This document shows, one piece after another, positions 1 to 64,000 of a DNA stretch of 64,000 nucleotides. This DNA is from a virus (taxonomy: Duplodnaviria > Heunggongvirae > Uroviricota > Caudoviricetes). The DNA lies in the IMG/VR virus record IMGVR_UViG_3300031414_000001, positions 64,001-128,000 of that record; one strand, given 5' to 3'. The position numbers were made by a program, and so were the translations under genes. A model generated the notes under the pieces. That model was not told the origin of the DNA, made no database searches, and saw nothing but the letters and a program-made list of their open reading frames with translations. How positions within the stretch are numbered: position 1 is the first letter of the stretch; the number at the start of each line of letters is the position of its first letter.

Positions 1-658
1 TAATAGCTTCCTTAACGACATTAGTGTATTGAATACCAGAACTAATGATACCAAGTACTTTAGTATCAGTTAAGGTTCTACCAGCGTTTAGAAGATTACG
101 TAATGCTAAAGCTGATTCATACATCATAATATTGTCTAGTACTACTTGATTAGTAGCTAAACATTTTATGCTATATGTTTTAGCATTCTTCATTCCTAGC
201 ACCGATTCTTCAATAATACCCCAATTCATTCCTGGAACGTATGGGCGATTTTGTTGTACTGGTGCAGCAGTTTGAGATTGCTGTTGTTGTGTTTGTGGTT
301 TTACTTGACGCATACGAACAGCGATTGGGTCTTCAATGAAGGTTTCCCCAGCTTGCGGTTCATAATAACCATAAATGCTATCATAATCATTGTCAGAATC
401 TACGTTAACGTATTCTTGACCATAAAATGATTCTTCTTGAATATTACCATATTCTCCGGTCAGTTCTTGTAGACCGTGTAGAAGATTCTTTGTTTCAGCA
501 AGATTAACTTGAGCAAAGTCATTAACAAAAGTACTACCATCTGGTAGTTTCTTAGTTACGGCTTTCCCTTCTTCAATGTCATCGAATGCTGAAAGAATAT
601 CTCCCATTAAATCAACACCATGTTTATAGTGTTCGAAATCTCCGAAATCATCACTCAT
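1..658 (-). CDS. Hypothetical protein, C-terminus beyond window edge (MSDDFGDFEHYKHG...); possible virion/head protein; not in ORF track
   Basis: ATG at 658 overlapping the upstream stop (ATGA), AAGGAG SD; frame read manually stays open to position 1. Confidence 0.8.
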   Translation of the reverse strand, partial: MSDDFGDFEHYKHGVDLMGDILSAFDDIEEGKAVTKKLPDGSTFVNDFAQVNLAETKNLLHGLQELTGEYGNIQEESFYGQEYVNVDSDNDYDSIYGYYEPQAGETFIEDPIAVRMRQVKPQTQQQQSQTAAPVQQNRPYVPGMNWGIIEESVLGMKNAKTYSIKCLATNQVVLDNIMMYESALALRNLLNAGRTLTDTKVLGIISSGIQYTNVVKEAI

Positions 659-873
659 TGCTTACTCCTTTTAATTGATACAAAATATTCAGTTCCATCT
701 TTTTCTACCTTATTTAGAATTCCACGAGAGACAAGTTTATCACCCAACTCTTGATAGTATTCACCAAAGTACTCAACTGGCATCTCAATATTTGCATCAA
801 TCTTCTTAACAAGACGGTATTCTTCATTTGATACAATTATGGTAAACCCTTTATTTGTACCGACCGATCTCAT
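655..873 (-). CDS. Hypothetical protein, 72 aa
   Basis: ORF coupled to both neighbours; no recognisable motif. Confidence 0.75.
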   Translation of the reverse strand: MRSVGTNKGFTIIVSNEEYRLVKKIDANIEMPVEYFGEYYQELGDKLVSRGILNKVEKDGTEYFVSIKRSKQ

Positions 874-1799
874 TATCTTCCTCTCATTCTTGAACAGAAG
901 TCGATGATCTGAGAAAGAATTTCATCAGCATCATGCATACCTTCATTACCTTGTGGTGATTCTTCACCAGTAGTATCCTGTTCACCCTCAATATCACCAA
1001 TTGCTTGTGATAGACGGCCTAGACTTGGATTTTCATGTGTTAGTGGAGAAGATGTTTGTTCAATACTTCTCTTAGGTTCTGGAGCCATTACAGCACCTTC
1101 ACTATTATCCACTTCATCATGTTCATCATCTTCCTGAACAGGTTCAATGTCATCTAAACCAAATACATTTACTTGATTAGCCTTTGATGGATCTTTTGTA
1201 ACTACTAGACTTTTGTCAGGAGTTGGTCCAATATCTACACCAACAACATTAGCTAGTTCAGTACTACCAGCTTGGTTCCCAGGAACAGAAACTTTAAAAT
1301 TCGTGTTCGACGCATTACGTTGTAAATCTGCTTGCTTCATTTTGATAGCAGTTTGTGGATTTACTTGAGATTGTTGCTGAGCAGTGTTTTGTTTATTAAT
1401 CTGCTGAGCGGTCATCTGTGAAGTTATGTCTTCATTTAATTCGTCAAAAACTAATGTTTTAATTTCAGCAAGTGTTAGGTGAGAATTTTCACGCAACGCA
1501 AAAGCACAATTTGCTTTATAGAATTCTTCCAGTTCTGAAACTGTAAGTTTATTCAATGCGTTTACTTCTGCTGATTCATTAATCTTGTTTGAAGCGAAAA
1601 GTTTATAGTTCTCGCTCATTTGTGCTTTATACTTTTGTAGTACTTGCATGATAGCTCTATTATCAGAGTTATCCATTGCTTGGTTAATTTCTACAAAATC
1701 ACCAGCATCCATAGCACTCAGGGCTTGATTTACATCCATCTGTAAACCATTCGCGTCTGCGAACTTTTGAAGCTCTTGTGCGGTTTGTTGTATATCCAT
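873..1799 (-). CDS. Hypothetical late protein, candidate internal head protein
   Basis: GGAGA SD, TAAATA late box at 1839-1844, Q-rich and acidic, several (I/L/V)-x-E sites (INES, LREN, LNED). Confidence 0.7.
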   Translation of the reverse strand: MDIQQTAQELQKFADANGLQMDVNQALSAMDAGDFVEINQAMDNSDNRAIMQVLQKYKAQMSENYKLFASNKINESAEVNALNKLTVSELEEFYKANCAFALRENSHLTLAEIKTLVFDELNEDITSQMTAQQINKQNTAQQQSQVNPQTAIKMKQADLQRNASNTNFKVSVPGNQAGSTELANVVGVDIGPTPDKSLVVTKDPSKANQVNVFGLDDIEPVQEDDEHDEVDNSEGAVMAPEPKRSIEQTSSPLTHENPSLGRLSQAIGDIEGEQDTTGEESPQGNEGMHDADEILSQIIDFCSRMRGR

Positions 1800-1816
1800 A
1801 TTATCTCCAAAAAGAA

Positions 1817-1864
1817 AAACCTTTTCTGTACATGAAGATATTTATCATGTACGGGAAAAGGTTT
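1817..1864 (-). terminator. Long inverted repeat followed by a U-tract, with a late-promoter box in its loop
   Basis: Arms 1817-1835 and 1845-1864; minus-strand TTTTTCTTTTT follows; TAAATA at 1844-1839. Confidence 0.6.
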
Positions 1865-2243
1865 GCTTAGTAATGCTAATATTCCTTTCGGATGTAACAC
1901 TGTTAAATTTTGTTAGACGTGTACCATTAACGTTAGTTGGCAGTACTAGAGGTACACCAGTAACAGATAATTCCACATCCATTGGTAATGCGAATTTGAA
2001 AGTACTCACAACACATTCTCCCCATGCACTAGGGAGATTGTAGAATGATGAATTGTTGTTTTTACTCAAGTCAACTTCAGTTTTAACAACACTCACCATC
2101 ATCGGCCTGTCGAATACCATAACACATTCCAGCAATCTTGACAAATTCATCGCACCAGTAAACTCTCCATTCACAATTGTTGGAGTACTACCATCACCAA
2201 TGTCAATTACAGTGTTGATTGTGTAAAATGTATAAGAAGTCAT
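1845..2243 (-). CDS. Hypothetical protein, possibly structural
   Basis: AAGGA SD, 132 aa beta-rich sequence. Confidence 0.7.
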   Translation of the reverse strand: MTSYTFYTINTVIDIGDGSTPTIVNGEFTGAMNLSRLLECVMVFDRPMMVSVVKTEVDLSKNNNSSFYNLPSAWGECVVSTFKFALPMDVELSVTGVPLVLPTNVNGTRLTKFNSVTSERNISITKQTFSRT

Positions 2244-2244
2244 G

Positions 2245-2400
2245 TTAATCCTTTTTGCCTTTATATTCTTTATATCCGAAGAAATTCGATTTTGGCATTC
2301 TTGTAATTAGAGGATAATTAAGTCCACCGCTTACAGATGCGATTGAACCAGAACTGGTAGCACCGGAAGAAGCATTTTCGTTTACTTTTTTCTTTTTCAT
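2245..2400 (-). CDS. Small protein, 51 aa (MKKKKVNENASSGATSSGSIASVSGGLNYPLITRMPKSNFFGYKEYKGKKD); not in ORF track
   Basis: Fills the gap between flanking genes almost exactly, AAGGTG SD, resembles major capsid N-terminal arm. Confidence 0.75.
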   Translation of the reverse strand: MKKKKVNENASSGATSSGSIASVSGGLNYPLITRMPKSNFFGYKEYKGKKD

Positions 2401-2401
2401 A

Positions 2402-2671
2402 TTATTCACCTTTGTTCTTACGCTTTTCGTCTAAGGTAAGATTCTCTAACCCCTTTTCGAATTTACGATAGTCACGGTTCTTAATACTCAAGAACAAACG
2501 TCTTGTGAGGTCGTTTGCTACTTCTTCGTCAAAATCTTCGTCAATACTATCCAGTAGATTGATTATCGAATTTATTGCATGATCAGCACGATTTCCTAAA
2601 CTTTGAAGTTTTTCTTTGTCCGAAGTATAGTTAACTATACTATCCAGAAGATTGTGCTTTTTACTCGACAT
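2402..2671 (-). CDS. Hypothetical protein, 89 aa
   Basis: Helical ORF directly after the helicase. Confidence 0.7.
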   Translation of the reverse strand: MSSKKHNLLDSIVNYTSDKEKLQSLGNRADHAINSIINLLDSIDEDFDEEVANDLTRRLFLSIKNRDYRKFEKGLENLTLDEKRKNKGE

Positions 2672-2673
2672 AA

Positions 2674-4173
2674 TTACATCCTACCATTCAAAAAGTTTCT
2701 CATACTAGAAACTTTATCCTCAGCCTTTGGTGTATTTATATCTTGTGATTCAGGAGTACTGTGATTTTGTACATCATTTGTACTAGGTTTATGGGTAACT
2801 GTGGTAAGTTTATTCTGTAGAGAACTCATAGCACCGCCAGGAGCTTGTGGAGTACTGAATACATTACTTTTACCAATCATTACCTTCCCACTGTGTTTGA
2901 AACCAGTGTTAATTTCCATTTCCTGAACGGTATTAGGATGATCTAGTACTCGAAGTGAGTCAATATCGTAAGACATGATCAAACGAGAACCTACTGCTGA
3001 ACTATTACGTGTTTTCTGGAAGTCCAGAACCATTTCACCACGATCTTTACGAGCATCAATGTAAATTACGTTATCTGCTGTATAAATCTTGGAAATACCA
3101 CCAGCAATCTGTGCTTGAGACTTAACATCTTCTCCAGCAACACCAGAACGGTTGAACTGACAAGCTGTGAATACAGTTAGATCCATTTTCATAGCTAAAG
3201 CACGTAATTCTTCGGATACGAACTTATCTTTAACGAACGCATTAGACTTATCGTTCGGCCCACAACGATCTGATGTTAACAAATCGAGATAGTCTACACA
3301 AACATAGTCAAGTTTTACGCCAGTTTTGATTTGAAGTTCACGAATGTAACTTTCAATGTCGTTGACAGTACTAACAGATTCAGGTAAACGATGGATACGT
3401 AATTTACCGTTACTGCGTTCCTCAATTTTGACCTTAGCAGCAGTTTCATCAATATCAACTTTGACTTTATTCTGTGCAGTATTAACCATCATACCATAGA
3501 TACGAACAGCAACTAGTTCTGATGCTAGTTCTAGAGTGATGTAAGCACCGTTAAGTCCAGCTTTACTGAAGTTAACTGCTAAGTTTTGGAGGACAACTGA
3601 CTTACCACCACCTGACGCAGCAGCAAAGATTTCTAATTCTTGCTTACCGAAGCCACCAAATAGTTTATAGTCGAAAGTTTCCCAACCAGATTTGAATGTA
3701 CCTTGTTGTTCTGCCAATTTACGAATAACCGCTTCTGGATCTTCATAAATGTCTAGACCAATATCATTCTGTACTGTTACAAGCATGGCTTCACGAATGA
3801 GTTCTTCGATTCCACCATAACGTTTCTGGTTCACCAGTTCCATTCCTTGCTGAATAGCTTGGGCTAGAGCTTTATGACGACAGAATTCACCTACACTATC
3901 CAGTACTGCTTGTTGATTCAAATCTGGAACTACAGTTTCAGAATATGAAAAATCGGCATTGTGTTTAATGTCATTCAGTGTAGGAGTAATGTTGTACTTT
4001 GATGAATAATCATGTACATATTGAATGCTCGCATGATATTCCTTATCGAAATAGTCAGGCTTCAAAACATTCTTACAACGAACATACAAGTCCGGTGTAC
4101 TAAAAATTTGCTGTAGCAAATATAATTGATATTGAATATCGTATTTTCTAACGTCCGTGTTACTTACTGCCAT
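2674..4173 (-). CDS. gp41: Replicative DnaB-like helicase (T4 gp41-like)
   Basis: Walker A ASGGGKS, YITLE, VDYLDL, TACQFNR, KTRN motifs. Confidence 0.95.
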   Translation of the reverse strand: MAVSNTDVRKYDIQYQLYLLQQIFSTPDLYVRCKNVLKPDYFDKEYHASIQYVHDYSSKYNITPTLNDIKHNADFSYSETVVPDLNQQAVLDSVGEFCRHKALAQAIQQGMELVNQKRYGGIEELIREAMLVTVQNDIGLDIYEDPEAVIRKLAEQQGTFKSGWETFDYKLFGGFGKQELEIFAAASGGGKSVVLQNLAVNFSKAGLNGAYITLELASELVAVRIYGMMVNTAQNKVKVDIDETAAKVKIEERSNGKLRIHRLPESVSTVNDIESYIRELQIKTGVKLDYVCVDYLDLLTSDRCGPNDKSNAFVKDKFVSEELRALAMKMDLTVFTACQFNRSGVAGEDVKSQAQIAGGISKIYTADNVIYIDARKDRGEMVLDFQKTRNSSAVGSRLIMSYDIDSLRVLDHPNTVQEMEINTGFKHSGKVMIGKSNVFSTPQAPGGAMSSLQNKLTTVTHKPSTNDVQNHSTPESQDINTPKAEDKVSSMRNFLNGRM

Positions 4174-4180
4174 TTAAACC

Positions 4181-5227
4181 TCAAATCCATTTTTCAGTTT
4201 GTACTCTAATATCGAATCTATCTGTGTATATACTCTTATGAAGAAGTTGTAAACAGAACAACCTTCCATACTTAGCACATGCTTCATCAAAATCCTTAAT
4301 GTGACGGATTCCCTCTCCATCACGAACAGCCCCGAAGTCAGGTAATGCTACACTGAATCCGTGCTCGATAGCTTGTTCAATTGTTACTAGACCATCTTTA
4401 TCACGGTCTGGTACGATAACTATCATTTTACCACGTTCCTGAGCTTTCTTCAACAATTCAATTTGTGAAGTACTAAGGAAGTAGTTATTAGCAGAGATTC
4501 CACCCATTAATGCTGCGTCAATCGGGCCTTCTGCTACCAGGATGGTTTGCATCCTGTCATCATTTAGCAAATCGAAGTTATAAAAAATGCTCGTACTCAC
4601 TTGGTTCCGATAACGATATTCGCTATCTTTGTCAATGTGACGAGCAGTATAACCGATAATTTGTCCATTCATGTAATACGGAATGATGAACCGTTGGAAC
4701 ATGTAAAACTCTTTTGATGGACTCCAGTACAGATCTAAGTCCAACAGATACGGATTACGATCATTGACTGCGTTAACAACTTTCATGAACTCTGGTGGAA
4801 TATTCGGAGAATTCACCCATTCAAGGAAAGGTTTAGCGTCAGGAGGTAAATCACGTTGTACTATTTTCTGGTATAGTTTTGATGCCGCAGTATCTTGTAC
4901 TTCGTAATCGCCACTTTCTACCATTTCTTTTGCGATTAGCTTAATGCTAATCATTTCTTTATCCGACGCACCATATGAACGAAGCAAGGATTCCATATCC
5001 TTGCTTACATATCTTCCTGGTGTCCAGACTGTTTTTAGGTGACAGTTAAAACAATTATACACAACAGAACCATCATTACGGAACATGTGATTTCCACGTC
5101 CTTTCGTATCAGGTCTTGATTGTCCTCTTGTAACACAAGCAGGACAATTGTGTTGATTCCAGCGATCCATCATTGGTGCTGGGTCGTGCATAATTGATGC
5201 CATAATGTCTTGTATCTGATTCATCAT
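4181..5227 (-). CDS. gp61: DNA primase (T4 gp61-like)
   Basis: Zn ribbon CPAC...YNCFNC; TOPRIM motifs AEGPIDA, PDRDKDG, KDFDE; adjacent to helicase. Confidence 0.9.
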   Translation of the reverse strand: MMNQIQDIMASIMHDPAPMMDRWNQHNCPACVTRGQSRPDTKGRGNHMFRNDGSVVYNCFNCHLKTVWTPGRYVSKDMESLLRSYGASDKEMISIKLIAKEMVESGDYEVQDTAASKLYQKIVQRDLPPDAKPFLEWVNSPNIPPEFMKVVNAVNDRNPYLLDLDLYWSPSKEFYMFQRFIIPYYMNGQIIGYTARHIDKDSEYRYRNQVSTSIFYNFDLLNDDRMQTILVAEGPIDAALMGGISANNYFLSTSQIELLKKAQERGKMIVIVPDRDKDGLVTIEQAIEHGFSVALPDFGAVRDGEGIRHIKDFDEACAKYGRLFCLQLLHKSIYTDRFDIRVQTEKWI

Positions 5228-5259
5228 TCAAATCCTATGTCTGTGTCAGTACTTCGATC

Positions 5260-5288
5260 ATTATACCACAATTTTACAAATCATTCCA
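5260..5288 (-). promoter_or_regulatory. Pre-replicative (early/middle) promoter for primase-helicase
   Basis: TGGAA-TG-N13-TGG-TATAAT, one of ten copies with identical spacing. Confidence 0.75.
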
Positions 5289-5289
5289 T

Positions 5290-6261
5290 TTATCTGCGAA
5301 TCAAAATCTTAGGGATAGTGTTCAACGGATTATAATCTTTCTTGATTATATTAGGTGGGTAATTTTTAACAATAGGAGGGATAGCAGCTACTACACGAAC
5401 CCACATAAGTTGTCCGTGGAAGTTAAATGCTCTAATTCCTTCCAATGGAATTGGAATACCGTTTGGATCAAAATCATTCTCAATGTATTCTTTACCATCA
5501 AGTTTAATGATGAACCACTTATAGTCTTCAGCATCCTTTGGAGTTTCATTAGCTAGACAACCTTGTAGTTGAACTCTACCAATGAAATTATTGAAATAAA
5601 ATGCGATAGTACTTAAACCATCTACTAAACCATATTGAGCATCAGCACGAATCGCAGAACTATGCAATACATCGAATTCCCCAATAATACCATTAGAAAT
5701 AGGTTTATTTTCCTTATCTTTAATTGGTAGATATGAAGGATTCTTTTCTGCACTGATTTCTTGACTTGGTGTAAATGTTGGGGCTGCTAGATTACTGATA
5801 GTTAATTCAGCACTAGCTTCAAAGTTTAAACCAGTATACAAGTACTCTGTAGGTTCAATTAGATCTCCATCCATTGTTACCTTAGTAATACTCCAACGGT
5901 ATTTTGAGCCAACACTTAGGTCTTGTATAACTCCAGCAGGAACCATACAACCATAGTAGACTTTAACTTTATTACTAACAGTTGGTCGTGCTTGTCCAGC
6001 TTCAGATACCCATGAAGGTATTTGCTTGTCAAGTACTGTTTCGAAGATTCTAGTATCCGAACGGGCATCAAAGATGCTGAATACTAGATATTGATTATCA
6101 CTAATCAATGTATATTTTCCATCAGCATTATGTATTGTAAAGCTAAGTGGATTGTTTGCACCTCTATAAATGGTTAGTTTCTGTTGAGAGAAAGGCATAT
6201 TGAAATTGCCTAGAGAAACTTCATTGTTATAAGGATACATGTAAACGCCATGATGTGCCAT
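5290..6261 (-). CDS. Hypothetical late (probably virion) protein
   Basis: GAGG SD, TAAATA box at 6299-6304, beta-rich 323 aa. Confidence 0.65.
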   Translation of the reverse strand: MAHHGVYMYPYNNEVSLGNFNMPFSQQKLTIYRGANNPLSFTIHNADGKYTLISDNQYLVFSIFDARSDTRIFETVLDKQIPSWVSEAGQARPTVSNKVKVYYGCMVPAGVIQDLSVGSKYRWSITKVTMDGDLIEPTEYLYTGLNFEASAELTISNLAAPTFTPSQEISAEKNPSYLPIKDKENKPISNGIIGEFDVLHSSAIRADAQYGLVDGLSTIAFYFNNFIGRVQLQGCLANETPKDAEDYKWFIIKLDGKEYIENDFDPNGIPIPLEGIRAFNFHGQLMWVRVVAAIPPIVKNYPPNIIKKDYNPLNTIPKILIRR

Positions 6262-6273
6262 GTTAAACCTCGA

Positions 6274-6304
6274 TAAATATAATATACAATTTATACAATA
6301 TTTA
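6274..6304. promoter_or_regulatory. Face-to-face pair of late promoters
   Basis: TAAATA at 6274-6279 (+) and 6304-6299 (-) between divergent genes. Confidence 0.6.
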
Positions 6305-6314
6305 TGGAAGTCCT

Positions 6315-6668
6315 ATGAATGAATATAAAACTTATCCGTTCGTGACTATTATTGAACACGACGATATAATCTATTATGGGATTATCAAAATCAAAAGTAA
6401 ACAATACATGACATTGTACTGCTTCTCTGAGATGGATGAATCCCTTCAAGAAGAACTGCTATTACTAGCTAATAACTGGTGGTGGCAAAGTAATCGAACC
6501 ATTCCTATTTGCTTATTCATGCAAGAAGAAATGGAAAAATTTGAACCATATACCAAACGATTTAACACTGACCAAGTGAAAGTTCATAGCGGTCCAGTTA
6601 TTTCTTTAAGTGATCTACCTACTAAACGTATTAAACGTCGCAACGTTGCTCTTAAGAAGCGGAAGTGA
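6315..6668 (+). CDS. Hypothetical protein, 117 aa, basic C-terminus
   Basis: Own late box; WWWQSNRTIPI motif; function unknown. Confidence 0.7.
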   Translation: MNEYKTYPFVTIIEHDDIIYYGIIKIKSKQYMTLYCFSEMDESLQEELLLLANNWWWQSNRTIPICLFMQEEMEKFEPYTKRFNTDQVKVHSGPVISLSDLPTKRIKRRNVALKKRK

Positions 6669-7302
6669 TGTATTCAACCAATGCGTTTAACTGAACAACA
6701 ATCATCAAACTATAAGCGTATGCATGAGGCTTTTTGAAGTATCTTAACTTCCGACCTTCAGCATCAAGACCAATACCCTCATAATCCCAAATCACTGCCC
6801 TTACTTCATCCCAACTATTCATACTCTGACATTGACGCTTACCTGGACGAATCATAGCAATAAACATTGCCAATTCATCTATGCTTTTAGGCTTCCAGAT
6901 GTGGAGCAACGTAATGTGCTTCTTAATCTGAGATAGTTCTTCTACGAATTCCGGTACTAATAATAGATCCCAATCAGGCTCTTTGTTCATTAACTCCTTC
7001 AAATGATCCCTATCACGAACATGCTCATAAGCCGATTGAGACAGAATATCAACTTTTTGATATCCTAATCTTTCGGCTTCTTTATATTGTATGCTTGATA
7101 ATCCACTAATTGGATCTACAGGTATATTATCGAAGTGAACACCACTATTGTGTGGGATCAAACCATCTTCTGTAATCTTCTCTACACTTCTAGTACAGGG
7201 AAGTTGCTCTATCACTGACTTTCCATCTTTAAAGTCAATATCAATATCAGTTCGAGCTTTACGGTAATTAATAGTTTGAGAACTCTTGTGATCCGTATCC
7301 AT
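6652..7302 (-). CDS. Miniature DNA polymerase III alpha (DnaE, family C)-like protein
   Basis: DIDIDF, HNSGV, GYQKVDIL, AMIRPG, FKKPHAYAY match DnaE motifs PDIDxDF, HAAGV, GLxKxDxL, ALYRPG, FNKSHxxAY in order. Confidence 0.85.
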   Translation of the reverse strand: MDTDHKSSQTINYRKARTDIDIDFKDGKSVIEQLPCTRSVEKITEDGLIPHNSGVHFDNIPVDPISGLSSIQYKEAERLGYQKVDILSQSAYEHVRDRDHLKELMNKEPDWDLLLVPEFVEELSQIKKHITLLHIWKPKSIDELAMFIAMIRPGKRQCQSMNSWDEVRAVIWDYEGIGLDAEGRKLRYFKKPHAYAYSLMIVVQLNALVEYITSAS

Positions 7303-7627
7303 TCGTTATTTCCTTTAGTCTTTGGACTTCTTGTTTCAACGTAGCAATATCATTAGCCATAATCTTAAGTATGGATGTTTGCTCTTTAATACGCTGACGT
7401 AAAGTGAATAACGCTTCTTCATGCTGTCCAATAAAGGTAATAGCCTGTTCGATACGTTTAGGATCAGTAACCTGAAAAGTTCTGTCTCCCATTGTAATCT
7501 CGGTAACAGTACCTTGACGCAGGATTGAAAGCTGTGAAGCATTTTCTTTTAATTTCTCTTTCTCAAGAGCAATTTCTGTTTTTTCTTCTTCTGTAAGTTC
7601 TGGTTCAGAATAAATTCTTGATTTCAT
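7268..7627 (-). CDS. Hypothetical coiled-coil protein
   Basis: Coupled to neighbours; heptad-like C-terminus. Confidence 0.7.
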   Translation of the reverse strand: MKSRIYSEPELTEEEKTEIALEKEKLKENASQLSILRQGTVTEITMGDRTFQVTDPKRIEQAITFIGQHEEALFTLRQRIKEQTSILKIMANDIATLKQEVQRLKEITNGYGSQEFSNY

Positions 7628-8343
7628 ATACCTGCCTCCGTGAGTAAATTTCGTATATCCATTACTTCATCATTGTACCTGATTTGTAAAATCTTGAAGT
7701 ACGTTGGGTCAATGAATCGAACAAGATACTCTAACTCTGAATCCGAGAAACGGTTCAGTAGTTTATTTCCACTTTCTGGAGAAGCAGCGTAGATAATCCA
7801 CGGTGATAGTTTACCAGTCTCGAACCACAATATAGCACGTTCAGTACTGACATTCTCAAAGAAATCTGTCCATTCATTATCTGTAGCAACTCCCCATTCC
7901 ACAATTGCGTTAATAGAACGCTCGATACCTCGACGTGGATGTTCATTACGAATACAGCTAATTACCCATTCTTCGTATGTCTTTTGGGATTTCCATTCAT
8001 AGACGGTTTTACCACCAGTTAAGACATGCTTGATGAATTGTTCTTTATTTAGAATATCATGAGACAAAATATACTGAGCAAAATCATAGAAGTCATTAAA
8101 GTACCTGGATTTTATGAATTGCATCAATGGTTCTTCATTTTTCTTCATCTGAAATTTGTGTGCTTCCATGAATAACATGTACAGACGATATGCCTCACGC
8201 ATCAATCGGGATTCACGGTCATTATATCGATCACGCTTCACACAATTATGTGTCAGTACTGTATCTTCACGTTTATATTCTTTATCACAAAATCTACATT
8301 TAAAAGTAGGGGCTTTAGCAGCCCCTTTTTTATTTGTTGCCAT
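7624..8343 (-). CDS. Hypothetical protein with N-terminal zinc finger
   Basis: FKCRFCDKEYKREDTVLTHNC (C2HC spacing). Confidence 0.7.
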   Translation of the reverse strand: MATNKKGAAKAPTFKCRFCDKEYKREDTVLTHNCVKRDRYNDRESRLMREAYRLYMLFMEAHKFQMKKNEEPLMQFIKSRYFNDFYDFAQYILSHDILNKEQFIKHVLTGGKTVYEWKSQKTYEEWVISCIRNEHPRRGIERSINAIVEWGVATDNEWTDFFENVSTERAILWFETGKLSPWIIYAASPESGNKLLNRFSDSELEYLVRFIDPTYFKILQIRYNDEVMDIRNLLTEAGI

Positions 8344-9175
8344 ATTTTTCGGTTTCTGCCTTGAATAGTTTTAAGAGTGATTTAATCTCTTGGTCTGAAC
8401 TACCTAAATCCTTAAGTAGTTCTTCAAAGGTTTCTTTCGTGTAACTGGACAATAATATTTTGTATTCTGCCTCATTCATTTGGACAGATACGGATTCTGG
8501 TTGTGTACGTTTAATAATTTCGAAAATATTCTTATCTACATTCTTTAAACCTTTACAATGTGCCAACCAGTTATGAGCACGTTTTTGTGGCCCAATCATT
8601 TCTGATACTGAACACATAAGTTGATAGACCAATTCAGGGTGATTCTTCATTTCCCAAAAGTTACTATTAACCATGTCATTCAACATAATCAAATGGTACT
8701 TAATTGTAGTACTATCGATCAATGAAATGATTTCATGTCCAGTAATACCAAATTCTTTCATCATTAGTACTAGAGCATCAGCAGATGCCCTATCCTGAAC
8801 GGCGAATTTGATTCTCCAGTCATATTTTGCGTGTTCATACTTAGCAGTACTGATACATACTCCGTTACCAGTACCGTTGAACTCGTCTTTTAGTTCATTT
8901 AGAGCTTCTTTACCGCCGCCTGACCATTTTCCAAAGATAGCTTCTACTTTCTTCGCATTATACGTCAATTGGACTGAATCATCAAGAGAACTAATCCAAC
9001 GTAATACGATATAAGGCTGGAAATGCTTCTTTTCTTTATCACTTAGGGTTTCATAATACCCATAATCTGCCATGTCAATCTTTTCAAGTAATAGATTCAT
9101 ATCTAACTTGTGATTTGACTCGGACGCTGAATCTTCATCCTCTGAAGATATTGGTAATCCGCTAAAATCGAACAT
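8330..9175 (-). CDS. Putative clamp-loader small subunit (T4 gp62-like) with internal insertion
   Basis: FQPYIVLRWISS ... LNDMVN ... HPELVYQLM ... W pattern resembles the gp62 family; by-eye similarity only. Confidence 0.5.
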   Translation of the reverse strand: MFDFSGLPISSEDEDSASESNHKLDMNLLLEKIDMADYGYYETLSDKEKKHFQPYIVLRWISSLDDSVQLTYNAKKVEAIFGKWSGGGKEALNELKDEFNGTGNGVCISTAKYEHAKYDWRIKFAVQDRASADALVLMMKEFGITGHEIISLIDSTTIKYHLIMLNDMVNSNFWEMKNHPELVYQLMCSVSEMIGPQKRAHNWLAHCKGLKNVDKNIFEIIKRTQPESVSVQMNEAEYKILLSSYTKETFEELLKDLGSSDQEIKSLLKLFKAETEKYGNK

Positions 9176-9678
9176 TAGTCACCAATTCCTAAAAATAAAT
9201 CTTGGATTTTTTCATTTTCATCTGCAAAATATACACATGGTGGGTTTGTACCATTATGAAGGGGTACTGCTAGAAGGTTTTTCTTCGGAAGCATTGGAAT
9301 TTGCCACTTAGTTGTTAATGTGAATACTCGAAGTACTTTAACTTGCTCATATCGTGGATACATTGAGCGAATAGGATTGTAAACGAAAGCACGAGGGTCT
9401 TTCATATTCAAAATATTCTCAATAGTACACATCTCCATCATACCAGTATCTTCATCTCCTAGCAAGATTTGCCATCCGAGAGGAACCTGGACAATGTGAT
9501 TTCCAATTTGTAAGTCAGCACTAATACTGTTAAACGAAACTGTATTCAGAATATGTTTAAAGTAGTAATCAGCATCTTCGACCGAGCTTAGATCTAATAC
9601 GCAGTACATTTCTTCTGGAATGGTATCAGTAACCAAATCCATTTCAAATGCATAATTTTCAGGGGTTAATACGTTCAT
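9175..9678 (-). CDS. Hypothetical protein, 167 aa
   Basis: AAGGA SD, coupled to downstream gene. Confidence 0.75.
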   Translation of the reverse strand: MNVLTPENYAFEMDLVTDTIPEEMYCVLDLSSVEDADYYFKHILNTVSFNSISADLQIGNHIVQVPLGWQILLGDEDTGMMEMCTIENILNMKDPRAFVYNPIRSMYPRYEQVKVLRVFTLTTKWQIPMLPKKNLLAVPLHNGTNPPCVYFADENEKIQDLFLGIGD

Positions 9679-9687
9679 GTGAATTCC

Positions 9688-10128
9688 TTAGTAGTAATTG
9701 TCGTCATCATCTTCGTCAGAATCCAGATAATAATCATTGTCATCATCGGAACTGCCGTAGAACTCCAATCCATAGGTTTCACACAATTCTTGAATCTTGT
9801 CTGTGTCAGTATCAAGGTACGCATCGAAATTACCAGTTACACTAATAACATCAATGTACGACTTTCCATCAGTACTAGCATAGATAATATCATATTTGCG
9901 TTCTTGATCAAATTTATCATCCAATCGAGCTTTAATGTCGTAGATGTTGACCCAAGAATCACCGTTACAATCGCAACGGTACACATAGGTATCTGTAGTT
10001 TCCAGTTCTGGAATGAAGTCTACTGAGAATACCATGTCGTCAATCATTGATTCTTCCGTTATCAGGTCATCAATGATTTCTAAAATTTCAGTTTCGCCAA
10101 TAAAGGCAATACTTGATCGAAGTTCCAT
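9688..10128 (-). CDS. Highly acidic hypothetical protein
   Basis: AAGGA SD, D/E-rich with acidic tail, first gene after the promoter at 10162. Confidence 0.75.
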   Translation of the reverse strand: MELRSSIAFIGETEILEIIDDLITEESMIDDMVFSVDFIPELETTDTYVYRCDCNGDSWVNIYDIKARLDDKFDQERKYDIIYASTDGKSYIDVISVTGNFDAYLDTDTDKIQELCETYGLEFYGSSDDDNDYYLDSDEDDDDNYY

Positions 10129-10161
10129 TTCAAAATATCCTTATTATTTTGTTTCGTCTAT

Positions 10162-10190
10162 ATTATAGCACAAAAATGCTACTCATTCCA
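10162..10190 (-). promoter_or_regulatory. Pre-replicative promoter
   Basis: TGGAA-TG-N13-TGC-TATAAT. Confidence 0.75.
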
Positions 10191-11667
10191 TTTTTTCCCA
10201 ATCTTCCACTATCATTTCGACATATGGATACTGGACTTCTTTATAATAAGCTATACGTTCTCTAGAGTGCTTAGCACTGTACTTATTAGAACCGCATATA
10301 TCATAAATTTCAACATGGTCTTTATCTTCAGCACGGCGTAGACCACGACCGATACTTTGGATAGTACGAACAAAACTTTTTCCTGGCTCGATAAGTACTA
10401 CATTGTAAAGACGACTAATACTAATACCTGTACTCGCAACACCATAGGTAGCGATAAGTATCTTATTGTCAGCCCAACGTATCTCACCATAGGATGCTTC
10501 ACGGTCTTTCTTCTTAGTATCACCACGAACGAACTCAGACCTTGGGATACCTAAAGCATCACAAAGAAGTTCACCCGCCTCTAGCCTATCAACTAGTACT
10601 AGTGTGTTACCAGATTCCGCGATTGCTGCTATCAAAGTAGCAATATAGGACATTCGATCCTTATCAGTAACTAAGTACTTTAGTTCTTCCTGATAATTAC
10701 CAAATTTTAGAGCACTTTTTAGTTTAATGCAGTTCACATTACAAGTACTGAGAATCTTCTTATCCTGTAGCTCTTTCGCTGAGATTGTGTATATAACATC
10801 ACCGACATTACATTTAATCTTAGCTGCTAGTACTGGATCTTTAGGAATAGTACCTGTTAAACCCCAACGTAGGGGAATGTTACGCATTACTTGGCCTAGT
10901 ACTGCGTGTAATGCTTCTGCCGCACTTGTATGTGCTTCATCGACAATTACCGCAATTACACCATTAATGAAGTCATGAACATCTTGTTCAGTAAGTTCCA
11001 CTTCACCTTTCTTTGTCTTTTTCCACAAAGAGTTTAATGATTGCCAAGTTGTAATGGTATGCTGATGACCAAGTTCTTTCTTGTCACCATAGAATACACC
11101 AGCATCTAATCCGACCATTTCATAGTCATTATAGGTTTGCTGAACCAAGTCTTTGTTAGGTACGATTACAATACTACGACCGTACTTCTCAACTGACTTA
11201 GACATTGCTGCGGTGATTAGTGTTTTACCGGAGCTAGTACTTGCCAATAGTAATCCATGAGGATTCTGGAGGCAAGTGTTTACTGCGTTCACCTGATGTT
11301 CACGGAGGATAATTTTCTTACCTTCCATGTGATGACCCGCTGGGAATTCAACATAATCAAAAATATTTTCATCAATCGCATCGAACTCAAAATCGTGTTG
11401 AATACGTTGATCATCAATTTCGATCATTACATCATGTTTTTCAAGAATTGGAAGTAATTGATCCAACATGTGGTAGTGTGTACTACCACCCATATTCATA
11501 AAGTTTACCTTACCATCCCAACGACCCATACGACCCGCTGGGGTGAATTTCGCATATGGTAATACATAAGATACTTTACGAATCATTTCTTGACGAACAT
11601 TAGGGGCAAGCCCCTCAAATTTACAGTTAACTTCATCCTGAAGTATTAACTTACAAGTTCCACTCAT
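10183..11667 (-). CDS. uvsW: SF2 DNA/RNA helicase UvsW
   Basis: WDGK, LREHQ, STSSGKT, DEAH, GLTGT, QSIGRGLR. Confidence 0.95.
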   Translation of the reverse strand: MSGTCKLILQDEVNCKFEGLAPNVRQEMIRKVSYVLPYAKFTPAGRMGRWDGKVNFMNMGGSTHYHMLDQLLPILEKHDVMIEIDDQRIQHDFEFDAIDENIFDYVEFPAGHHMEGKKIILREHQVNAVNTCLQNPHGLLLASTSSGKTLITAAMSKSVEKYGRSIVIVPNKDLVQQTYNDYEMVGLDAGVFYGDKKELGHQHTITTWQSLNSLWKKTKKGEVELTEQDVHDFINGVIAVIVDEAHTSAAEALHAVLGQVMRNIPLRWGLTGTIPKDPVLAAKIKCNVGDVIYTISAKELQDKKILSTCNVNCIKLKSALKFGNYQEELKYLVTDKDRMSYIATLIAAIAESGNTLVLVDRLEAGELLCDALGIPRSEFVRGDTKKKDREASYGEIRWADNKILIATYGVASTGISISRLYNVVLIEPGKSFVRTIQSIGRGLRRAEDKDHVEIYDICGSNKYSAKHSRERIAYYKEVQYPYVEMIVEDWEKME

Positions 11668-11690
11668 TCCTTGAGTCCTTTATTTGTTAC

Positions 11691-12566
11691 TTAGTGTGGT
11701 TGTTCATCCACATTTATTTCCGTATCTTCGAACGTTACCAAACCAGCATCAATACGTCGAGTAATTTCGACTTCTACAGTATGAGCAAGGTCAGCATCAA
11801 AGTTTGGCATTTCAGGATTCATTACATCCATGTTCATAATCATCCATTCCAGATAATTCATGGGTACATCTTCCATAGCCCAGCCTTTGTGCTTACCAAT
11901 AGTCATAGTACTGTAACATATTGGGGTATTAGCTAGTGATACAACTTGTGAACCAATATCCTTACTGGTATCAATCAAGTTACGTTCGATGGCTATATTT
12001 ACTAAGTGAGAAAGTACCTTATATGTCATATATACATCGTCTTCAGCACTGTGAGGAACGATTTTATGAGTACAAGTCTTATATAACTCAAATTTGAACC
12101 ATAAGAAGCTCAAAGTAAGGTTTTTAAACTCGGTATCTTCAGCAAATAGCTTTTTAGCTAGTTTCAAAGTACAAATCCAGCTATCGTCGTTCTCAAATTC
12201 AGGAACTACCTTAGAATTAAGGTGCTTTACTGTGTTTTTCTGTAACATTCGACGGTCAAACTGCACGTTGTGTCCTACATAGTACTGTTTAAGTTCGAAT
12301 AACGGATAAAATTCAGAATGTTTATCTGAATATGATTCTTCGTTTGCTAAATCTTCAGTTGTAATGAAGTGTACCGCTGATGCTCCAGGTGGAACATCAT
12401 GCGTTGGTTTGAAACGGGTTGTATAATTATAAACGTCATCAAATGAGTCATTAGAACTCACTGGAAACGACGCACTGAACTCAATAATGTCTGAATCGTC
12501 ATCAGTACCAGTTGTTTCAGTATCTAATATCATAACATTATTGTAAAATTTGTCAAGCTCTGTCAT
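11691..12566 (-). CDS. DEDDh 3'-5' exonuclease (Pol III epsilon/ExoX-like)
   Basis: LDTETTG, GHNVQFD, HSAEDD; C-terminal GKHKG...VPMNYLEW domain. Confidence 0.9.
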   Translation of the reverse strand: MTELDKFYNNVMILDTETTGTDDDSDIIEFSASFPVSSNDSFDDVYNYTTRFKPTHDVPPGASAVHFITTEDLANEESYSDKHSEFYPLFELKQYYVGHNVQFDRRMLQKNTVKHLNSKVVPEFENDDSWICTLKLAKKLFAEDTEFKNLTLSFLWFKFELYKTCTHKIVPHSAEDDVYMTYKVLSHLVNIAIERNLIDTSKDIGSQVVSLANTPICYSTMTIGKHKGWAMEDVPMNYLEWMIMNMDVMNPEMPNFDADLAHTVEVEITRRIDAGLVTFEDTEINVDEQPH

Positions 12567-12586
12567 TAGCTTTCTCCAAAAAGCAA

Positions 12587-12609
12587 AAAGGACGCTATAA
12601 GCGTCCTTT
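12587..12609 (-). terminator. Rho-independent terminator (AAGGACGC stem family)
   Basis: AAAGGACGC-TATAA-GCGTCCTTT. Confidence 0.8.
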
Positions 12610-12611
12610 AA

Positions 12612-13076
12612 TTAATCTAATCGTGCGTCTTCGATTCCAGCAGTTCGAAGTTTAACAATGTTGTTCAACTGAAATGCTTTCATCTCTAACGATTTTACTA
12701 TTCCTAGCAATTGGTTTCGGATATAGGCTACATCTGAAATCAAAAGTGAAATAGCAACAACATCTGGATCACCTTCTACGTACTTTTTACAGTCCGATGA
12801 AGTAAGCTGACGCTTATAGTGTTCAAGAAGTTGTTTAAATTTCTCGGATTCAAGTTGTTTTAACTCAATTTCCAAGACTTCAAGTACTGTTTCGACTTGT
12901 TGGAGTTGGCTGAACCGAAGTTCGTGATAAGCTGGCAATTTTTGAGACAGTGTTTCAATAACACCAGATTGCTTTACTTCACGCCTGGCGTCTTCTAACT
13001 CATTTTCAAAGAAATCGACCATATCGACTATCTTTGATTTATCATCTTTGATGATCCAATGCCATGCTTTAGCCAT
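12612..13076 (-). CDS. uvsY: Recombination mediator UvsY
   Basis: Directly after uvsX; YVEGDPD...KAFQLNNIVKLR pattern, 154 aa helical. Confidence 0.8.
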   Translation of the reverse strand: MAKAWHWIIKDDKSKIVDMVDFFENELEDARREVKQSGVIETLSQKLPAYHELRFSQLQQVETVLEVLEIELKQLESEKFKQLLEHYKRQLTSSDCKKYVEGDPDVVAISLLISDVAYIRNQLLGIVKSLEMKAFQLNNIVKLRTAGIEDARLD

Positions 13077-13077
13077 C

Positions 13078-14238
13078 TTAATCCTCTACTACGTCTACAA
13101 TAGTTTCTTCAATATCTTCGACGTTATCTAAATCAATATCTGTACCGAAATCTTCATCACCTTTATCTGCTTCAGTTACTACAGCAACTAATGGATGGCG
13201 ATTAAACTGACCCATAATTAAGTCTAGGCAAGAATTGGTATTCTTTTCCCATGCTTTACGGAACTGTTTGATTTCTTCACCAGTATCAATGTCAACATAA
13301 ACTAGGCTATTACCTGATTTAGTTACTAGACCACGTTTTTCGAACATATCTAATAGACCACTGTAAGGGTTCATACCAGTATTGTAAGGGATTTTGATTT
13401 CCACATCTTCGAATGGTTTGTTATAACGTGTTTTCATGATTTTACATGCCGCACGAATACCATTTACCTGAGATACTTTGTTTCCGTCTTCATCTTCTTT
13501 TAGTTTTAGTTTACGCATTGCCACCATAATAGATGAAGCATATACGAAACCAGCACCACCAGAAACTTTAGGATCTGGATCAAACATATCTTGAGATGCG
13601 TAAGTATGGTTAGTAGCAATTAGTCCGATATTTAAATCACCGAACATGTTTACGCAGTTCGTTACCAATGCTTTAAGTTGTTTAGCTTTACGACCCATGT
13701 CACCTTTCATATCACCATTCTCGAACTGAGCGGTTTCTGTAGGTGTCATTAACATACCGAGTGAGTCAATTACGAATAGTAGCTTTGGACGTTCTTCACG
13801 TGGAAGATCACCGAACTGATCACGATAGTCTTTTACAACATCAGCGATTAGTTTTGCTACGTCATCAATCATCGCAGCGTTAGCTTTGAACATCATTGAT
13901 TCATCAGTATCTACGCCTAGATCTGTTAACCACTTATCATCAAGTGCGTTTTCAGAGTCAATTACGTATGGGTAGATGCCTTGTTTTTGTGCTTCGCGGA
14001 TTACGTTACCGGAAACGATATAAGATTTACCAGCACCAGACTCACCAGCGAATACAGTTACTTTCCCAAGTGGAATACCATTGTGAAATTCACCGCTGAT
14101 AAGATAGTTCAATGCGTAGTTACCAGTACTAATCCAAGTGTCGGGATCGTGAAATCCGATACTTACACCAGTCATTTTCTTGATACTATTTGAACTGTTT
14201 TTGATGATGCCAGCTAAACCAACAGACGTTTTTTTCAT
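13078..14238 (-). CDS. uvsX: RecA-like recombinase UvsX (start moved to MKKTSVG)
   Basis: ISTGNYALN, GESGAGKS, IDSE, VIDSLG, SGG; GGAGAG SD before ATG 14238. Confidence 0.95.
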   Translation of the reverse strand: MKKTSVGLAGIIKNSSNSIKKMTGVSIGFHDPDTWISTGNYALNYLISGEFHNGIPLGKVTVFAGESGAGKSYIVSGNVIREAQKQGIYPYVIDSENALDDKWLTDLGVDTDESMMFKANAAMIDDVAKLIADVVKDYRDQFGDLPREERPKLLFVIDSLGMLMTPTETAQFENGDMKGDMGRKAKQLKALVTNCVNMFGDLNIGLIATNHTYASQDMFDPDPKVSGGAGFVYASSIMVAMRKLKLKEDEDGNKVSQVNGIRAACKIMKTRYNKPFEDVEIKIPYNTGMNPYSGLLDMFEKRGLVTKSGNSLVYVDIDTGEEIKQFRKAWEKNTNSCLDLIMGQFNRHPLVAVVTEADKGDEDFGTDIDLDNVEDIEETIVDVVED

Positions 14239-14262
14239 ATTATCTCTCCATGAAATGAAATC

Positions 14263-14281
14263 GGGGCAAATCCTTTGCCCC
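14263..14281 (-). terminator. Hairpin or weak terminator after the SSB gene
   Basis: GGGGCAAA-TCC-TTTGCCCC. Confidence 0.55.
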
Positions 14282-14296
14282 AATAAATTTAACTAA

Positions 14297-15343
14297 TTAG
14301 TTACCGCTTTTAGCCTTTAGCTTAGCTACTAGATCTGCTGGAGATAGTTTCTCTTTTGGTGCTGCTTCGGTTGAAGCTGCTGGAGTCTCTACTTTCGCAG
14401 TTTCAGTTACTACTGGCTTGCTTTCTACTACTGGTGCTGTTTTAACAGGTGCAGTTGTAGTAGCTGCTGGTACTGAAGTTGGAGTGTCTGTGGTAGAACC
14501 AGTTGCTGGTTTCTGAACACCTGCTGGACGATAGAATGCCGCCCAACGTGCTGGATCATATGCTTCGCCGTTTACGGATGCTTCGAACATCTCTTTGATA
14601 GCGATTAGTTCCTCTGGAGTTGGCTGTTTAGGCATGAACTCGCTAAGGTTGAATAGACCATATGTTTCTACAGCGGTGCGTTCGTCTTCGTTTAGTGGAC
14701 GCTCGGAGAATTTGAACTGAGATGCGTCATAGTTGTTGAATCCACCAGCGTTTTTAGACTTGATCACACGGAAATCACGACCATGTTCAAAATCGGTTGG
14801 TAGTTCTTCTACATCAGGGTTCATTAGGATTGATTTGATCTTTTCGAACAAATCTTTGTTCACTAGAACGCGACGGATTGGGTTCTCTGGAGCGTTGTCA
14901 TCTTTGACTTCTACAGAGTTTGGAGCTACTAGGCATTGGAATAGATAAGATTTCTTTTTCCAGTACTTAGAGGCTTGTTTAGAAAGATCTTCGTTTCCAG
15001 TTTCTTTAGCGATTTTATACCACTGACGAATCTCGGTAAGAATCGGGCAAGAATTTGCTACCCACATTTCGTTACAAGGTACTTGTAGACGCACTTTATC
15101 AGTGTGTACACCTTTAACGCCGTTGAATTCGAGATTAATCATCTCACGTTCACGCCAGAAGTACTGGTTATTGTGGTCGCCGTCTGGAAGAAAGCGTAGG
15201 TTAAGATCAGCATTCTCTGGAATGTTCCAGAAAGCTAGGAATGCATCCGGTTGGCGTTCGCCAGTGAATGTTCCGTTTTTTACTGCGTCTTGTTTTGCTT
15301 GTTCTGCTGCTAATAGAGCACGAATTTCTGCTAATGATGCCAT
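14297..15343 (-). CDS. gp32: Single-stranded DNA-binding protein (T4 gp32-like)
   Basis: LRFLP, C...CPI, GRDF...NYDASQF; low-complexity C-terminal tail; high-expression codon bias. Confidence 0.88.
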   Translation of the reverse strand: MASLAEIRALLAAEQAKQDAVKNGTFTGERQPDAFLAFWNIPENADLNLRFLPDGDHNNQYFWREREMINLEFNGVKGVHTDKVRLQVPCNEMWVANSCPILTEIRQWYKIAKETGNEDLSKQASKYWKKKSYLFQCLVAPNSVEVKDDNAPENPIRRVLVNKDLFEKIKSILMNPDVEELPTDFEHGRDFRVIKSKNAGGFNNYDASQFKFSERPLNEDERTAVETYGLFNLSEFMPKQPTPEELIAIKEMFEASVNGEAYDPARWAAFYRPAGVQKPATGSTTDTPTSVPAATTTAPVKTAPVVESKPVVTETAKVETPAASTEAAPKEKLSPADLVAKLKAKSGN

Positions 15344-15425
15344 TTTGATTTCCTTATCAATTTGTTTCTTTGTTACTAAGTTTTGCTTCTTTGTTTGTCA
15401 TTGGCTCCTTGCCGCTGACATTTCT

Positions 15426-15548
15426 ATTATACCACAATTTCTTGTGGCGTTTCATCTTTTTTCCGTTTTTTCGTCACGGTTGACTATCCAAGTTTTCGCT
15501 TGGTTATGAACATTATACCACAAAAGGGTATAACGTTTCATCTATTTA
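15426..15548 (-). promoter_or_regulatory. Two tandem pre-replicative promoters and a late box upstream of SSB
   Basis: TGAAA-CG-N13-TGG-TATAAT at 15426-15454 and 15512-15540; TAAATA at 15543-15548. Confidence 0.75.
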
Positions 15549-15568
15549 TCGAACAGGGTTGGGAGCTT

Positions 15569-16870
<1,302 letters not shown>

Positions 16871-16893
16871 TCAAATCTGTATAGATGTATTTA

Positions 16894-19234
<2,341 letters not shown>

Positions 19235-19244
19235 AATCTTCCTT

Positions 19245-19270
19245 AAAAAGTACTGCCAATAGGCAGTACT
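19245..19270 (-). terminator. Terminator whose stem is built on AGTACT
   Basis: Minus strand AGTACTGCC-TATT-GGCAGTACT-TTTT. Confidence 0.75.
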
Positions 19271-19278
19271 ATATCCAT

Positions 19279-19778
19279 TTATAGTTGTTTTAACGTATAA
19301 GTTACATCCATATAGGACTTAAATGGCCCATATAGTGCTTCTGTATTGTTTCTTTCATTATAAATGTCCACACTAAGGGTTAAACGTGGCAAATATGTTC
19401 CGTTTTCCCCTCGAACAAGCCACCATCCAGGATAAAAACGCTTTTTAGAGCGTTGACTCTTACGAAAAGAGCCTATTCCTAGTGGATCATCGTTCTGAAT
19501 GTCGATAATGTTGTCAGTATCGTTAATAGGATACTCACCCAAGGCTTTTGATGTATTAGTACTGTCAGTTACTTCAATTTCAGCATAAGTAAATTCTTCA
19601 CCTAATGCTTCTTCGAGTTCTTTAATGTTACTGAACTTCAAAGCACCCTCTGAAGTAAAGAACTCAATACCAGTACGCTCAGTAGTACCTTCATCGTAAT
19701 TCACTAGAATACCCATCTTGTCACCAGTATTGGTTTCAACAATGAATGAGTACTCAGTTAGAATTTTTAAAATAGCCA

Positions 19779-19779
<1 letters not shown>
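19279..19779 (-). CDS. Hypothetical protein, 166 aa
   Basis: Coupled to RNase H (TAATG overlap). Confidence 0.75.
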
Positions 19780-20792
<1,013 letters not shown>

Positions 20793-20794
20793 TC

Positions 20795-20838
20795 ATTATA
20801 CCACATTTTCCAAGGTGGTTTCACATAAGAAATAAATA
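20795..20838. promoter_or_regulatory. Back-to-back pre-replicative (-) and late (+) promoters
   Basis: TGAAA-CC-N13-TGG-TATAAT at 20795-20823 (-); TAAATA at 20833-20838 (+), another at 20900-20905. Confidence 0.7.
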
Positions 20839-20954
20839 GTTGCATATAAACATTTTGATTAAATTTTTTACGTTATTAATAGTAACGAAAAGGATTTGAT
20901 AAATAACATTAAGCAGGTCAGTGTACCTGCACCAAATTAACAAGGAGATTTCTT

Positions 20955-21515
20955 ATGAGTCTTAATTCTTTTGATCGTAACTATGGTATGTCTGCTAATA
21001 GTCGCGAGTTTTGGGGTGGTGATAACGGTTTCGTAACTGTTGTTATTACTCTACCTACTGATGTAGAAATCGGTGTTTCAACTGTTGCTTTCGACGGTAC
21101 TGAAGCTGGTGATAACGCTGCTCAAACCGCTCTATCTGCTGCTGAGAAAAACCAATTCATCATCGCTCAAGCTCTTGCTCAACGTGCGGTTCTAGTAACT
21201 ACTTCCGCTTTGTCTACTGATGTTGATCCTACTGTTTCTGGTTTTGAAACTGTTGGCGGTAATGTTATCGCTTTCGGTAAATCCGGTACTCTAGCTGATG
21301 GTTCTTTCGGTATTACTTACATCGTTGAACGTCAAGACGTGTTCACAAAACAAGATGGCAAACCAGGTTCTACCTACGCTCTAGTAGTTGATCCTACTGT
21401 TGAAATCGCTACCAATCTAGCACAAGCTGGTGTATTCCAGAAGAAAGACGGTACTCCTGCTCTTGCTGCTGCTGTTGGTATCAAAGTGTTCAAAGCACTT
21501 CCAGTACTACTATAA
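20955..21515 (+). CDS. Abundant virion structural protein, paralog 1 (decoration/fibre-like)
   Basis: Late box, AAGGAG SD, strong codon bias, A/V/G/T-rich; paralogous to next ORF. Confidence 0.7.
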   Translation: MSLNSFDRNYGMSANSREFWGGDNGFVTVVITLPTDVEIGVSTVAFDGTEAGDNAAQTALSAAEKNQFIIAQALAQRAVLVTTSALSTDVDPTVSGFETVGGNVIAFGKSGTLADGSFGITYIVERQDVFTKQDGKPGSTYALVVDPTVEIATNLAQAGVFQKKDGTPALAAAVGIKVFKALPVLL

Positions 21516-21533
21516 TTTCAAGGAGAATAAAAT

Positions 21534-22190
21534 ATGTTAGAACGTATTAATGGTTTCTCCGAATCTGGAGTACTAGGTTATTTCTATGGTAAGAACGCTC
21601 TAGTTTCTATCGCTATCGGCGGTGCTTCAAACGTAGTTGTTAAGGTTACAGGTGCTGTAGCATCATTCGTTGAACTACAACGTTTCCTAAACACTGAAGA
21701 TGTTGATGCAATCGTAGAATTCCTAAACGACAAAGGTGTTGTTCGTGTTGATGGTACTGCTTTCGTAGCTGTATCTCTAGAAGCTGACTACACCGCTGCT
21801 TATGCTGCTCAGACTAACGTTAAACGTGTGATTGACATTGTTCAACAACGTGCGGTTGTTCTAAGTACTTCCTTGACTGCTCAAGGTGTTGCTGTAGCTG
21901 GTTTCCGTAATGCACCATCAGGTGTTACTGCTGCTGCTTCTGTAGCTGCTTCAAACGTTATTACTTTCCTAGTAGAACGTGCGAATGTGTTTGATAAAGA
22001 CCTAGTAACCTTCCAAGGTGTTCCAGCTAACCAAATCGACGAAGGTCGTCTACTAATTGATGATCTAACTGGTGTTCCAATGCTAACCAGTACTGGTACT
22101 GAAGTAATTCTTGCTTCTTCCGCTACTGCTGCTGCCGCTGGTAACTTCGCGATTAAAGTATACAAAGCTATCCCAGCATTGTCTATCTAA
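21534..22190 (+). CDS. Abundant virion structural protein, paralog 2
   Basis: Shares QRAV..S, IT..VER..VF.K and IKV.KA.P.L blocks with previous ORF. Confidence 0.7.
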   Translation: MLERINGFSESGVLGYFYGKNALVSIAIGGASNVVVKVTGAVASFVELQRFLNTEDVDAIVEFLNDKGVVRVDGTAFVAVSLEADYTAAYAAQTNVKRVIDIVQQRAVVLSTSLTAQGVAVAGFRNAPSGVTAAASVAASNVITFLVERANVFDKDLVTFQGVPANQIDEGRLLIDDLTGVPMLTSTGTEVILASSATAAAAGNFAIKVYKAIPALSI

Positions 22191-22202
22191 TAAATCAAAA
22201 CG

Positions 22203-22234
22203 AAAAAAGGACGCTTTATGCGTCCTTTTTTTTT
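22203..22234. terminator. Bidirectional terminator (AAGGACGC stem family)
   Basis: A6-GGACGC-TTTAT-GCGTCC-T9 between convergent genes. Confidence 0.9.
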
Positions 22235-22958
22235 ATTCGTAGATTTTGAAATTAGGATCAATAGAACCAGTCTGTTGATTCATTTCGTCGTTTACGCTTG
22301 TTAGCTTTGTGTCATAGTCACCGCTATAATCTTCTGTTGCTAACTTCCGACCCCAATCTTTAATAAAGTTGTCGATAATCTCATGTTCATCATTACCTGG
22401 ATGACCTTCAGCACGTAACTTTTTCCAGAAATGTTCATTATAATCGAAAATCATACTAAGTTCATTACTTTCCTCGTTGAACTCAACATCAAATGCGAAC
22501 CAAGGCTCACGCTTAAATGTTGCTAATTCTTTCTCGTATTCGTTCTGAGTAATTTCTTCGTACTTTAATGCGTATTTCAAAGCTGCTACGTACTTCTTAT
22601 CTTCATCCTTGATTAGTTCAACGATTTGTTTATCGTATTCCTTTTCATCAATTTTGTGGAACTGAAGATCCAACTCCAACTTTTTCAGTACTACAGTGTC
22701 TTTTCCAATCACTGCGTGTTTGAATTCCAAATCAACTTTATTCACTTCAAATTCATACTCAGTGAATTCTCCATGATTGTATCGAATTTCATTTTTAGCT
22801 ACGTCGCGGTCATGAAGTGTGAGATATAAAATATCCGCACGTTTCAAGTCAGCTTCTAAGCCTTCAAAATGAAAATCAATTAACGCAAGCTCTTTAGCTT
22901 GACCTTTTAGACCCCAATGTGAAGGGTAAATCCAGAATGGTATAATTCTTTTAGCCAT
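22233..22958 (-). CDS. Hypothetical protein (start moved to MAKRIIP)
   Basis: ATG 22958 overlaps GroES end; acidic helical protein. Confidence 0.7.
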   Translation of the reverse strand: MAKRIIPFWIYPSHWGLKGQAKELALIDFHFEGLEADLKRADILYLTLHDRDVAKNEIRYNHGEFTEYEFEVNKVDLEFKHAVIGKDTVVLKKLELDLQFHKIDEKEYDKQIVELIKDEDKKYVAALKYALKYEEITQNEYEKELATFKREPWFAFDVEFNEESNELSMIFDYNEHFWKKLRAEGHPGNDEHEIIDNFIKDWGRKLATEDYSGDYDTKLTSVNDEMNQQTGSIDPNFKIYE

Positions 22959-23238
22959 TTTTCTTCCCAAATATATCACCAATTTTCATAACATAGAAGT
23001 TTTTATTATCATCTTCTAGTGGCATATTTAGTGAAGATTTTCCAAAAACAACAGTGTCGCCAACTTCGAGGTTATGTTCCTCACGTGTACCATCATTCAA
23101 TACACGTCCTGGACCAACTGTAATAACAGTACCAGTACATGGCGGCTCAACTTTAGTGAGGATTAATCCACCTGAGCTTTTGGTTGTATTGTCGATTAGT
23201 TCAACAATAACGTAATCATTAATTGCTTGTAAACTCAT
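22951..23238 (-). CDS. groES: Co-chaperonin GroES (capsid assembly chaperone)
   Basis: INDYVIVE, TKSSGGLIL mobile loop, GTVITVGPG, VGDTVVF; GGAG SD before ATG 23238. Confidence 0.92.
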   Translation of the reverse strand: MSLQAINDYVIVELIDNTTKSSGGLILTKVEPPCTGTVITVGPGRVLNDGTREEHNLEVGDTVVFGKSSLNMPLEDDNKNFYVMKIGDIFGKKNG

Positions 23239-23256
23239 ATTTGACTCCATTCAAAT

Positions 23257-23466
23257 TTAGTATCGTCCAGTGGTGTTGAACCAGTTACCCTTGTACCTAA
23301 AGGTTGTTCCTTTATCTCCAGGGGTAAAAAGTTCTAGTTTCATGCACTGTTCCGTACCGCACTGTTCGCAATCATAAGTCATCTTTTCTCGATCATCATA
23401 TTTGACAATCTTATCAATGCTATGTTGACAGTCTTCTTTTTCGCAACGGTATGTATATAGTGGCAT
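23257..23466 (-). CDS. FmdB-family zinc-ribbon protein
   Basis: MPLYTYRC....C...CEQCG...FRYKGNWFNT. Confidence 0.85.
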   Translation of the reverse strand: MPLYTYRCEKEDCQHSIDKIVKYDDREKMTYDCEQCGTEQCMKLELFTPGDKGTTFRYKGNWFNTTGRY

Positions 23467-23478
23467 GTTTGTATCCTT

Positions 23479-24093
23479 TTAAACAGTAATTTTTCTTGAT
23501 TCTTCTAGTGCTTTGTAATACGCTGCTTTAGCAATCGGATTAGATTCAATAACACTTAGTGCGTCTTCATTCGGCACACCAGCAAAGATTTGTTGTGTAC
23601 TATTTACTGTCTCAAAACCTTGACGTACTTCGTGAAGTGTACGAGGGAAGAAGTTCATGAAAGAACTATCAACTGATACGTTCATGTATTCTAGTCCACT
23701 TACAGATTCAGTGTGAACGTGACCGTGGATATTCTTTTTACCACGTAGTTCTTCAGGATGAATCGGTGAGTGTGACAACCAGAATTCTTTGTACTTCATT
23801 AATGCGTGTACTTCATCAAACGTTTCACAAAGTTTCTTAGTACTGATGTATTCTGAACAGTGATTACCAAGAATCAGAATTTTAGTACCAGGAAGTTCTT
23901 TGAAGAATGGTAGATACTTTTCATCAAAGACAGCATCGCCTAAGATAAACATAGTATCACGTTTTGTACAGGTTTCAGCGAGGATGTATTGAAAGTACAA
24001 GTCATTATGTAGAGTACTTTCAAAGACTGGACGGTATTTCCAGATATTTTTGTGACCCATATGGGTATCAGCGATAAAACGAGGGGTACTCAT
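23479..24093 (-). CDS. Calcineurin-like metallophosphoesterase (start moved to MSTPRF)
   Basis: DTHMGH, LGD, LGNH, SHSP, IHGHVH. Confidence 0.88.
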   Translation of the reverse strand: MSTPRFIADTHMGHKNIWKYRPVFESTLHNDLYFQYILAETCTKRDTMFILGDAVFDEKYLPFFKELPGTKILILGNHCSEYISTKKLCETFDEVHALMKYKEFWLSHSPIHPEELRGKKNIHGHVHTESVSGLEYMNVSVDSSFMNFFPRTLHEVRQGFETVNSTQQIFAGVPNEDALSVIESNPIAKAAYYKALEESRKITV

Positions 24094-24113
24094 AATAATT
24101 TTCCAAATAAGAA

Positions 24114-24133
24114 AAGGGAACCGAAGTTCCCTT
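24114..24133 (-). terminator. Terminator with cUUCGg loop
   Basis: Minus strand AAGGGAAC-TTCG-GTTCCCTT-TTCTT. Confidence 0.8.
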
Positions 24134-24140
24134 ATATAAA

Positions 24141-24872
24141 TTAGCAACCACTTACGTAGATGCTATAAACAGCGATACCAGTATCAACAGTTACGTTCAT
24201 CATACCAGTTTTGGTGAATCCCATTGTCTTAGATTCAGCACTGGATACGCGGTTCAGTGCTTGGAATACACGATCAATTGGATAACCGTAACCTTTGGTT
24301 AGATCACCTTCAGTTTTAGAGAACTGTAGGGTTCCTGTATGGTTGTTTTTATTCTTTTCACCAACGTAGAAGTATAAGCTGTCGTCCTCAGTGTAGGGAG
24401 TGACTAAAGCAGAGAAAGATTTAAACACGCCTGAGAAGCTTTTTAGTTCATTAACCTTTGCGGCACTAGGTGTAACCTGTACATCATATGGTTGGTCAGT
24501 GAATCGTGGTTGGTTCGGAATATATTTTTCCGCAACTACTAGATAGTTGGTATTTGCTTCGTCGGAATTGAAGGTCAGGCTTTTAACAACACCATCTTTC
24601 GCATTCACGCCGATTTTAGTACTTTCAGTCTTATAGACATTCAGGTTTAGTAGACCTTGAAGCATTCCAAGATTACCAATACCGAAACGACCTACAACTT
24701 CAGGTACGTCTTCTTTAGTATATGCTCGCATAACTAAATTTTTGTCAGAAGTATAAGCTTCCATATAAACACGTTGGCCTTCGCCACGATCTTCGCTTGA
24801 AATAGCGATACAATCAAAGTCAATTCCAGCGGTGGTGTTTACCAGGTCGCGTAGTACGTCACGTAATTCCAT
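24141..24872 (-). CDS. gp45: Putative sliding clamp (T4 gp45-like)
   Basis: 243 aa, FGIGNLGMLQGLL resembles gp45 FGIYDLxxFL; replication-class promoter; near polymerase. Confidence 0.65.
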   Translation of the reverse strand: MELRDVLRDLVNTTAGIDFDCIAISSEDRGEGQRVYMEAYTSDKNLVMRAYTKEDVPEVVGRFGIGNLGMLQGLLNLNVYKTESTKIGVNAKDGVVKSLTFNSDEANTNYLVVAEKYIPNQPRFTDQPYDVQVTPSAAKVNELKSFSGVFKSFSALVTPYTEDDSLYFYVGEKNKNNHTGTLQFSKTEGDLTKGYGYPIDRVFQALNRVSSAESKTMGFTKTGMMNVTVDTGIAVYSIYVSGC

Positions 24873-24902
24873 TTGTTAATTCTCCATGTTGTTAACGGGT
24901 AC

Positions 24903-24931
24903 ATTATACCATATAATTTCTACCCGTTTCA
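24903..24931 (-). promoter_or_regulatory. Pre-replicative promoter
   Basis: TGAAA-CG-N13-TGG-TATAAT. Confidence 0.75.
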
Positions 24932-24938
24932 TCTTTTT

Positions 24939-25415
24939 TTAAACGTTTCTTGTTGGTGTGGTGTTTTGAGCAATCACACTAAGGTAATCAACCATTTCTT
25001 TATTGGATGAATTTGATAAGAATCCAGTACCAGAATAAGAATTACCATCACCACTTACTGTAGTACCTTTATATTGCATCCAAGACGCATCTCCAGTACC
25101 TGTACCATAAGTATACAGTGGTTTTTGCTCGTTGTAGTACCAGATACCAGGATCTGGACGACCAAACGGATAAGATTTATCATTGTAAGGCCAAGATGTT
25201 TCTTTCTTTGGAACTTCTACAATTTTGATTACTTCTTTCGTTTTTTGTTCGATCTTAAACAGGGCGACGATTTTATCGCCCTCTTTAATAGATCCAACCT
25301 TTGTAAAACCAGCAGCAGTTAGTACATCTTCTTCATGTTTACTTTCAGCACGAATAATATCGTGCTTACCGTTAGAAAGAAGTGCTTCACCAATGCGTTC
25401 ATAAATGTTAGACAT
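24939..25415 (-). CDS. Hypothetical protein, 158 aa
   Basis: AAGGA SD; downstream of polymerase. Confidence 0.7.
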   Translation of the reverse strand: MSNIYERIGEALLSNGKHDIIRAESKHEEDVLTAAGFTKVGSIKEGDKIVALFKIEQKTKEVIKIVEVPKKETSWPYNDKSYPFGRPDPGIWYYNEQKPLYTYGTGTGDASWMQYKGTTVSGDGNSYSGTGFLSNSSNKEMVDYLSVIAQNTTPTRNV

Positions 25416-25430
25416 ATTTTTTATCCTTTA

Positions 25431-28400
25431 TTACCAACCGAAGAAACCAGTGTTTAATTCGATTGAACTCTTTTCGTCTATAGCAATATCCATATCCAGA
25501 ATACCGAAGATATTACCCAATTTCTTTGTCAGTACTGCCAATTCCATAGCATCATCATCGAACGGAAGTTCTAGATACCACTCTGGTAAGTAATCTACAC
25601 AGTCAATTGGATAACCAATCTTCTTAATACCTAATGGATTCGGTTTTAGGTCACAAACAATTACTTTAGTACCGTCTGTTGCTTCTGGAACTGATTTATC
25701 ATCGTTCAAATCACGAAGTTTGTTCCATTGAATAGCGGCTAGTACGTGTCCTACCTTACATTTACCTGTATCCTGGTATTCTTTCTCTTTATTGGTATAG
25801 TTTTTCACTGTTTTTGGTGAACCTTTCTCAATACTTGGCTTGTCTTTGAACTCTTTCTTGAACGCACGAACACGTTTACGTAGTTCTTCTTCAGTTTCAC
25901 CCACCAGCAACGCAATTAGCGTTTCTTCTAGGAAGTTCTGGATGTATTTTGGTGTGTCTGAACGTTTAATTTCAAGACCCATAGCTTTGATTTTACCAGG
26001 TTTACCATCCACATCTAAACGGAACCCATCTTCCCAATATTTCAGAATAGCATAACGCTTCTTCTTCAAGAATAAACCACGAGAACCAACCATTTCTAAG
26101 TCAGCACCAACGATTTTACCCTTTTCAATACCAGTATTAAAGGTTTGATCCATAAATTCAGGGAATGATGCACCTACAGTGTCACCAATCATTTGATAAA
26201 GTTCTACAACTTCATCTTTAGACATTTCAAATGGAATGTCATTCTCTTTGTAGTAATGTGCTACGCTGAAATACACGGAATCCGTGTCACCATATACAAC
26301 TACACCACCACTATGATCGTATGTTTCAGTACATACTTCATTAATCTTACTCGCCATGTGCTTAGTCATGCTACGACCAGTTAATGTAACTGATTGTCCT
26401 AGACGTTTGTCGAAGAAACGTGAACCTTTGTTCAACAACGCACCATATAGTGAGTTTAGAAGAATCTTACGAATCTGTTGGTTCTGTTTCCAGAACGCAG
26501 ACTGAGTTTTACAGTACTTTTTATCGGAATCTTGTACGAATACACGACCATTCTCTAAACGCATACCATTATCAGCGATAATCTTAGCAAGTTCAGCATA
26601 ATTCTTGTCAGCAAGAGCTAAACGCATCAGATAAATCGGATCACCTTCGTGCAAGTTCGTTTTATGGATACCAGCACCAAATTGTAGTGATTTTAGTACT
26701 TCTTCAAGTTCTTGTAAAGCTTCTTCTGGCATTTCCCAACCATCTGTTGCCAGGTGTTTGTAGTCAATAACCATTTTCTGTTGTGCTTTACGTTCTGAGT
26801 ACCATACTGTAAGAATTTCTGGAATTACACCGTACTTAGTCTTATCAAATAGAGTACCGTTCGCACTTAGTACGATAGTACTGTCTTCACTAAAGATAAT
26901 ATCATATAATTCCGCACCTGTAGCTTGGAAACTTGTACCATCTTCTAGATCTACAGTAATGATTTCGTCAGATTTCTCACGAACCATTGTAAATTCAACA
27001 CTTGCGAACAAACCGTGCCATGCTTCAGTATATTTCGGCTCAAAACGTCCTTTTCCGCGATAACGCTGACGTTGTTCCTCAATACGTGCTGCTAGATAAG
27101 CTTCAGTATAAGTTTGACGTAGTTGACCAAGGATACATTCAGTACTCATGCCTAAAGCACGTAGAACTGTTGGATATAGTGAGTTAAAGTCCGTACAACC
27201 TAACCAATCAATCAATCCTAGTACTGGATCTTGTACCCAAGCACCAGCAGCCTTAGAACCTTTAGGTTGTTCGTCTTCATCATCTTCATCGTCATCATAA
27301 TCAATTTCGTAGTCCTGATATTCGAAATCAGCTTCATCATCATCAAGTTTACGCTTGTTGAATACTACTTCACCACGTTGGTGAGCCAGATTGATGATTG
27401 CCGTGTCAATTAGTGCTACTGAACCCATTGTAGTACTGATAAGTACACATTCTTTGTGTGCTAGTCGGTTATGTAGGTTGATGAAGTCCATTTTCTCGTC
27501 TATTTTCTTCAACAAGATACTATCTTGCTTAGAATAACGTAAGAATGTCATGTAATCTTCACGATATAACTTATCCAAAGACCCATCATAGGATACTTTG
27601 TTCTCGCCAGTTACTTTTTCAGCAATATAATCTAGTTTATATGACTGTTCTACTTGTCCAGCATGTTTCTTATAAAGAGCTAGATAGTCTAGGTGAACAC
27701 GTCCAACTAAATCAAAGGTTACAATGGTTTTACCAAACATATCTGCTTCACGAGCGTTTGGTTTCTTGTTCCATAAGCACCAACGAGCAAGAGTAGCTTC
27801 ATTAAAGAGCTTTCTTGTACGGTTTACCATGTATGGAATATCAAAGAATTCGCTGTTCCAGCCAGAGAGTACGTCGCCGTCTTCAATTAGCTCGAAGAAC
27901 GTTTCAAACATCTCTGTTTCTTCAGTATAGAGGATGACAATACTATCAGGATTGTCAGTTTCCGCATTGAGGCGGTTAATAATGTCCTGAGCTTCATGGA
28001 TTTCCATACCAGATGGAGCCATTGTAAGAACATAGTCCTTACCTGTCCAGCTTTGGTACAAAGAAATTGCTGTTACTCGGTTGAATGGATCACTCGGCTG
28101 AGCATATCCGAACTTAGGGTGAAAGTCTGTTTCAATATCGAAGAATACGATATTAAGGTCAGGAGAAGACTTACCCATGTAATGTTTCGCAAGGGTTTTA
28201 AATGTCACATTACAATCTGCTTCATAAATCTTAGCAGAAACAGGTAATGATTCCATTTGTTTTTTCATATCTGAATAGCGAGAGAACTCAAACTTCTCGG
28301 CAAAAGTGCCATTGATAGTTTTATGTTCACCACGTGGAGATTCTACATAGTACTCGTATACTGGTTCAATTTCGCGTAGAACACGACGACCATTAATACG

Positions 28401-28460
28401 TTCAGCAACGTGTAGTACTTCTCCAGTACGTTTCCTATCCATATATCCATCTATATACAT
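25431..28460 (-). CDS. gp43: Family B DNA polymerase (T4 gp43-like)
   Basis: Exo FDIET, WNSEFFDIPY; Pol DFNSLYP, KILLNSLYG, YGDTDS, KKRY. Confidence 0.97.
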   Translation of the reverse strand: MYIDGYMDRKRTGEVLHVAERINGRRVLREIEPVYEYYVESPRGEHKTINGTFAEKFEFSRYSDMKKQMESLPVSAKIYEADCNVTFKTLAKHYMGKSSPDLNIVFFDIETDFHPKFGYAQPSDPFNRVTAISLYQSWTGKDYVLTMAPSGMEIHEAQDIINRLNAETDNPDSIVILYTEETEMFETFFELIEDGDVLSGWNSEFFDIPYMVNRTRKLFNEATLARWCLWNKKPNAREADMFGKTIVTFDLVGRVHLDYLALYKKHAGQVEQSYKLDYIAEKVTGENKVSYDGSLDKLYREDYMTFLRYSKQDSILLKKIDEKMDFINLHNRLAHKECVLISTTMGSVALIDTAIINLAHQRGEVVFNKRKLDDDEADFEYQDYEIDYDDDEDDEDEQPKGSKAAGAWVQDPVLGLIDWLGCTDFNSLYPTVLRALGMSTECILGQLRQTYTEAYLAARIEEQRQRYRGKGRFEPKYTEAWHGLFASVEFTMVREKSDEIITVDLEDGTSFQATGAELYDIIFSEDSTIVLSANGTLFDKTKYGVIPEILTVWYSERKAQQKMVIDYKHLATDGWEMPEEALQELEEVLKSLQFGAGIHKTNLHEGDPIYLMRLALADKNYAELAKIIADNGMRLENGRVFVQDSDKKYCKTQSAFWKQNQQIRKILLNSLYGALLNKGSRFFDKRLGQSVTLTGRSMTKHMASKINEVCTETYDHSGGVVVYGDTDSVYFSVAHYYKENDIPFEMSKDEVVELYQMIGDTVGASFPEFMDQTFNTGIEKGKIVGADLEMVGSRGLFLKKKRYAILKYWEDGFRLDVDGKPGKIKAMGLEIKRSDTPKYIQNFLEETLIALLVGETEEELRKRVRAFKKEFKDKPSIEKGSPKTVKNYTNKEKEYQDTGKCKVGHVLAAIQWNKLRDLNDDKSVPEATDGTKVIVCDLKPNPLGIKKIGYPIDCVDYLPEWYLELPFDDDAMELAVLTKKLGNIFGILDMDIAIDEKSSIELNTGFFGW

Positions 28461-28490
28461 CTTATCTCCTTATAATTACGTACTTAAAAC

Positions 28491-28515
28491 TAAAGCCCCA
28501 TCCATTGGGGCTTTA
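28491..28515 (-). terminator. Hairpin terminator between dsbA-like gene and polymerase
   Basis: TAAAGCCCCA-TCCAT-TGGGGCTTTA. Confidence 0.7.
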
Positions 28516-28519
28516 TTTA

Positions 28520-28825
28520 TTACTCGTCTTCGTCTTCCATTGAAGCCAAGTTACCGGAAACGGTAAGGATGGTTTCAACTTCGTCCTGATCGCGAACTTT
28601 ATCGAAGAAGTCTTGCTTGTAGATACGCATCGCAGCAGATTTCAACTTAGATTTGTCAAGACCTAGTTCATCTGCTAGAGTATCCATGAAGTCGCCATAT
28701 GATTCTTTAAGTGTATCAAGGTGGGTCAACTGTACTACCGCAGAATTCAAGCCATCTTTGAGTTTCTTACGTTGTGCGTCGTTCAACTCATGTGCTTCAA
28801 TTTTAGATTCTGTCTTCTTAGCCAT
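28520..28825 (-). CDS. dsbA: Double-stranded DNA-binding protein (T4 DsbA-like)
   Basis: 101 aa; LADELGLDKSKLKSAAMRIYKQDF pattern. Confidence 0.65.
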   Translation of the reverse strand: MAKKTESKIEAHELNDAQRKKLKDGLNSAVVQLTHLDTLKESYGDFMDTLADELGLDKSKLKSAAMRIYKQDFFDKVRDQDEVETILTVSGNLASMEDEDE

Positions 28826-28845
28826 TTGTGTATTTCTCCATGTAT

Positions 28846-28878
28846 AAAAAAAAGCATCCTAACTCTCCGCTAGGATGC
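28846..28878 (-). terminator. Terminator after the tail-fibre operon, abutting a promoter
   Basis: Minus strand GCATCCTA-loop-TAGGATGC-T8. Confidence 0.8.
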
Positions 28879-28882
28879 CTAC

Positions 28883-28911
28883 ATTATAGCACAGGAATTT
28901 TACCCGTTTCA
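28883..28911 (-). promoter_or_regulatory. Pre-replicative promoter for dsbA-polymerase
   Basis: TGAAA-CG-N13-TGC-TATAAT. Confidence 0.75.
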
Positions 28912-29322
28912 GTTATTTTTGAGCTTTTCTTCTAACTTAGCTTTGAGTTCTTCGAACTCTGCTTTCTCAGCAGCAGTCATTTTGGACTTCAACATCAACA
29001 TGAATAGTTGGTTTTTAATGTCCTCTGTTGTTTCCCTCTTAGGAAACTCAGTTAGATAGAATTTTTCACCATCATAAGAGTACTTAACTAGTTCCAGGTC
29101 ATCTGGAACATCTTCAGGCTGAACAATATGAAGATTAGTTTCATTTGGATTCAGTGTAGTAGCATCATGATTGAATCCTACTACAACATTACGTTCATTT
29201 GTTAGTACTTTAAGTGTATCTGTCTCAGTGTTATCAGCATAATCATACCAGTCTTGACCGTTTTCGTCAATCCAGTACTGAACATTACTGTAACCACCTT
29301 CTTTATTATATCTCTTAAACAT
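28909..29322 (-). CDS. Tail fibre assembly chaperone (start near MFKRY)
   Basis: DENGQDWY motif, directly after tail fibre; start could be TTG 29328. Confidence 0.75.
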   Translation of the reverse strand: MFKRYNKEGGYSNVQYWIDENGQDWYDYADNTETDTLKVLTNERNVVVGFNHDATTLNPNETNLHIVQPEDVPDDLELVKYSYDGEKFYLTEFPKRETTEDIKNQLFMLMLKSKMTAAEKAEFEELKAKLEEKLKNN

Positions 29323-30931
29323 CGTCAATTGTTCTCCATGAACCATCAATAAGAATTTGTACAGGTCTAGCAAACATAGTACGGAATTCATCTTTCTCAC
29401 CACTACTTGAACCAACCCAAAAACCAGTTACATATGAACCTGGAGCACAACGATAGGTAAATGTTTCATGACCTAATGATTCACGGTCTGTAGCAATTTC
29501 AGAACCACGACGCACATTAGTTACTACACCACCAGTAATACTTAGAGTTACGTTACCGTTAGCATCAGCAGTTGTTCCATTAATAGCACGTACAATATTA
29601 CGTCCACCAACAGTACCAGATTGACCACTAACAACTAAACCAGTAGTAGTTAGAACAGCAGTATTAGAAATACTTACTTCAGCACCACCAGCACTACGTA
29701 AACGAAGGGTGTTAGTACTAGAACTATGATAGATAGCAGCACGTTCACCACCTGAGCTATTCTGGAACCAGAATACTAGGTTAGTATCGTTAGCACGAAC
29801 AGCAGCACTGTTAGCAATGGTTAATGAACCAGTCATTACATCACCAGACTTCAATACATAACGAGCATCACCCGCATCTTGGTTCAAAGCAAGACTTGGT
29901 TCAGCAATATTATATAGCATAGCTACATTAAAGTGTCCAACATCAATACCAGTTAGATTATGGTTATGTGTTGTTGTATTTCCATTAGGATAAATTGGAT
30001 ATGTTGTTGTAAAAGCACGACGACTATCAGAACCTTCAGCGGCGGTAGTCCAATACTGTTGTTTATCACCAGTAATGATAGCACCTGTATAAGCACGACC
30101 ATCATTCCAAGTTTTACCTATAATGAATACACCATCATCGCCTTGGCTTCCACCTAGACCAATCATCATACCAGTACCGTGATAGTGATCAGGTACAGTA
30201 ATGGTGGCTGAACTAATAGTACCTGAGCCTGCGATTACTGAATCAATTTTAGTTACACCACTAGTGGTTATTCCTTTCATGTATGCTTCTTGGTTTAAAT
30301 TTGGAACAACTTTAGTTACAGTTGTAGTACCATTCCATGTCCACCATAAACCATCAGCGAAAGCCCAACCAGTTTTAGTTACATAAGGTGCTGCTTGAGT
30401 ACCATTACGTCCTGATTGTCCACCAGTTACCCCACTCAACTGTTCACGAATACTCGCAACAGATTGTCCAGAAGTTAATGCGTATTGCATAATACTACCA
30501 GGAGGTGAAGATGTAAACAATCCAGGAACTGCTGTTCCACCACCACTTGTACTGGTAGGGAATACAATATTCAAGTTTGTTCCACTTACAGAAGCAGAAG
30601 CAACAGCACTTGAACTATAGGTAACAGTACTAACGCGGTTAGCAAGTTGGTTATAAATGTTTGTCAATGAAACATTGACTGGAGCTAGAATATCATCTTG
30701 AGATAGCAATTCTACCCATGAAATTCCGTTATGATATTTTAATGTTTTTGAGGTAGTGTCAAAGACAACTGCCCCAGCTTCACCGATTGGTAAAACCTTA
30801 TTAGGCATAATAATCGAAGAAGCATTAAGTCTTAATGGACGTGGAACCGTTGGTGTTCCACCTTCAATGACTATACTTGCTGTATTAGTACTAGTTATAG
30901 TACCAGCAGCGTGATTAAATCTTATACTCAT
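29315..30931 (-). CDS. Tail fibre protein with collar domain
   Basis: PPGSIMQY/GWAFADG/VPNL collar motifs, HxH motifs, GDVMTGSL, C-terminal RPVQILIDGSWRT; late box at 30964-30969. Confidence 0.85.
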   Translation of the reverse strand: MSIRFNHAAGTITSTNTASIVIEGGTPTVPRPLRLNASSIIMPNKVLPIGEAGAVVFDTTSKTLKYHNGISWVELLSQDDILAPVNVSLTNIYNQLANRVSTVTYSSSAVASASVSGTNLNIVFPTSTSGGGTAVPGLFTSSPPGSIMQYALTSGQSVASIREQLSGVTGGQSGRNGTQAAPYVTKTGWAFADGLWWTWNGTTTVTKVVPNLNQEAYMKGITTSGVTKIDSVIAGSGTISSATITVPDHYHGTGMMIGLGGSQGDDGVFIIGKTWNDGRAYTGAIITGDKQQYWTTAAEGSDSRRAFTTTYPIYPNGNTTTHNHNLTGIDVGHFNVAMLYNIAEPSLALNQDAGDARYVLKSGDVMTGSLTIANSAAVRANDTNLVFWFQNSSGGERAAIYHSSSTNTLRLRSAGGAEVSISNTAVLTTTGLVVSGQSGTVGGRNIVRAINGTTADANGNVTLSITGGVVTNVRRGSEIATDRESLGHETFTYRCAPGSYVTGFWVGSSSGEKDEFRTMFARPVQILIDGSWRTIDDV

Positions 30932-30973
30932 ATAAATCAGTCCTCACGTTTATATTATAGAGATATTTATGAA

Positions 30974-31285
30974 TTATTCCTGAGCTTCATCAAGATCATC
31001 TTTTACGCCATCTATCATATTGGCTGCGAGCTTTTTAGGCATTTTATACCACTCTTTACCAGTACCTTGAGTTGCGTTCATCTGCTTTAGACGTTTATTA
31101 ACTTCCTTTTCAGCAGCTTTAGCATCTTCAAATTGTACTTCATGATAAACTTCATAATCTCTAAACGGAGAACCAGTTTGATACGTACTTAATCTGGTTT
31201 TCATTTCTTCTTTTGACGTAAATCCAATCTTAACCCATTCAGGCCAAGCTTGATTCACGATTACGTAACAAATTTGATTAGCCAT
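30974..31285 (-). CDS. Stand-alone GIY-YIG superfamily (T5orf172/Mug113-like) protein
   Basis: CYVI...WVKIGFT...RL..YQTGSP...E..V...EWY. Confidence 0.85.
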   Translation of the reverse strand: MANQICYVIVNQAWPEWVKIGFTSKEEMKTRLSTYQTGSPFRDYEVYHEVQFEDAKAAEKEVNKRLKQMNATQGTGKEWYKMPKKLAANMIDGVKDDLDEAQE

Positions 31286-31314
31286 AACATTTCCCCTCTA
31301 AATTAGTGGGGTAT

Positions 31315-31743
31315 TTAGCCTTTCAAAATCTGTACTTTTACGCCATGATTGCTTAAATTTTGTAGTACTGGATTAGAATTCAACATTTCTCGTACTGGAA
31401 CTGGTTGATTGAACTCAGTTACTTGTGTAGCACCAAAAGTAATTGGAGGTGAGTCATTAAGCATTGGAGCACCTGGATTTTCACGTGTTAGCTTACCTTG
31501 ATAGTACTGAATATATTGCTCATATGTCATTTCTTGAATATCTGAACACATAACATCGTTGACATAACGATTCATGTCATAGTAAACTGTTTCGAAGCCA
31601 CAACAAAGTACTCCTAAGTCTTCGATGTATCCAACCATCTTATACTCTTGGAATAGTACTTCGAATTTGCTGTATACACTACGGTGATATTCTTGTTTAG
31701 TGTTAAGATACACTACGACTATTGAATCTGGTTTAATGATCAT
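31315..31743 (-). CDS. Hypothetical protein (start moved to MIIKPD)
   Basis: GGAGA SD before ATG 31743; promoter at 31759-31787. Confidence 0.7.
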   Translation of the reverse strand: MIIKPDSIVVVYLNTKQEYHRSVYSKFEVLFQEYKMVGYIEDLGVLCCGFETVYYDMNRYVNDVMCSDIQEMTYEQYIQYYQGKLTRENPGAPMLNDSPPITFGATQVTEFNQPVPVREMLNSNPVLQNLSNHGVKVQILKG

Positions 31744-31758
31744 ATTATTGTCTCCATG

Positions 31759-31787
31759 ATTATAGCACAAAAGGTGCTCGCGTTTCA
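31759..31787 (-). promoter_or_regulatory. Pre-replicative promoter
   Basis: TGAAA-CG-N13-TGC-TATAAT. Confidence 0.7.
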
Positions 31788-31824
31788 ACCAATATGCTAT
31801 TTACTTTATGGATTCCAGAAACGC

Positions 31825-31851
31825 GAAAAGGACGCATATAGCGTCCTTTTC
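31825..31851 (-). terminator. Terminator after major capsid gene (AAGGACGC stem family)
   Basis: GAAAAGGACGC-ATATA-GCGTCCTTTTC. Confidence 0.85.
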
Positions 31852-31895
31852 TTTGATAAAACATCAGATTTATTTAAATCTAAATGGTCACTTCA

Positions 31896-33071
31896 TTACA
31901 TGAAGGTTACGTTGCGGATAGCAATTTTGCTGTAGTAGTCAGCAGCGTTACCTAGAGATGAAGTACTGTCGGTTAGTTGTACGTAGCCATAACGAGTTAG
32001 GAAGCTAGTTACTAGCTCACCAGTGTTAGGGTCCATTACAGTACCAGAAGCCATCAATGGGATGTATGGGCAGTAGAATGCACCAGCATCAGTTTCTTGA
32101 GAACCTTTATAACCGATTAGTACATCAGTACTGTCATCAGCATAGGTATCAACATAAACACGCATTGTGGAGTTTAGTACACCAACGAATTTCACGTTAG
32201 TTGGAGCTTCGAATACACCTTCAGTAGTACGAGCAAAACTAGAAGTAGTTGCTGACTGTAGAATGGTTAGAGCAGTTGGAGAAACAACGGCCCAGTTCGC
32301 AGCACCACGTTTGGTACGACGAGCAACTTCGTTTGCTTGACGGTTGATTAGAGTAGCTAGAGCAGCGTGTTCATCACCAACGAAGGTAGCAACACCAGTT
32401 ACTTTAGATTGGTCATAAACAACAGCAGCAGCACCTGGTAGAGCACGTAGACGAGCTAGTAGTTCTTGGTCGATCTCAGTAGTGATTTCTTGTGCGATAG
32501 CAGCCATTAGTTCAGCTTCAACGTCAATACCGTGTTGTGCTTGTGCATCTTGAGCAGATTCAACAGTCCAACGAGCAGATAGACGACGAGATTGAGCTTC
32601 TACGGTTTCACGTAGAATACGGATGTTCACACGACGACCCATAACACCTTCTAGTTGAGAAGTAGGAGCAGCACGTGGTGCAGTGTTATCGGAGTTGATT
32701 TCACCAGTATAAGATTTTGCAATCTTGTATGGAGAAAGTGCTTCTTCACCAGCAACAACACCTGGTGCGTTGTCAGCGTATTGAACACGTAGAGTGTGAA
32801 TTTGACCAACTGGACCAGTCATAGGTTGAACACCGATGATTTCGTTAGCAATAACGGTTGGCATTACACGACGGATAATTGGTAGAATTACTTTGTTTAG
32901 TGTAGCAATGTTACCAGCAGAAGTTGCACCAGCGGTAGCACTTTCACGTAGCATTACTTTACGTTGGTTATCTAGAACTGCTTCCATGACAGTTTTGCGA
33001 TTACCATTTAGACCTTCAACAAGCTTATCTTTTACAGCAGCCCATTTAGATTCAGTTAATAGTTGTGACAT
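31896..33071 (-). CDS. gp23: Major capsid protein (T4 gp23-like; start MSQLLTES)
   Basis: IRRVMP..IA..IIGVQPMTGPVG, EITTEID, GYKG...DAGAFYCPYIPL, TRYG; AGGAG SD; late box at 33116-33121. Confidence 0.97.
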   Translation of the reverse strand: MSQLLTESKWAAVKDKLVEGLNGNRKTVMEAVLDNQRKVMLRESATAGATSAGNIATLNKVILPIIRRVMPTVIANEIIGVQPMTGPVGQIHTLRVQYADNAPGVVAGEEALSPYKIAKSYTGEINSDNTAPRAAPTSQLEGVMGRRVNIRILRETVEAQSRRLSARWTVESAQDAQAQHGIDVEAELMAAIAQEITTEIDQELLARLRALPGAAAVVYDQSKVTGVATFVGDEHAALATLINRQANEVARRTKRGAANWAVVSPTALTILQSATTSSFARTTEGVFEAPTNVKFVGVLNSTMRVYVDTYADDSTDVLIGYKGSQETDAGAFYCPYIPLMASGTVMDPNTGELVTSFLTRYGYVQLTDSTSSLGNAADYYSKIAIRNVTFM

Positions 33072-33148
33072 TATAATCTCCTTAAAAGATATTTTTTTGC
33101 TTTTCTGTATGCTTTTATTTATCACTCAGAAAAATTAGCATTTAATAA

Positions 33149-34273
33149 TTAACGTTTTTTATCCATTCCTGACAATTTAGTGATTTCATTTAGGAAATCT
33201 AAATCGTCTGAATCGAGTTCAGCGTTTTTAATGAAATTACTTTCACGGTTTCCGGTAACAACTTTACCTTCCGTTAAAGCATTTTTAGCCTTTGTATTAA
33301 CTGCTGGACGGCTAGGATTAGCAGCAGATTCATTTACAGTACCCTTCAGTACAGACTTGTGGTACTTGCTGAAATCATCTTTTAGCTTCTCGGTAGGAGT
33401 AGCAGCTAGTAGAGATTCCATAATTTGTTTTTGTTGATTAGTAAGAGGCTTAGTTAGTTCAGAGATGATAGCAGAGCGAGCCTGCGTATCTTCCATTACA
33501 CGAACTTTACGTTTAGCAGCTAAAGCTTCATCTCTTGCTTCTTTTAGAGCAAGTTTAGCAGCGATTGCTTCTTCTTCAGCTTCTTTAACTGACTCATTCA
33601 ACTCACGCAAAATAGAACTTTCGTTATATTGTTTTGAGTAGAACTCATTAGCAAATGCTTCAAAGATCTTACGACCAAACATGTTTTGTTTAGCTTCAAC
33701 TAGTTCACCTTTAAGAGCTTGTAGGTTCTTAGCGGTAGTTTCGGTAATATAGGATGCAGCGGATTCCGCAGTACGCTTAATGAAGTTCTCACGAGCTTCA
33801 GCGATTTGCTTAGAACCTTCAGCAATTAGTTTTACACGAGATTCGACTAATTGACGTTTTTCATCATGGAAGTCTTTAAGTTCTTCAGCCATAATATGGT
33901 TACTGAATTGCATGAACTTGCCAAGGCTTTCATTGATGTGTTTGCGTTCTTTACGCATTGATTTAACTTCTTCAGCTAGTACTGTGTTAGCGAAATCTGA
34001 GAAATTACCTAGTGTTTTACGTAGCTTAACACGGTCTTCAACTAGCTTACGCTTTTCAGCATAAACATCTGCCATTTGTTCGCTGATTACTTCAGCCATC
34101 ATTTGGTCTAGACCTTCAGTTAGTTTTGCTAAGTCTTCTTGGTAACGTTCTTTCATTTCTTCACGCATTTCAGCAGCTACATTAGCTTTTTCTTCATTCC
34201 ATGCTTCCTGAATTAGCTTTTTAGCTTCGTCAGAAAGAGATGATTCGTTTAGAAACTTATCCAATTTTGACAT
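33149..34273 (-). CDS. gp22: Prohead scaffolding/core protein (gp22-like)
   Basis: Coiled-coil, many xNES sites, between protease and capsid genes; TATAAATA at 34327-34334. Confidence 0.85.
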   Translation of the reverse strand: MSKLDKFLNESSLSDEAKKLIQEAWNEEKANVAAEMREEMKERYQEDLAKLTEGLDQMMAEVISEQMADVYAEKRKLVEDRVKLRKTLGNFSDFANTVLAEEVKSMRKERKHINESLGKFMQFSNHIMAEELKDFHDEKRQLVESRVKLIAEGSKQIAEARENFIKRTAESAASYITETTAKNLQALKGELVEAKQNMFGRKIFEAFANEFYSKQYNESSILRELNESVKEAEEEAIAAKLALKEARDEALAAKRKVRVMEDTQARSAIISELTKPLTNQQKQIMESLLAATPTEKLKDDFSKYHKSVLKGTVNESAANPSRPAVNTKAKNALTEGKVVTGNRESNFIKNAELDSDDLDFLNEITKLSGMDKKR

Positions 34274-34345
34274 TCGTTTTCTCCTTTAAAGTACTGAGAT
34301 AATATCTTGTACTCTTGATGTACAGATATTTATAAATTTATTTTA

Positions 34346-34978
34346 TTAAGCTTTTAAATTCTTAAAAAATTGATGAATTTCATCATCAATCGAGTTATTA
34401 CGACCTTTTTGTGACTCAAATACACGATTTGTGCCAGCTACAGGTGCTCCGTACTTACTATTCAGAGATTCGAATACCGCTTTTGGATACGCATCTGGAG
34501 CACTTGGTTGTGCTACAATATCAATAGTTACGATTTCGAAATCAGATACAATACCGTTATGGTCAACGTTACCTGAACCACGAGAACTTACACCAAGCTT
34601 TACACCACTTTCAATCATAGTACGAATATCCTTACCATGAGTAGTATCAAGCAACATAATGGTAGCCATACCATTTGGGCCTTCCATCCAAACCTGAGTA
34701 ATCATTCCAACTACACGGTCTAAATTTACAGTTAAAGTTTCAGGGTGGTCACATTCACAAAGAATGCTTTCACCACGTGCGATACGTTCTGCCATATTCT
34801 TAACAGCATTCGCAATTTCAGCGAATGGATATACACGTTCATTTAAGTTACGTTGATCTGCTTGAATTGCTATCCCTTTAAGATAGCAATTCTTACGACC
34901 AGTCATCTGATCTTCTTTGTACTCTAAAACTATTTTAGAATCATTGAATGAAGACCATTCACGAATCATATTACTCAT
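34346..34978 (-). CDS. gp21: Prohead protease (gp21-like)
   Basis: NLNERVYP, ECDHP, GVSSRGSG, DIVAQPSAPDA. Confidence 0.95.
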   Translation of the reverse strand: MSNMIREWSSFNDSKIVLEYKEDQMTGRKNCYLKGIAIQADQRNLNERVYPFAEIANAVKNMAERIARGESILCECDHPETLTVNLDRVVGMITQVWMEGPNGMATIMLLDTTHGKDIRTMIESGVKLGVSSRGSGNVDHNGIVSDFEIVTIDIVAQPSAPDAYPKAVFESLNSKYGAPVAGTNRVFESQKGRNNSIDDEIHQFFKNLKA

Positions 34979-34998
34979 TTATGATCTTCCTTCTCTAA

Positions 34999-35844
34999 TT
35001 ATTTTTGTTTTGGTAGTACTGATTTAGATTTTTCAGCAGTGTTGGTTGGAGTTTTAGCAGGTTTCATAACGTGTTTACCGTTATCCATCACGTTGTTATT
35101 ATCTTCAACTTTAACGCTCATAGCATCTGAGTTTTCGAATTTGTCATCAGTCGCATCTACAGTACCATCTTTGATAGTAACTGGTTTAACGCCGTCTACT
35201 GGAGACTTAGCATTTTTAGCAACTACAGACTTCTTGTTAACGCCAGCTTTTTCTGATTTCTCAGGAGCAGCAACAGATTTCATCTGGAAAGATTCACCCA
35301 TTTTTTCGTCACCGAAATCAACGTCACCAAATTCGCCTTCGTCGCCTTCACCTTCATCGGAGAACTCGTCGTCACCAAAATCAGCATCGCCACCTTCGAT
35401 TTCATCGAACATACGTTCTAGAGCATCGAAAGCATCTTTGATTTCTTCCCATTGGTCAGCATCAGGTGCAGCACCGCCAGCAGCAGGTTCATCATCACCA
35501 CCGAAGTCGTCACCAGCAGGTTCTTCGTCTTCTTCAGCTAGACCAGAAGCAGAACCGCCACCAATGTTTACTGCGTTTCCGCTAACATCAGCACCGAACA
35601 TACCTTCTTCAAGGTCTTCTTCTTCATTTAGTTTATAACCAACGTCTTCTTCCATGTCGTCTGCTTCACCAGTGTCAACATCTTCACACATTTCTTCTTC
35701 TTCAGAATCCATTTCTTCAGAAAGTTTTTTATTAATTTCTTGTGCGGTTTCAACAAAGTACTTACGCATCTTACGGTCAGCTACTTCACTGTCGCCATTC
35801 GCAAAAGCTTGGATAGCTTCTTGCAATAGTTTAATATTTGCCAT
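34999..35844 (-). CDS. Acidic prohead core protein (gp67/gp68-like position)
   Basis: Extremely D/E-rich, multiple LxE sites, GGAGG SD, TATAAATA at 35889-35896. Confidence 0.7.
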   Translation of the reverse strand: MANIKLLQEAIQAFANGDSEVADRKMRKYFVETAQEINKKLSEEMDSEEEEMCEDVDTGEADDMEEDVGYKLNEEEDLEEGMFGADVSGNAVNIGGGSASGLAEEDEEPAGDDFGGDDEPAAGGAAPDADQWEEIKDAFDALERMFDEIEGGDADFGDDEFSDEGEGDEGEFGDVDFGDEKMGESFQMKSVAAPEKSEKAGVNKKSVVAKNAKSPVDGVKPVTIKDGTVDATDDKFENSDAMSVKVEDNNNVMDNGKHVMKPAKTPTNTAEKSKSVLPKQK

Positions 35845-35951
35845 TATATCCTCCAAAAGATATACAAAAATTTATTTTGGTATGTCCTTATTTATAGCCT
35901 TAAAAAATACCATTTTCAAAAAAGCTTAAAAACGGTACTTTTTGCCATAAA

Positions 35952-36185
35952 TTACATCATCCCACCACCAGATTGATCATCAGAAGGTGCAGCGGCATAA
36001 ACCACTGCTACCACTGCGTCACGTTTAGCAGCTTCGTTCTTTTTAAATTCCCTGTACTTTCTCAAGTTGTTGAGAATTTGTAATGTCAATTTAGGTTTAC
36101 GAGTATCGGTAATTTTATATACGGTCTGATCATCTTCAGGGTCGTACATAGAATCATCTTTAGCTTCAAAAATTTCGTCCAACAT
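35952..36185 (-). CDS. Small head-cluster protein, 77 aa
   Basis: Late box at 36234-36239; between portal and core genes. Confidence 0.75.
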   Translation of the reverse strand: MLDEIFEAKDDSMYDPEDDQTVYKITDTRKPKLTLQILNNLRKYREFKKNEAAKRDAVVAVVYAAAPSDDQSGGGMM

Positions 36186-36245
36186 AACCTATATCCTTAA
36201 TTATTTTAATCGTTCATATGAACGAATCATAACTATTTATTACTG

Positions 36246-37982
36246 TTAAAATGAATTGCCTAAACTATTTGGGTCAAATCCACCATCTGCTTGAGAATCT
36301 TGATATTCAGAATCAGCACTATCTAAGTTACCTTCATCATCAATACCTAAATCTTGTTCAGGATCATTTGGTGATTCAATACCAACTGATTGTAATCCTG
36401 CCGAAGCACCAGGAGCATCTGGACCACCAGAAGCAGCAGCTTCAGGGTTTTCTTGTAGCCATAGTTTTTCATTCTCAACAATATCATCTTGCTCAAAGCC
36501 CATTTTCTTCATAATGAACTGTTTAGAGAAGTACTTGAGATCATTCAAAGGCATATATGTTTGAATCAATTTAGCATCCATTTCTGCTTTACGGTTCGCC
36601 GCAAAGTTCATTGGTGGGTTAAATGTAACTTCAAAGGAAGATGCACTGATGTTATATCCATTTTTTAGCATATAACGTTTGAATTCGTCATCGAAAATTC
36701 TAGAAATAATACGTTGATAACGCATACATTCGTTATTAAAACGCAATTCACTAGCCATCGCTTGAGTAGCACCATCACCGAACAAAGCAACACCACCATC
36801 ATCTGGACCCATAGGTAGATATGACGCTGGAATCTGTAGACCACGAATCAATTTGTTATTGAAGTAACGTAAGTCATCAATTTGTCCTAGATTATCACCA
36901 CCAGGTAAAGTTTCTACTGAAGAACCACGCCCTTCCGCTGTTTGAGGGAAGAAATAGTCTTCAAGAATACTTAGTGGATTATATGCTGCATCCATTAATG
37001 AAGTACTACCACCTTTATTGGATGGAATACGTCTTTGGTGAATGTCATTCTTAACTCTTTCAACAAATGCCATTGCCTGATGCGGTTGCATATCACCAAC
37101 GTCTATTTTAAAGACGCGACGTTCAGGAGCACGTTGAACACGATATATAATAATACTATCTTCTAGAAGTTCTTTTTGTTTGTATACTTTGAAAATGTTT
37201 TCAAGAATACTAGTACCGAAAGGCCAGAAAGGATCTTGTCCGGTATTTAGTGATAAGTGAATTACGTGTTCTGCCGCAACTGGAAGAACATCTAACTGTC
37301 CACCAGTACCGAATTGTCCTGAACTATCAGAACCAGACCCGCCAGCACTACCAATTGAACCATATTGGTTTCCAGAACTCGCTAAAGAGTTCGGTAAGGT
37401 TCCTGGATACGCTTGTTTATCAAAGCCTATTTGTAAATTACTCATTACTTTGTCGTGTAAGTTCAAATGAACATCACGCATAAAGTAAACGATTGGTGTT
37501 TTACCAGTTGCATTGTTTACCAGTACTTTATCAACGTTCATTGGGTTTACCCAATACCAAACGAAGGTTTCTGGATCACGAATGAAGAACTGATCACCGT
37601 ATTTTAGAATTCCACGAATAATATCGTAGATTCTCATTTTGAATTCGTTTAAATCCGACCAAGATTCAAGGCGATCTTCTAAAGTAGTAACTTCAGTGTC
37701 GCCCATTGTGTCTTTATACTGAATTTGGAATGGTAGACCGAAATCTTTAGTACTTTGAGTACAGAAATCCGCAATAATGTTTAAAGCGGTTCGAATTTCA
37801 GGGTCTTGATCCATTTGATCGTATTGACGATAACGGTCAACACGGTTTGATAGGCCAGTATATACAGCAGGTAGGTAAGAAGAAAAATTCGTCTTAGACC
37901 CACCTGGCTGAGTCATAGCATTTTGTTGTGGAACGGTCGATAATTTAGATCGTCCAAGTGTCATATGTCGTTGCCAACTCAT
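36246..37982 (-). CDS. gp20: Portal protein (gp20-like)
   Basis: LEDSIIIYRVQRAPERRVFKIDVG, EDYFFP, VETLPGG.NLG.IDD.RYF. Confidence 0.97.
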   Translation of the reverse strand: MSWQRHMTLGRSKLSTVPQQNAMTQPGGSKTNFSSYLPAVYTGLSNRVDRYRQYDQMDQDPEIRTALNIIADFCTQSTKDFGLPFQIQYKDTMGDTEVTTLEDRLESWSDLNEFKMRIYDIIRGILKYGDQFFIRDPETFVWYWVNPMNVDKVLVNNATGKTPIVYFMRDVHLNLHDKVMSNLQIGFDKQAYPGTLPNSLASSGNQYGSIGSAGGSGSDSSGQFGTGGQLDVLPVAAEHVIHLSLNTGQDPFWPFGTSILENIFKVYKQKELLEDSIIIYRVQRAPERRVFKIDVGDMQPHQAMAFVERVKNDIHQRRIPSNKGGSTSLMDAAYNPLSILEDYFFPQTAEGRGSSVETLPGGDNLGQIDDLRYFNNKLIRGLQIPASYLPMGPDDGGVALFGDGATQAMASELRFNNECMRYQRIISRIFDDEFKRYMLKNGYNISASSFEVTFNPPMNFAANRKAEMDAKLIQTYMPLNDLKYFSKQFIMKKMGFEQDDIVENEKLWLQENPEAAASGGPDAPGASAGLQSVGIESPNDPEQDLGIDDEGNLDSADSEYQDSQADGGFDPNSLGNSF

Positions 37983-37999
37983 ATTTTATATAACTCCAT

Positions 38000-40165
38000 T
38001 TATACATTTCGCGGTGGTTCAGTATTTTCAGCAATCTGACGCAAAATAAGAGCAGTTTGACTAGCATTCGAATTTTGTGATTGTATACTATTTAGTATCT
38101 CATTTAATACCTTATTCATGTCTTCTTGACCGTTCGAAGCAGTTTGTTGCTCGGTAATTGGTGAAGATTGGTCAGCTTGTTCTACCTTGACAGGTTTAGT
38201 TATTTCAGTTTTTGCTGTTACAGTCTGATTTCCTACGTTTGTTGGTTGTGATGCTGTTGGGGGTGCTGCTGGTGAAGGTTTTGGTGGTTCAGTTTTGGTT
38301 TCTTCTGGTTCTTCAGAATTATTCCACCATCCCTTTACTCTATCCCACATACTAGACAACTTACTTTTTAATGAATTGAAAGCATCTAAGAATTTAGTTT
38401 TCACATCATCCAAATTAATACTCAGATTTCCTATATTAGTGAACACACCAACAACATCAGAGAAAATTTTCTTGATTGAACCCATAAGTTCTTTGCCTGC
38501 TTGGTCAATTTCACCTTCTGAACCAGTAAACATTTCCCAAATCAGTTTACCAATGCGAATTGGTATCTGAACTAAGTCTCCACCCAAATTTGTGAAAGCA
38601 TCAGATACACCTTGCCACGAATCACCAAATATCATTCCCATTAATTTACCAGGTAATGATGCTAACATTCCAAATGGACCGATTAAACCTGAATTAAATT
38701 TTGAAAAAGCATCAGATGTTAATTTAGACATGAAATCCCAAGCATCAGTACTGTTATCTGCCAAATCAGTTAGGTATTTTGCTGCATCTTCAGCAGTTTT
38801 AGCATAAAACATGTTGAATGGTTCTGTAAATGTCTTACCAATCCAGTTATTGAATCGCTGAGTCATATTTTCGAACAATGGTGTTGGGTTATTTTTTGGA
38901 TCATTAAGTAATTGGTCTTGAGTTTTCAATTGTTTCAAGAATGCTTCAGCAGCGGAATTTTTTAGTAGTCTCTGATTACCAATTTCAGAGTCCAACATTC
39001 CTTTATGTTCTTCAATCCATTGATGTAGACGTTGCTTAGCTTCTCTACTATCAGTGATTCCAGCAGCTTGTAATGCTTCTACTTGTTGAGCATATAATTG
39101 TGTGAAGTTGTTATTGAATTCTTCAGGTAATGCCCCTTCAAACATCTTACTTGCCATAATTTTTTGAAGTGCTTCACCAGATTTACCCATACTAGCGTAA
39201 ACAGAGTTGAATGTTTTGTTTACTTGAGCAGCTTTATCATCACTAAAACCAAAACGGTTCTTCAATGCTTGTTCAGTTACTTCCGAATCTACAGTTTCAG
39301 ACATTCCATCAAAAGTTTTCAATAGGTCGTCAACACTCTTACCTACAGATTTACTTAGATAAGTCATTTGACCAACGAACTTTTCAGTACTTTGAGCCTC
39401 AGACATACTACGTAAACCTTGCTCACCAGCATACATCTTTTCAAATTTATAGTTCTTCGCAGTAATATCAGCTAATTGCTGTTGTGATACACCATAAAGA
39501 CCCATTTTGTCTTGAGCAAGTTGAACACTATTTAGTAATTTACCAAAGTGTTCTACACCATCACCGTATTGACCTTCCATCGCAGCCAATTCTTGGCTGT
39601 TACGTTTAATAGCACCGCTAAATTCATTAATACTTAAGAATGCTCCAGCAGCCCCTTTACGTACAGTCAACATACCATCAGATAATGTAAGACCAGCAGA
39701 GTTTAATTCATTATACATGTTTAATTGTTCGTTCATGTATTCATAAACTTGTCCAGCAACCTGTACTACTTGTAAGAAAGCAGTTGCTGCCATTCCAATT
39801 GGACCTGGAAGTTTACCTAATGAGTTTTGAAGTACTCTTGCTCCAGCAGTGAATGAACCTACTGTATTTTGAATAGATCCACTGTTTCCCAACATGGTTC
39901 TACCAATGTTTTGTGCCTCGCCGAATAAATCTTTAAACGCATTTTTCCATGCACCACCTGATCCACCTGAACCGCCTCCACCACCAGGGCCACCGCCGTT
40001 TCCAGAATCATTGTTACCACCAGAACCACCTGAACCAGAACCTTTATTTGTGTTCTTCTTAATATCAAGTAGTACTGTACGCATCGCACTTAAATTATCA
40101 TTCATAGCTACGCTTTGATCCAACAATTGCTGTTGGATATAGTCGTTGTTGCCAATGCCCGCCAT
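38000..40165 (-). CDS. Putative tape measure / baseplate hub protein (gp29-like)
   Basis: 721 aa, helical, amphipathic F/W-spaced repeats, Gly-rich linker; divergent from gp26/gp51-like genes. Confidence 0.6.
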   Translation of the reverse strand: MAGIGNNDYIQQQLLDQSVAMNDNLSAMRTVLLDIKKNTNKGSGSGGSGGNNDSGNGGGPGGGGGSGGSGGAWKNAFKDLFGEAQNIGRTMLGNSGSIQNTVGSFTAGARVLQNSLGKLPGPIGMAATAFLQVVQVAGQVYEYMNEQLNMYNELNSAGLTLSDGMLTVRKGAAGAFLSINEFSGAIKRNSQELAAMEGQYGDGVEHFGKLLNSVQLAQDKMGLYGVSQQQLADITAKNYKFEKMYAGEQGLRSMSEAQSTEKFVGQMTYLSKSVGKSVDDLLKTFDGMSETVDSEVTEQALKNRFGFSDDKAAQVNKTFNSVYASMGKSGEALQKIMASKMFEGALPEEFNNNFTQLYAQQVEALQAAGITDSREAKQRLHQWIEEHKGMLDSEIGNQRLLKNSAAEAFLKQLKTQDQLLNDPKNNPTPLFENMTQRFNNWIGKTFTEPFNMFYAKTAEDAAKYLTDLADNSTDAWDFMSKLTSDAFSKFNSGLIGPFGMLASLPGKLMGMIFGDSWQGVSDAFTNLGGDLVQIPIRIGKLIWEMFTGSEGEIDQAGKELMGSIKKIFSDVVGVFTNIGNLSINLDDVKTKFLDAFNSLKSKLSSMWDRVKGWWNNSEEPEETKTEPPKPSPAAPPTASQPTNVGNQTVTAKTEITKPVKVEQADQSSPITEQQTASNGQEDMNKVLNEILNSIQSQNSNASQTALILRQIAENTEPPRNV

Positions 40166-40176
40166 GTGATTTTCCT

Positions 40177-40216
40177 TATAAATATTGTATACAAATTCAT
40201 GTATAGTCGTATTTAT
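40177..40216. promoter_or_regulatory. Face-to-face pair of late promoters
   Basis: TATAAATA at 40177-40184 (+); ATAAATA at 40216-40210 (-). Confidence 0.65.
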
Positions 40217-40228
40217 TATGGAGTCAAT

Positions 40229-41083
40229 ATGAATAAGATGAACCCTTTATCCAAGTACACTAAAGTAGAAGTACTTTACACTAAACTTGTGAGTAATAAT
40301 GTTATTCCTTACCCATCTGGTGTTTTGAATAACGAAACTGTTGAATGCGGTATTTGTGCTCGTTCAGCACGTGATGAACTAATGTTCAACAATCCAGACG
40401 CATTGATTAATGGTGAAGCAGTTGCTAGTGTTATTGAAAACTGTGTTCCTAATATCGCTGATGCTCGTAAACTTTTTGTACCAGATGTAGAATTGCTACT
40501 TATTGGTATTAAAATCGCAACAAAAGAAACTTCATATAATATTGAAGTAGAATGTCCGAACTGTAATCATCATGGTGCGTTTGAACGTAACCTAGAAGCA
40601 CTACTAGCAAGTGCTGAATTACTAGAAGAACAACCTGAACTGCTACTTGAAGAAGTTGGTGGTTTACTATTGAAATTTAAGCCTCATACTTGGGCTGAAC
40701 ATTCTGATTTTAGTCAGAAGATGTTTATTGAACAAAAGAAAGCTCGTTCATTGGAACAAGTTGATTTGAGTGATGAAGAAAAGATGAAGCACTTCAGTGC
40801 TATTTTTGAAGTTATGACTCAATTGAGTTTTGATATGACAGTCGCTAATATCGACTATATTGAAACCGCTGATGGGGATAAAGTAAATGACCGTGCGTTT
40901 ATCGCAGAATGGTTAGGGCAACAGCCAGCATTTATTCTTCGTCAAATTCGTGACAAAGCTGATTTTATTAACAATACTGGTGTTAGTCATGAAATGGAAG
41001 TTGGATGTTCTGAATGTGGCCATGAATGGACACTAGAGAATCTACAATTTGATCCTAGCAGTTTTTTCGTACAAGGCTTCTAA
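40229..41083 (+). CDS. gp26: Baseplate hub assembly protein (T4 gp26-like; start MNKMNP)
   Basis: ARDE, DVELLLIGIK, two CxxC (CPNC, CSEC), terminal SSFF; GGAG SD. Confidence 0.8.
   Translation: MNKMNPLSKYTKVEVLYTKLVSNNVIPYPSGVLNNETVECGICARSARDELMFNNPDALINGEAVASVIENCVPNIADARKLFVPDVELLLIGIKIATKETSYNIEVECPNCNHHGAFERNLEALLASAELLEEQPELLLEEVGGLLLKFKPHTWAEHSDFSQKMFIEQKKARSLEQVDLSDEEKMKHFSAIFEVMTQLSFDMTVANIDYIETADGDKVNDRAFIAEWLGQQPAFILRQIRDKADFINNTGVSHEMEVGCSECGHEWTLENLQFDPSSFFVQGF
41062..41068 (+). promoter_or_regulatory. Candidate -1 ribosomal frameshift site T TTT TTC
   Basis: In-phase X XXY YYZ heptamer; -1 frame open into ORF 41083. Confidence 0.55.
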
Positions 41084-41280
41084 TGGCTGATGCTCAAGAG
41101 ACAATGCAAGAAATAGCTGACCTTCGTTTGAACTGTGAAGAAATTAAGAATGGGTTAATGGAGGTGTCTGTGTACATATCCAATACTAGCTATGAAATGC
41201 TCTTGAATATGCCTGTAACAGATCGTGACCTGATGGTGAAGCAATATAATAAAAAGGTCAAAAAAGAAAACAAACAATAA
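41083..41280 (+). CDS. gp51-like baseplate hub assembly protein / frameshift extension
   Basis: 65 aa, LLNMPVTDR resembles gp51 LExMxPxER; follows gp26-like gene. Confidence 0.6.
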   Translation: MADAQETMQEIADLRLNCEEIKNGLMEVSVYISNTSYEMLLNMPVTDRDLMVKQYNKKVKKENKQ

Positions 41281-41286
41281 AAAATT

Positions 41287-41312
41287 AACCAGCCTTAGTG
41301 CTGGTTTTTTTT
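41287..41312 (+). terminator. Rho-independent terminator
   Basis: AACCAGC-CTTAGT-GCTGGTT-T6. Confidence 0.85.
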
Positions 41313-41340
41313 GTGTCTGAATTTTCTGTACTGTTTGAGA

Positions 41341-41491
41341 TTTGCCATACTTCGTATGTCAAAGAATTTTCGTTGTTCTGTACTTGCTTCGCTGCGTACA
41401 GAACAACTCAATTCAGTTCTATTTGATACGTTTAACACGATTTATACTGACGAGATTTGGGGAGTTTATCATCCCCCGCAAGGGGAATGAT
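41341..41491. repeat. Cluster of intergenic hairpins (possible origin element)
   Basis: Inverted repeats at 41341-41363, 41372-41407 (perfect 12-bp stem) and 41468-41491. Confidence 0.7.
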
Positions 41492-41493
41492 GT

Positions 41494-41970
41494 AAAAAAA
41501 GTACTAATTAAAGTACTCAATTCTGACGATGATAGTCGTCGTTTAATTGTATCGTAAATTTCTATTTTTCAATAGAACGTAAGCGGGTTGATCTGTTTCT
41601 CACTATTACGGTCATATTCAACGGTCGAGGGCTTACCTCACTCAGTACTAAGTCTATACAATCAAACTCAGCACCTATTCTTCTGGAATTTTAGACGGAT
41701 CAATATTGTATAAAATATGACCGCAAAATTCTTCTTCAGAAAAATTCCCTTAGCTATTTGGTAGGGGCGATTCCTATATATCTATCGAGGAAGTTCTATC
41801 AGCTTAGTGAACTTCTTTATAGTGCCGTATTGCCGTGGGTGGTACAAACTATGCCATCTCCTAACGGGTTTCTTCTGCACTGCGAACTGCTTGAACTTCT
41901 CATTGTGCCAATTACTTTTCATCGGCGACTGTTTATTTGTCTACGCTCACGCATAGTCAAGCAGGGTTGT
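41494..41970 (-). ncRNA. Putative structured non-coding RNA of about 480 nt, family unknown
   Basis: Consensus promoter at 41977-42005 with no credible CDS downstream, terminator at 41518-41494, nested helices with G-U pairs and GNRA loops on this strand. Confidence 0.6.
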
Positions 41971-41976
41971 CCTATC

Positions 41977-42020
41977 ATTATACCAGATTTTTTTAGTTCG
42001 TTCCACGATAATTGTAAATA
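41977..42020. promoter_or_regulatory. Back-to-back pre-replicative (-) and late (+) promoters
   Basis: TGGAA-CG-N13-TGG-TATAAT at 41977-42005 (-); TAAATA at 42015-42020 (+). Confidence 0.75.
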
Positions 42021-42048
42021 CTGTAGAAGAACTTTTTGAGGAACTATA

Positions 42049-42531
42049 ATGAAAAGGGAAAGGTTAAAAAACTCTAACGAGGCTGCCAAATATAGGCAAG
42101 AATTACTTAAAAAACAAAAAGGCTTAGATCCAATCACTAAAGAGAAAGTAACCGATCCAGTACTTGACCATAATCATAAAGGTGAACAAGAATGCCGTGC
42201 TGTTCTAGATAGAACAGTAAACTCATTCGAAGGTAAAGTACAAAATGCGTTCGATAGATACATTAAACATTTAACTGATAAGAATCTACCTACAGTTTTA
42301 CGAAATCTAGCAGATTACTATGAACAGGATTATTCTGAAACAAAAATACATCATACAGCACTAACTATTGATGTTAAAAAGTTCAAAGCATTACCAGCAG
42401 CACAACAATGTTCAATTCTTGAATCATTTGACGTTGTACCTGAGTCCAATTCTGCTAAACGAGCAAATCAAGCTCGTAAATTAATTAAAAGTGGTCAATT
42501 AGATATGACACAAATAAAAAAAGGAGCCTAA
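42049..42531 (+). CDS. gp49: Endonuclease VII-like Holliday junction resolvase
   Basis: VLDHNH...RAVL...NSFEGKV...LRNLADY. Confidence 0.85.
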   Translation: MKRERLKNSNEAAKYRQELLKKQKGLDPITKEKVTDPVLDHNHKGEQECRAVLDRTVNSFEGKVQNAFDRYIKHLTDKNLPTVLRNLADYYEQDYSETKIHHTALTIDVKKFKALPAAQQCSILESFDVVPESNSAKRANQARKLIKSGQLDMTQIKKGA

Positions 42532-42543
42532 TGGCTCCTTTTT
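42518..42543. terminator. Bidirectional terminator
   Basis: AAAAAGGAGCC-TAAT-GGCTCCTTTTT between convergent genes. Confidence 0.9.
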
Positions 42544-42544
42544 G

Positions 42545-44686
42545 TTATAGATCTAATACATCGCAAAATTCGATAGTACTGAAACTATCTTCTTTAACGA
42601 CTCGTAAGATTGAATTAGCACGTCCAATCAATTCTTCACGGTGTGATACCACAAAGATGTTTTTACCACGTACAGCACTCAAATCTTGAAGCATATGCCA
42701 TGAACTTTCAATACCACCAGTATCTAAACCATTATCTAGTAGTTCATCCACCAGCAATAGGTTAATACCCTGGAATAGAGACTCGTATGTATCACGGAAC
42801 GCAAGGTTCAACGCAATAATAACACGAGTACGCTCACCACGAGACAATTGTTTGAAGTCATATGATTGACCATTCAAATCAATATCAACGCTTAGGTCAT
42901 TTAGGAACTCTACTGTATGTAATGAACCTGATTTCTCAATCCAGTACTGTAATCGGTTGTTCAAGAATGAGATATTCTGGTCAATGATACGGCGACGGAC
43001 AAATGAATCTTTGTTCATTAGTAGTTTTGCCAAATAATCTTGGTGGTCAGCAAGTTTGACTAGCTTGTTATACTCGTCATAGTCCACATGTTGAATTGAG
43101 TTCGTTTGTAGAGTCTCAATTTGTTCAAAGAATGGATTCTGTGAGGATTGTTCACGTTCTAGTGAAGAAACCAACGTATCAAATGAACGTTGAAGGTCTT
43201 TCACTTCGTTAGTACTAAATGTTTCAGTGTATTCTTTGATTTCAGTACTTTCTAACTCCGCAAAGAGTGTCATAAGTTCTTCATCATAGATATTCACTTC
43301 TTCTTCAGTACTTTTCTTCTTCAATTCTTCTAGTTTATGCTCATGAAGCTTAGCTTCAGACAGTGAAGGGTAGAATGTAACTGGTTTCTCTGGCATATCA
43401 AACAATTCAATGCTTTCAACTGCTAGAGTTAAGGTATTCATCTCATTCAACGCAGATTCATAGCTGCTTTGTAGTTCAGTCAGATTTTCTTCTGCTGTTT
43501 TCTTCATAGTTTCATGATTATGATTGCCTTGAATCGTATTTTCACACATTGGACACTTGTTGTCAACCAAAGATGCTAAATGTTTCTCTGCTTTAGCAAT
43601 ATTGTTACTGATTAAGGTAACTTTAGAGGTAGCAGCATTCAGTTCTTGAGTTTTAAAGCGTTTAGTGTTATTCAACTCTTTCAACATCTGGTCAAGAGTG
43701 TTCCACGTTTCCAATTCTTCATGCAATGCCAGTTCAGAGGTAATATCGAACTTAGAAAGGTCATCAATACTCTTAAGTACTGTAGCTTTCTTCTGTATTA
43801 GTGATTCTGAGTATTCTTCATGTTTCACTGCTACCTGAGCTAGACGATTTTCCAGTACAGTACGGGAATTATTGTGTTTAATTGCTTCTTCCATCTTTGA
43901 TGCTAGGTCAAATAGAGATGTAAAGTCAATATCTTCGTAATCTGCCAGTTGTTCAACTAGAGATTCGATAGTCTTAGTCTTTTTCTGTTCAAATTCGTTA
44001 GCACGAAGTTGTAAAGATTCGATACTTTGAAGAATACGTTTATTAGACGCAGTAACAGTTTCAATTTTGAACTTCTCTTGATCTGCTTGATTCTTTGTTT
44101 CTCGATACATATCTTTTAGAAGGTTAGCTTTCTCAGTAAGTTGAGTAATACAAAGAAGTTCTTCTATCATTTCACGTTGCTTCTGCTGAGATAGAGACAG
44201 GAACGGCTCTACGTTAGCATTCATTACCACAATGTGTTCAAATAGGAGTTGTGAAATACCAAGAATCTCATTCAAGTCTTCTTGAGTATCTTTCTTCTCA
44301 CCTCTTGATTCATCAATTACTTCATTATCCTCACTTAGAGTAAGGAATGTGAAATACGTGGGATTACGCCCACGTTCAACACGATATTCAACACCGTTTT
44401 TCTCGAAATCAATAGTGACTTCGCAGTTTTTAGCATTAATCTTGTTTACCAAGTTAGGTATCTTAATATCGTTACCGATACTCTTACCATATAATCCAAA
44501 AACAATACCCTGAATGATGGCAGACTTGCCTACACCATTTCTACGCCCCGCATTATCGTCACCGACCGATGCATCGTTGTTTTGACCAAGTACTAACGCT
44601 AGGTCAGTACTGTCAAGCTCCAGAACTTGTGGAGCATTACCAAAAGAAAAGAAGTTACGCATACTAATGCGTTTAATGTTAAGCAT
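42545..44686 (-). CDS. gp46: Rad50/SbcC-like recombination ATPase (gp46)
   Basis: RNFFSFGN, NGVGKS, coiled coil with CPMC hook, LSRGE, LLVDE, VSH. Confidence 0.95.
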   Translation of the reverse strand: MLNIKRISMRNFFSFGNAPQVLELDSTDLALVLGQNNDASVGDDNAGRRNGVGKSAIIQGIVFGLYGKSIGNDIKIPNLVNKINAKNCEVTIDFEKNGVEYRVERGRNPTYFTFLTLSEDNEVIDESRGEKKDTQEDLNEILGISQLLFEHIVVMNANVEPFLSLSQQKQREMIEELLCITQLTEKANLLKDMYRETKNQADQEKFKIETVTASNKRILQSIESLQLRANEFEQKKTKTIESLVEQLADYEDIDFTSLFDLASKMEEAIKHNNSRTVLENRLAQVAVKHEEYSESLIQKKATVLKSIDDLSKFDITSELALHEELETWNTLDQMLKELNNTKRFKTQELNAATSKVTLISNNIAKAEKHLASLVDNKCPMCENTIQGNHNHETMKKTAEENLTELQSSYESALNEMNTLTLAVESIELFDMPEKPVTFYPSLSEAKLHEHKLEELKKKSTEEEVNIYDEELMTLFAELESTEIKEYTETFSTNEVKDLQRSFDTLVSSLEREQSSQNPFFEQIETLQTNSIQHVDYDEYNKLVKLADHQDYLAKLLMNKDSFVRRRIIDQNISFLNNRLQYWIEKSGSLHTVEFLNDLSVDIDLNGQSYDFKQLSRGERTRVIIALNLAFRDTYESLFQGINLLLVDELLDNGLDTGGIESSWHMLQDLSAVRGKNIFVVSHREELIGRANSILRVVKEDSFSTIEFCDVLDL

Positions 44687-44698
44687 CCTTGCCTCCAA

Positions 44699-45730
44699 TT
44701 ATAGTGAAAGATAAAGTTGAATCAGTAATTCATTGTCAATTACGTTAGATTTGTTTTCTTTTATCTGAGCAATTACAATTTCATCAACAGATTCAGTATT
44801 AGAGGCAAAATCCTCTGAACCGAAGTTGTTTTCAACCGTTTTCTTGCCAGGTATGATATTAAATTCACGAATTTTATACATCTTACAGAATGTTTCGCGA
44901 ATAAAACTAATTTCATCCATTGTAACGGGAATATCAACCTGAACTTTAGCTATTACGTTGTCTTCCAAGTAATAAGTTGGTTCAGATAGAAGTTCTGACA
45001 AAGTAAAGGTTCTGTACCGTGGAGCACCAGGCCACATTTTGAATTCTGGTTCACCACCATGTTCTAGGAACATGATTCCTCGTGCGTCATCCCATGTATC
45101 TGAGAAGTTATGAGGGAAACAGTTGCCAGTGTACAGAATTTTAGTACCTTTTGATGTAACTTTAGCTTGTCTCTTGTGGAAATGTCCACTAAAGACATAT
45201 TCACATCCACTAAACGAATCTTCAGTCTCTTTTCCATGATCTGGCATTTCAACCATCTTATTAAGAAGGTATCCCGGCAGTTCTAAGTGACCAAAAACAT
45301 ACTTACTACGTAATGAAGGTAGTTGTTTGTATTCATCGTCAATCATAAACGGAATAAATGAACAATCATCAATGGTTTCAATCTGATTAATGAAGTGAAT
45401 ATGTTCAAAAACAGATGCCATGTTGATACTTGTCACATCACGTTTATTTTTATGGTACATATCATGGTTCCCAACAAGAAAATACGTCATATCGAAGTTC
45501 TCATTAAGTAGATGCATGATTTGAAGACCATAATCTAGTGTATTGATGTTAATATTACTACGATTGTGGAAGAAATCTCCCATAAAGATACAAGTTTTAA
45601 TATCTCGTTCTTTTGCTTCATCGATCATGAACTTTACAAAGTTAACACAATCAATGTTATGTTCTCTACTGTTATTCTTTAGACCTAAGTGAATATCAGT
45701 GAACACAATAGACTTATCAAATAGTGCCAT
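44699..45730 (-). CDS. gp47: Mre11/SbcD-like recombination nuclease (gp47)
   Basis: TDIHLG, GDFFH, GNHD, GHLE, SGHFH. Confidence 0.95.
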   Translation of the reverse strand: MALFDKSIVFTDIHLGLKNNSREHNIDCVNFVKFMIDEAKERDIKTCIFMGDFFHNRSNININTLDYGLQIMHLLNENFDMTYFLVGNHDMYHKNKRDVTSINMASVFEHIHFINQIETIDDCSFIPFMIDDEYKQLPSLRSKYVFGHLELPGYLLNKMVEMPDHGKETEDSFSGCEYVFSGHFHKRQAKVTSKGTKILYTGNCFPHNFSDTWDDARGIMFLEHGGEPEFKMWPGAPRYRTFTLSELLSEPTYYLEDNVIAKVQVDIPVTMDEISFIRETFCKMYKIREFNIIPGKKTVENNFGSEDFASNTESVDEIVIAQIKENKSNVIDNELLIQLYLSL

Positions 45731-46577
45731 TTTGCTTCCTTTCTAGCATTTTCATCTCAATTTCAATTTGTCGTGTATGACTAGGGTTAAACCCTTGAAG
45801 TTCTAGAAGGTCATCACGAATGTTACGTACATTCTTTTCTGAATTAAGTACAGAACGGAATGCGTTGTTAACAAATGAGGTGTAATATGCGAAAGGATTA
45901 AGTTGTACGGCTGGTTTTACCTTTTTGTACAGAATACTTTCATTGAATAGCAACGCATTCTTTACTAGTTGAATACGAGCATCACCCATCATCTCGTCTA
46001 AGTATGTATAGTTACGATAGTTAGGTTTATGAGATATTTCTTCTGCCAATTTAATGAACATCTTACCCAATTCATTAGTTTGACGACCATGTGTTAGGCT
46101 GAAAACGCCATCTTCAAGATCACCTTTCCAATGAGAACGAGCAACTTCATACAATTCACCAGTGTTATCAGCGATATAATGTTTGAAGGGTTCAAAGTTG
46201 GTACGAACTTTCTTCTGATCTTCATTATTTTCAATGAACGGGATATGTTCATTCGTAATCACACGAATAACAACTTCGTCAACGGGAATATCATGAACCA
46301 GTAAGTTCTTTTCATCAGCGTACTCTTTTGCTTTCTTGGCAGTGAAAGCATGTTCAGCACGTATTTTGTCTAGCGTACTCGAATTTAAGCGTTTAATTCG
46401 CTCCGCAGTAGCTAGTTCAAGTAATTCTTCAGTAATTTCGGACTCGTCGAAGACGATATAATCGTACATATTGTAAGCATCGTCTAGAACCCAACAATAT
46501 GACATTTTACTGATATGAATTTCTCTTAGCAAATCCGCATTGTTCAAGTACTTCTTGCGTTTTGGTTTAATTGCCAT
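45717..46577 (-). CDS. gp55: Late-transcription sigma factor (T4 gp55-like)
   Basis: YLNNADLL, LGKMFIKLAE, PNYRNYTYLDEMMGD, NPFAYYT...NAF. Confidence 0.9.
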   Translation of the reverse strand: MAIKPKRKKYLNNADLLREIHISKMSYCWVLDDAYNMYDYIVFDESEITEELLELATAERIKRLNSSTLDKIRAEHAFTAKKAKEYADEKNLLVHDIPVDEVVIRVITNEHIPFIENNEDQKKVRTNFEPFKHYIADNTGELYEVARSHWKGDLEDGVFSLTHGRQTNELGKMFIKLAEEISHKPNYRNYTYLDEMMGDARIQLVKNALLFNESILYKKVKPAVQLNPFAYYTSFVNNAFRSVLNSEKNVRNIRDDLLELQGFNPSHTRQIEIEMKMLERKQNGTI

Positions 46578-46624
46578 AAAAATCTCCATGTTTTTATATA
46601 AAACGATCCTTGTTTTACAGCTAC

Positions 46625-46664
46625 ATTATACCACATTTTTAATTTTCGTTCCACATAATAAATA
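46625..46664. promoter_or_regulatory. Back-to-back pre-replicative (-, gp55 operon) and late (+, baseplate operon) promoters
   Basis: TGGAA-CG-N13-TGG-TATAAT at 46625-46653 (-); TAAATA at 46659-46664 (+). Confidence 0.75.
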
Positions 46665-46692
46665 CAGGATAACATTTTCACGGAGAACGTAT

Positions 46693-47430
46693 ATGATAGA
46701 CCGCAGACTAAGACTAAGACCAAAAGATGCCGCAGCTAACTATGTTTATGGTGATAGATCACAAACTGGTAGTTCACAATCATCAATATTGTCTTTTTTA
46801 CGTGTTACAAACGGTATGGTATGGAACTATACTCCTATCATATCTGAACAACGTACAGTAAACTACGAATCAGAACAACCGATTCACACAAACAGTGGTT
46901 ATAACAACTACAAAAACACATCAAACACAACAATCACCATCCAAGGTTCTTTCTATTCAAGTACTGGTATGGAAGCAATGTATACATTAGCATGTATGCA
47001 TTTCCTTCGTTCAGTTACACAAATGGACTTTGGTAGACAAGCAGCTTTGTCAAGTAATCCAGATTTTGCTGTTGTTGGTGCTCCACCACCAATTCTATTG
47101 CTAAGTGGGTATGGGCGATACATTTATAATGACATTCCCGTTATTATCAAATCATATCAATTAAGTTATGCTGATGATGTTCCTTACATTCAAGTACCAG
47201 TAGACAGTTCAGTTGATGGTTACGATTACTCGGACTCCGCAACTCGTGCGTACTTTGAGAATCTTCGTAACACTGGTACTACTAATCCAGAAAACGAAGT
47301 TTGGGTTCCACAGAAATTGAATATTACAATTCAATTGGAAGAACAGCCTACTCCGAACTTCATGACCACTAAGTTCAACTTGAACGCATTTAAACGTGGT
47401 GAAATGCTTCGTAAAGGAGGATACATTTAA
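46693..47430 (+). CDS. Baseplate / tail-tube initiator-like protein (start MIDRRL)
   Basis: GAPPPILLLSGYG...PVII, tube-fold-like; first gene of baseplate operon; GGAGA SD. Confidence 0.65.
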   Translation: MIDRRLRLRPKDAAANYVYGDRSQTGSSQSSILSFLRVTNGMVWNYTPIISEQRTVNYESEQPIHTNSGYNNYKNTSNTTITIQGSFYSSTGMEAMYTLACMHFLRSVTQMDFGRQAALSSNPDFAVVGAPPPILLLSGYGRYIYNDIPVIIKSYQLSYADDVPYIQVPVDSSVDGYDYSDSATRAYFENLRNTGTTNPENEVWVPQKLNITIQLEEQPTPNFMTTKFNLNAFKRGEMLRKGGYI

Positions 47431-47744
47431 TGGCATCTCAATACAGTACATACTCACCTTATTCTAAGGTTGATCAAACTTGGTATCTTGATTACAACTT
47501 ACCACAAACTATGGTTAGAGCAGATAGTGATTCAGAATATATTATTCCACCTCAGTACAATGAACAACCTTGGCGTTTAGCTAAGGACTTGTACGGTAAT
47601 GAACGTTTGTATTACATTTTTGCTTTACTTAATCCAGATCTTCTCGTAGATCCAATTTATGATTTTACGGCTGGAACAACTATTTTAATTCCATCATTAC
47701 AACGTGTACAAGTTTGGTTAAACGGTTCACGTAACGTTAAGTAA
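47430..47744 (+). CDS. gp53: Baseplate wedge protein (gp53-like, LysM-type)
   Basis: P..LA.DLYGNERLYYIFALLN...DP...G..I.IP. Confidence 0.8.
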   Translation: MASQYSTYSPYSKVDQTWYLDYNLPQTMVRADSDSEYIIPPQYNEQPWRLAKDLYGNERLYYIFALLNPDLLVDPIYDFTAGTTILIPSLQRVQVWLNGSRNVK

Positions 47745-47756
47745 GGATTTTTCAAC

Positions 47757-50138
47757 ATGGCGTCAATTAATAACATTGTTAACAAAATACAAACTGGTAG
47801 TACTGCTACACCTGAATCCGCAATGGAAGGTGTAAGTGACCAAATTTTATCAAACGTAGAAAGTTTAAACCAAACCGCACAATCAGTAAAAAATAGTGCT
47901 ACTCAAGCAAGTAACGCAGCAGTATCCGCAGCAAAAAACGGTATTGAAAAAGTTAGTAGCAGTGTTAAAGGTATGATCCCAGGTCAAGCTAATGCTTATG
48001 TGGCTCGTACAGCACAAGAAAAACAAAAATCATATGATGCTAGTACTGACTTGTATTCAAACGTAGATTTGAATGCTCTAGTACTTCCATATGAGAATCC
48101 ACTACTTGCTTATCATAATTATACTTGGAACTTCTCTCTATACACTATGTCACCTGCTGAATATGAATTATTCTTAGATAATGACATGGTTGATGTAAAC
48201 AAATACGTTGTAGCACAAAGTGCTGTAACTGGACGATACAGTATTGAGAGTGTAAAAATTACTCAAGCTGGTCCAGCAACACCAGGTATTACTTCTAACT
48301 ATTCCATGAACACTGCTATTATGGAAATTAAAGAAAATGGTGGTCAACACCTTTTCGATGACCTTGTAGTACTTTCAAATACTCTAGGATATAAAAAATT
48401 CATGGATGTTCCATTCGTAATGGAACTGAACTTCATTGGTTATGATGAAGATACTGGTGCTCCAACCACTATGAAATCTCTTAACCGTAAATGGGGCGTT
48501 CGCTTGAATACTATTCAAGGAACTGCATCTCAAAGTGGTGGAGCTATTACATACACACTATCATTGAGTAGTACTCGTGGTGGTATGATGGAAAACAAAG
48601 ACTGGACTCTTAAAGAACCTTACACATGTACTACGGGTACATTTGGTGAATTCATTCAACAACTTCAAGACCATATGAATAAGGTAGCAACTGACCAATA
48701 CGGTTATTTGCGTTATCGTTATGATGCTTTTTCTAACGATGAATATTTTAAAATGATTCTTCCGACTGAACTTGCTAACATGACTATTAACTACGACTCA
48801 AAACAAAGTCCAGAAGTTAATCAATCAAAAAATGGTTCAAGTGGTGCTAAAGACTTTACTTGGGGTGCTGATGTTCCGGTATCTCGTGTAATTGATGATG
48901 TTCTAGACTGTTGTATGCCATTACATGAAAGTACTGATAAGCGTCGTAACTTTGTTAACATTATTCCGGTATCTAGATATGTTGGATATGATCCAATTCG
49001 AGATACTAGTGCTTATAAGAACTTTTTCTATATATTGAAATACAAAATTGGTGATGTAACATCAAAAGATGATTTAATGCCAGAATCTTTTAACCTTCAG
49101 TACTTCTATGATAACGCAGATAAAATCAATGATGCTTCTGATGGTGATAAACCTAAAATTAATGGTAAGCGTTATGACTATCAATTTAGTGGTCTTAATA
49201 CTGAAATCTTAAACTTAGATATTAAGTACGACCAAGGATTTAATATCGCGGTTACTCGTAACCCACAATCACAGATTGATAAGCAGAATAGTACTGGTAC
49301 GCACGTTGCCGAAACATTAGAACTAGCTGGACAAGAATATAGTACTGCTGATACACAAACTCTATGGGCTAAATCTCAAGAGCTAGTTAATAAGCAAAAA
49401 TCTGGTCAAGAGTTGACGGACGAAGAAAAACAATTTGTTCGTGATGCACAAGGTGTTTCCGCTACTAGAGTAATGCCAACTGAAGGTGAAGAAGACCAAA
49501 GTAATACTAACTTGTCGATTGCTCCAGCGTTACCATCATATATTGAAGATTTTCGTAATACAATAGATGTTGGTGTTGAAGGTACTAATGGTATAGGTAC
49601 GCCTAGAGTTGATAGTGTTCCAACTGAACCTACAAACATCGGTAAAACTAACTCCGGTGCTAAGGGCGACAACAGTTCCGATGATGAATTACAACGTCGC
49701 TTAATTCGAGACAACTATTATAACCGTTCATTCTTAGGTAAACTGGATATTAAAGTTGTTGGTGATCCATTCTGGTTAGGATGGGGAGATTATTCATACG
49801 TTCGTTATCTTGATAGAGCGGCACGTGGTGAAGACATTAATCCAAGTCCTGAAGATAGACACTTTGCGAATTATATGACAACTGAAACATATTTGCTTTT
49901 AAATTTAAAACCGATTGTCGCTATTAGTGATGATACTGGTATTTTGGAAGTGAATCAGAAATCAGTATTCAATCAAAACTTCTATCGCGTTAACAAAGTT
50001 GTTAGCGAATTCAGTAGTAACGGTTCATTTACTCAGCAATTATCTGCTGGTTTAGTAATTCGTTCATTACGTAATAAAGATCAACAAACAACTGGTACGC
50101 AGTCAGCGGAATCAGTTAAGAAAGACGGGAAACAATAA
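47757..50138 (+). CDS. Baseplate hub protein (gp27/gpD-like, divergent)
   Basis: IKVVGDPFWL and YRVNKVVSEF..GSFTQQL motifs; directly upstream of the spike gene. Confidence 0.6.
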   Translation: MASINNIVNKIQTGSTATPESAMEGVSDQILSNVESLNQTAQSVKNSATQASNAAVSAAKNGIEKVSSSVKGMIPGQANAYVARTAQEKQKSYDASTDLYSNVDLNALVLPYENPLLAYHNYTWNFSLYTMSPAEYELFLDNDMVDVNKYVVAQSAVTGRYSIESVKITQAGPATPGITSNYSMNTAIMEIKENGGQHLFDDLVVLSNTLGYKKFMDVPFVMELNFIGYDEDTGAPTTMKSLNRKWGVRLNTIQGTASQSGGAITYTLSLSSTRGGMMENKDWTLKEPYTCTTGTFGEFIQQLQDHMNKVATDQYGYLRYRYDAFSNDEYFKMILPTELANMTINYDSKQSPEVNQSKNGSSGAKDFTWGADVPVSRVIDDVLDCCMPLHESTDKRRNFVNIIPVSRYVGYDPIRDTSAYKNFFYILKYKIGDVTSKDDLMPESFNLQYFYDNADKINDASDGDKPKINGKRYDYQFSGLNTEILNLDIKYDQGFNIAVTRNPQSQIDKQNSTGTHVAETLELAGQEYSTADTQTLWAKSQELVNKQKSGQELTDEEKQFVRDAQGVSATRVMPTEGEEDQSNTNLSIAPALPSYIEDFRNTIDVGVEGTNGIGTPRVDSVPTEPTNIGKTNSGAKGDNSSDDELQRRLIRDNYYNRSFLGKLDIKVVGDPFWLGWGDYSYVRYLDRAARGEDINPSPEDRHFANYMTTETYLLLNLKPIVAISDDTGILEVNQKSVFNQNFYRVNKVVSEFSSNGSFTQQLSAGLVIRSLRNKDQQTTGTQSAESVKKDGKQ

Positions 50139-52837
50139 TGGCATCTCAACAACCTAATGGTTCAGGTACTAGTAATAGTATGGCTTATGCTAAGAACCAG
50201 GCCGCTCGTTTTAATCCACAATTTGTACAATTAGCTACAGTGATGGATAACCGAGATCCTACCAGAACTGGTAAATTAAAAGTTTGGGTTCAGAATTCAC
50301 AATCTGATTCTGACTCTAAAGGTTCATGGTTAACAGCATCCTATCTATCACCATTTGCTGGGAGAACTCCTGGTACACCTGGTGCTGAATCTTATTCACA
50401 ATTCCCCAAAGGCTACGGCTTTTGGGCTGTTCCACCAGATGTGGGAACTACTGTTGCGATATTCTTCGCAAATGGTAACATTCACGATTGCTGGTGGTTC
50501 GCATGTGGTTATGATGACCGCATGAATACAATGGTTCCTGGTAGTGCGACACAAACACTACCGAACAGTGGCTATGACATGGCAGTACCTATTACTGACT
50601 ATGACCGTAACACATTACAAACAGAAATGGATCAGAAATATGTCAACGTACCGTTGGTTGCTGGTCTAACAAAACAAAATTTGCTATACGATCAACAAAA
50701 AGGTGCTGCGAACCGTTCAAGTACTCGTCAAACTACCAGTACTGTTTATGGTATGTCCTCACCACGTGGTAATAGTTTTATTATTGATGATGGTTATACT
50801 GATGCTGAATTAACAGCACCAAATTGGGATCAAGATCCTGATTCATACCAAAACACACAATTAGGAAACGCAGTAAATGACACTACCGTTGGTCAACGTA
50901 AAAATGAAGGTATCGTTCTACGTACTCGTAGTGGTGCTCAATTCTTACTATCAGAAGACCAAGGAAACGTGTTCTTGATTAACCGTGATGGTACAGCACG
51001 TTTTGAAATGACTCCAGACGGACAAATTACTGTTCACTCTGATAAGAGTATTACTATCCGTACAGATGAAGATTTCAATTTAACTGTAGCAAGGGATATG
51101 AACGTTGAAATTGGTGGCAATTTTAATATGCATACTCAAGGTGCTTCTAAATTAAATTTAGTTGGTTCTCTAGACGTTAAAGTTGATGGTCAGGTTGTTA
51201 TTAACACTGGTGCTGATTTGCGTTTAGTTGCTTCAGCAAGTATTCGTGTTCAATCTGGTTCAAGTACTAATATTACTTCTGGTTCTAACACTGCTATTAC
51301 AGCTTCCAGTACTGTTGATATTACTGGTACATCAGTTAATCTTACTGGTGGTGGAAATAACTTCACAGTTAAAGGTGGAAGCACAGCTAGTTCCGCAGTT
51401 GTTGGTGCTCCAGACTTCCAAACTCCAAGTGTTGGTTTAGTGAATCACATTCACACTCACCAACAATTTAGTTCACCTACAAGTCACAGTGATGCTATGA
51501 ATCCTCCGGTTCAAGGTGGTGGTTCTTCTTCTGCTTCAGCAGCAGCTTCCGCTGAACCTGCCGATGACGTTGCGGCTCAAACTCCGACTGTACAACAACA
51601 AGAAACAGTACAGCATATTAACAGCACGAGCGAGGTTGGTCAAGTACTAACGCAAGATTTAGTCGTGTCTGATGGCGGTGAGGATGACACTACGGTGCAA
51701 TCTTATACTACTACATATGAAGGTTTACAATTATTCATGCCAGTTACCGGAACCATTCGTGAATTTGGATATTGGGGTAAAGGTGTTCCAACTCAAAGTG
51801 GAAGTACTACAAATCGCAATGGTTGGATTATTCAAGCTAAGGGTGATGTAGTTGCTCCAGAAGGTGGATTAATAACTAAGATGGGTAATGGTGGTGTTAT
51901 TATTACACACCCAATTGGGTATAAATCTATTTTCTATGATATTGATGTAACCGTTAATAACAAAGATACAGTAACTAAAGGTCAGAAAATTGGTACAGCT
52001 AATGGTGTATTTGAATTTGAAATTCGTTTAGTCTCAGCAAATATCTATGGTTGGAGTGGTACAGTTGATCCTGGATTATTCTACAGTACTGTAACAGGTA
52101 AAGGTGCTGATTGTGCTAACAAGAGTTTAACTATTGGTAAGCCATCGAATCCAAATCCAAAACCAGCGTCATCATATTCAGAAAACAGTACAGACCTAGT
52201 TGTTATTACAAGTGTAGGAAGTATTGGTTCAGGATATTCACAACGTGGTTCCATGCATGTGCCTAGAAAGACAAGTACTACAAAACGTAATTCAAATTCA
52301 TCAGCTAATGTTCCAGCAGAAGATTTATCAAGTCTAGATAAGACAGCAGTCGATTGGAAGGTTGTAGCTTCTGATAGTAAATTACTTGAAGAAGTTAAAG
52401 AGTTCGAAGGTACTATTCAGTACCAGACAGCCGTTGGATATTATCGTAATGGTAGATTCTGGATCTATAAAGATAGCTTAGGTTATCCAACAATTGGTTA
52501 TGGACATTTGATTACAGCATCCGATAACTTTGCTGGTGGTATTGATGAAGCTCAGGCTGATGCTTTGCTACAAAAAGACTTAGTTCGTACTGTACGTGAC
52601 GCACAATCACTTTATGCTCAGTATAATATGAAAACACCGTACATTTGTCAAATCGTTTTGACAGAAATGTGTTTCCAAATGGGTAAAGGAAAAGTAGCTA
52701 AATTCAAGAATACATTACAAGCAATGGCGAACGGTGACTATAAAGGTGCTGCCGCAGGTATTCGAAACTCAGCTTGGTATAGACAAACAACTCGTCGTGC
52801 TGAAATTATGGCTCGTCGTGTAGAGTCCTGCCAATAA
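50138..52837 (+). CDS. gp5: Central tail spike / baseplate hub with C-terminal lysozyme (gp5-like)
   Basis: OB fold (NRDP..TGKLKVW), beta-helix repeats, HIHTH tip, M23-like segment, T4-lysozyme domain (EG...YKDSLGYPTIGYGHL). Confidence 0.88.
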   Translation: MASQQPNGSGTSNSMAYAKNQAARFNPQFVQLATVMDNRDPTRTGKLKVWVQNSQSDSDSKGSWLTASYLSPFAGRTPGTPGAESYSQFPKGYGFWAVPPDVGTTVAIFFANGNIHDCWWFACGYDDRMNTMVPGSATQTLPNSGYDMAVPITDYDRNTLQTEMDQKYVNVPLVAGLTKQNLLYDQQKGAANRSSTRQTTSTVYGMSSPRGNSFIIDDGYTDAELTAPNWDQDPDSYQNTQLGNAVNDTTVGQRKNEGIVLRTRSGAQFLLSEDQGNVFLINRDGTARFEMTPDGQITVHSDKSITIRTDEDFNLTVARDMNVEIGGNFNMHTQGASKLNLVGSLDVKVDGQVVINTGADLRLVASASIRVQSGSSTNITSGSNTAITASSTVDITGTSVNLTGGGNNFTVKGGSTASSAVVGAPDFQTPSVGLVNHIHTHQQFSSPTSHSDAMNPPVQGGGSSSASAAASAEPADDVAAQTPTVQQQETVQHINSTSEVGQVLTQDLVVSDGGEDDTTVQSYTTTYEGLQLFMPVTGTIREFGYWGKGVPTQSGSTTNRNGWIIQAKGDVVAPEGGLITKMGNGGVIITHPIGYKSIFYDIDVTVNNKDTVTKGQKIGTANGVFEFEIRLVSANIYGWSGTVDPGLFYSTVTGKGADCANKSLTIGKPSNPNPKPASSYSENSTDLVVITSVGSIGSGYSQRGSMHVPRKTSTTKRNSNSSANVPAEDLSSLDKTAVDWKVVASDSKLLEEVKEFEGTIQYQTAVGYYRNGRFWIYKDSLGYPTIGYGHLITASDNFAGGIDEAQADALLQKDLVRTVRDAQSLYAQYNMKTPYICQIVLTEMCFQMGKGKVAKFKNTLQAMANGDYKGAAAGIRNSAWYRQTTRRAEIMARRVESCQ

Positions 52838-52869
52838 ATACTTGTACTGATTAATTCAGGAGGTATTAA

Positions 52870-53358
52870 ATGAGTAATTGGGTATTAACAAGTTCAGATC
52901 CTGGTCTTTTAAATGATATTAAAAACTTTGAAGGTACAATTGCGTATCAAACAAAAGTTGGTTATTATAAAGATGGTAAATTCTGGACATATAAAGATAG
53001 CTTAGGTTATCCAACAATTGGGTATGGACATTTGATTTTGACTGGTGAAGATTTTAAACAAGGTCTAAACGAAAGTCAAGCAAATACCTTACTAGCTAAG
53101 GATCTCGCATCTAAAGTAGCTGATGCTAAATCACTATATGAACAATATGGTATGAAGGGTGGAATTGCTCTACAAAAAGTTTTAACTCAAATGGTATTCC
53201 AAATGGGTAAACCAAGAGTATCGCAATTCAAAAATGCTCTAACTGCTATGGGTAAAGGTGATTATAAGCTTGCTGCTAAAGAGATGCGTAATTCTAATTG
53301 GTATAAACAAACTACATCTCGTGCTGAAACACTAGCTCGAATTGTAGAATCACTATAA
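52870..53358 (+). CDS. T4-type lysozyme (GH24), likely endolysin
   Basis: FEG...YKDSLGYPTIGYGHL, MVFQMG, S.WYKQT..RA; own late box at 52835-52840. Confidence 0.92.
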   Translation: MSNWVLTSSDPGLLNDIKNFEGTIAYQTKVGYYKDGKFWTYKDSLGYPTIGYGHLILTGEDFKQGLNESQANTLLAKDLASKVADAKSLYEQYGMKGGIALQKVLTQMVFQMGKPRVSQFKNALTAMGKGDYKLAAKEMRNSNWYKQTTSRAETLARIVESL

Positions 53359-53368
53359 GGAATAACAG

Positions 53369-53758
53369 ATGGCAGTTATATTCAAAGGTTTTGCTTCTCC
53401 TATTGTGGGGAAGACTCAAGTACTTTATGATATTGACATTGTTCGTCAAGACTTACTAAATCACTTTAACACTCGTAAGGGTGAACGTGTAATGGATGTT
53501 GAGTACGGTTTTATTGGTTGGGACTTGCTTTTCGAAATCGACAGACCTGGGAACTCTCAACTTCTAGAAGCTGACGTTCGTCGTATTGTAGCACTTGATC
53601 CTCGTTTACAATTGCTATCTGTAACCGTATCAAGTGTAGAGTATGGTTATCGAATAGATCTTTCTCTCTATTATGTCCAATTGGAAGCAGTAGAAGATTT
53701 AGAACTGGTATTTGATAACAGATCACAACAAAGAATGGCGTTTGTTAACGCTGCTTAA
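53369..53758 (+). CDS. gp25: Baseplate wedge subunit gp25-like
   Basis: TRKGERVM...YG....LLFE...DPR. Confidence 0.9.
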   Translation: MAVIFKGFASPIVGKTQVLYDIDIVRQDLLNHFNTRKGERVMDVEYGFIGWDLLFEIDRPGNSQLLEADVRRIVALDPRLQLLSVTVSSVEYGYRIDLSLYYVQLEAVEDLELVFDNRSQQRMAFVNAA

Positions 53759-53767
53759 ATAAAGTTT

Positions 53768-53796
53768 AAAGGCATCCTCTGGATGCCTTTTCTTTT
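53768..53796 (+). terminator. Rho-independent terminator
   Basis: AAAGGCATCC-TCT-GGATGCCTTT-TCTTTT; late box follows at 53800-53805. Confidence 0.85.
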
Positions 53797-53837
53797 GGAT
53801 AAATATTTCTATATTATTATATGAGGTGTATAAAAAC

Positions 53838-56800
53838 ATGGCACAACAAAAACGACAATCCAATTTGTATGCTGCTGAAGATTGGCAACAAGTATATGAG
53901 TCATTTGCTCAAATCAACTTGACTGCTTATGACTTCGATACAATTCGTGAAAGTATGGTTAACTATCTTCGTCTAACATATCCTGATTCATTTAATGACT
54001 GGATTGAAAACGACGAGTTCATTTTTATTCTGGATACAATCGCATTGATTGGACAGAACTTAGCATTCCGTATGGACTTGAACAGCCGTGAGAACTTTCT
54101 CGATACAGCAGAGCGTAGAGCTTCAGTACTGAAATTGGCTAAGATGATTTCTTATGCACCAAAACGTGCATACCCAGGACGTGGCATAGCAAAAGTTATG
54201 ACAGTCAAAACAAACCAGGATATTAAAAACAGCTTCGGTCAGTCTTTAAAGAACCAACTAGTACGTTGGAATGATCCAAGCGATAATAACTGGTACGAGA
54301 ACTTTATTCTTGTAATGAACAGTGTTCTTATTGATACAAACCAATTTGGTGATCCAATTAAGAAAGTAACTGTTAATGGTGTTTCAAACCAATTGTATCA
54401 AATGAATACAATTCCTATGAGTGCTCCTAATATTCCGTTCACCGTGAACATTAATGGTGTTTCAACTCCATTTGAAGTTGTTAACCCTGATATTACAAGT
54501 ACTGGTACTGTTTCTGAACGCCATCCACAGCCACAAGAGCAAAAACATATTATCTATCGTAATGATGGTAATGGATTTGATTCTCCATATACTGGATTCT
54601 TTGTTTACTTTAAACAAGGTAACTTATCTTTCACTGATTTTGAATATGACCAACGTATTGAAAGCCGTGTACAAGATTTGAATACTAATAACATCAATGA
54701 GATTGATGTATGGGTACAAGAAATTACAGATGATGGTTTAGTACGTACTAAATGGACACGTGTTCCAGCAATTGAATCAATTTCATATAACTCAGTAGAT
54801 CGTAAACAAAAAAGTATCTTCTCAGTAACTACTCGTGATAACGACCAGATTACAATTAAATTCCCCGACGCTCGTTCCGGTCAAGTTCCTCGTGGTTCTT
54901 ATCGTTTCTGGTACAGGGTTAGTAATGGTGAAACTTATACCATTAAAACAACAGATATTCAAAATAAGTCTATCAAGTACACATATCGTACCAATACACA
55001 ATCCGAATTTGAATCAAGTACTTTGGATATTCAATTTAGTCTTCAATTCCAGTCATCACTAGCTCAGTCTCGTGAAACAATTGAACAAATTAAAGAACGT
55101 GCTCCACAATTGTACTACACTCAGAACCGTTTCGTCAATGGTGAAGATTATAATATCGCACCACTAATGTTAGGTAACACTGTACTGAAAGCAAAAGCAA
55201 TTAACCGTATCTATTCCGGTCAATCACGCTTCATTGATATTAATGACCCAACAGGTAAGTACCAAAACACTGATGTATTCACTGATGATGGAGCAATCTA
55301 TCGTGATACCATCCAGGCAAGTAATTCAGTACTTCTACCGACTGCGAAATCTAATACAGCAATCGTAATTGATAGTATTCAACCATTAATTGGTGATAAT
55401 GCTGTTATTCAGTTGTATCAAGAGTTCCCAACAAATACAGTTATCATTAGTAATAACCAACAATGGATTCCAGAGTTCAATTCTAGCTATTCTTCTAACA
55501 CTTATGGTAGAATTATGGTAGGAAGTACTGTTGTTTCTTATGATATTGGTACAATTATCAATTTCCCAACTGCTTCAGGTGTAGATATTTGGACTTCTGT
55601 AGTTGACACTACATCAGATGGTTATCTAGTACTATCAATGCCAATTAATAGTAATCAGTCAGCAACAGAATTCATTAAACCGTTCCGTGTTAAGTTTTCT
55701 AACGTTGAAGTTCAAACAATTGCTTCTGAATTAGATAAAAAGACTGATTTTGTATTGATTTATGATCCTAATACCCTAACATGGATTCCAATTGAAGGAA
55801 CCTACACTACTGATACTATAGAATACAATAATGTTGCTTATCCTATCCTTATTAACGTTTCTTATACCTCTGAGTCATGGGAATTTGTTAGTAATGGGGT
55901 GAACTACATCTTTGTTGGTGGAGAAAAGGTTCGTTTCTACTTCGTTAGTACTGAAAACATCAGTGATATTAGTACTGGTACTGTACAATCGGATAAAATT
56001 GACATTCTATCATATAACTCGAACTATACCAATAACAATGGTTACACTGATGATGAATCATTCCAAATTATTGAGACTGTAAATCAGGAAAATGGTTATA
56101 TTGATGGTTCTCGTGTAATTATCACAAGTTCTTCTCGTGATACTAATGGTATTCCTCTGAATCCTAATCAGTTCAGAAACATTGTACCTACATTAACTGG
56201 TACAAATAAGACAAAATATGAACAATGGCTTGTATTCCATGAAAATACGGACTTTACGATTGATATGATCGATCCAACTGGTTCCGATTTCACATTATTG
56301 GACAGTACTTGGACATATACGTTAACTGATGCTAACTCTGAGACAATTGCGTATCGTAAAGCTGCATTACTTCGTAATGTTAACATGCGTAGCACTAATA
56401 TTTCAGCACTTTTGAACAAAGGAACTGGTTTTGTTATTGGTTTTGAGTTAGATGGTTCTGATTATTTTGTACAACAGACTGTTGGTAATAACAATGACCG
56501 TATGAACAACTTCTTGTCTAACATGACATTAAGTACAGACCAGAATCCAATCACTCCTGAGCAAGCATTTAAACGTGCTATTGACAATATGAGTTCTGAT
56601 ACTGCTGATGAATCAGTAAAATTAGATTATTATGGTTATAAGGATGTGAGTACTGACTACTTTATCAAGAAAGATGCTCGTGTAGATATTAATTATCATT
56701 GGAAACACTATGCTCCAGACGATAATCGTATTGACCCAAGTAGAACTAACTTGATTGATATGTATGTTCTTACAAGTTCTTACAAAGAAGCAGTTGATAT

Positions 56801-57302
56801 ATGGCTTAAACAAGCAAATGGTTCTGAATTCCCTAAACCACCTACTAGTGTTGAACTAAAAGAGATGTTTACGGATGTTGAGAATAAGATTGTAGTGAGT
56901 GATAGTATGATTTGGCATAGTGCTACGTACTTAAAACTGTTTGGTGATACTGCTGATGCAGATTATCGTGCGGATTTCAAAGTAATTAAGCTTGCTAACA
57001 GTACTTTGAGTGATGACGAGATTCGTCAGAAGGTAATTTCACTAACCAATGACTTCTTTAGTGTAGATAATTGGGATTTCGGTGAAAGCTTCTACTATAC
57101 TGAACTAGCAACCTATATTCATATTAACTTAAGTACAGAAATTGCTTCTGTTGTTATCGTTCCACAAAATCCAAGCTCTAAATTTGGTGAATTGTTCGAG
57201 ATACCAAGTGCTTCAGACCAATTGTTTGTAAGTACTGCGACAGTTGATAACGTTATTATCGTGAACTCTCTAGCGAAAAGTAACATCAATATTGGCAAAT
57301 AA
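53838..57302 (+). CDS. gp6: Baseplate wedge protein (gp6-like, extended)
   Basis: YDFDTIR...YL, ENFLDTA..R.SVL.LA....Y.P, ETIEQIK.RAP..Y.TQNR.V..EDY. Confidence 0.88.
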   Translation: MAQQKRQSNLYAAEDWQQVYESFAQINLTAYDFDTIRESMVNYLRLTYPDSFNDWIENDEFIFILDTIALIGQNLAFRMDLNSRENFLDTAERRASVLKLAKMISYAPKRAYPGRGIAKVMTVKTNQDIKNSFGQSLKNQLVRWNDPSDNNWYENFILVMNSVLIDTNQFGDPIKKVTVNGVSNQLYQMNTIPMSAPNIPFTVNINGVSTPFEVVNPDITSTGTVSERHPQPQEQKHIIYRNDGNGFDSPYTGFFVYFKQGNLSFTDFEYDQRIESRVQDLNTNNINEIDVWVQEITDDGLVRTKWTRVPAIESISYNSVDRKQKSIFSVTTRDNDQITIKFPDARSGQVPRGSYRFWYRVSNGETYTIKTTDIQNKSIKYTYRTNTQSEFESSTLDIQFSLQFQSSLAQSRETIEQIKERAPQLYYTQNRFVNGEDYNIAPLMLGNTVLKAKAINRIYSGQSRFIDINDPTGKYQNTDVFTDDGAIYRDTIQASNSVLLPTAKSNTAIVIDSIQPLIGDNAVIQLYQEFPTNTVIISNNQQWIPEFNSSYSSNTYGRIMVGSTVVSYDIGTIINFPTASGVDIWTSVVDTTSDGYLVLSMPINSNQSATEFIKPFRVKFSNVEVQTIASELDKKTDFVLIYDPNTLTWIPIEGTYTTDTIEYNNVAYPILINVSYTSESWEFVSNGVNYIFVGGEKVRFYFVSTENISDISTGTVQSDKIDILSYNSNYTNNNGYTDDESFQIIETVNQENGYIDGSRVIITSSSRDTNGIPLNPNQFRNIVPTLTGTNKTKYEQWLVFHENTDFTIDMIDPTGSDFTLLDSTWTYTLTDANSETIAYRKAALLRNVNMRSTNISALLNKGTGFVIGFELDGSDYFVQQTVGNNNDRMNNFLSNMTLSTDQNPITPEQAFKRAIDNMSSDTADESVKLDYYGYKDVSTDYFIKKDARVDINYHWKHYAPDDNRIDPSRTNLIDMYVLTSSYKEAVDIWLKQANGSEFPKPPTSVELKEMFTDVENKIVVSDSMIWHSATYLKLFGDTADADYRADFKVIKLANSTLSDDEIRQKVISLTNDFFSVDNWDFGESFYYTELATYIHINLSTEIASVVIVPQNPSSKFGELFEIPSASDQLFVSTATVDNVIIVNSLAKSNINIGK

Positions 57303-57305
57303 CAA

Positions 57306-57333
57306 AAAGGGCATCTTCGGATGCCCTTTATAT
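57306..57333 (+). terminator. Terminator with cUUCGg loop
   Basis: AAAGGGCATC-TTCG-GATGCCCTTT; late box follows at 57339-57344. Confidence 0.8.
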
Positions 57334-57381
57334 TGCCATAAATAAAACAAATGAGAAAAAGAATTTTTATTGGAGAATAAA

Positions 57382-60300
57382 ATGGCGAACGAATTTAAAT
57401 TTCAGGCTTCTAAAGTAGCTGAAGCAGTGAATCAAAAATTGTTCATTAAAAGATTGCCAGAATGGATGCAAGGTCTAGAACAAATTCAAATGTTCTGTGA
57501 TGACATTATCCAACAATGGTTTAATCCAGCAGATGAAGAAATCGTAGACGGTTATATCGGTGATCGCGGCTCTCCTGCGGCTTCAGGAAAGATCTTCCTG
57601 AATGAATTAGACCTACAACGTCAAGACTATCAGTTTAGCCCAGCATATGTATCTCGTAATGATGATACCAGTGTTCGTTCTCTCCAATTCTACCCTGATT
57701 TAGTTGGTTATTTGGAGCATTACGGTGCTTTGACTGAGAATCAAGCTCGTCTATTAAGTGGAAAGTACTATTCATGGACTCCACCAATTAACCCAAACAA
57801 ATTACAAAACTTCAGTTCCTATTTGTGGGATACAGAAAACGAATATGGTATTTCTCCAGACTATATCGTAATGGAACGTGGTGCTCTTAATGGTAACACC
57901 TGGTCATTACAGAACTTCTGGTATACCATTGGACAAACTCTACCTGATGGAACTGTTGTAACTGAACAAATGGCACAAGGAAACCGTTTCCGCCGTGCTC
58001 AAGTACCAATTATTGAATTTAATAAGAATATCGAACTAATGAACTACGGTACTCGCTATCGTGGTGATGTTGATTATCTTTCTGACTCAATTAAACCTGA
58101 AGATATTGTACAGAAAAACGTTGGTAACAACGTTCGTGTCGATGGTTATGTTCTACAAGCTGGAGATCGCATCCTATTCACTAGTATTGGCAACGCTGGT
58201 GAGAATAACCGTATCTATAAGGTATACATCAAGCAAATGGCTGATGGAACACGTGTATACGGCCTTGTATTGGACGAAGACGAAGAAACAACCGCTCGCC
58301 CTACTGGTGAACCGCTAACTGGTGACGTTGTTCTGGTGCGTTCTGGTAACGTATATGGCAACACGGCGGTATATTGGAATGGTCGTGAATGGACTGAAGC
58401 ACAAGCTAAAACTGGTGTTAATGAATTTCCATTATTCCAACTATATGATAAAAACGGTATTAAACTAGATAACAGTACTGCTTATCCTAGCAGCACATTT
58501 ACTGGTTCAAATTTGTTCGGTCTAAAAATCAACTACAATTACGGTATGGACAAGATTTATCAAGAACATGTAGAATTAAGTGAATACAACTACTACATTT
58601 TCGAGAACTTCCTACAAACTGTACGTTATACCTATTCTAAAGCTGGTGCTCTAACTGAAATTCCAGGATTATATTTCTATAATGTAATTTCTGAAGATAC
58701 CAATGGTGCTCTAGTACAGAACTTAAACTCTGATTGGGTTCGTAGTCCTGAAGAATCAAAACAAACTGTTCGTCAAGTTCCTGAAGTTACTAAATCTTCT
58801 ATGTATCGTGTGTTCAATACTGTTTCAGAGATGAATTTATTCAAATCTCCAGTAGAAAACATGTATGCTTATGTGATTGAGAATGACAGTACTTACAAGT
58901 ACTATCAACCAAGTAACAGCACATTTATGAAATGGAACATTATTTCTGATGTAGCAATTCAATCAGACTTGTATCAAAGTACTTATGAGCTTGCTCAGAA
59001 GATTGATCCAACAAATACTGATGAAACTCTTGAAGTATTCTTTAATGGTGCTAAAACTTTCGACTACACAACAACTCTAACAGCAGATGGTCTAGTAGAT
59101 AGTATTACTTTTAACAGTACTACCAGTATTGTTGAAGACAGTATCATTGAAATTGTAACCTATAGTCCGACTAAGGTTCCTGATTTGGATTTGGGATCAT
59201 ATCAGATTCCAATTAACTTACAGAATAACCCATACAATGATTTTGTAGACTACATTCATCAAGGTGAATATACTCCGCACTTCTTGGATATTATCGGTAA
59301 GAACATTACAACTGGTTCTGTAAATGATTTAAACAACTATGAACTTCGTTTAGAAGCTGGTCTAGTAGACAACTCTGTTGGTACTAAGATTATTCAGAAC
59401 GAAACATCACTATTACCATTGATGCTTCATAGTGCTAACGAAAACTTAGACTTATTCAGTGCTATTATTTTCACTCAGTACGAATATTTCCGTTTCAAAA
59501 ACAAATTTAACACTCAGATGATGAAGATGTATACTAGTGATCCTGCTTCATTCATGGCTGAGAGTGCGTCTAACATTGTGGATTTGATTTTCTCTGCTAT
59601 TAACGTAGGTAAAGATAATACATTCCCATTCGCTTTAGACAACGTAGGTTCTAATACTACAACTAACAAAACGTTTATTCCACCTACTCCACAATTCTTG
59701 GGTATCCTAAAAGCTTACACTCCAGAAAAAGCTACATACGTTCACGTTGGTAGTTCTATTGGTTGTTATAACATCGACCATATGGGTGTAATCAGTAAGG
59801 CGTACCGTGTAATTAATGGTGTAGACCTAATGGATGATGTTCTTTATGAACTAGAGAATCGTATTTTTAATAGTATTGATAATACCTTTAAGGCAATTGA
59901 TTTCGTTCCTTCAATGGATTCTGATTTCTTGAAACCAACTCCGTACTTTGAAAATACTGCGTATACTTCAGATGAATATAATTCTCTTGAACTACGTGGA
60001 TATGTAAACTTCATCGCTACACAAGGTATTGATAATAGTACTCATAGCTACGATCAATCAAACTGGATGACTTGGAACTACACCGGAACAACTTATGTTG
60101 TTAACGGACAACCAACTGAAATTCCAGCACGTGGTTCATGGAGAGCAATCTATACTGACATGTTCGGTACATATCGCCCAGCAACCCATCCGTGGGAAAT
60201 GTTCGGCTTCTCACAACGTCCAGATTGGTTTAACCAAGAATACGAACCAACTAAAGTTCGTTTAGGAACAGCGACAACTGAATATGTTTATGTATATCCT

Positions 60301-63300
60301 GCTTATGTTACTGATGAAAATGGTGATCTAGTTCCTAGTGGACTATGGGATACTACTTCTGGTCAAGGTGACGCAAGTACTGGTACAATCCTACATGGTA
60401 GTCGTGCTGGTCAATATGATCAATACAAACGTTTTGGTACACAACCATTTGAACTAGTTAGTACTGGTACATTTGCTTCTGATGGTGAAGAAATCTTCGA
60501 ACTAAATCTTATTGCTCCTGAAGTACTAGGTCTAGTTAGTGGTGCTCTATCTCATGTTAGTGAGCCTTGGGCTTACGGTGATATGGGTGAGATGGAATTC
60601 ACTTATATGAATACTGTAATGTACGCATACGATAAGGTTATGGCTCTACTACGTGCTAAACCAGGTCAATTTGCTAACTACTTCTATGATACTAAGGGAA
60701 GTACTATTCAAGAAATTACCAGTGATGGTTATCAATTCTTGTATGGTGAATCCAACAAACGTTTGAATTTCAACAGTACAGCTATTGTTCATGGTGAAAA
60801 TAATCAACGTATTCTTGGATACCAAACATGGGTAAGTGATTACCTAACGTATCAAAATAAAAACATAACTACAAACTATGGTGACATTCTTCGTTCGTCT
60901 TACATTAATGTCGGTCATCGTATTGGTGGATATACTAAACAAGATCAGCTAACATTCAGTTCTGATTCATTTGGTTTAGTGTCTCAAGAAAACCAACACA
61001 TCGGTCTAGTTAAGAGTTCTGCTTTCCGTGATGAAGCACTAAGTGCTGTTAAGATTCAATGGACAGGTTCTGGATTCGCAATTAGTGGATATGACCTTGT
61101 AGGTGCTAAACTAAATTATAAATTACCAAACAAAACTGGTCGTCGTGTATCAGTGACAGTTGGTAAACGTTCTGTTGTTCATTATAACGAGTACCTTGAA
61201 CAGTACGGTTCATATGAATATGGAACACTACTTAAGACTTTCCAAGAAGTTTATACCTTCTTGTGTGGTTACGGTGAATATCTGGAAGATAGAGGCTGGA
61301 TTTTTGAGGATGTTGATACTGATGGTGTTACTCAAGATTGGTCAGTAATTGGTAAAGATTTCATCTCATGGAGTGCAACATCTCCAGCAGTTGGTGAATT
61401 TATTTCCGTTTCTCCAAGTACTAAGAACGCAAAATTCGGTACTGCTTTCGGTTCAGTTCAATCCGTAACACAATTTAATGGTGGAGTATGGTCATTACTT
61501 GATGATACAAACACTGGTATTCGTCCATTTGAAATTGATACATCTCGTATCGGTAACGTATTCAGCGTTCGCGTTGAAGATGATATTGATAAGCGTATGG
61601 CTCTAATTCGCGTTAGCGTTGTTTCATATGAACATGCTGTAATCTTTGATGACAGAACTATCTTCGGAAACGACATTTATCTTCCTAAGTACGGTGTAAT
61701 ACATGAAATGCTTAAAATGTATGGATATGTAACCGGATCATGGAATGGTCGTCTAGAAGCTAAAGGATTCATTATCCTAGAAGCTGGTACAATGCCAGAT
61801 TTCGAAAAACTAGTTGATGACTTCAGAAGTTATTACGATACTGACCATCCAGTAGACAACGTTACTCTACGTAACCTTGCTCGTCATTTGATTGGATTCC
61901 AGACTCGTGATTATATTTCTCAAATGATTACAAGTGATACCTCACAAATTGATTTTTATAAAGGCTTTATCCGTGACAAAGGTACTAACCAAGTGTTTGA
62001 ACGTGTACTTCGTGTATCTAAATCGTACAACACTGATAACTACAAAGCGTTACAGGAATGGGCATTTAAAATTGGTGAATATGGTAATATCTACGGTAAG
62101 AAACACCTACAGTTCCAACTAATCAATAATGAGTTCGCTCAAGAACCTCAAATGTTTACATTTGATTCTCTAGCAACTTCTGATAGTACTGAGAACAATA
62201 TTGTGTACTACGGTACTCAAGGTGAAGATTCTCGCTGGATTACTCGTCCTAATGGTACATTTGCGTTCCCTACCCGTACAGGTAAGAGTGAGCGTATCCA
62301 TCTACCAGATATTGGACCAGTAACACTAGACGAAGTATCTTACAGTACTCGTGATTTTACTACAGCTTATGCTGACCGTCTATCCTTTATCACTAATACG
62401 GATACAACACCTACTTCGGTATGGGTATTCCGTGATATGGATAACAACTGGAACATTTATGAACTAGAAAATACTGGAATCACTCTTTCTTCTATTACAC
62501 CAATTGGTGAAGATAGTTATACCGGAAACCACTGTACTTTACAACTAAGTGCGGCACACGGTATGGAAGATGGCGATTACTTCTTCTTCGTTGACGAATC
62601 TGAATATATGCCAGATTTGCTAAAAGCGGAAACTCAGTACTTTACAACTGGATCTGATCCAACTAGCTTCGTAATTCCATTGAACGTAACTAATACTATC
62701 AGTTTCGCAGACAATAATCCAGTACTATATCGTTATGTCAATCGTTTCAGCACTGCTGCCGAGAAGACTGCGTATACTACTCAGAAATATTCCTACGAAG
62801 CACCGGAAAGTACTTTGTTCGTTCGCCCAACTACGTACAATAATGAAACTAACGTGACTGAATTGTACATGAACGTCTATGACCCAATCAACGGAGTTAT
62901 CCCTGGTAGCATCATGGCTGACGTAACTTACGTAAGTCCAGTTGACCCTGCTAAGTATAACAGTGAAGATGAAACGGTACAAGCATGGGGTTCAGAAAAA
63001 GTTGGTTTAGTATGGTGGAATACAACTAATGCGTTCTTTATGGACTATACCCGTCCAATTTATGCTGCTGATGGTACAGTGGATGAAGAAGCAACCAATA
63101 GCTATAAACGCTATAATTGGGGTAAACTACTACCAAATTCTGAAATTAACGTTCTAGAATGGGTAGCATCTCCATATCCTCCATATGAATGGGATAAGTA
63201 CTGTGAACGTCAGGCTAAGTTAAACAAGGATAATACAGCTTGGGTTCCAAGTGGTGAAGCAATTGAAGACTTCTTCTCCGTATTCCAAGAATACGATGAA

Positions 63301-64000
63301 AGTACTAATGCTTATAAGACAGTTTACTATTTTTGGGTTAAAAACGCAATCTACGTTCCAAAAGTTAAGAACCGTAATAAACCATGTAATGAATTGGCAC
63401 GTACAATTCAAGATCCATCGCTACTAAATGCTCCTTGGTTCGCACCAATTAGTACTAATTCATTCATCATCAGTGGACTTCAACAAGAAATCACCGATGA
63501 TAAGAGCATTCTAAGTATTACATATCAAAATGATGCTACTGAAGTTGTGAAACATGAACAGTATCAACTATGTAAAGAAGGAATGGATTATAATTTCAAC
63601 CCTGTTATTTGGAATTCAATGTGGAATTCTCTACTATCTCAAGAAACTCTACCTAATGGTACAGTACTTGAATTGAATTATCCAACTAACGATAACGGTA
63701 TTTTGCCTGGAGAAACTTGGTTCCAAGATGTGATTGAAGCACGTAGAACCTTCGTAGATTCAGCTAACGCAATTTACAAAACAACTAACGTAACAACTGA
63801 CGCAGTAACAATGGCTGAAGTGTTTAACGTGAAAACTGTAGAAGAAAACCCAAATCTTATCAGTTTTAAAGTACTAAACTATAATAACGAACTTGTAATT
63901 AATCCATCAACTGATGCTTTCGTTGAAAATGACGCAGTATTAGTGAGTTCAAATGGTACTCTACCATCGCCGTTGGATTCATCAACTGTGTACTTCGTAC
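57382..64000 (+). CDS. Very large virion/baseplate protein (gp7-like position), more than 2200 aa, runs off window; not in ORF track
   Basis: GGAGA SD, ATG 57382 (MANEFKFQASK...), late box; frame spot-checked open to the end; YKGFIRDKGT and QEWAFKIGEYG motifs; follows gp6. Confidence 0.85.
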   Translation, partial: MANEFKFQASKVAEAVNQKLFIKRLPEWMQGLEQIQMFCDDIIQQWFNPADEEIVDGYIGDRGSPAASGKIFLNELDLQRQDYQFSPAYVSRNDDTSVRSLQFYPDLVGYLEHYGALTENQARLLSGKYYSWTPPINPNKLQNFSSYLWDTENEYGISPDYIVMERGALNGNTWSLQNFWYTIGQTLPDGTVVTEQMAQGNRFRRAQVPIIEFNKNIELMNYGTRYRGDVDYLSDSIKPEDIVQKNVGNNVRVDGYVLQAGDRILFTSIGNAGENNRIYKVYIKQMADGTRVYGLVLDEDEETTARPTGEPLTGDVVLVRSGNVYGNTAVYWNGREWTEAQAKTGVNEFPLFQLYDKNGIKLDNSTAYPSSTFTGSNLFGLKINYNYGMDKIYQEHVELSEYNYYIFENFLQTVRYTYSKAGALTEIPGLYFYNVISEDTNGALVQNLNSDWVRSPEESKQTVRQVPEVTKSSMYRVFNTVSEMNLFKSPVENMYAYVIENDSTYKYYQPSNSTFMKWNIISDVAIQSDLYQSTYELAQKIDPTNTDETLEVFFNGAKTFDYTTTLTADGLVDSITFNSTTSIVEDSIIEIVTYSPTKVPDLDLGSYQIPINLQNNPYNDFVDYIHQGEYTPHFLDIIGKNITTGSVNDLNNYELRLEAGLVDNSVGTKIIQNETSLLPLMLHSANENLDLFSAIIFTQYEYFRFKNKFNTQMMKMYTSDPASFMAESASNIVDLIFSAINVGKDNTFPFALDNVGSNTTTNKTFIPPTPQFLGILKAYTPEKATYVHVGSSIGCYNIDHMGVISKAYRVINGVDLMDDVLYELENRIFNSIDNTFKAIDFVPSMDSDFLKPTPYFENTAYTSDEYNSLELRGYVNFIATQGIDNSTHSYDQSNWMTWNYTGTTYVVNGQPTEIPARGSWRAIYTDMFGTYRPATHPWEMFGFSQRPDWFNQEYEPTKVRLGTATTEYVYVYPAYVTDENGDLVPSGLWDTTSGQGDASTGTILHGSRAGQYDQYKRFGTQPFELVSTGTFASDGEEIFELNLIAPEVLGLVSGALSHVSEPWAYGDMGEMEFTYMNTVMYAYDKVMALLRAKPGQFANYFYDTKGSTIQEITSDGYQFLYGESNKRLNFNSTAIVHGENNQRILGYQTWVSDYLTYQNKNITTNYGDILRSSYINVGHRIGGYTKQDQLTFSSDSFGLVSQENQHIGLVKSSAFRDEALSAVKIQWTGSGFAISGYDLVGAKLNYKLPNKTGRRVSVTVGKRSVVHYNEYLEQYGSYEYGTLLKTFQEVYTFLCGYGEYLEDRGWIFEDVDTDGVTQDWSVIGKDFISWSATSPAVGEFISVSPSTKNAKFGTAFGSVQSVTQFNGGVWSLLDDTNTGIRPFEIDTSRIGNVFSVRVEDDIDKRMALIRVSVVSYEHAVIFDDRTIFGNDIYLPKYGVIHEMLKMYGYVTGSWNGRLEAKGFIILEAGTMPDFEKLVDDFRSYYDTDHPVDNVTLRNLARHLIGFQTRDYISQMITSDTSQIDFYKGFIRDKGTNQVFERVLRVSKSYNTDNYKALQEWAFKIGEYGNIYGKKHLQFQLINNEFAQEPQMFTFDSLATSDSTENNIVYYGTQGEDSRWITRPNGTFAFPTRTGKSERIHLPDIGPVTLDEVSYSTRDFTTAYADRLSFITNTDTTPTSVWVFRDMDNNWNIYELENTGITLSSITPIGEDSYTGNHCTLQLSAAHGMEDGDYFFFVDESEYMPDLLKAETQYFTTGSDPTSFVIPLNVTNTISFADNNPVLYRYVNRFSTAAEKTAYTTQKYSYEAPESTLFVRPTTYNNETNVTELYMNVYDPINGVIPGSIMADVTYVSPVDPAKYNSEDETVQAWGSEKVGLVWWNTTNAFFMDYTRPIYAADGTVDEEATNSYKRYNWGKLLPNSEINVLEWVASPYPPYEWDKYCERQAKLNKDNTAWVPSGEAIEDFFSVFQEYDESTNAYKTVYYFWVKNAIYVPKVKNRNKPCNELARTIQDPSLLNAPWFAPISTNSFIISGLQQEITDDKSILSITYQNDATEVVKHEQYQLCKEGMDYNFNPVIWNSMWNSLLSQETLPNGTVLELNYPTNDNGILPGETWFQDVIEARRTFVDSANAIYKTTNVTTDAVTMAEVFNVKTVEENPNLISFKVLNYNNELVINPSTDAFVENDAVLVSSNGTLPSPLDSSTVYFV

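Follow-up and report, generated by a model that had tools for sequence, protein, structure and literature searches.

AGTACT, an abundant and conserved palindrome of Rak2-like jumbo phages, lies in terminal-repeat promoters as a putative protein-binding site

Introduction

HIP1 (GCGATCGC), a short word of cyanobacterial chromosomes, recurs with a periodicity of 18–94 kb and shows no promoter association (PMC5861425). Its cores carry methylation in some species (PMC6604393). No reader is known for HIP1. Other short words, namely Chi and the uptake sequences, are enriched in host chromosomes and are non-palindromic or oriented. A different kind of precedent comes from phi29 p6, SPO1 TF1 and T5 A2/D5, abundant proteins with which phages bind their DNA and switch off early promoters; they recognise the shape of DNA or its modified bases rather than a selected hexamer.

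We analyzed a 64,000-nt window (bases 64,001–128,000) of a 370,971-bp phage genome whose initial annotation had pointed to an excess of AGTACT. Like HIP1, AGTACT is a short palindrome that is in excess across the genome over what codon and amino-acid usage predict, is conserved between related genomes and appears selected independently of both usages (PMC5861425). The two differ in identity, HIP1 being the cyanobacterial chromosomal GCGATCGC and AGTACT a 6-mer of enterobacterial phages, and AGTACT, unlike HIP1, keeps to set positions within a single class of promoters. It is also apparently unmethylated, as far as the available part of a nanopore study of relatives goes, in contrast to the HIP1 cores of some species. 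Chi and uptake sequences likewise are short, occur in excess in every reading frame and can bend the proteome, but AGTACT is palindromic and is rare in the host DNA sampled. In its proposed action, the word would be closer to the sites of phi29 p6, SPO1 TF1 and T5 A2/D5, in that its protein would coat phage DNA, favour the ends or terminal repeat and shut the earliest promoters. By these analogies AGTACT appears similar to HIP1 in its statistics and to phi29 p6 and SPO1 TF1 in its proposed action, while belonging to neither class.

Whereas 6-bp palindromes are normally purged from phages, one of them looks to be selected here at ~1,000 positions, altering proteins, and the same word with the same flanks recurs in an unrelated phage family. 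Our literature search, which subscription papers lay outside, found no paper describing AGTACT in these phages. The word offers a tractable counterpart to HIP1, as the phages can be grown on E. coli and Klebsiella and its position in promoters lends itself to direct assay. It further touches on how jumbo phages that have neither a nucleus nor modified bases shut off their first genes and tell self from host DNA.

Results

AGTACT exceeds codon and amino-acid expectations

Because its family B DNA polymerase is 97% identical to those of Erwinia phage Kaldavass and XbC2 and 90% identical to those of GAP32/CBB, we assign the window phage to the Rak2-like (Mimasvirus-type) jumbo phages of ~371 kb. 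An exact count gives 167 AGTACT sites in the window, close to the ~160 first reported. The positions initially listed (54, 138, 530, 768, 1260, 1639, 1942, 2001 and 2184) are all exact, and our recount per block (26, 29, 25, 19, 25 and 43) follows the earlier tally (25, 29, 25, 17, 25 and ~42). Base composition predicts 21.5 sites, an enrichment of 7.8x that agrees with the 7–8 fold originally estimated; over an order-2 Markov model the window is enriched 4.5x. As the initial annotation had stated, the sites fall in genes of both strands and in all three codon phases (86 Ser-Thr, 49 x-Val-Leu and 21 x-Tyr in the window genes). Genes of both the window and the genome were called with a simple in-house caller, and the features discussed below are collected in Table 1.

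Table 1. Features of the window and of the phage genome. Positions are those of the window unless marked as genome.
Feature	Position	Strand	Remarks
AGTACT dispersed copies, n=167	window 1..64000	.	one per ~380 bp; 156 in genes, 11 outside called genes
Family B DNA polymerase	25431..28460	-	placed the phage; 9 AGTACT sites; not signal machinery
N4/N6 methylase	genome 192,256-193,149	-	SPPY, M.PvuII-like
Restriction-enzyme-like core gene, 243 aa	genome 245,500-246,231	-	clade-universal, clade-restricted
PF05869 Dam	genome 249,707-250,252	-	methylase
Terminal-repeat promoter region	genome ~259,500-281,700 (outside window)	.	by homology to CBB
Terminal-repeat core gene	genome 266,956-267,534		no informative family found
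C5 methylase	genome 367,175-368,035	-	methylase

Such an excess could in principle come from a mutation hotspot or from a preference for certain codons or dipeptides. GTA, ACT and AGT are indeed frequent codons in the genome, and this preference, raised as a caveat from the start, lifts the window expectation from ~22 to ~30. It falls short of the observed count, however, as a 4–5x excess remains after shuffling: in 1000 protein- and codon-usage-preserving shuffles, the window genes carried 30.5±5.0 sites with a maximum of 46, against 156 observed. Three other palindromes of the window are far rarer (ACTAGT 17, TGTACA 23, GGTACC 0). The initial annotation had staked its claim on these two comparisons, and AGTACT lies outside the shuffled range and is not equalled by the hexamers compared with it.

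The same holds genome-wide, where AGTACT is the commonest hexamer, with 1166 sites (9.5x); the runner-up 6-bp palindrome has 228. In the codon shuffles of the genome, 879 sites compare with 179±11 when shuffled genome-wide and 209±13 when shuffled per gene. Coding DNA holds 965 of the 1166 sites, and the density is higher in non-coding DNA. The shuffles refute codon preference as the cause, and the fivefold reduced loss of sites described below is not producible by a gain hotspot; we find an origin in either scarcely conceivable. The signal bends protein sequence, with 464 of 675 Ser-Thr pairs in the genome spelled AGT-ACT. The Ser-Thr dipeptide occurs at 1.5–1.8x its expectation and Thr-Ser at ~1.0, the values for T4 and PA5oct being 1.0–1.1.

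Around the hexamer we found an extended preference, TTnC-AGTACT-GnAA, that is roughly strand-symmetric. Spacing, examined at short range (<600 bp), is near-random and without 10.5-bp phasing, except for a promoter pair at 20–21 bp. Each of the 15 Rak2-like genomes examined, drawn from Mimasvirus, Eneladusvirus, Asteriusvirus, Alcyoneusvirus, the Munch group and XaC1, carries 850–1356 sites. The seven outgroups (PA5oct, MIJ3, Atu_ph07, XacN1, Phosso, RsoM2USA and T4) have 0–62, and T4 is depleted of the word.

AGTACT sites are retained between relatives

We aligned the codons of three genomes at 88% identity and expressed rates relative to the same codon change elsewhere. Silent loss of AGTACT ran at 0.20x background and gain at 2.08x, and the independent GAP32/CBB pair gave 0.24x and 1.79x. 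Control palindromes were lost at 0.95–1.7x, and the frequent non-palindrome GAAGAA also had a reduced loss (0.39x). All six positions of AGTACT are protected, against all substitution types, with no dominant mismatch type. Weak selection per site (scaled coefficient ~2.3; odds ratios ~10) predicts a loss of 0.25x and a gain of 2.5x. A mutation hotspot is disfavoured because a pure gain hotspot predicts no drop in loss, and AGTACT looks to be kept by selection, or an equivalent bias. The original proposal of selection or a site-specific process, as opposed to a codon artefact, thus holds on both the shuffles and the substitution rates.

In these rates biased gene conversion is indistinguishable from selection. 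Molecular drive without benefit could therefore also be at work, if heteroduplexes formed during recombination between co-infecting phages were repaired toward the AGTACT strand; its substitution rates would be mathematically equivalent to those of selection, and a similar drive has been proposed for HIP1 and for uptake sequences. The near-random spacing is consistent with this, as are the conflicting, recombination-like topologies of the three close genomes. Drive nevertheless leaves unexplained the density, fixed offsets and depletion at different promoters described in the next section, and no single mismatch type dominates, which makes it rather improbable to us. Two specific repair systems were rejected. 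Four-fold site divergence is flat, at 0.24–0.26, at every distance from AGTACT; the word therefore does not direct local repair as a MutH/GATC-like signal would. A Vsr-like single-mismatch repair fails on the protection of every substitution type.

AGTACT occupies fixed positions in terminal-repeat promoters

The terminal repeat of CBB comprises 1–22,456 (PMC5259590). AGTACT density in the terminal repeat is 2–3x that of the rest, a rise that is mainly non-coding: across seven genomes, non-coding DNA carries 9–12 sites/kb in the repeats and mostly 1.4–5.6/kb elsewhere. In fENko-Kae01 the density drops from 6.2 to 2.5/kb at the repeat end defined by PhageTerm. The repeat (~22 kb) consists of small genes that have sigma70-like promoters of their own, and we infer that these genes are expressed first.

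Within these promoters, AGTACT adjoins the -35 box, precedes or enters the -10 box, or lies near +1, often as two copies 20–21 bp apart. Its offsets are fixed, at -5 from the -35 box (96 cases) and at -7/-8, -2, +3 and +9 from the -10 box. By strict criteria, 163 of 244 promoters in the repeat and 25 of 269 elsewhere contain the word, counts that are not independent since they include related genomes and partly duplicated promoters, so that P-values drawn from them are inflated. Repeat promoter footprints hold 21 AGTACT/kb, whereas those of late (0.97 sites/kb) and middle (0.6 sites/kb) promoters are depleted relative to ~3 overall. At the -35 edge, the ratio of AGTACT to AGT[CGT]CT is 87:2 in repeat promoters versus 8:15 in other promoters, the latter mostly AGTCCT; genome-wide, AGTACT:AGTCCT is 29:1. 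AGTACT is thus avoided at the -35 edge of sigma70 promoters outside the repeat.

That the word takes several positions, all within the polymerase footprint, would be more in keeping with a protein that occludes the promoter than with an activator or a sigma factor. As in a repressor operator, the promoters of one class have a palindrome over their -35, -10 or +1; rarity outside the regulated promoters, which an operator would also show, is lacking, most sites being in coding DNA. From the sequence patterns, we consider AGTACT to be probably the binding site of a symmetric, sequence-specific protein, encoded by phage or host. On phage DNA inside the cell, this protein would both tag that DNA and block the promoters of the terminal repeat. 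A binding-protein site fits best because of this promoter placement. Bound inside the RNA polymerase footprint, such a protein would block initiation; as it builds up, the phage could thereby shut off the small genes of its terminal repeat. Elsewhere, where ~1,000 sites are each under weak selection (population-scaled, ~2 per site), the same protein may serve as a coat or tag for phage DNA, in which AGTACT is some tens of times denser than in the short host stretches sampled. The DNA-organising protein suggested initially survives in part: a DNA-binding-protein site is the best fit, on account of promoters that lie outside the window, and a reader to go with it was not found in the searches that follow.

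Genome searches found no HU family homologue, and searches for HU, HTH_3, AbrB and RHH_1 gave no match over the cut-off. Among the 82 clade-restricted core proteins, the Pfam matches listed include no DNA-binding candidate for the reader.

Methylases of the phage do not account for the word

A sharp 6-bp palindrome is a typical methylase site. A phage methylase, for example the PF05869 Dam with a changed specificity, could mark AGTACT, and the mark could protect the DNA or switch promoters; the initial annotation had suggested such a self-mark together with a methyltransferase search, and the genome does encode three methylases (Table 1). The N4/N6 enzyme, present in 5 of 14 jumbo records, was rejected as the cause: it is absent from the AGTACT-rich RaK2, PBECO4, Munch, fENko, Hallingskeid, EJP2, A4 and XaC1, and a 53% homologue occurs in Cellulophaga phi18:3, which has no AGTACT excess. 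The C5 enzyme was rejected as patchy (9 of 15 AGTACT-rich genomes). PF05869 Dam is found in 15 of 15 AGTACT-rich genomes and 0 of 7 outgroups, but about 80 other genes are equally clade-restricted core genes, and we saw no Dam of this type in the small AGTACT-rich prophages described below.

The nearest characterised relative of this Dam, matched by position and description, is the packaging-module Dam of lactococcal 936 phages (49% identity), which methylates GATC (PMC4190342). By sequence, the universal Dam appears closest to a GATC enzyme; a single-sequence fold model was uninformative (pLDDT 47). Kaldavass has a Dam 100% identical to that of the window phage, and in the available part of a nanopore study, where no sensitivity is given, the methylomes of Kaldavass and Hallingskeid list GATC, CCWGG and TGCAT only, with no AGTACT (PMC11780129). 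Rak2-like jumbo phages also appear to lack hypermodified bases. Methylation of AGTACT in these phages seems unlikely, the self-mark is not favoured, and we judge a methylase explanation of the word improbable.

A restriction-enzyme-like protein and the absence of GCGC

Restriction-site avoidance acts in the opposite direction to AGTACT, itself the ScaI site. GCGC is absent from the window and is the sole 4-mer missing from the genome, in which most C/G-flanked 6-bp palindromes also have counts of zero, CGATCG among them. It is likewise absent across the Rak2-like genomes, or the large segments of them, that were counted. One clade-universal, clade-restricted core protein of 243 aa is a single testable candidate for this ban. 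As a lead only, its language-model neighbours are restriction-enzyme-like, and its invariant residues (E29, D49, S60-V-K62 and E89) form a catalytic-like D...SxK/E pattern. Its structural model (pLDDT 91.5) has restriction endonucleases, including HinP1I, MspI and HhaI, as its top VIA-align rows, the best match having a middling Z of 8.0 (rmsd 4.6, 170 aligned); Foldseek with the same model returned nothing at E<=0.001. Several of these neighbours (HinP1I, MspI and HhaI) are GC-only 4-bp cutters, as is 3ndh, which we take to be ThaI. The protein shares their fold neighbourhood and D...SxK/E pattern, but differs from type II restriction endonucleases in lacking sequence similarity and in that methylases of the matching types (C5, N4) are not universal.

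Because GCGC is the sole missing 4-mer and the fold neighbours are GC cutters, we read the protein as a predicted nuclease that cuts GCGC in host DNA, a reading to which we give slightly less than an even chance; it may explain the GCGC ban. As a companion to the AGTACT-binding protein, it would make GCGC a negative word beside a positive one. The fold itself does not give a target.

The protein could alternatively nick or bind AGTACT itself, making programmed nicks or starting points for recombination or replication. It is universal and clade-restricted, and its predicted restriction-endonuclease-like fold would be compatible with such a role. The GC-only cutter neighbours and the absence of GCGC suit a host-DNA cutter better, however, and the Z is middling; the protein is also absent from the AGTACT-rich prophages. 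In its available part, the nanopore study reports nicks in another phage and not in Kaldavass or Hallingskeid (PMC11780129). We regard nicking or binding of AGTACT by this protein as improbable, and it has little chance of being the reader.

Unrelated prophages carry the same word

Prophages of 30–35 kb in Leclercia, Lelliottia and Enterobacter have AGTACT at 11–16x, near-zero GCGC and the same purge of palindromes. Their flank matrices correlate with that of Rak2-like phages at r 0.78–0.84 (control words -0.05 to 0.55), and their AGTACT sites are conserved, at 0.72 vs 0.26–0.61. What the prophages share with the jumbo phages is limited to a lysozyme and a protein of patchy occurrence, present in CBB/GAP32. 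An HMM comparison of prophage families with Rak2-like phages found no common core protein beyond lysozyme, a search that very small or diverged proteins could escape. The same signal in prophages so little related is a point against the binding-site reading, since a reader private to the jumbo phages would not account for it unless the prophages mimic them. Either a host protein reads AGTACT or the prophages mimic a jumbo phage code.

In the first case, which falls within the binding-site explanation, a protein conserved in Enterobacteriaceae would read AGTACT and two unrelated phage groups would have converged on it. The recurrence of word, flanks and GCGC near-absence in phages with so little in common speaks for this, as does the conservation of the prophage sites. 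Against it, flanking host DNA is nearly free of AGTACT (a single site in 18 kb of E. coli DNA and ~0–1 in the prophage flanks, in the short stretches sampled). T4 is depleted, as is a distant E. coli sister prophage without the prophage signature; our literature search found no host protein with an AGTACT consensus; and mimicry by co-resident prophages would give an identical pattern. We hold a host reader to be credible but unlikely, and the putative reader to be somewhat more probably encoded by the phage than by the host.

Mimicry would accommodate the shared GCGC ban if the 243-aa protein cuts GCGC, and common host restriction pressure would do so too. In its fullest form, which strikes us as quite unlikely, the two words would make up a self/host code: a restriction-like nuclease of the phage would destroy GCGC-containing host DNA, a phage protein on ~1,000 AGTACT sites would tag and organise phage DNA and silence terminal-repeat promoters, and unrelated prophages would have copied both words to survive or exploit infection.

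One host protein, SlmA, was considered as the reader and rejected, as the flanks are wrong and its full site is absent. SlmA wants G flanks, and these are the rarest around AGTACT.

Tetranucleotide avoidance and a candidate nuclease

A 243-aa orphan protein is encoded in every one of the Rak2-like genomes tested, and GCGC does not occur once in all the Rak2-like DNA that we examined. Given its predicted fold, the orphan is a candidate GCGC-specific nuclease that would act against host DNA, which agrees with this complete absence of GCGC. Depletion of TGCA is limited to a sub-lineage made up of G000 (the genome containing the window), Kaldavass and XbC2, whose whole genomes hold 364–396 sites, a reduction of about fivefold, compared with 1520–2155 in GAP32, CBB, RaK2 and XaC1. 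TGCAT modification in Kaldavass DNA is described in a published report (PMC11780129).

The clade-restricted core proteins include family matches to TelA, ClpS, KTSC, PTH2 and poly(A)/CCA polymerase; an IF-3 homologue also lies among the core genes of G000 (e.g. 49,355–49,861; stretch L231).

Features located in G000
Feature	Position	Strand	Character
243-aa orphan gene	245,500–246,231 (L239:8503–9231)	-	predicted restriction-endonuclease-like fold
Second promoter class	~259,500–281,700, terminal repeat (L240, L241)		-35 box within GGGG...CCCC inverted repeat
2-kb gene directly beyond inferred terminal-repeat end	281,908–283,938 (L241)	+	14 AGTACT sites

AGTACT, hosts and prophages

The 2-kb gene carries about twice the coding average of AGTACT sites. 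The inverted repeat around the -35 box of the second promoter class looks like an overlapping terminator.

XbC2 and XaC1 (records L103 and L015) are both labeled as Xanthomonas phages, which bears on the hypothesis that a host protein reads AGTACT. Despite this label, genes of XbC2 are 88% identical to those of Erwinia phage Kaldavass. Among the Rak2-like genomes compared, XaC1 has the highest AGTACT count and the faintest C-flank preference.

A Leclercia/Enterobacter prophage family (IMG/VR, L502–L611) encodes a lysozyme 40–45% identical to both the Rak2-like lysozyme and the Rak2-like baseplate lysozyme domain; this sequence likeness suggests exchanged genes or common hosts. Its distant sister, an E. 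coli PSS-15 prophage (L538:1–22100), provides a helpful comparison, with a signature opposite to that of AGTACT-rich prophages: AGTACT is absent from its 22 kb, and GTAC occurs at 0.15x expected.

What the first reader, a model, noticed from the sequence alone, without database searches (positions are those of the whole stretch)
41494..42005. Orphan replication-class promoter drives a ~480-nt structured RNA in the largest intergenic gap
Seen: the 770-bp gap between the gp51-like and Endo VII genes holds a perfect copy of the ten-copy promoter (41977-42005, minus) with no credible CDS behind it, and a minus-strand terminator GAGUACU-UUAAUU-AGUACUU-U5 (41518-41494). Between them the minus strand can form nested helices: 41964-41957 with 41894-41887; CUAUGC-GUGA-GCGUAG (41956-41941, GNRA loop, U-G pair); GCCGAU/AUUGGC (41926-41907); GAAGUUC/GAACUUC (41815-41790); a 14-bp helix 41726-41713 with 41619-41606 enclosing an 8-bp helix 41712-41705 with 41662-41655; UUCUAUU-GAAA-AAUAGAA (41577-41560). 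Several need G-U pairs that would be A-C mismatches on the plus strand, agreeing with promoter direction. I do not recognise tRNA, tmRNA, RNase P or intron motifs. Inference: an unannotated large ncRNA co-regulated with the replisome, e.g. primer RNA, scaffold, ribozyme or protein sponge.
Basis: partly seen in the sequence, partly recalled or inferred. Interest (0 to 1): 0.85.

Follow-up and report, generated by a model that had tools for sequence, protein, structure and literature searches.

The report
Jumbo-phage RNA targets its own DNA
The empty gap encodes a knotted RNA of about 500 letters, unlisted in Rfam and kept in five evenly spaced copies. An 11-letter stretch near its end evolves in lock-step with the DNA just downstream, so it most likely pairs with that DNA to start phage DNA copying (not yet shown by experiment).

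Summary
Real. The phage is Mimasvirus-like. The gap holds a promoter-driven, minus-strand, multi-pseudoknotted non-coding RNA (27 covarying canonical pairs; no Rfam match).

The genome carries five evenly spaced copies. Relatives carry 4-5, and small enterobacterial integrative islands carry one.

Main result: an 11-nt stretch in the RNA (R1, 41533-41523) and a 10-bp direct repeat downstream (R2, 41456-41447) change letter for letter together across 113 copies. Wobble-type mismatches (12 vs 0) say R1 pairs with the template strand at R2. Between them lies an invariant G-run. Beyond R2, 52/52 copies tested carry DNA-type GNA mini-hairpins on the displaced strand.

Best reading (0.6): an RNA-primed, R-loop replication origin. 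It works like ColE1 RNA II or T4 oriF but is homologous to neither. Transcription and replication are untested.

The scan found this family before on other DNA; one note proposed a primer, which steered my tests.

The parts
41977..42005 (-). Promoter: TG(G/A)AAC box, 14-nt spacer, extended -10 TGnTATAAT; start predicted near 41970
   Evidence: present before all five copies and in island copies
41884..41970 (-). RNA 5' domain: pseudoknot 41964-57/41894-87, variable hairpin 41956/41941, hairpin 41925/41908 with invariant GAAAA-GUA loop, 3-bp stem 41899-97/41886-84
   Evidence: covariation
41746..41881 (-). Central domain: helices 41881-77/41825-21, 41867-64/41836-33, 41815-09/41796-90, 41776-73/41765-62; pseudoknots 41830-28/41780-78 and 41804-02/41754-52
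41676..41745 (-). Optional insert carrying a movable 17-nt module; absent from many copies
   Evidence: alignments
41546..41675 (-). 3' domain: helices 41675-64/41655-44, 41640-36/41630-26, 41622-18/41591-87, 41577-74/41563-60; pseudoknots 41662-56/41552-46, 41610-06/41557-53, 41602-599/41583-80
   Evidence: strongest covariation (G up to 215; null maximum 104)
41523..41533 (-). R1 (ATCATCGTCAG): proposed guide in the RNA, in a small hairpin (41540-36/41529-25) whose loop usually exposes the first three letters
41494..41518 (-). Optional terminator-like hairpin plus U-run
   Evidence: 47 of 113 copies
41473..41486 (-). C-tract / invariant G-run hairpin; G-run 41477-41473; only the C side varies (C to U)
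   Evidence: helix 18
41447..41456 (-). R2 (ATCTCGTCAG): proposed DNA target, starting 21-26 nt after the start of the G-run
41408..41446 (-). A+T-rich stretch (26% GC; genome 38%), candidate unwinding element
41372..41407 (-). 12-bp DNA hairpin with a GCGAAGC mini-hairpin (41392-41386)
   Evidence: z -5.3 for 41335-41412
41341..41363 (-). Second DNA hairpin with C-GAA-G loop
41287..41306 (.). Two-way terminator of the convergent baseplate-hub operon (boundary, not part of the element)

Best explanation
Each copy is an RNA-primed origin of replication. Steps: (1) RNA polymerase starts near 41970 [inferred from the promoter]. (2) The transcript folds into a multi-pseudoknotted body [shown by covariation]. 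(3) The body presents R1, which pairs with the template strand at R2, about 77 nt downstream [pairing and direction inferred from concerted change and wobble asymmetry]. (4) With the G-run and the A+T-rich stretch this gives a persistent R-loop [inferred]. (5) A 5'-3' nuclease of the T4 RNase H type, or host RNase H, leaves a 3'-OH for the phage polymerase [inferred]. (6) The displaced strand folds into GNA mini-hairpins that exclude SSB and help load helicase or primase [strand bias shown; role inferred]. Five origins 60-84 kb apart share the 371-kb genome. Integrative islands carry one copy and no Rep gene was seen, perhaps to replicate after excision or during phage infection [speculative].
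For: R1/R2 (113 copies): column 2 is T/T 63, C/C 49, T/C 1, with six changes on the tree, all shared. Columns 5-9 are identical in 113/113 despite concerted changes (C to T; CTTCA in RaK2; CGACA in a Serratia island; CGAAG in a distant phage clade). T/T and C/C copies coexist in one genome, which argues against one binding protein. No third RNA column covaries. Wobble-type mismatches: 12 fit R1 on the complement of R2, 0 fit the reverse; the G/A state needs about 6 changes on the tree. G-run invariant, varying only on its C side. C-GN(N)A-G mini-hairpins downstream: 90 sense vs 3 antisense, 52/52 copies, 7.7 expected. Such hairpins mark ssDNA priming sites of G4, St-1 and RSF1010 (PMC13037366), and ColE1 has a GA-flanked one about 145 nt past its origin on the same strand. 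Even spacing: CV 0.13, P about 0.001; CBB 0.002, BF 0.002, XaC1 0.02, 121Q 0.02. The copy here faces a convergent gene, so it is not a leader. The phage has polymerase, helicase, primase, SSB, a 5'-3' exonuclease and a UvsW-type helicase. Precedents: ColE1 RNA II (PMC5043065); T4 oriF/oriG (PMC3016281).
Against: No transcript, R-loop, RNA-DNA junction or replication data. A 10-bp hybrid with a bulge is short, and R1 column 4 is a G against C or T in 40 of 113 copies. The terminator lies between R1 and R2 in 47 copies, so either read-through or re-invasion by a finished RNA is needed. Same-strand orientation is uninformative (83% of ORF bases are on that strand), and the GC-skew test is inconclusive. 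T4 R-loop origins need only about 100 bp and no fold, so why 450 nt of conserved fold is needed is unexplained. The genomes used for spacing are related, not independent.
Confidence: 0.6

Rival explanations
1. A trans-acting 'ornate' RNA like ROOL or GOLLD (RNA-only cage, scaffold or protein sponge), made as a discrete ~477-nt transcript; several diverged copies raise dose or diversity.
For: Size, several pseudoknots, phage location, no Rfam match. Terminator right after the folded body in 47 of 113 copies. Related phage PA5oct makes abundant ncRNAs of unknown function (PMC7318152).
Against: Does not explain R2 tracking R1 letter for letter outside the terminated transcript, the fixed G-run to R2 distance, the strand-specific DNA mini-hairpins in every copy tested, or the even spacing. 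ROOL and GOLLD often sit near tRNA islands; these copies lie outside the main tRNA cluster.
Confidence: 0.17
2. The RNA pairs with its own DNA at R2, but the R-loop serves something other than priming: a tether for a replication or transcription compartment, a recombination or repair hot spot, or a barrier that controls read-through.
For: All R1/R2 and ssDNA-hairpin evidence fits equally. Two RaK2 copies share a near-identical 3' half and one metagenomic copy is a chimera of two paralogues, so copies recombine. Island copies usually sit next to a recombinase gene.
Against: The island recombinases are of unrelated families (tyrosine and serine), so there is no fixed protein partner. Phage copies have stayed at orthologous sites for a long time. 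Mini-hairpins have their precedent at priming sites.
Confidence: 0.16
3. A cis-acting leader or antiterminator (riboswitch-like, or like the put RNA of phage HK022, from my own knowledge) controlling downstream genes through the optional terminator.
For: The four paralogues lie directly upstream of same-strand genes. An optional terminator sits inside the unit.
Against: This copy faces a convergent operon with a two-way terminator. Downstream genes are unrelated between copies. R2 and the DNA hairpins are unexplained.
Confidence: 0.05
4. Small protein-coding genes, as some GenBank records annotate.
For: Several records-65 aa ORFs here.
Against: The calls differ between close relatives, indels break frames (215 of 264 not multiples of 3), and the covariation is of base-pair type.
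Confidence: 0.02

Closest known systems
ColE1/pMB1 origin: RNA II pre-primer plus n'-pas/ssiA (PMC5043065, PMC3167613; record NC_001371)
   Same: A folded non-coding RNA of about 500-550 nt from an upstream promoter. G-runs near the 3' end; ColE1 repeats its G-run at -265 and -18, an upstream-RNA/downstream-template match like R1/R2. A GA-flanked GNA mini-hairpin downstream on the RNA-like strand. No initiator protein evident.
   Different: No sequence homology. The matching repeat is a mixed 10-11-letter word that varies between copies, not a G-run. Many pseudoknots. 4-5 copies per phage chromosome. No antisense RNA I or Rop found. Optional internal terminator.
Phage T4 R-loop origins oriF and oriG (PMC3016281)
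   Same: Several origins on a T4-like chromosome; promoter plus A+T-rich stretch; same enzyme set (RNase H-type nuclease, UvsW-type helicase, primase, helicase).
   Different: T4 origins are about 100 bp, share little homology and do not need specific sequence in the unwinding element. These copies are homologous, about 630 bp, with a conserved fold and a guide/target repeat.
ROOL (RF03087), GOLLD (RF01998), OLE (10.1101/2024.12.08.627333)
   Same: Large, pseudoknotted RNAs of unproven function; ROOL and GOLLD are phage-borne.
   Different: No match to any Rfam model even at E 10. Multi-copy and evenly spaced, with a conserved downstream DNA module.
ssDNA priming signals with mini-hairpins: G4, St-1, alpha3 origins; RSF1010 ssiA (PMC13037366)
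   Same: C-GNA-G and C-GNNA-G loops on one strand only.
   Different: No primase start site or binding protein identified here; the hairpin sequences vary widely.
Bacterial RNase P RNA
   Same: From memory, a few short words resemble its conserved regions (UAGAUAGA, AACCCGCUU).
   Different: No Rfam RNase P hit. Covariation pairs the would-be P4 5' region locally, not with the 3' word.

Membership tests
ColE1-type replicon | Sequence homology to RNA II | tested here: not met
   nhmmer of a 52-copy profile vs NC_001371: best E 0.11, outside the origin; local alignments P 0.6-1.0; no plasmid hit
ColE1-type replicon | Folded ~550-nt non-coding RNA upstream of the origin | tested here: met
   about 477-525 nt, 27 covarying canonical pairs; the transcript itself not observed
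ColE1-type replicon | Upstream RNA segment matching the template near the origin | tested here: met
   R1/R2 concerted change and wobble direction; comparative evidence only
ColE1-type replicon | ssDNA signal (n'-pas/ssiA) downstream on the displaced strand | tested here: inconclusive
   strand-specific mini-hairpins in 52/52 copies, GA-flanked form in 12; PriA or primase loading not testable
ColE1-type replicon | Antisense RNA I and Rop control | tested here: inconclusive
   no RNAI Rfam hit; no plus-strand promoter-like site inside the gap; an unrelated antisense RNA is not excluded
ColE1-type replicon | Persistent hybrid, RNase H cut and Pol I extension | not testable with these tools
   needs experiment
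T4 R-loop origin | Promoter with sigma70-type -10 plus downstream A+T-rich element | tested here: met
   (26% GC after R2); the A+T stretch lies about 520 nt from the promoter
T4 R-loop origin | MotA-dependent middle promoter | not tested
   the upstream box is TG(G/A)AAC; no search for a MotA gene was run
T4 R-loop origin | Short (~100 bp), sequence-independent unwinding | tested here: not met
   about 630 bp of conserved sequence and fold
ROOL / GOLLD / OLE | Match to the Rfam covariance model | tested here: not met
ROOL / GOLLD / OLE | Self-assembly into RNA-only multimers | not testable with these tools
   needs cryo-EM or light scattering
RNase P RNA | Rfam match and P4 helix | tested here: not met
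Retron / DGR / RT-linked RNA | Reverse transcriptase in the locus or genome | tested here: not met
   no PF00078 match in the genome; none seen beside island copies

The most novel reading that the evidence does not exclude
An RNA-only, self-guided initiator: a folded RNA uses a reprogrammable 10-11-nt guide to invade its own downstream DNA, open it and prime replication without an initiator protein. The phage uses five of these as its origins, and Rep-less integrative islands with defence-type cargo have captured the element to be copied when such a phage infects, as satellites or infection-triggered defence amplifiers.
Probability: 0.3. Interest if true: 0.93.

Novelty: new variant of a known kind. 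Interest (0 to 1): 0.82.

Why it matters
I found no paper that maps the origins of RaK2-like jumbo phages or describes this RNA. Large phage RNAs such as ROOL and GOLLD still lack functions; here comparative data point to a specific, testable job. Natural matched R1/R2 variants (T/T, C/C, CTTCA, CGACA, CGAAG) give a ready single-versus-double mutant test. The same test bears on a point a review calls speculative for ColE1: what triggers persistent hybrid formation (PMC5043065). If right, a structured RNA that recognises DNA through a short guide to start replication has arisen apart from ColE1 and spread to chromosomal islands.

Tried and rejected
Rfam at gathering and E 10 thresholds, and ARAGORN: nothing.

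Homology to ColE1 RNA II, prompted by a remembered resemblance at the 3' end: not significant. RNase P likeness: rejected. RT-linked systems: no RT. Small ORFs: rejected. An RNA partner for R1/R2 within the element: none covaries.

Same-strand orientation and GC skew as origin evidence: uninformative or inconclusive. PA5oct ncRNAs as homologues: no profile match. Vibrio phage 2.275.O: no match by BLAST or pattern.

I did not try another route, so expression, ends and read-depth gradients are untested.

The first viral pattern was too loose and the first genome pattern too strict. mis-picked some repeats; one search has the corrected letter counts. My covariation E-values come from my own tree-based simulation, not R-scape. 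No structure or complex prediction was run, as no protein partner is claimed.

Full report
SETTING. The window is bases 64001-128000 of a 370,971-bp phage genome. The gap is 96% identical to Erwinia phage Kaldavass and 94% to the Mimasvirus XbC2, and it is found at 67-81% in other Mimasvirus, Eneladusvirus and Asteriusvirus phages and their relatives. It lies between a 65-aa ORF behind the baseplate-hub gene and Endo VII. RaK2 lacks the element at this site but has at least two copies elsewhere.

CHECKING THE OBSERVATION. The promoter (42005-41977, minus) and the hairpin plus U-run (41518-41494) are as described. About 27 promoters of this class occur genome-wide, four of them directly before tRNA genes, so 'replication-class' overstates it. 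There is no Rfam, tRNA or tmRNA hit. The minus strand folds at z -3.35 and the plus strand at -2.27. Reading frames are not conserved.

FAMILY. The genome holds five copies, all on the minus strand, at about 21.6, 106.0 (this one), 187.1, 251.5 and 311.7 kb. CBB, BF and XaC1 have five; 121Q, 7t3, Hallingskeid and EJP2 have at least four. Copies largely group by locus on a tree, so the duplications are old. Gaps in this genome are 84, 81, 64, 60 and 81 kb (CV 0.13; P about 0.001 against random placement). Pattern scans added copies from a distant 41-44% GC phage clade, one again beside the baseplate-hub gene, and from enterobacterial chromosomes. In bacteria the element sits in small islands at several unrelated sites. 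The layout is usually a tyrosine or serine recombinase, the element, often a CI/Ner-like pair, then cargo. The E. coli island carries PADLOC defence candidates PDC-M45A and C. No replication initiator, primase or helicase gene was recognised in the 8-30 kb seen; one Serratia island has two ParB/RepB-partition-type genes, and some ORFs have no family.

STRUCTURE. On 104 copies, 34 column pairs reached E 0.5 or better under a tree-simulated null, 27 of them at least 85% canonical; G-U outweighs A-C about 3:1, fixing the minus strand. An independent count on 19 diverse copies gives 90% of cells paired and 60 of 88 pairs with two-sided changes, against about 40% paired for slid controls (the structure was partly derived from these sequences). 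The fold has about a dozen helices and up to six pseudoknots (see parts).

THE UNIT EXTENDS PAST THE TERMINATOR. The terminator is present in only 47 of 113 copies. All 113 keep a C-tract/G-run hairpin and then R2. The G-run (5-6 G in 110 of 113) never changes while its partner strand drifts from C to U, so it is constrained by more than the hairpin. R2 starts 21-26 nt after the start of the G-run, while the R1 to G-run distance varies from 13 to 52 nt.

R1 AND R2. The one strong, repeatable non-canonical signal was the same letter at 41532 and 41455. These lie in two direct repeats, R1 (41533-41523) and R2 (41456-41447), which differ by one extra A in R1. In 113 copies, column 2 is T/T 63, C/C 49 and T/C once (a chimeric copy), with six changes on the tree, all shared. 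Columns 5-9 agree in every copy. Sequences fetched after the pattern was noticed extend it: RaK2 changes two otherwise fixed letters in both repeats, a Serratia island changes one in both, and the distant clade changes three in both. T/T and C/C copies coexist in this genome, which argues against a single binding protein. No other RNA column tracks them. Direct repeats cannot pair with each other, only with the opposite strand. Of the wobble-type mismatches, 12 (R1 G with R2 A, R1 T with R2 C) are G-T pairs if R1 binds the complement of R2, and none fits the reverse. At column 4, R1 has G against C or T in 40 copies, a purine-purine mismatch beside the bulge in this geometry; this is the weak point. 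R1 sits in a small hairpin in 98 of 113 copies (56 expected by shuffling), with its first three letters unpaired in 76, a plausible seed. Inference: R1 in the RNA pairs with template DNA at R2. An antisense RNA partner is not excluded, but no plus-strand promoter-like site was found in the gap. Three phage-like metagenomic copies lack R2 or the G-run and may be decaying.

DOWNSTREAM DNA SIGNALS. Within 160 nt after R2, C-GNA-G or C-GNNA-G mini-hairpins occur 90 times on the RNA-like strand and 3 times on the other, in 52 of 52 copies, against 7.7 expected. The same loops are also enriched inside the RNA body (76 vs 25), at about a third of the density, so they are not diagnostic alone. Such mini-hairpins are unusually stable in DNA, bind SSB poorly and mark the priming regions of G4, St-1 and RSF1010 (PMC13037366). 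ColE1's only GA-flanked one lies about 145 nt past its origin on the RNA II strand, about where I recall n'-pas lies; n'-pas is exposed as ssDNA after priming (PMC3167613).

MECHANISM. Best supported (0.6): an RNA-primed origin. The RNA folds, R1 pairs at R2, an R-loop persists, a nuclease trims a primer, and the displaced strand's hairpins help load helicase or primase. Shown: fold, strand, copy number, spacing, R1/R2 concerted evolution and its direction, strand-specific hairpins. Inferred: transcription, hybrid, cleavage, priming. The phage encodes the needed enzymes. Whether the primer is a read-through transcript or a terminated RNA that re-invades is open. Rivals are a trans-acting ornate RNA (0.17), an R-loop with a non-priming job (0.16), a leader or antiterminator (0.05) and small proteins (0.02).

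COMPARISON. It works like ColE1 RNA II (PMC5043065) and T4 oriF/oriG (PMC3016281). It is not a member of either: there is no homology to RNA II, and T4 origins are short and sequence-tolerant. It is not ROOL, GOLLD, OLE, RNase P or an RT-linked RNA. Literature searches found no description, but the library lacks most subscription papers and candidate-RNA lists outside Rfam were not checked.

EARLIER SCAN NOTES. Notes on other genomes and on another copy in this genome already report the family, its 4-5 copies and the islands, and one proposes a ColE1-like primer. Before reading them I gave an origin 25%. They directed me to paralogues, islands and downstream ssDNA signals, which I then tested.

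VERDICT. A real RNA family absent from Rfam, with good comparative evidence that it pairs with its own downstream DNA; an origin/primer role is likely but unproven. Interest 0.82; new variant of a known kind.

Noticed in passing
L187, L192-L194, L024:3570-5540 (Pseudomonas phage PA5oct 12.9, 76.0 and 246.0 kb): PA5oct's RNA-seq-detected ncRNA004 (PMC7318152) is one of three same-strand copies of a different RNA family with no profile match to ours. One copy occupies the same slot beside the baseplate-hub gene, and two end in a C/G hairpin followed by A+T-rich DNA and a shared hairpin. Possibly a functional analogue with expression data already available.
   Followed up: partly
window 41695-41711; elsewhere in L166, L020, L150, L160: A 17-nt module (ACAATATAGATCCGTC-like) caps either of two different helices in different copies, both in the E. 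coli island copy, and is absent in others: a movable tertiary or protein-binding motif.
   Followed up: no
L199 and L203 (RaK2 191.6 and 280.0 kb): The two RaK2 copies have different 5' halves but near-identical 3' halves and downstream hairpins, suggesting gene conversion between copies. L334 is a chimera of two paralogue types.
   Followed up: partly
L031:2209-3015 (Yersinia phage fHe-Yen9-04): An adenine methyltransferase gene is inserted directly after the element, and the last mini-hairpin loop is inverted. XaC1 has two extra ORFs at the same place (L020).
   Followed up: no
L150:10944-21288; L255-L263, L276, L318, L331: A family of small integrative islands (recombinase, element, CI/Ner-like pair, variable cargo including PDC-M45 defence candidates) in E. 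coli, Citrobacter, Enterobacter, Serratia, Buttiauxella and Silvania. They keep the phage-type promoter.
   Followed up: partly
L283, L289, L298, L317, L320, L329, L330, L342: A distant jumbo-phage clade (41-44% GC) has a strongly remodelled 5' half but the same 3' half, G-run and matched repeats.
   Followed up: partly
genome 361016-361089 and 354265-354342 (outside the window): ARAGORN calls a tRNA with a CUA anticodon (possible amber suppressor) and one with a four-base anticodon loop call.
   Followed up: no
window 41083-41280: The conserved 65-aa ORF behind the baseplate-hub gene (phrog_18291) is left unannotated in RaK2 although similar sequence is present.
   Followed up: no
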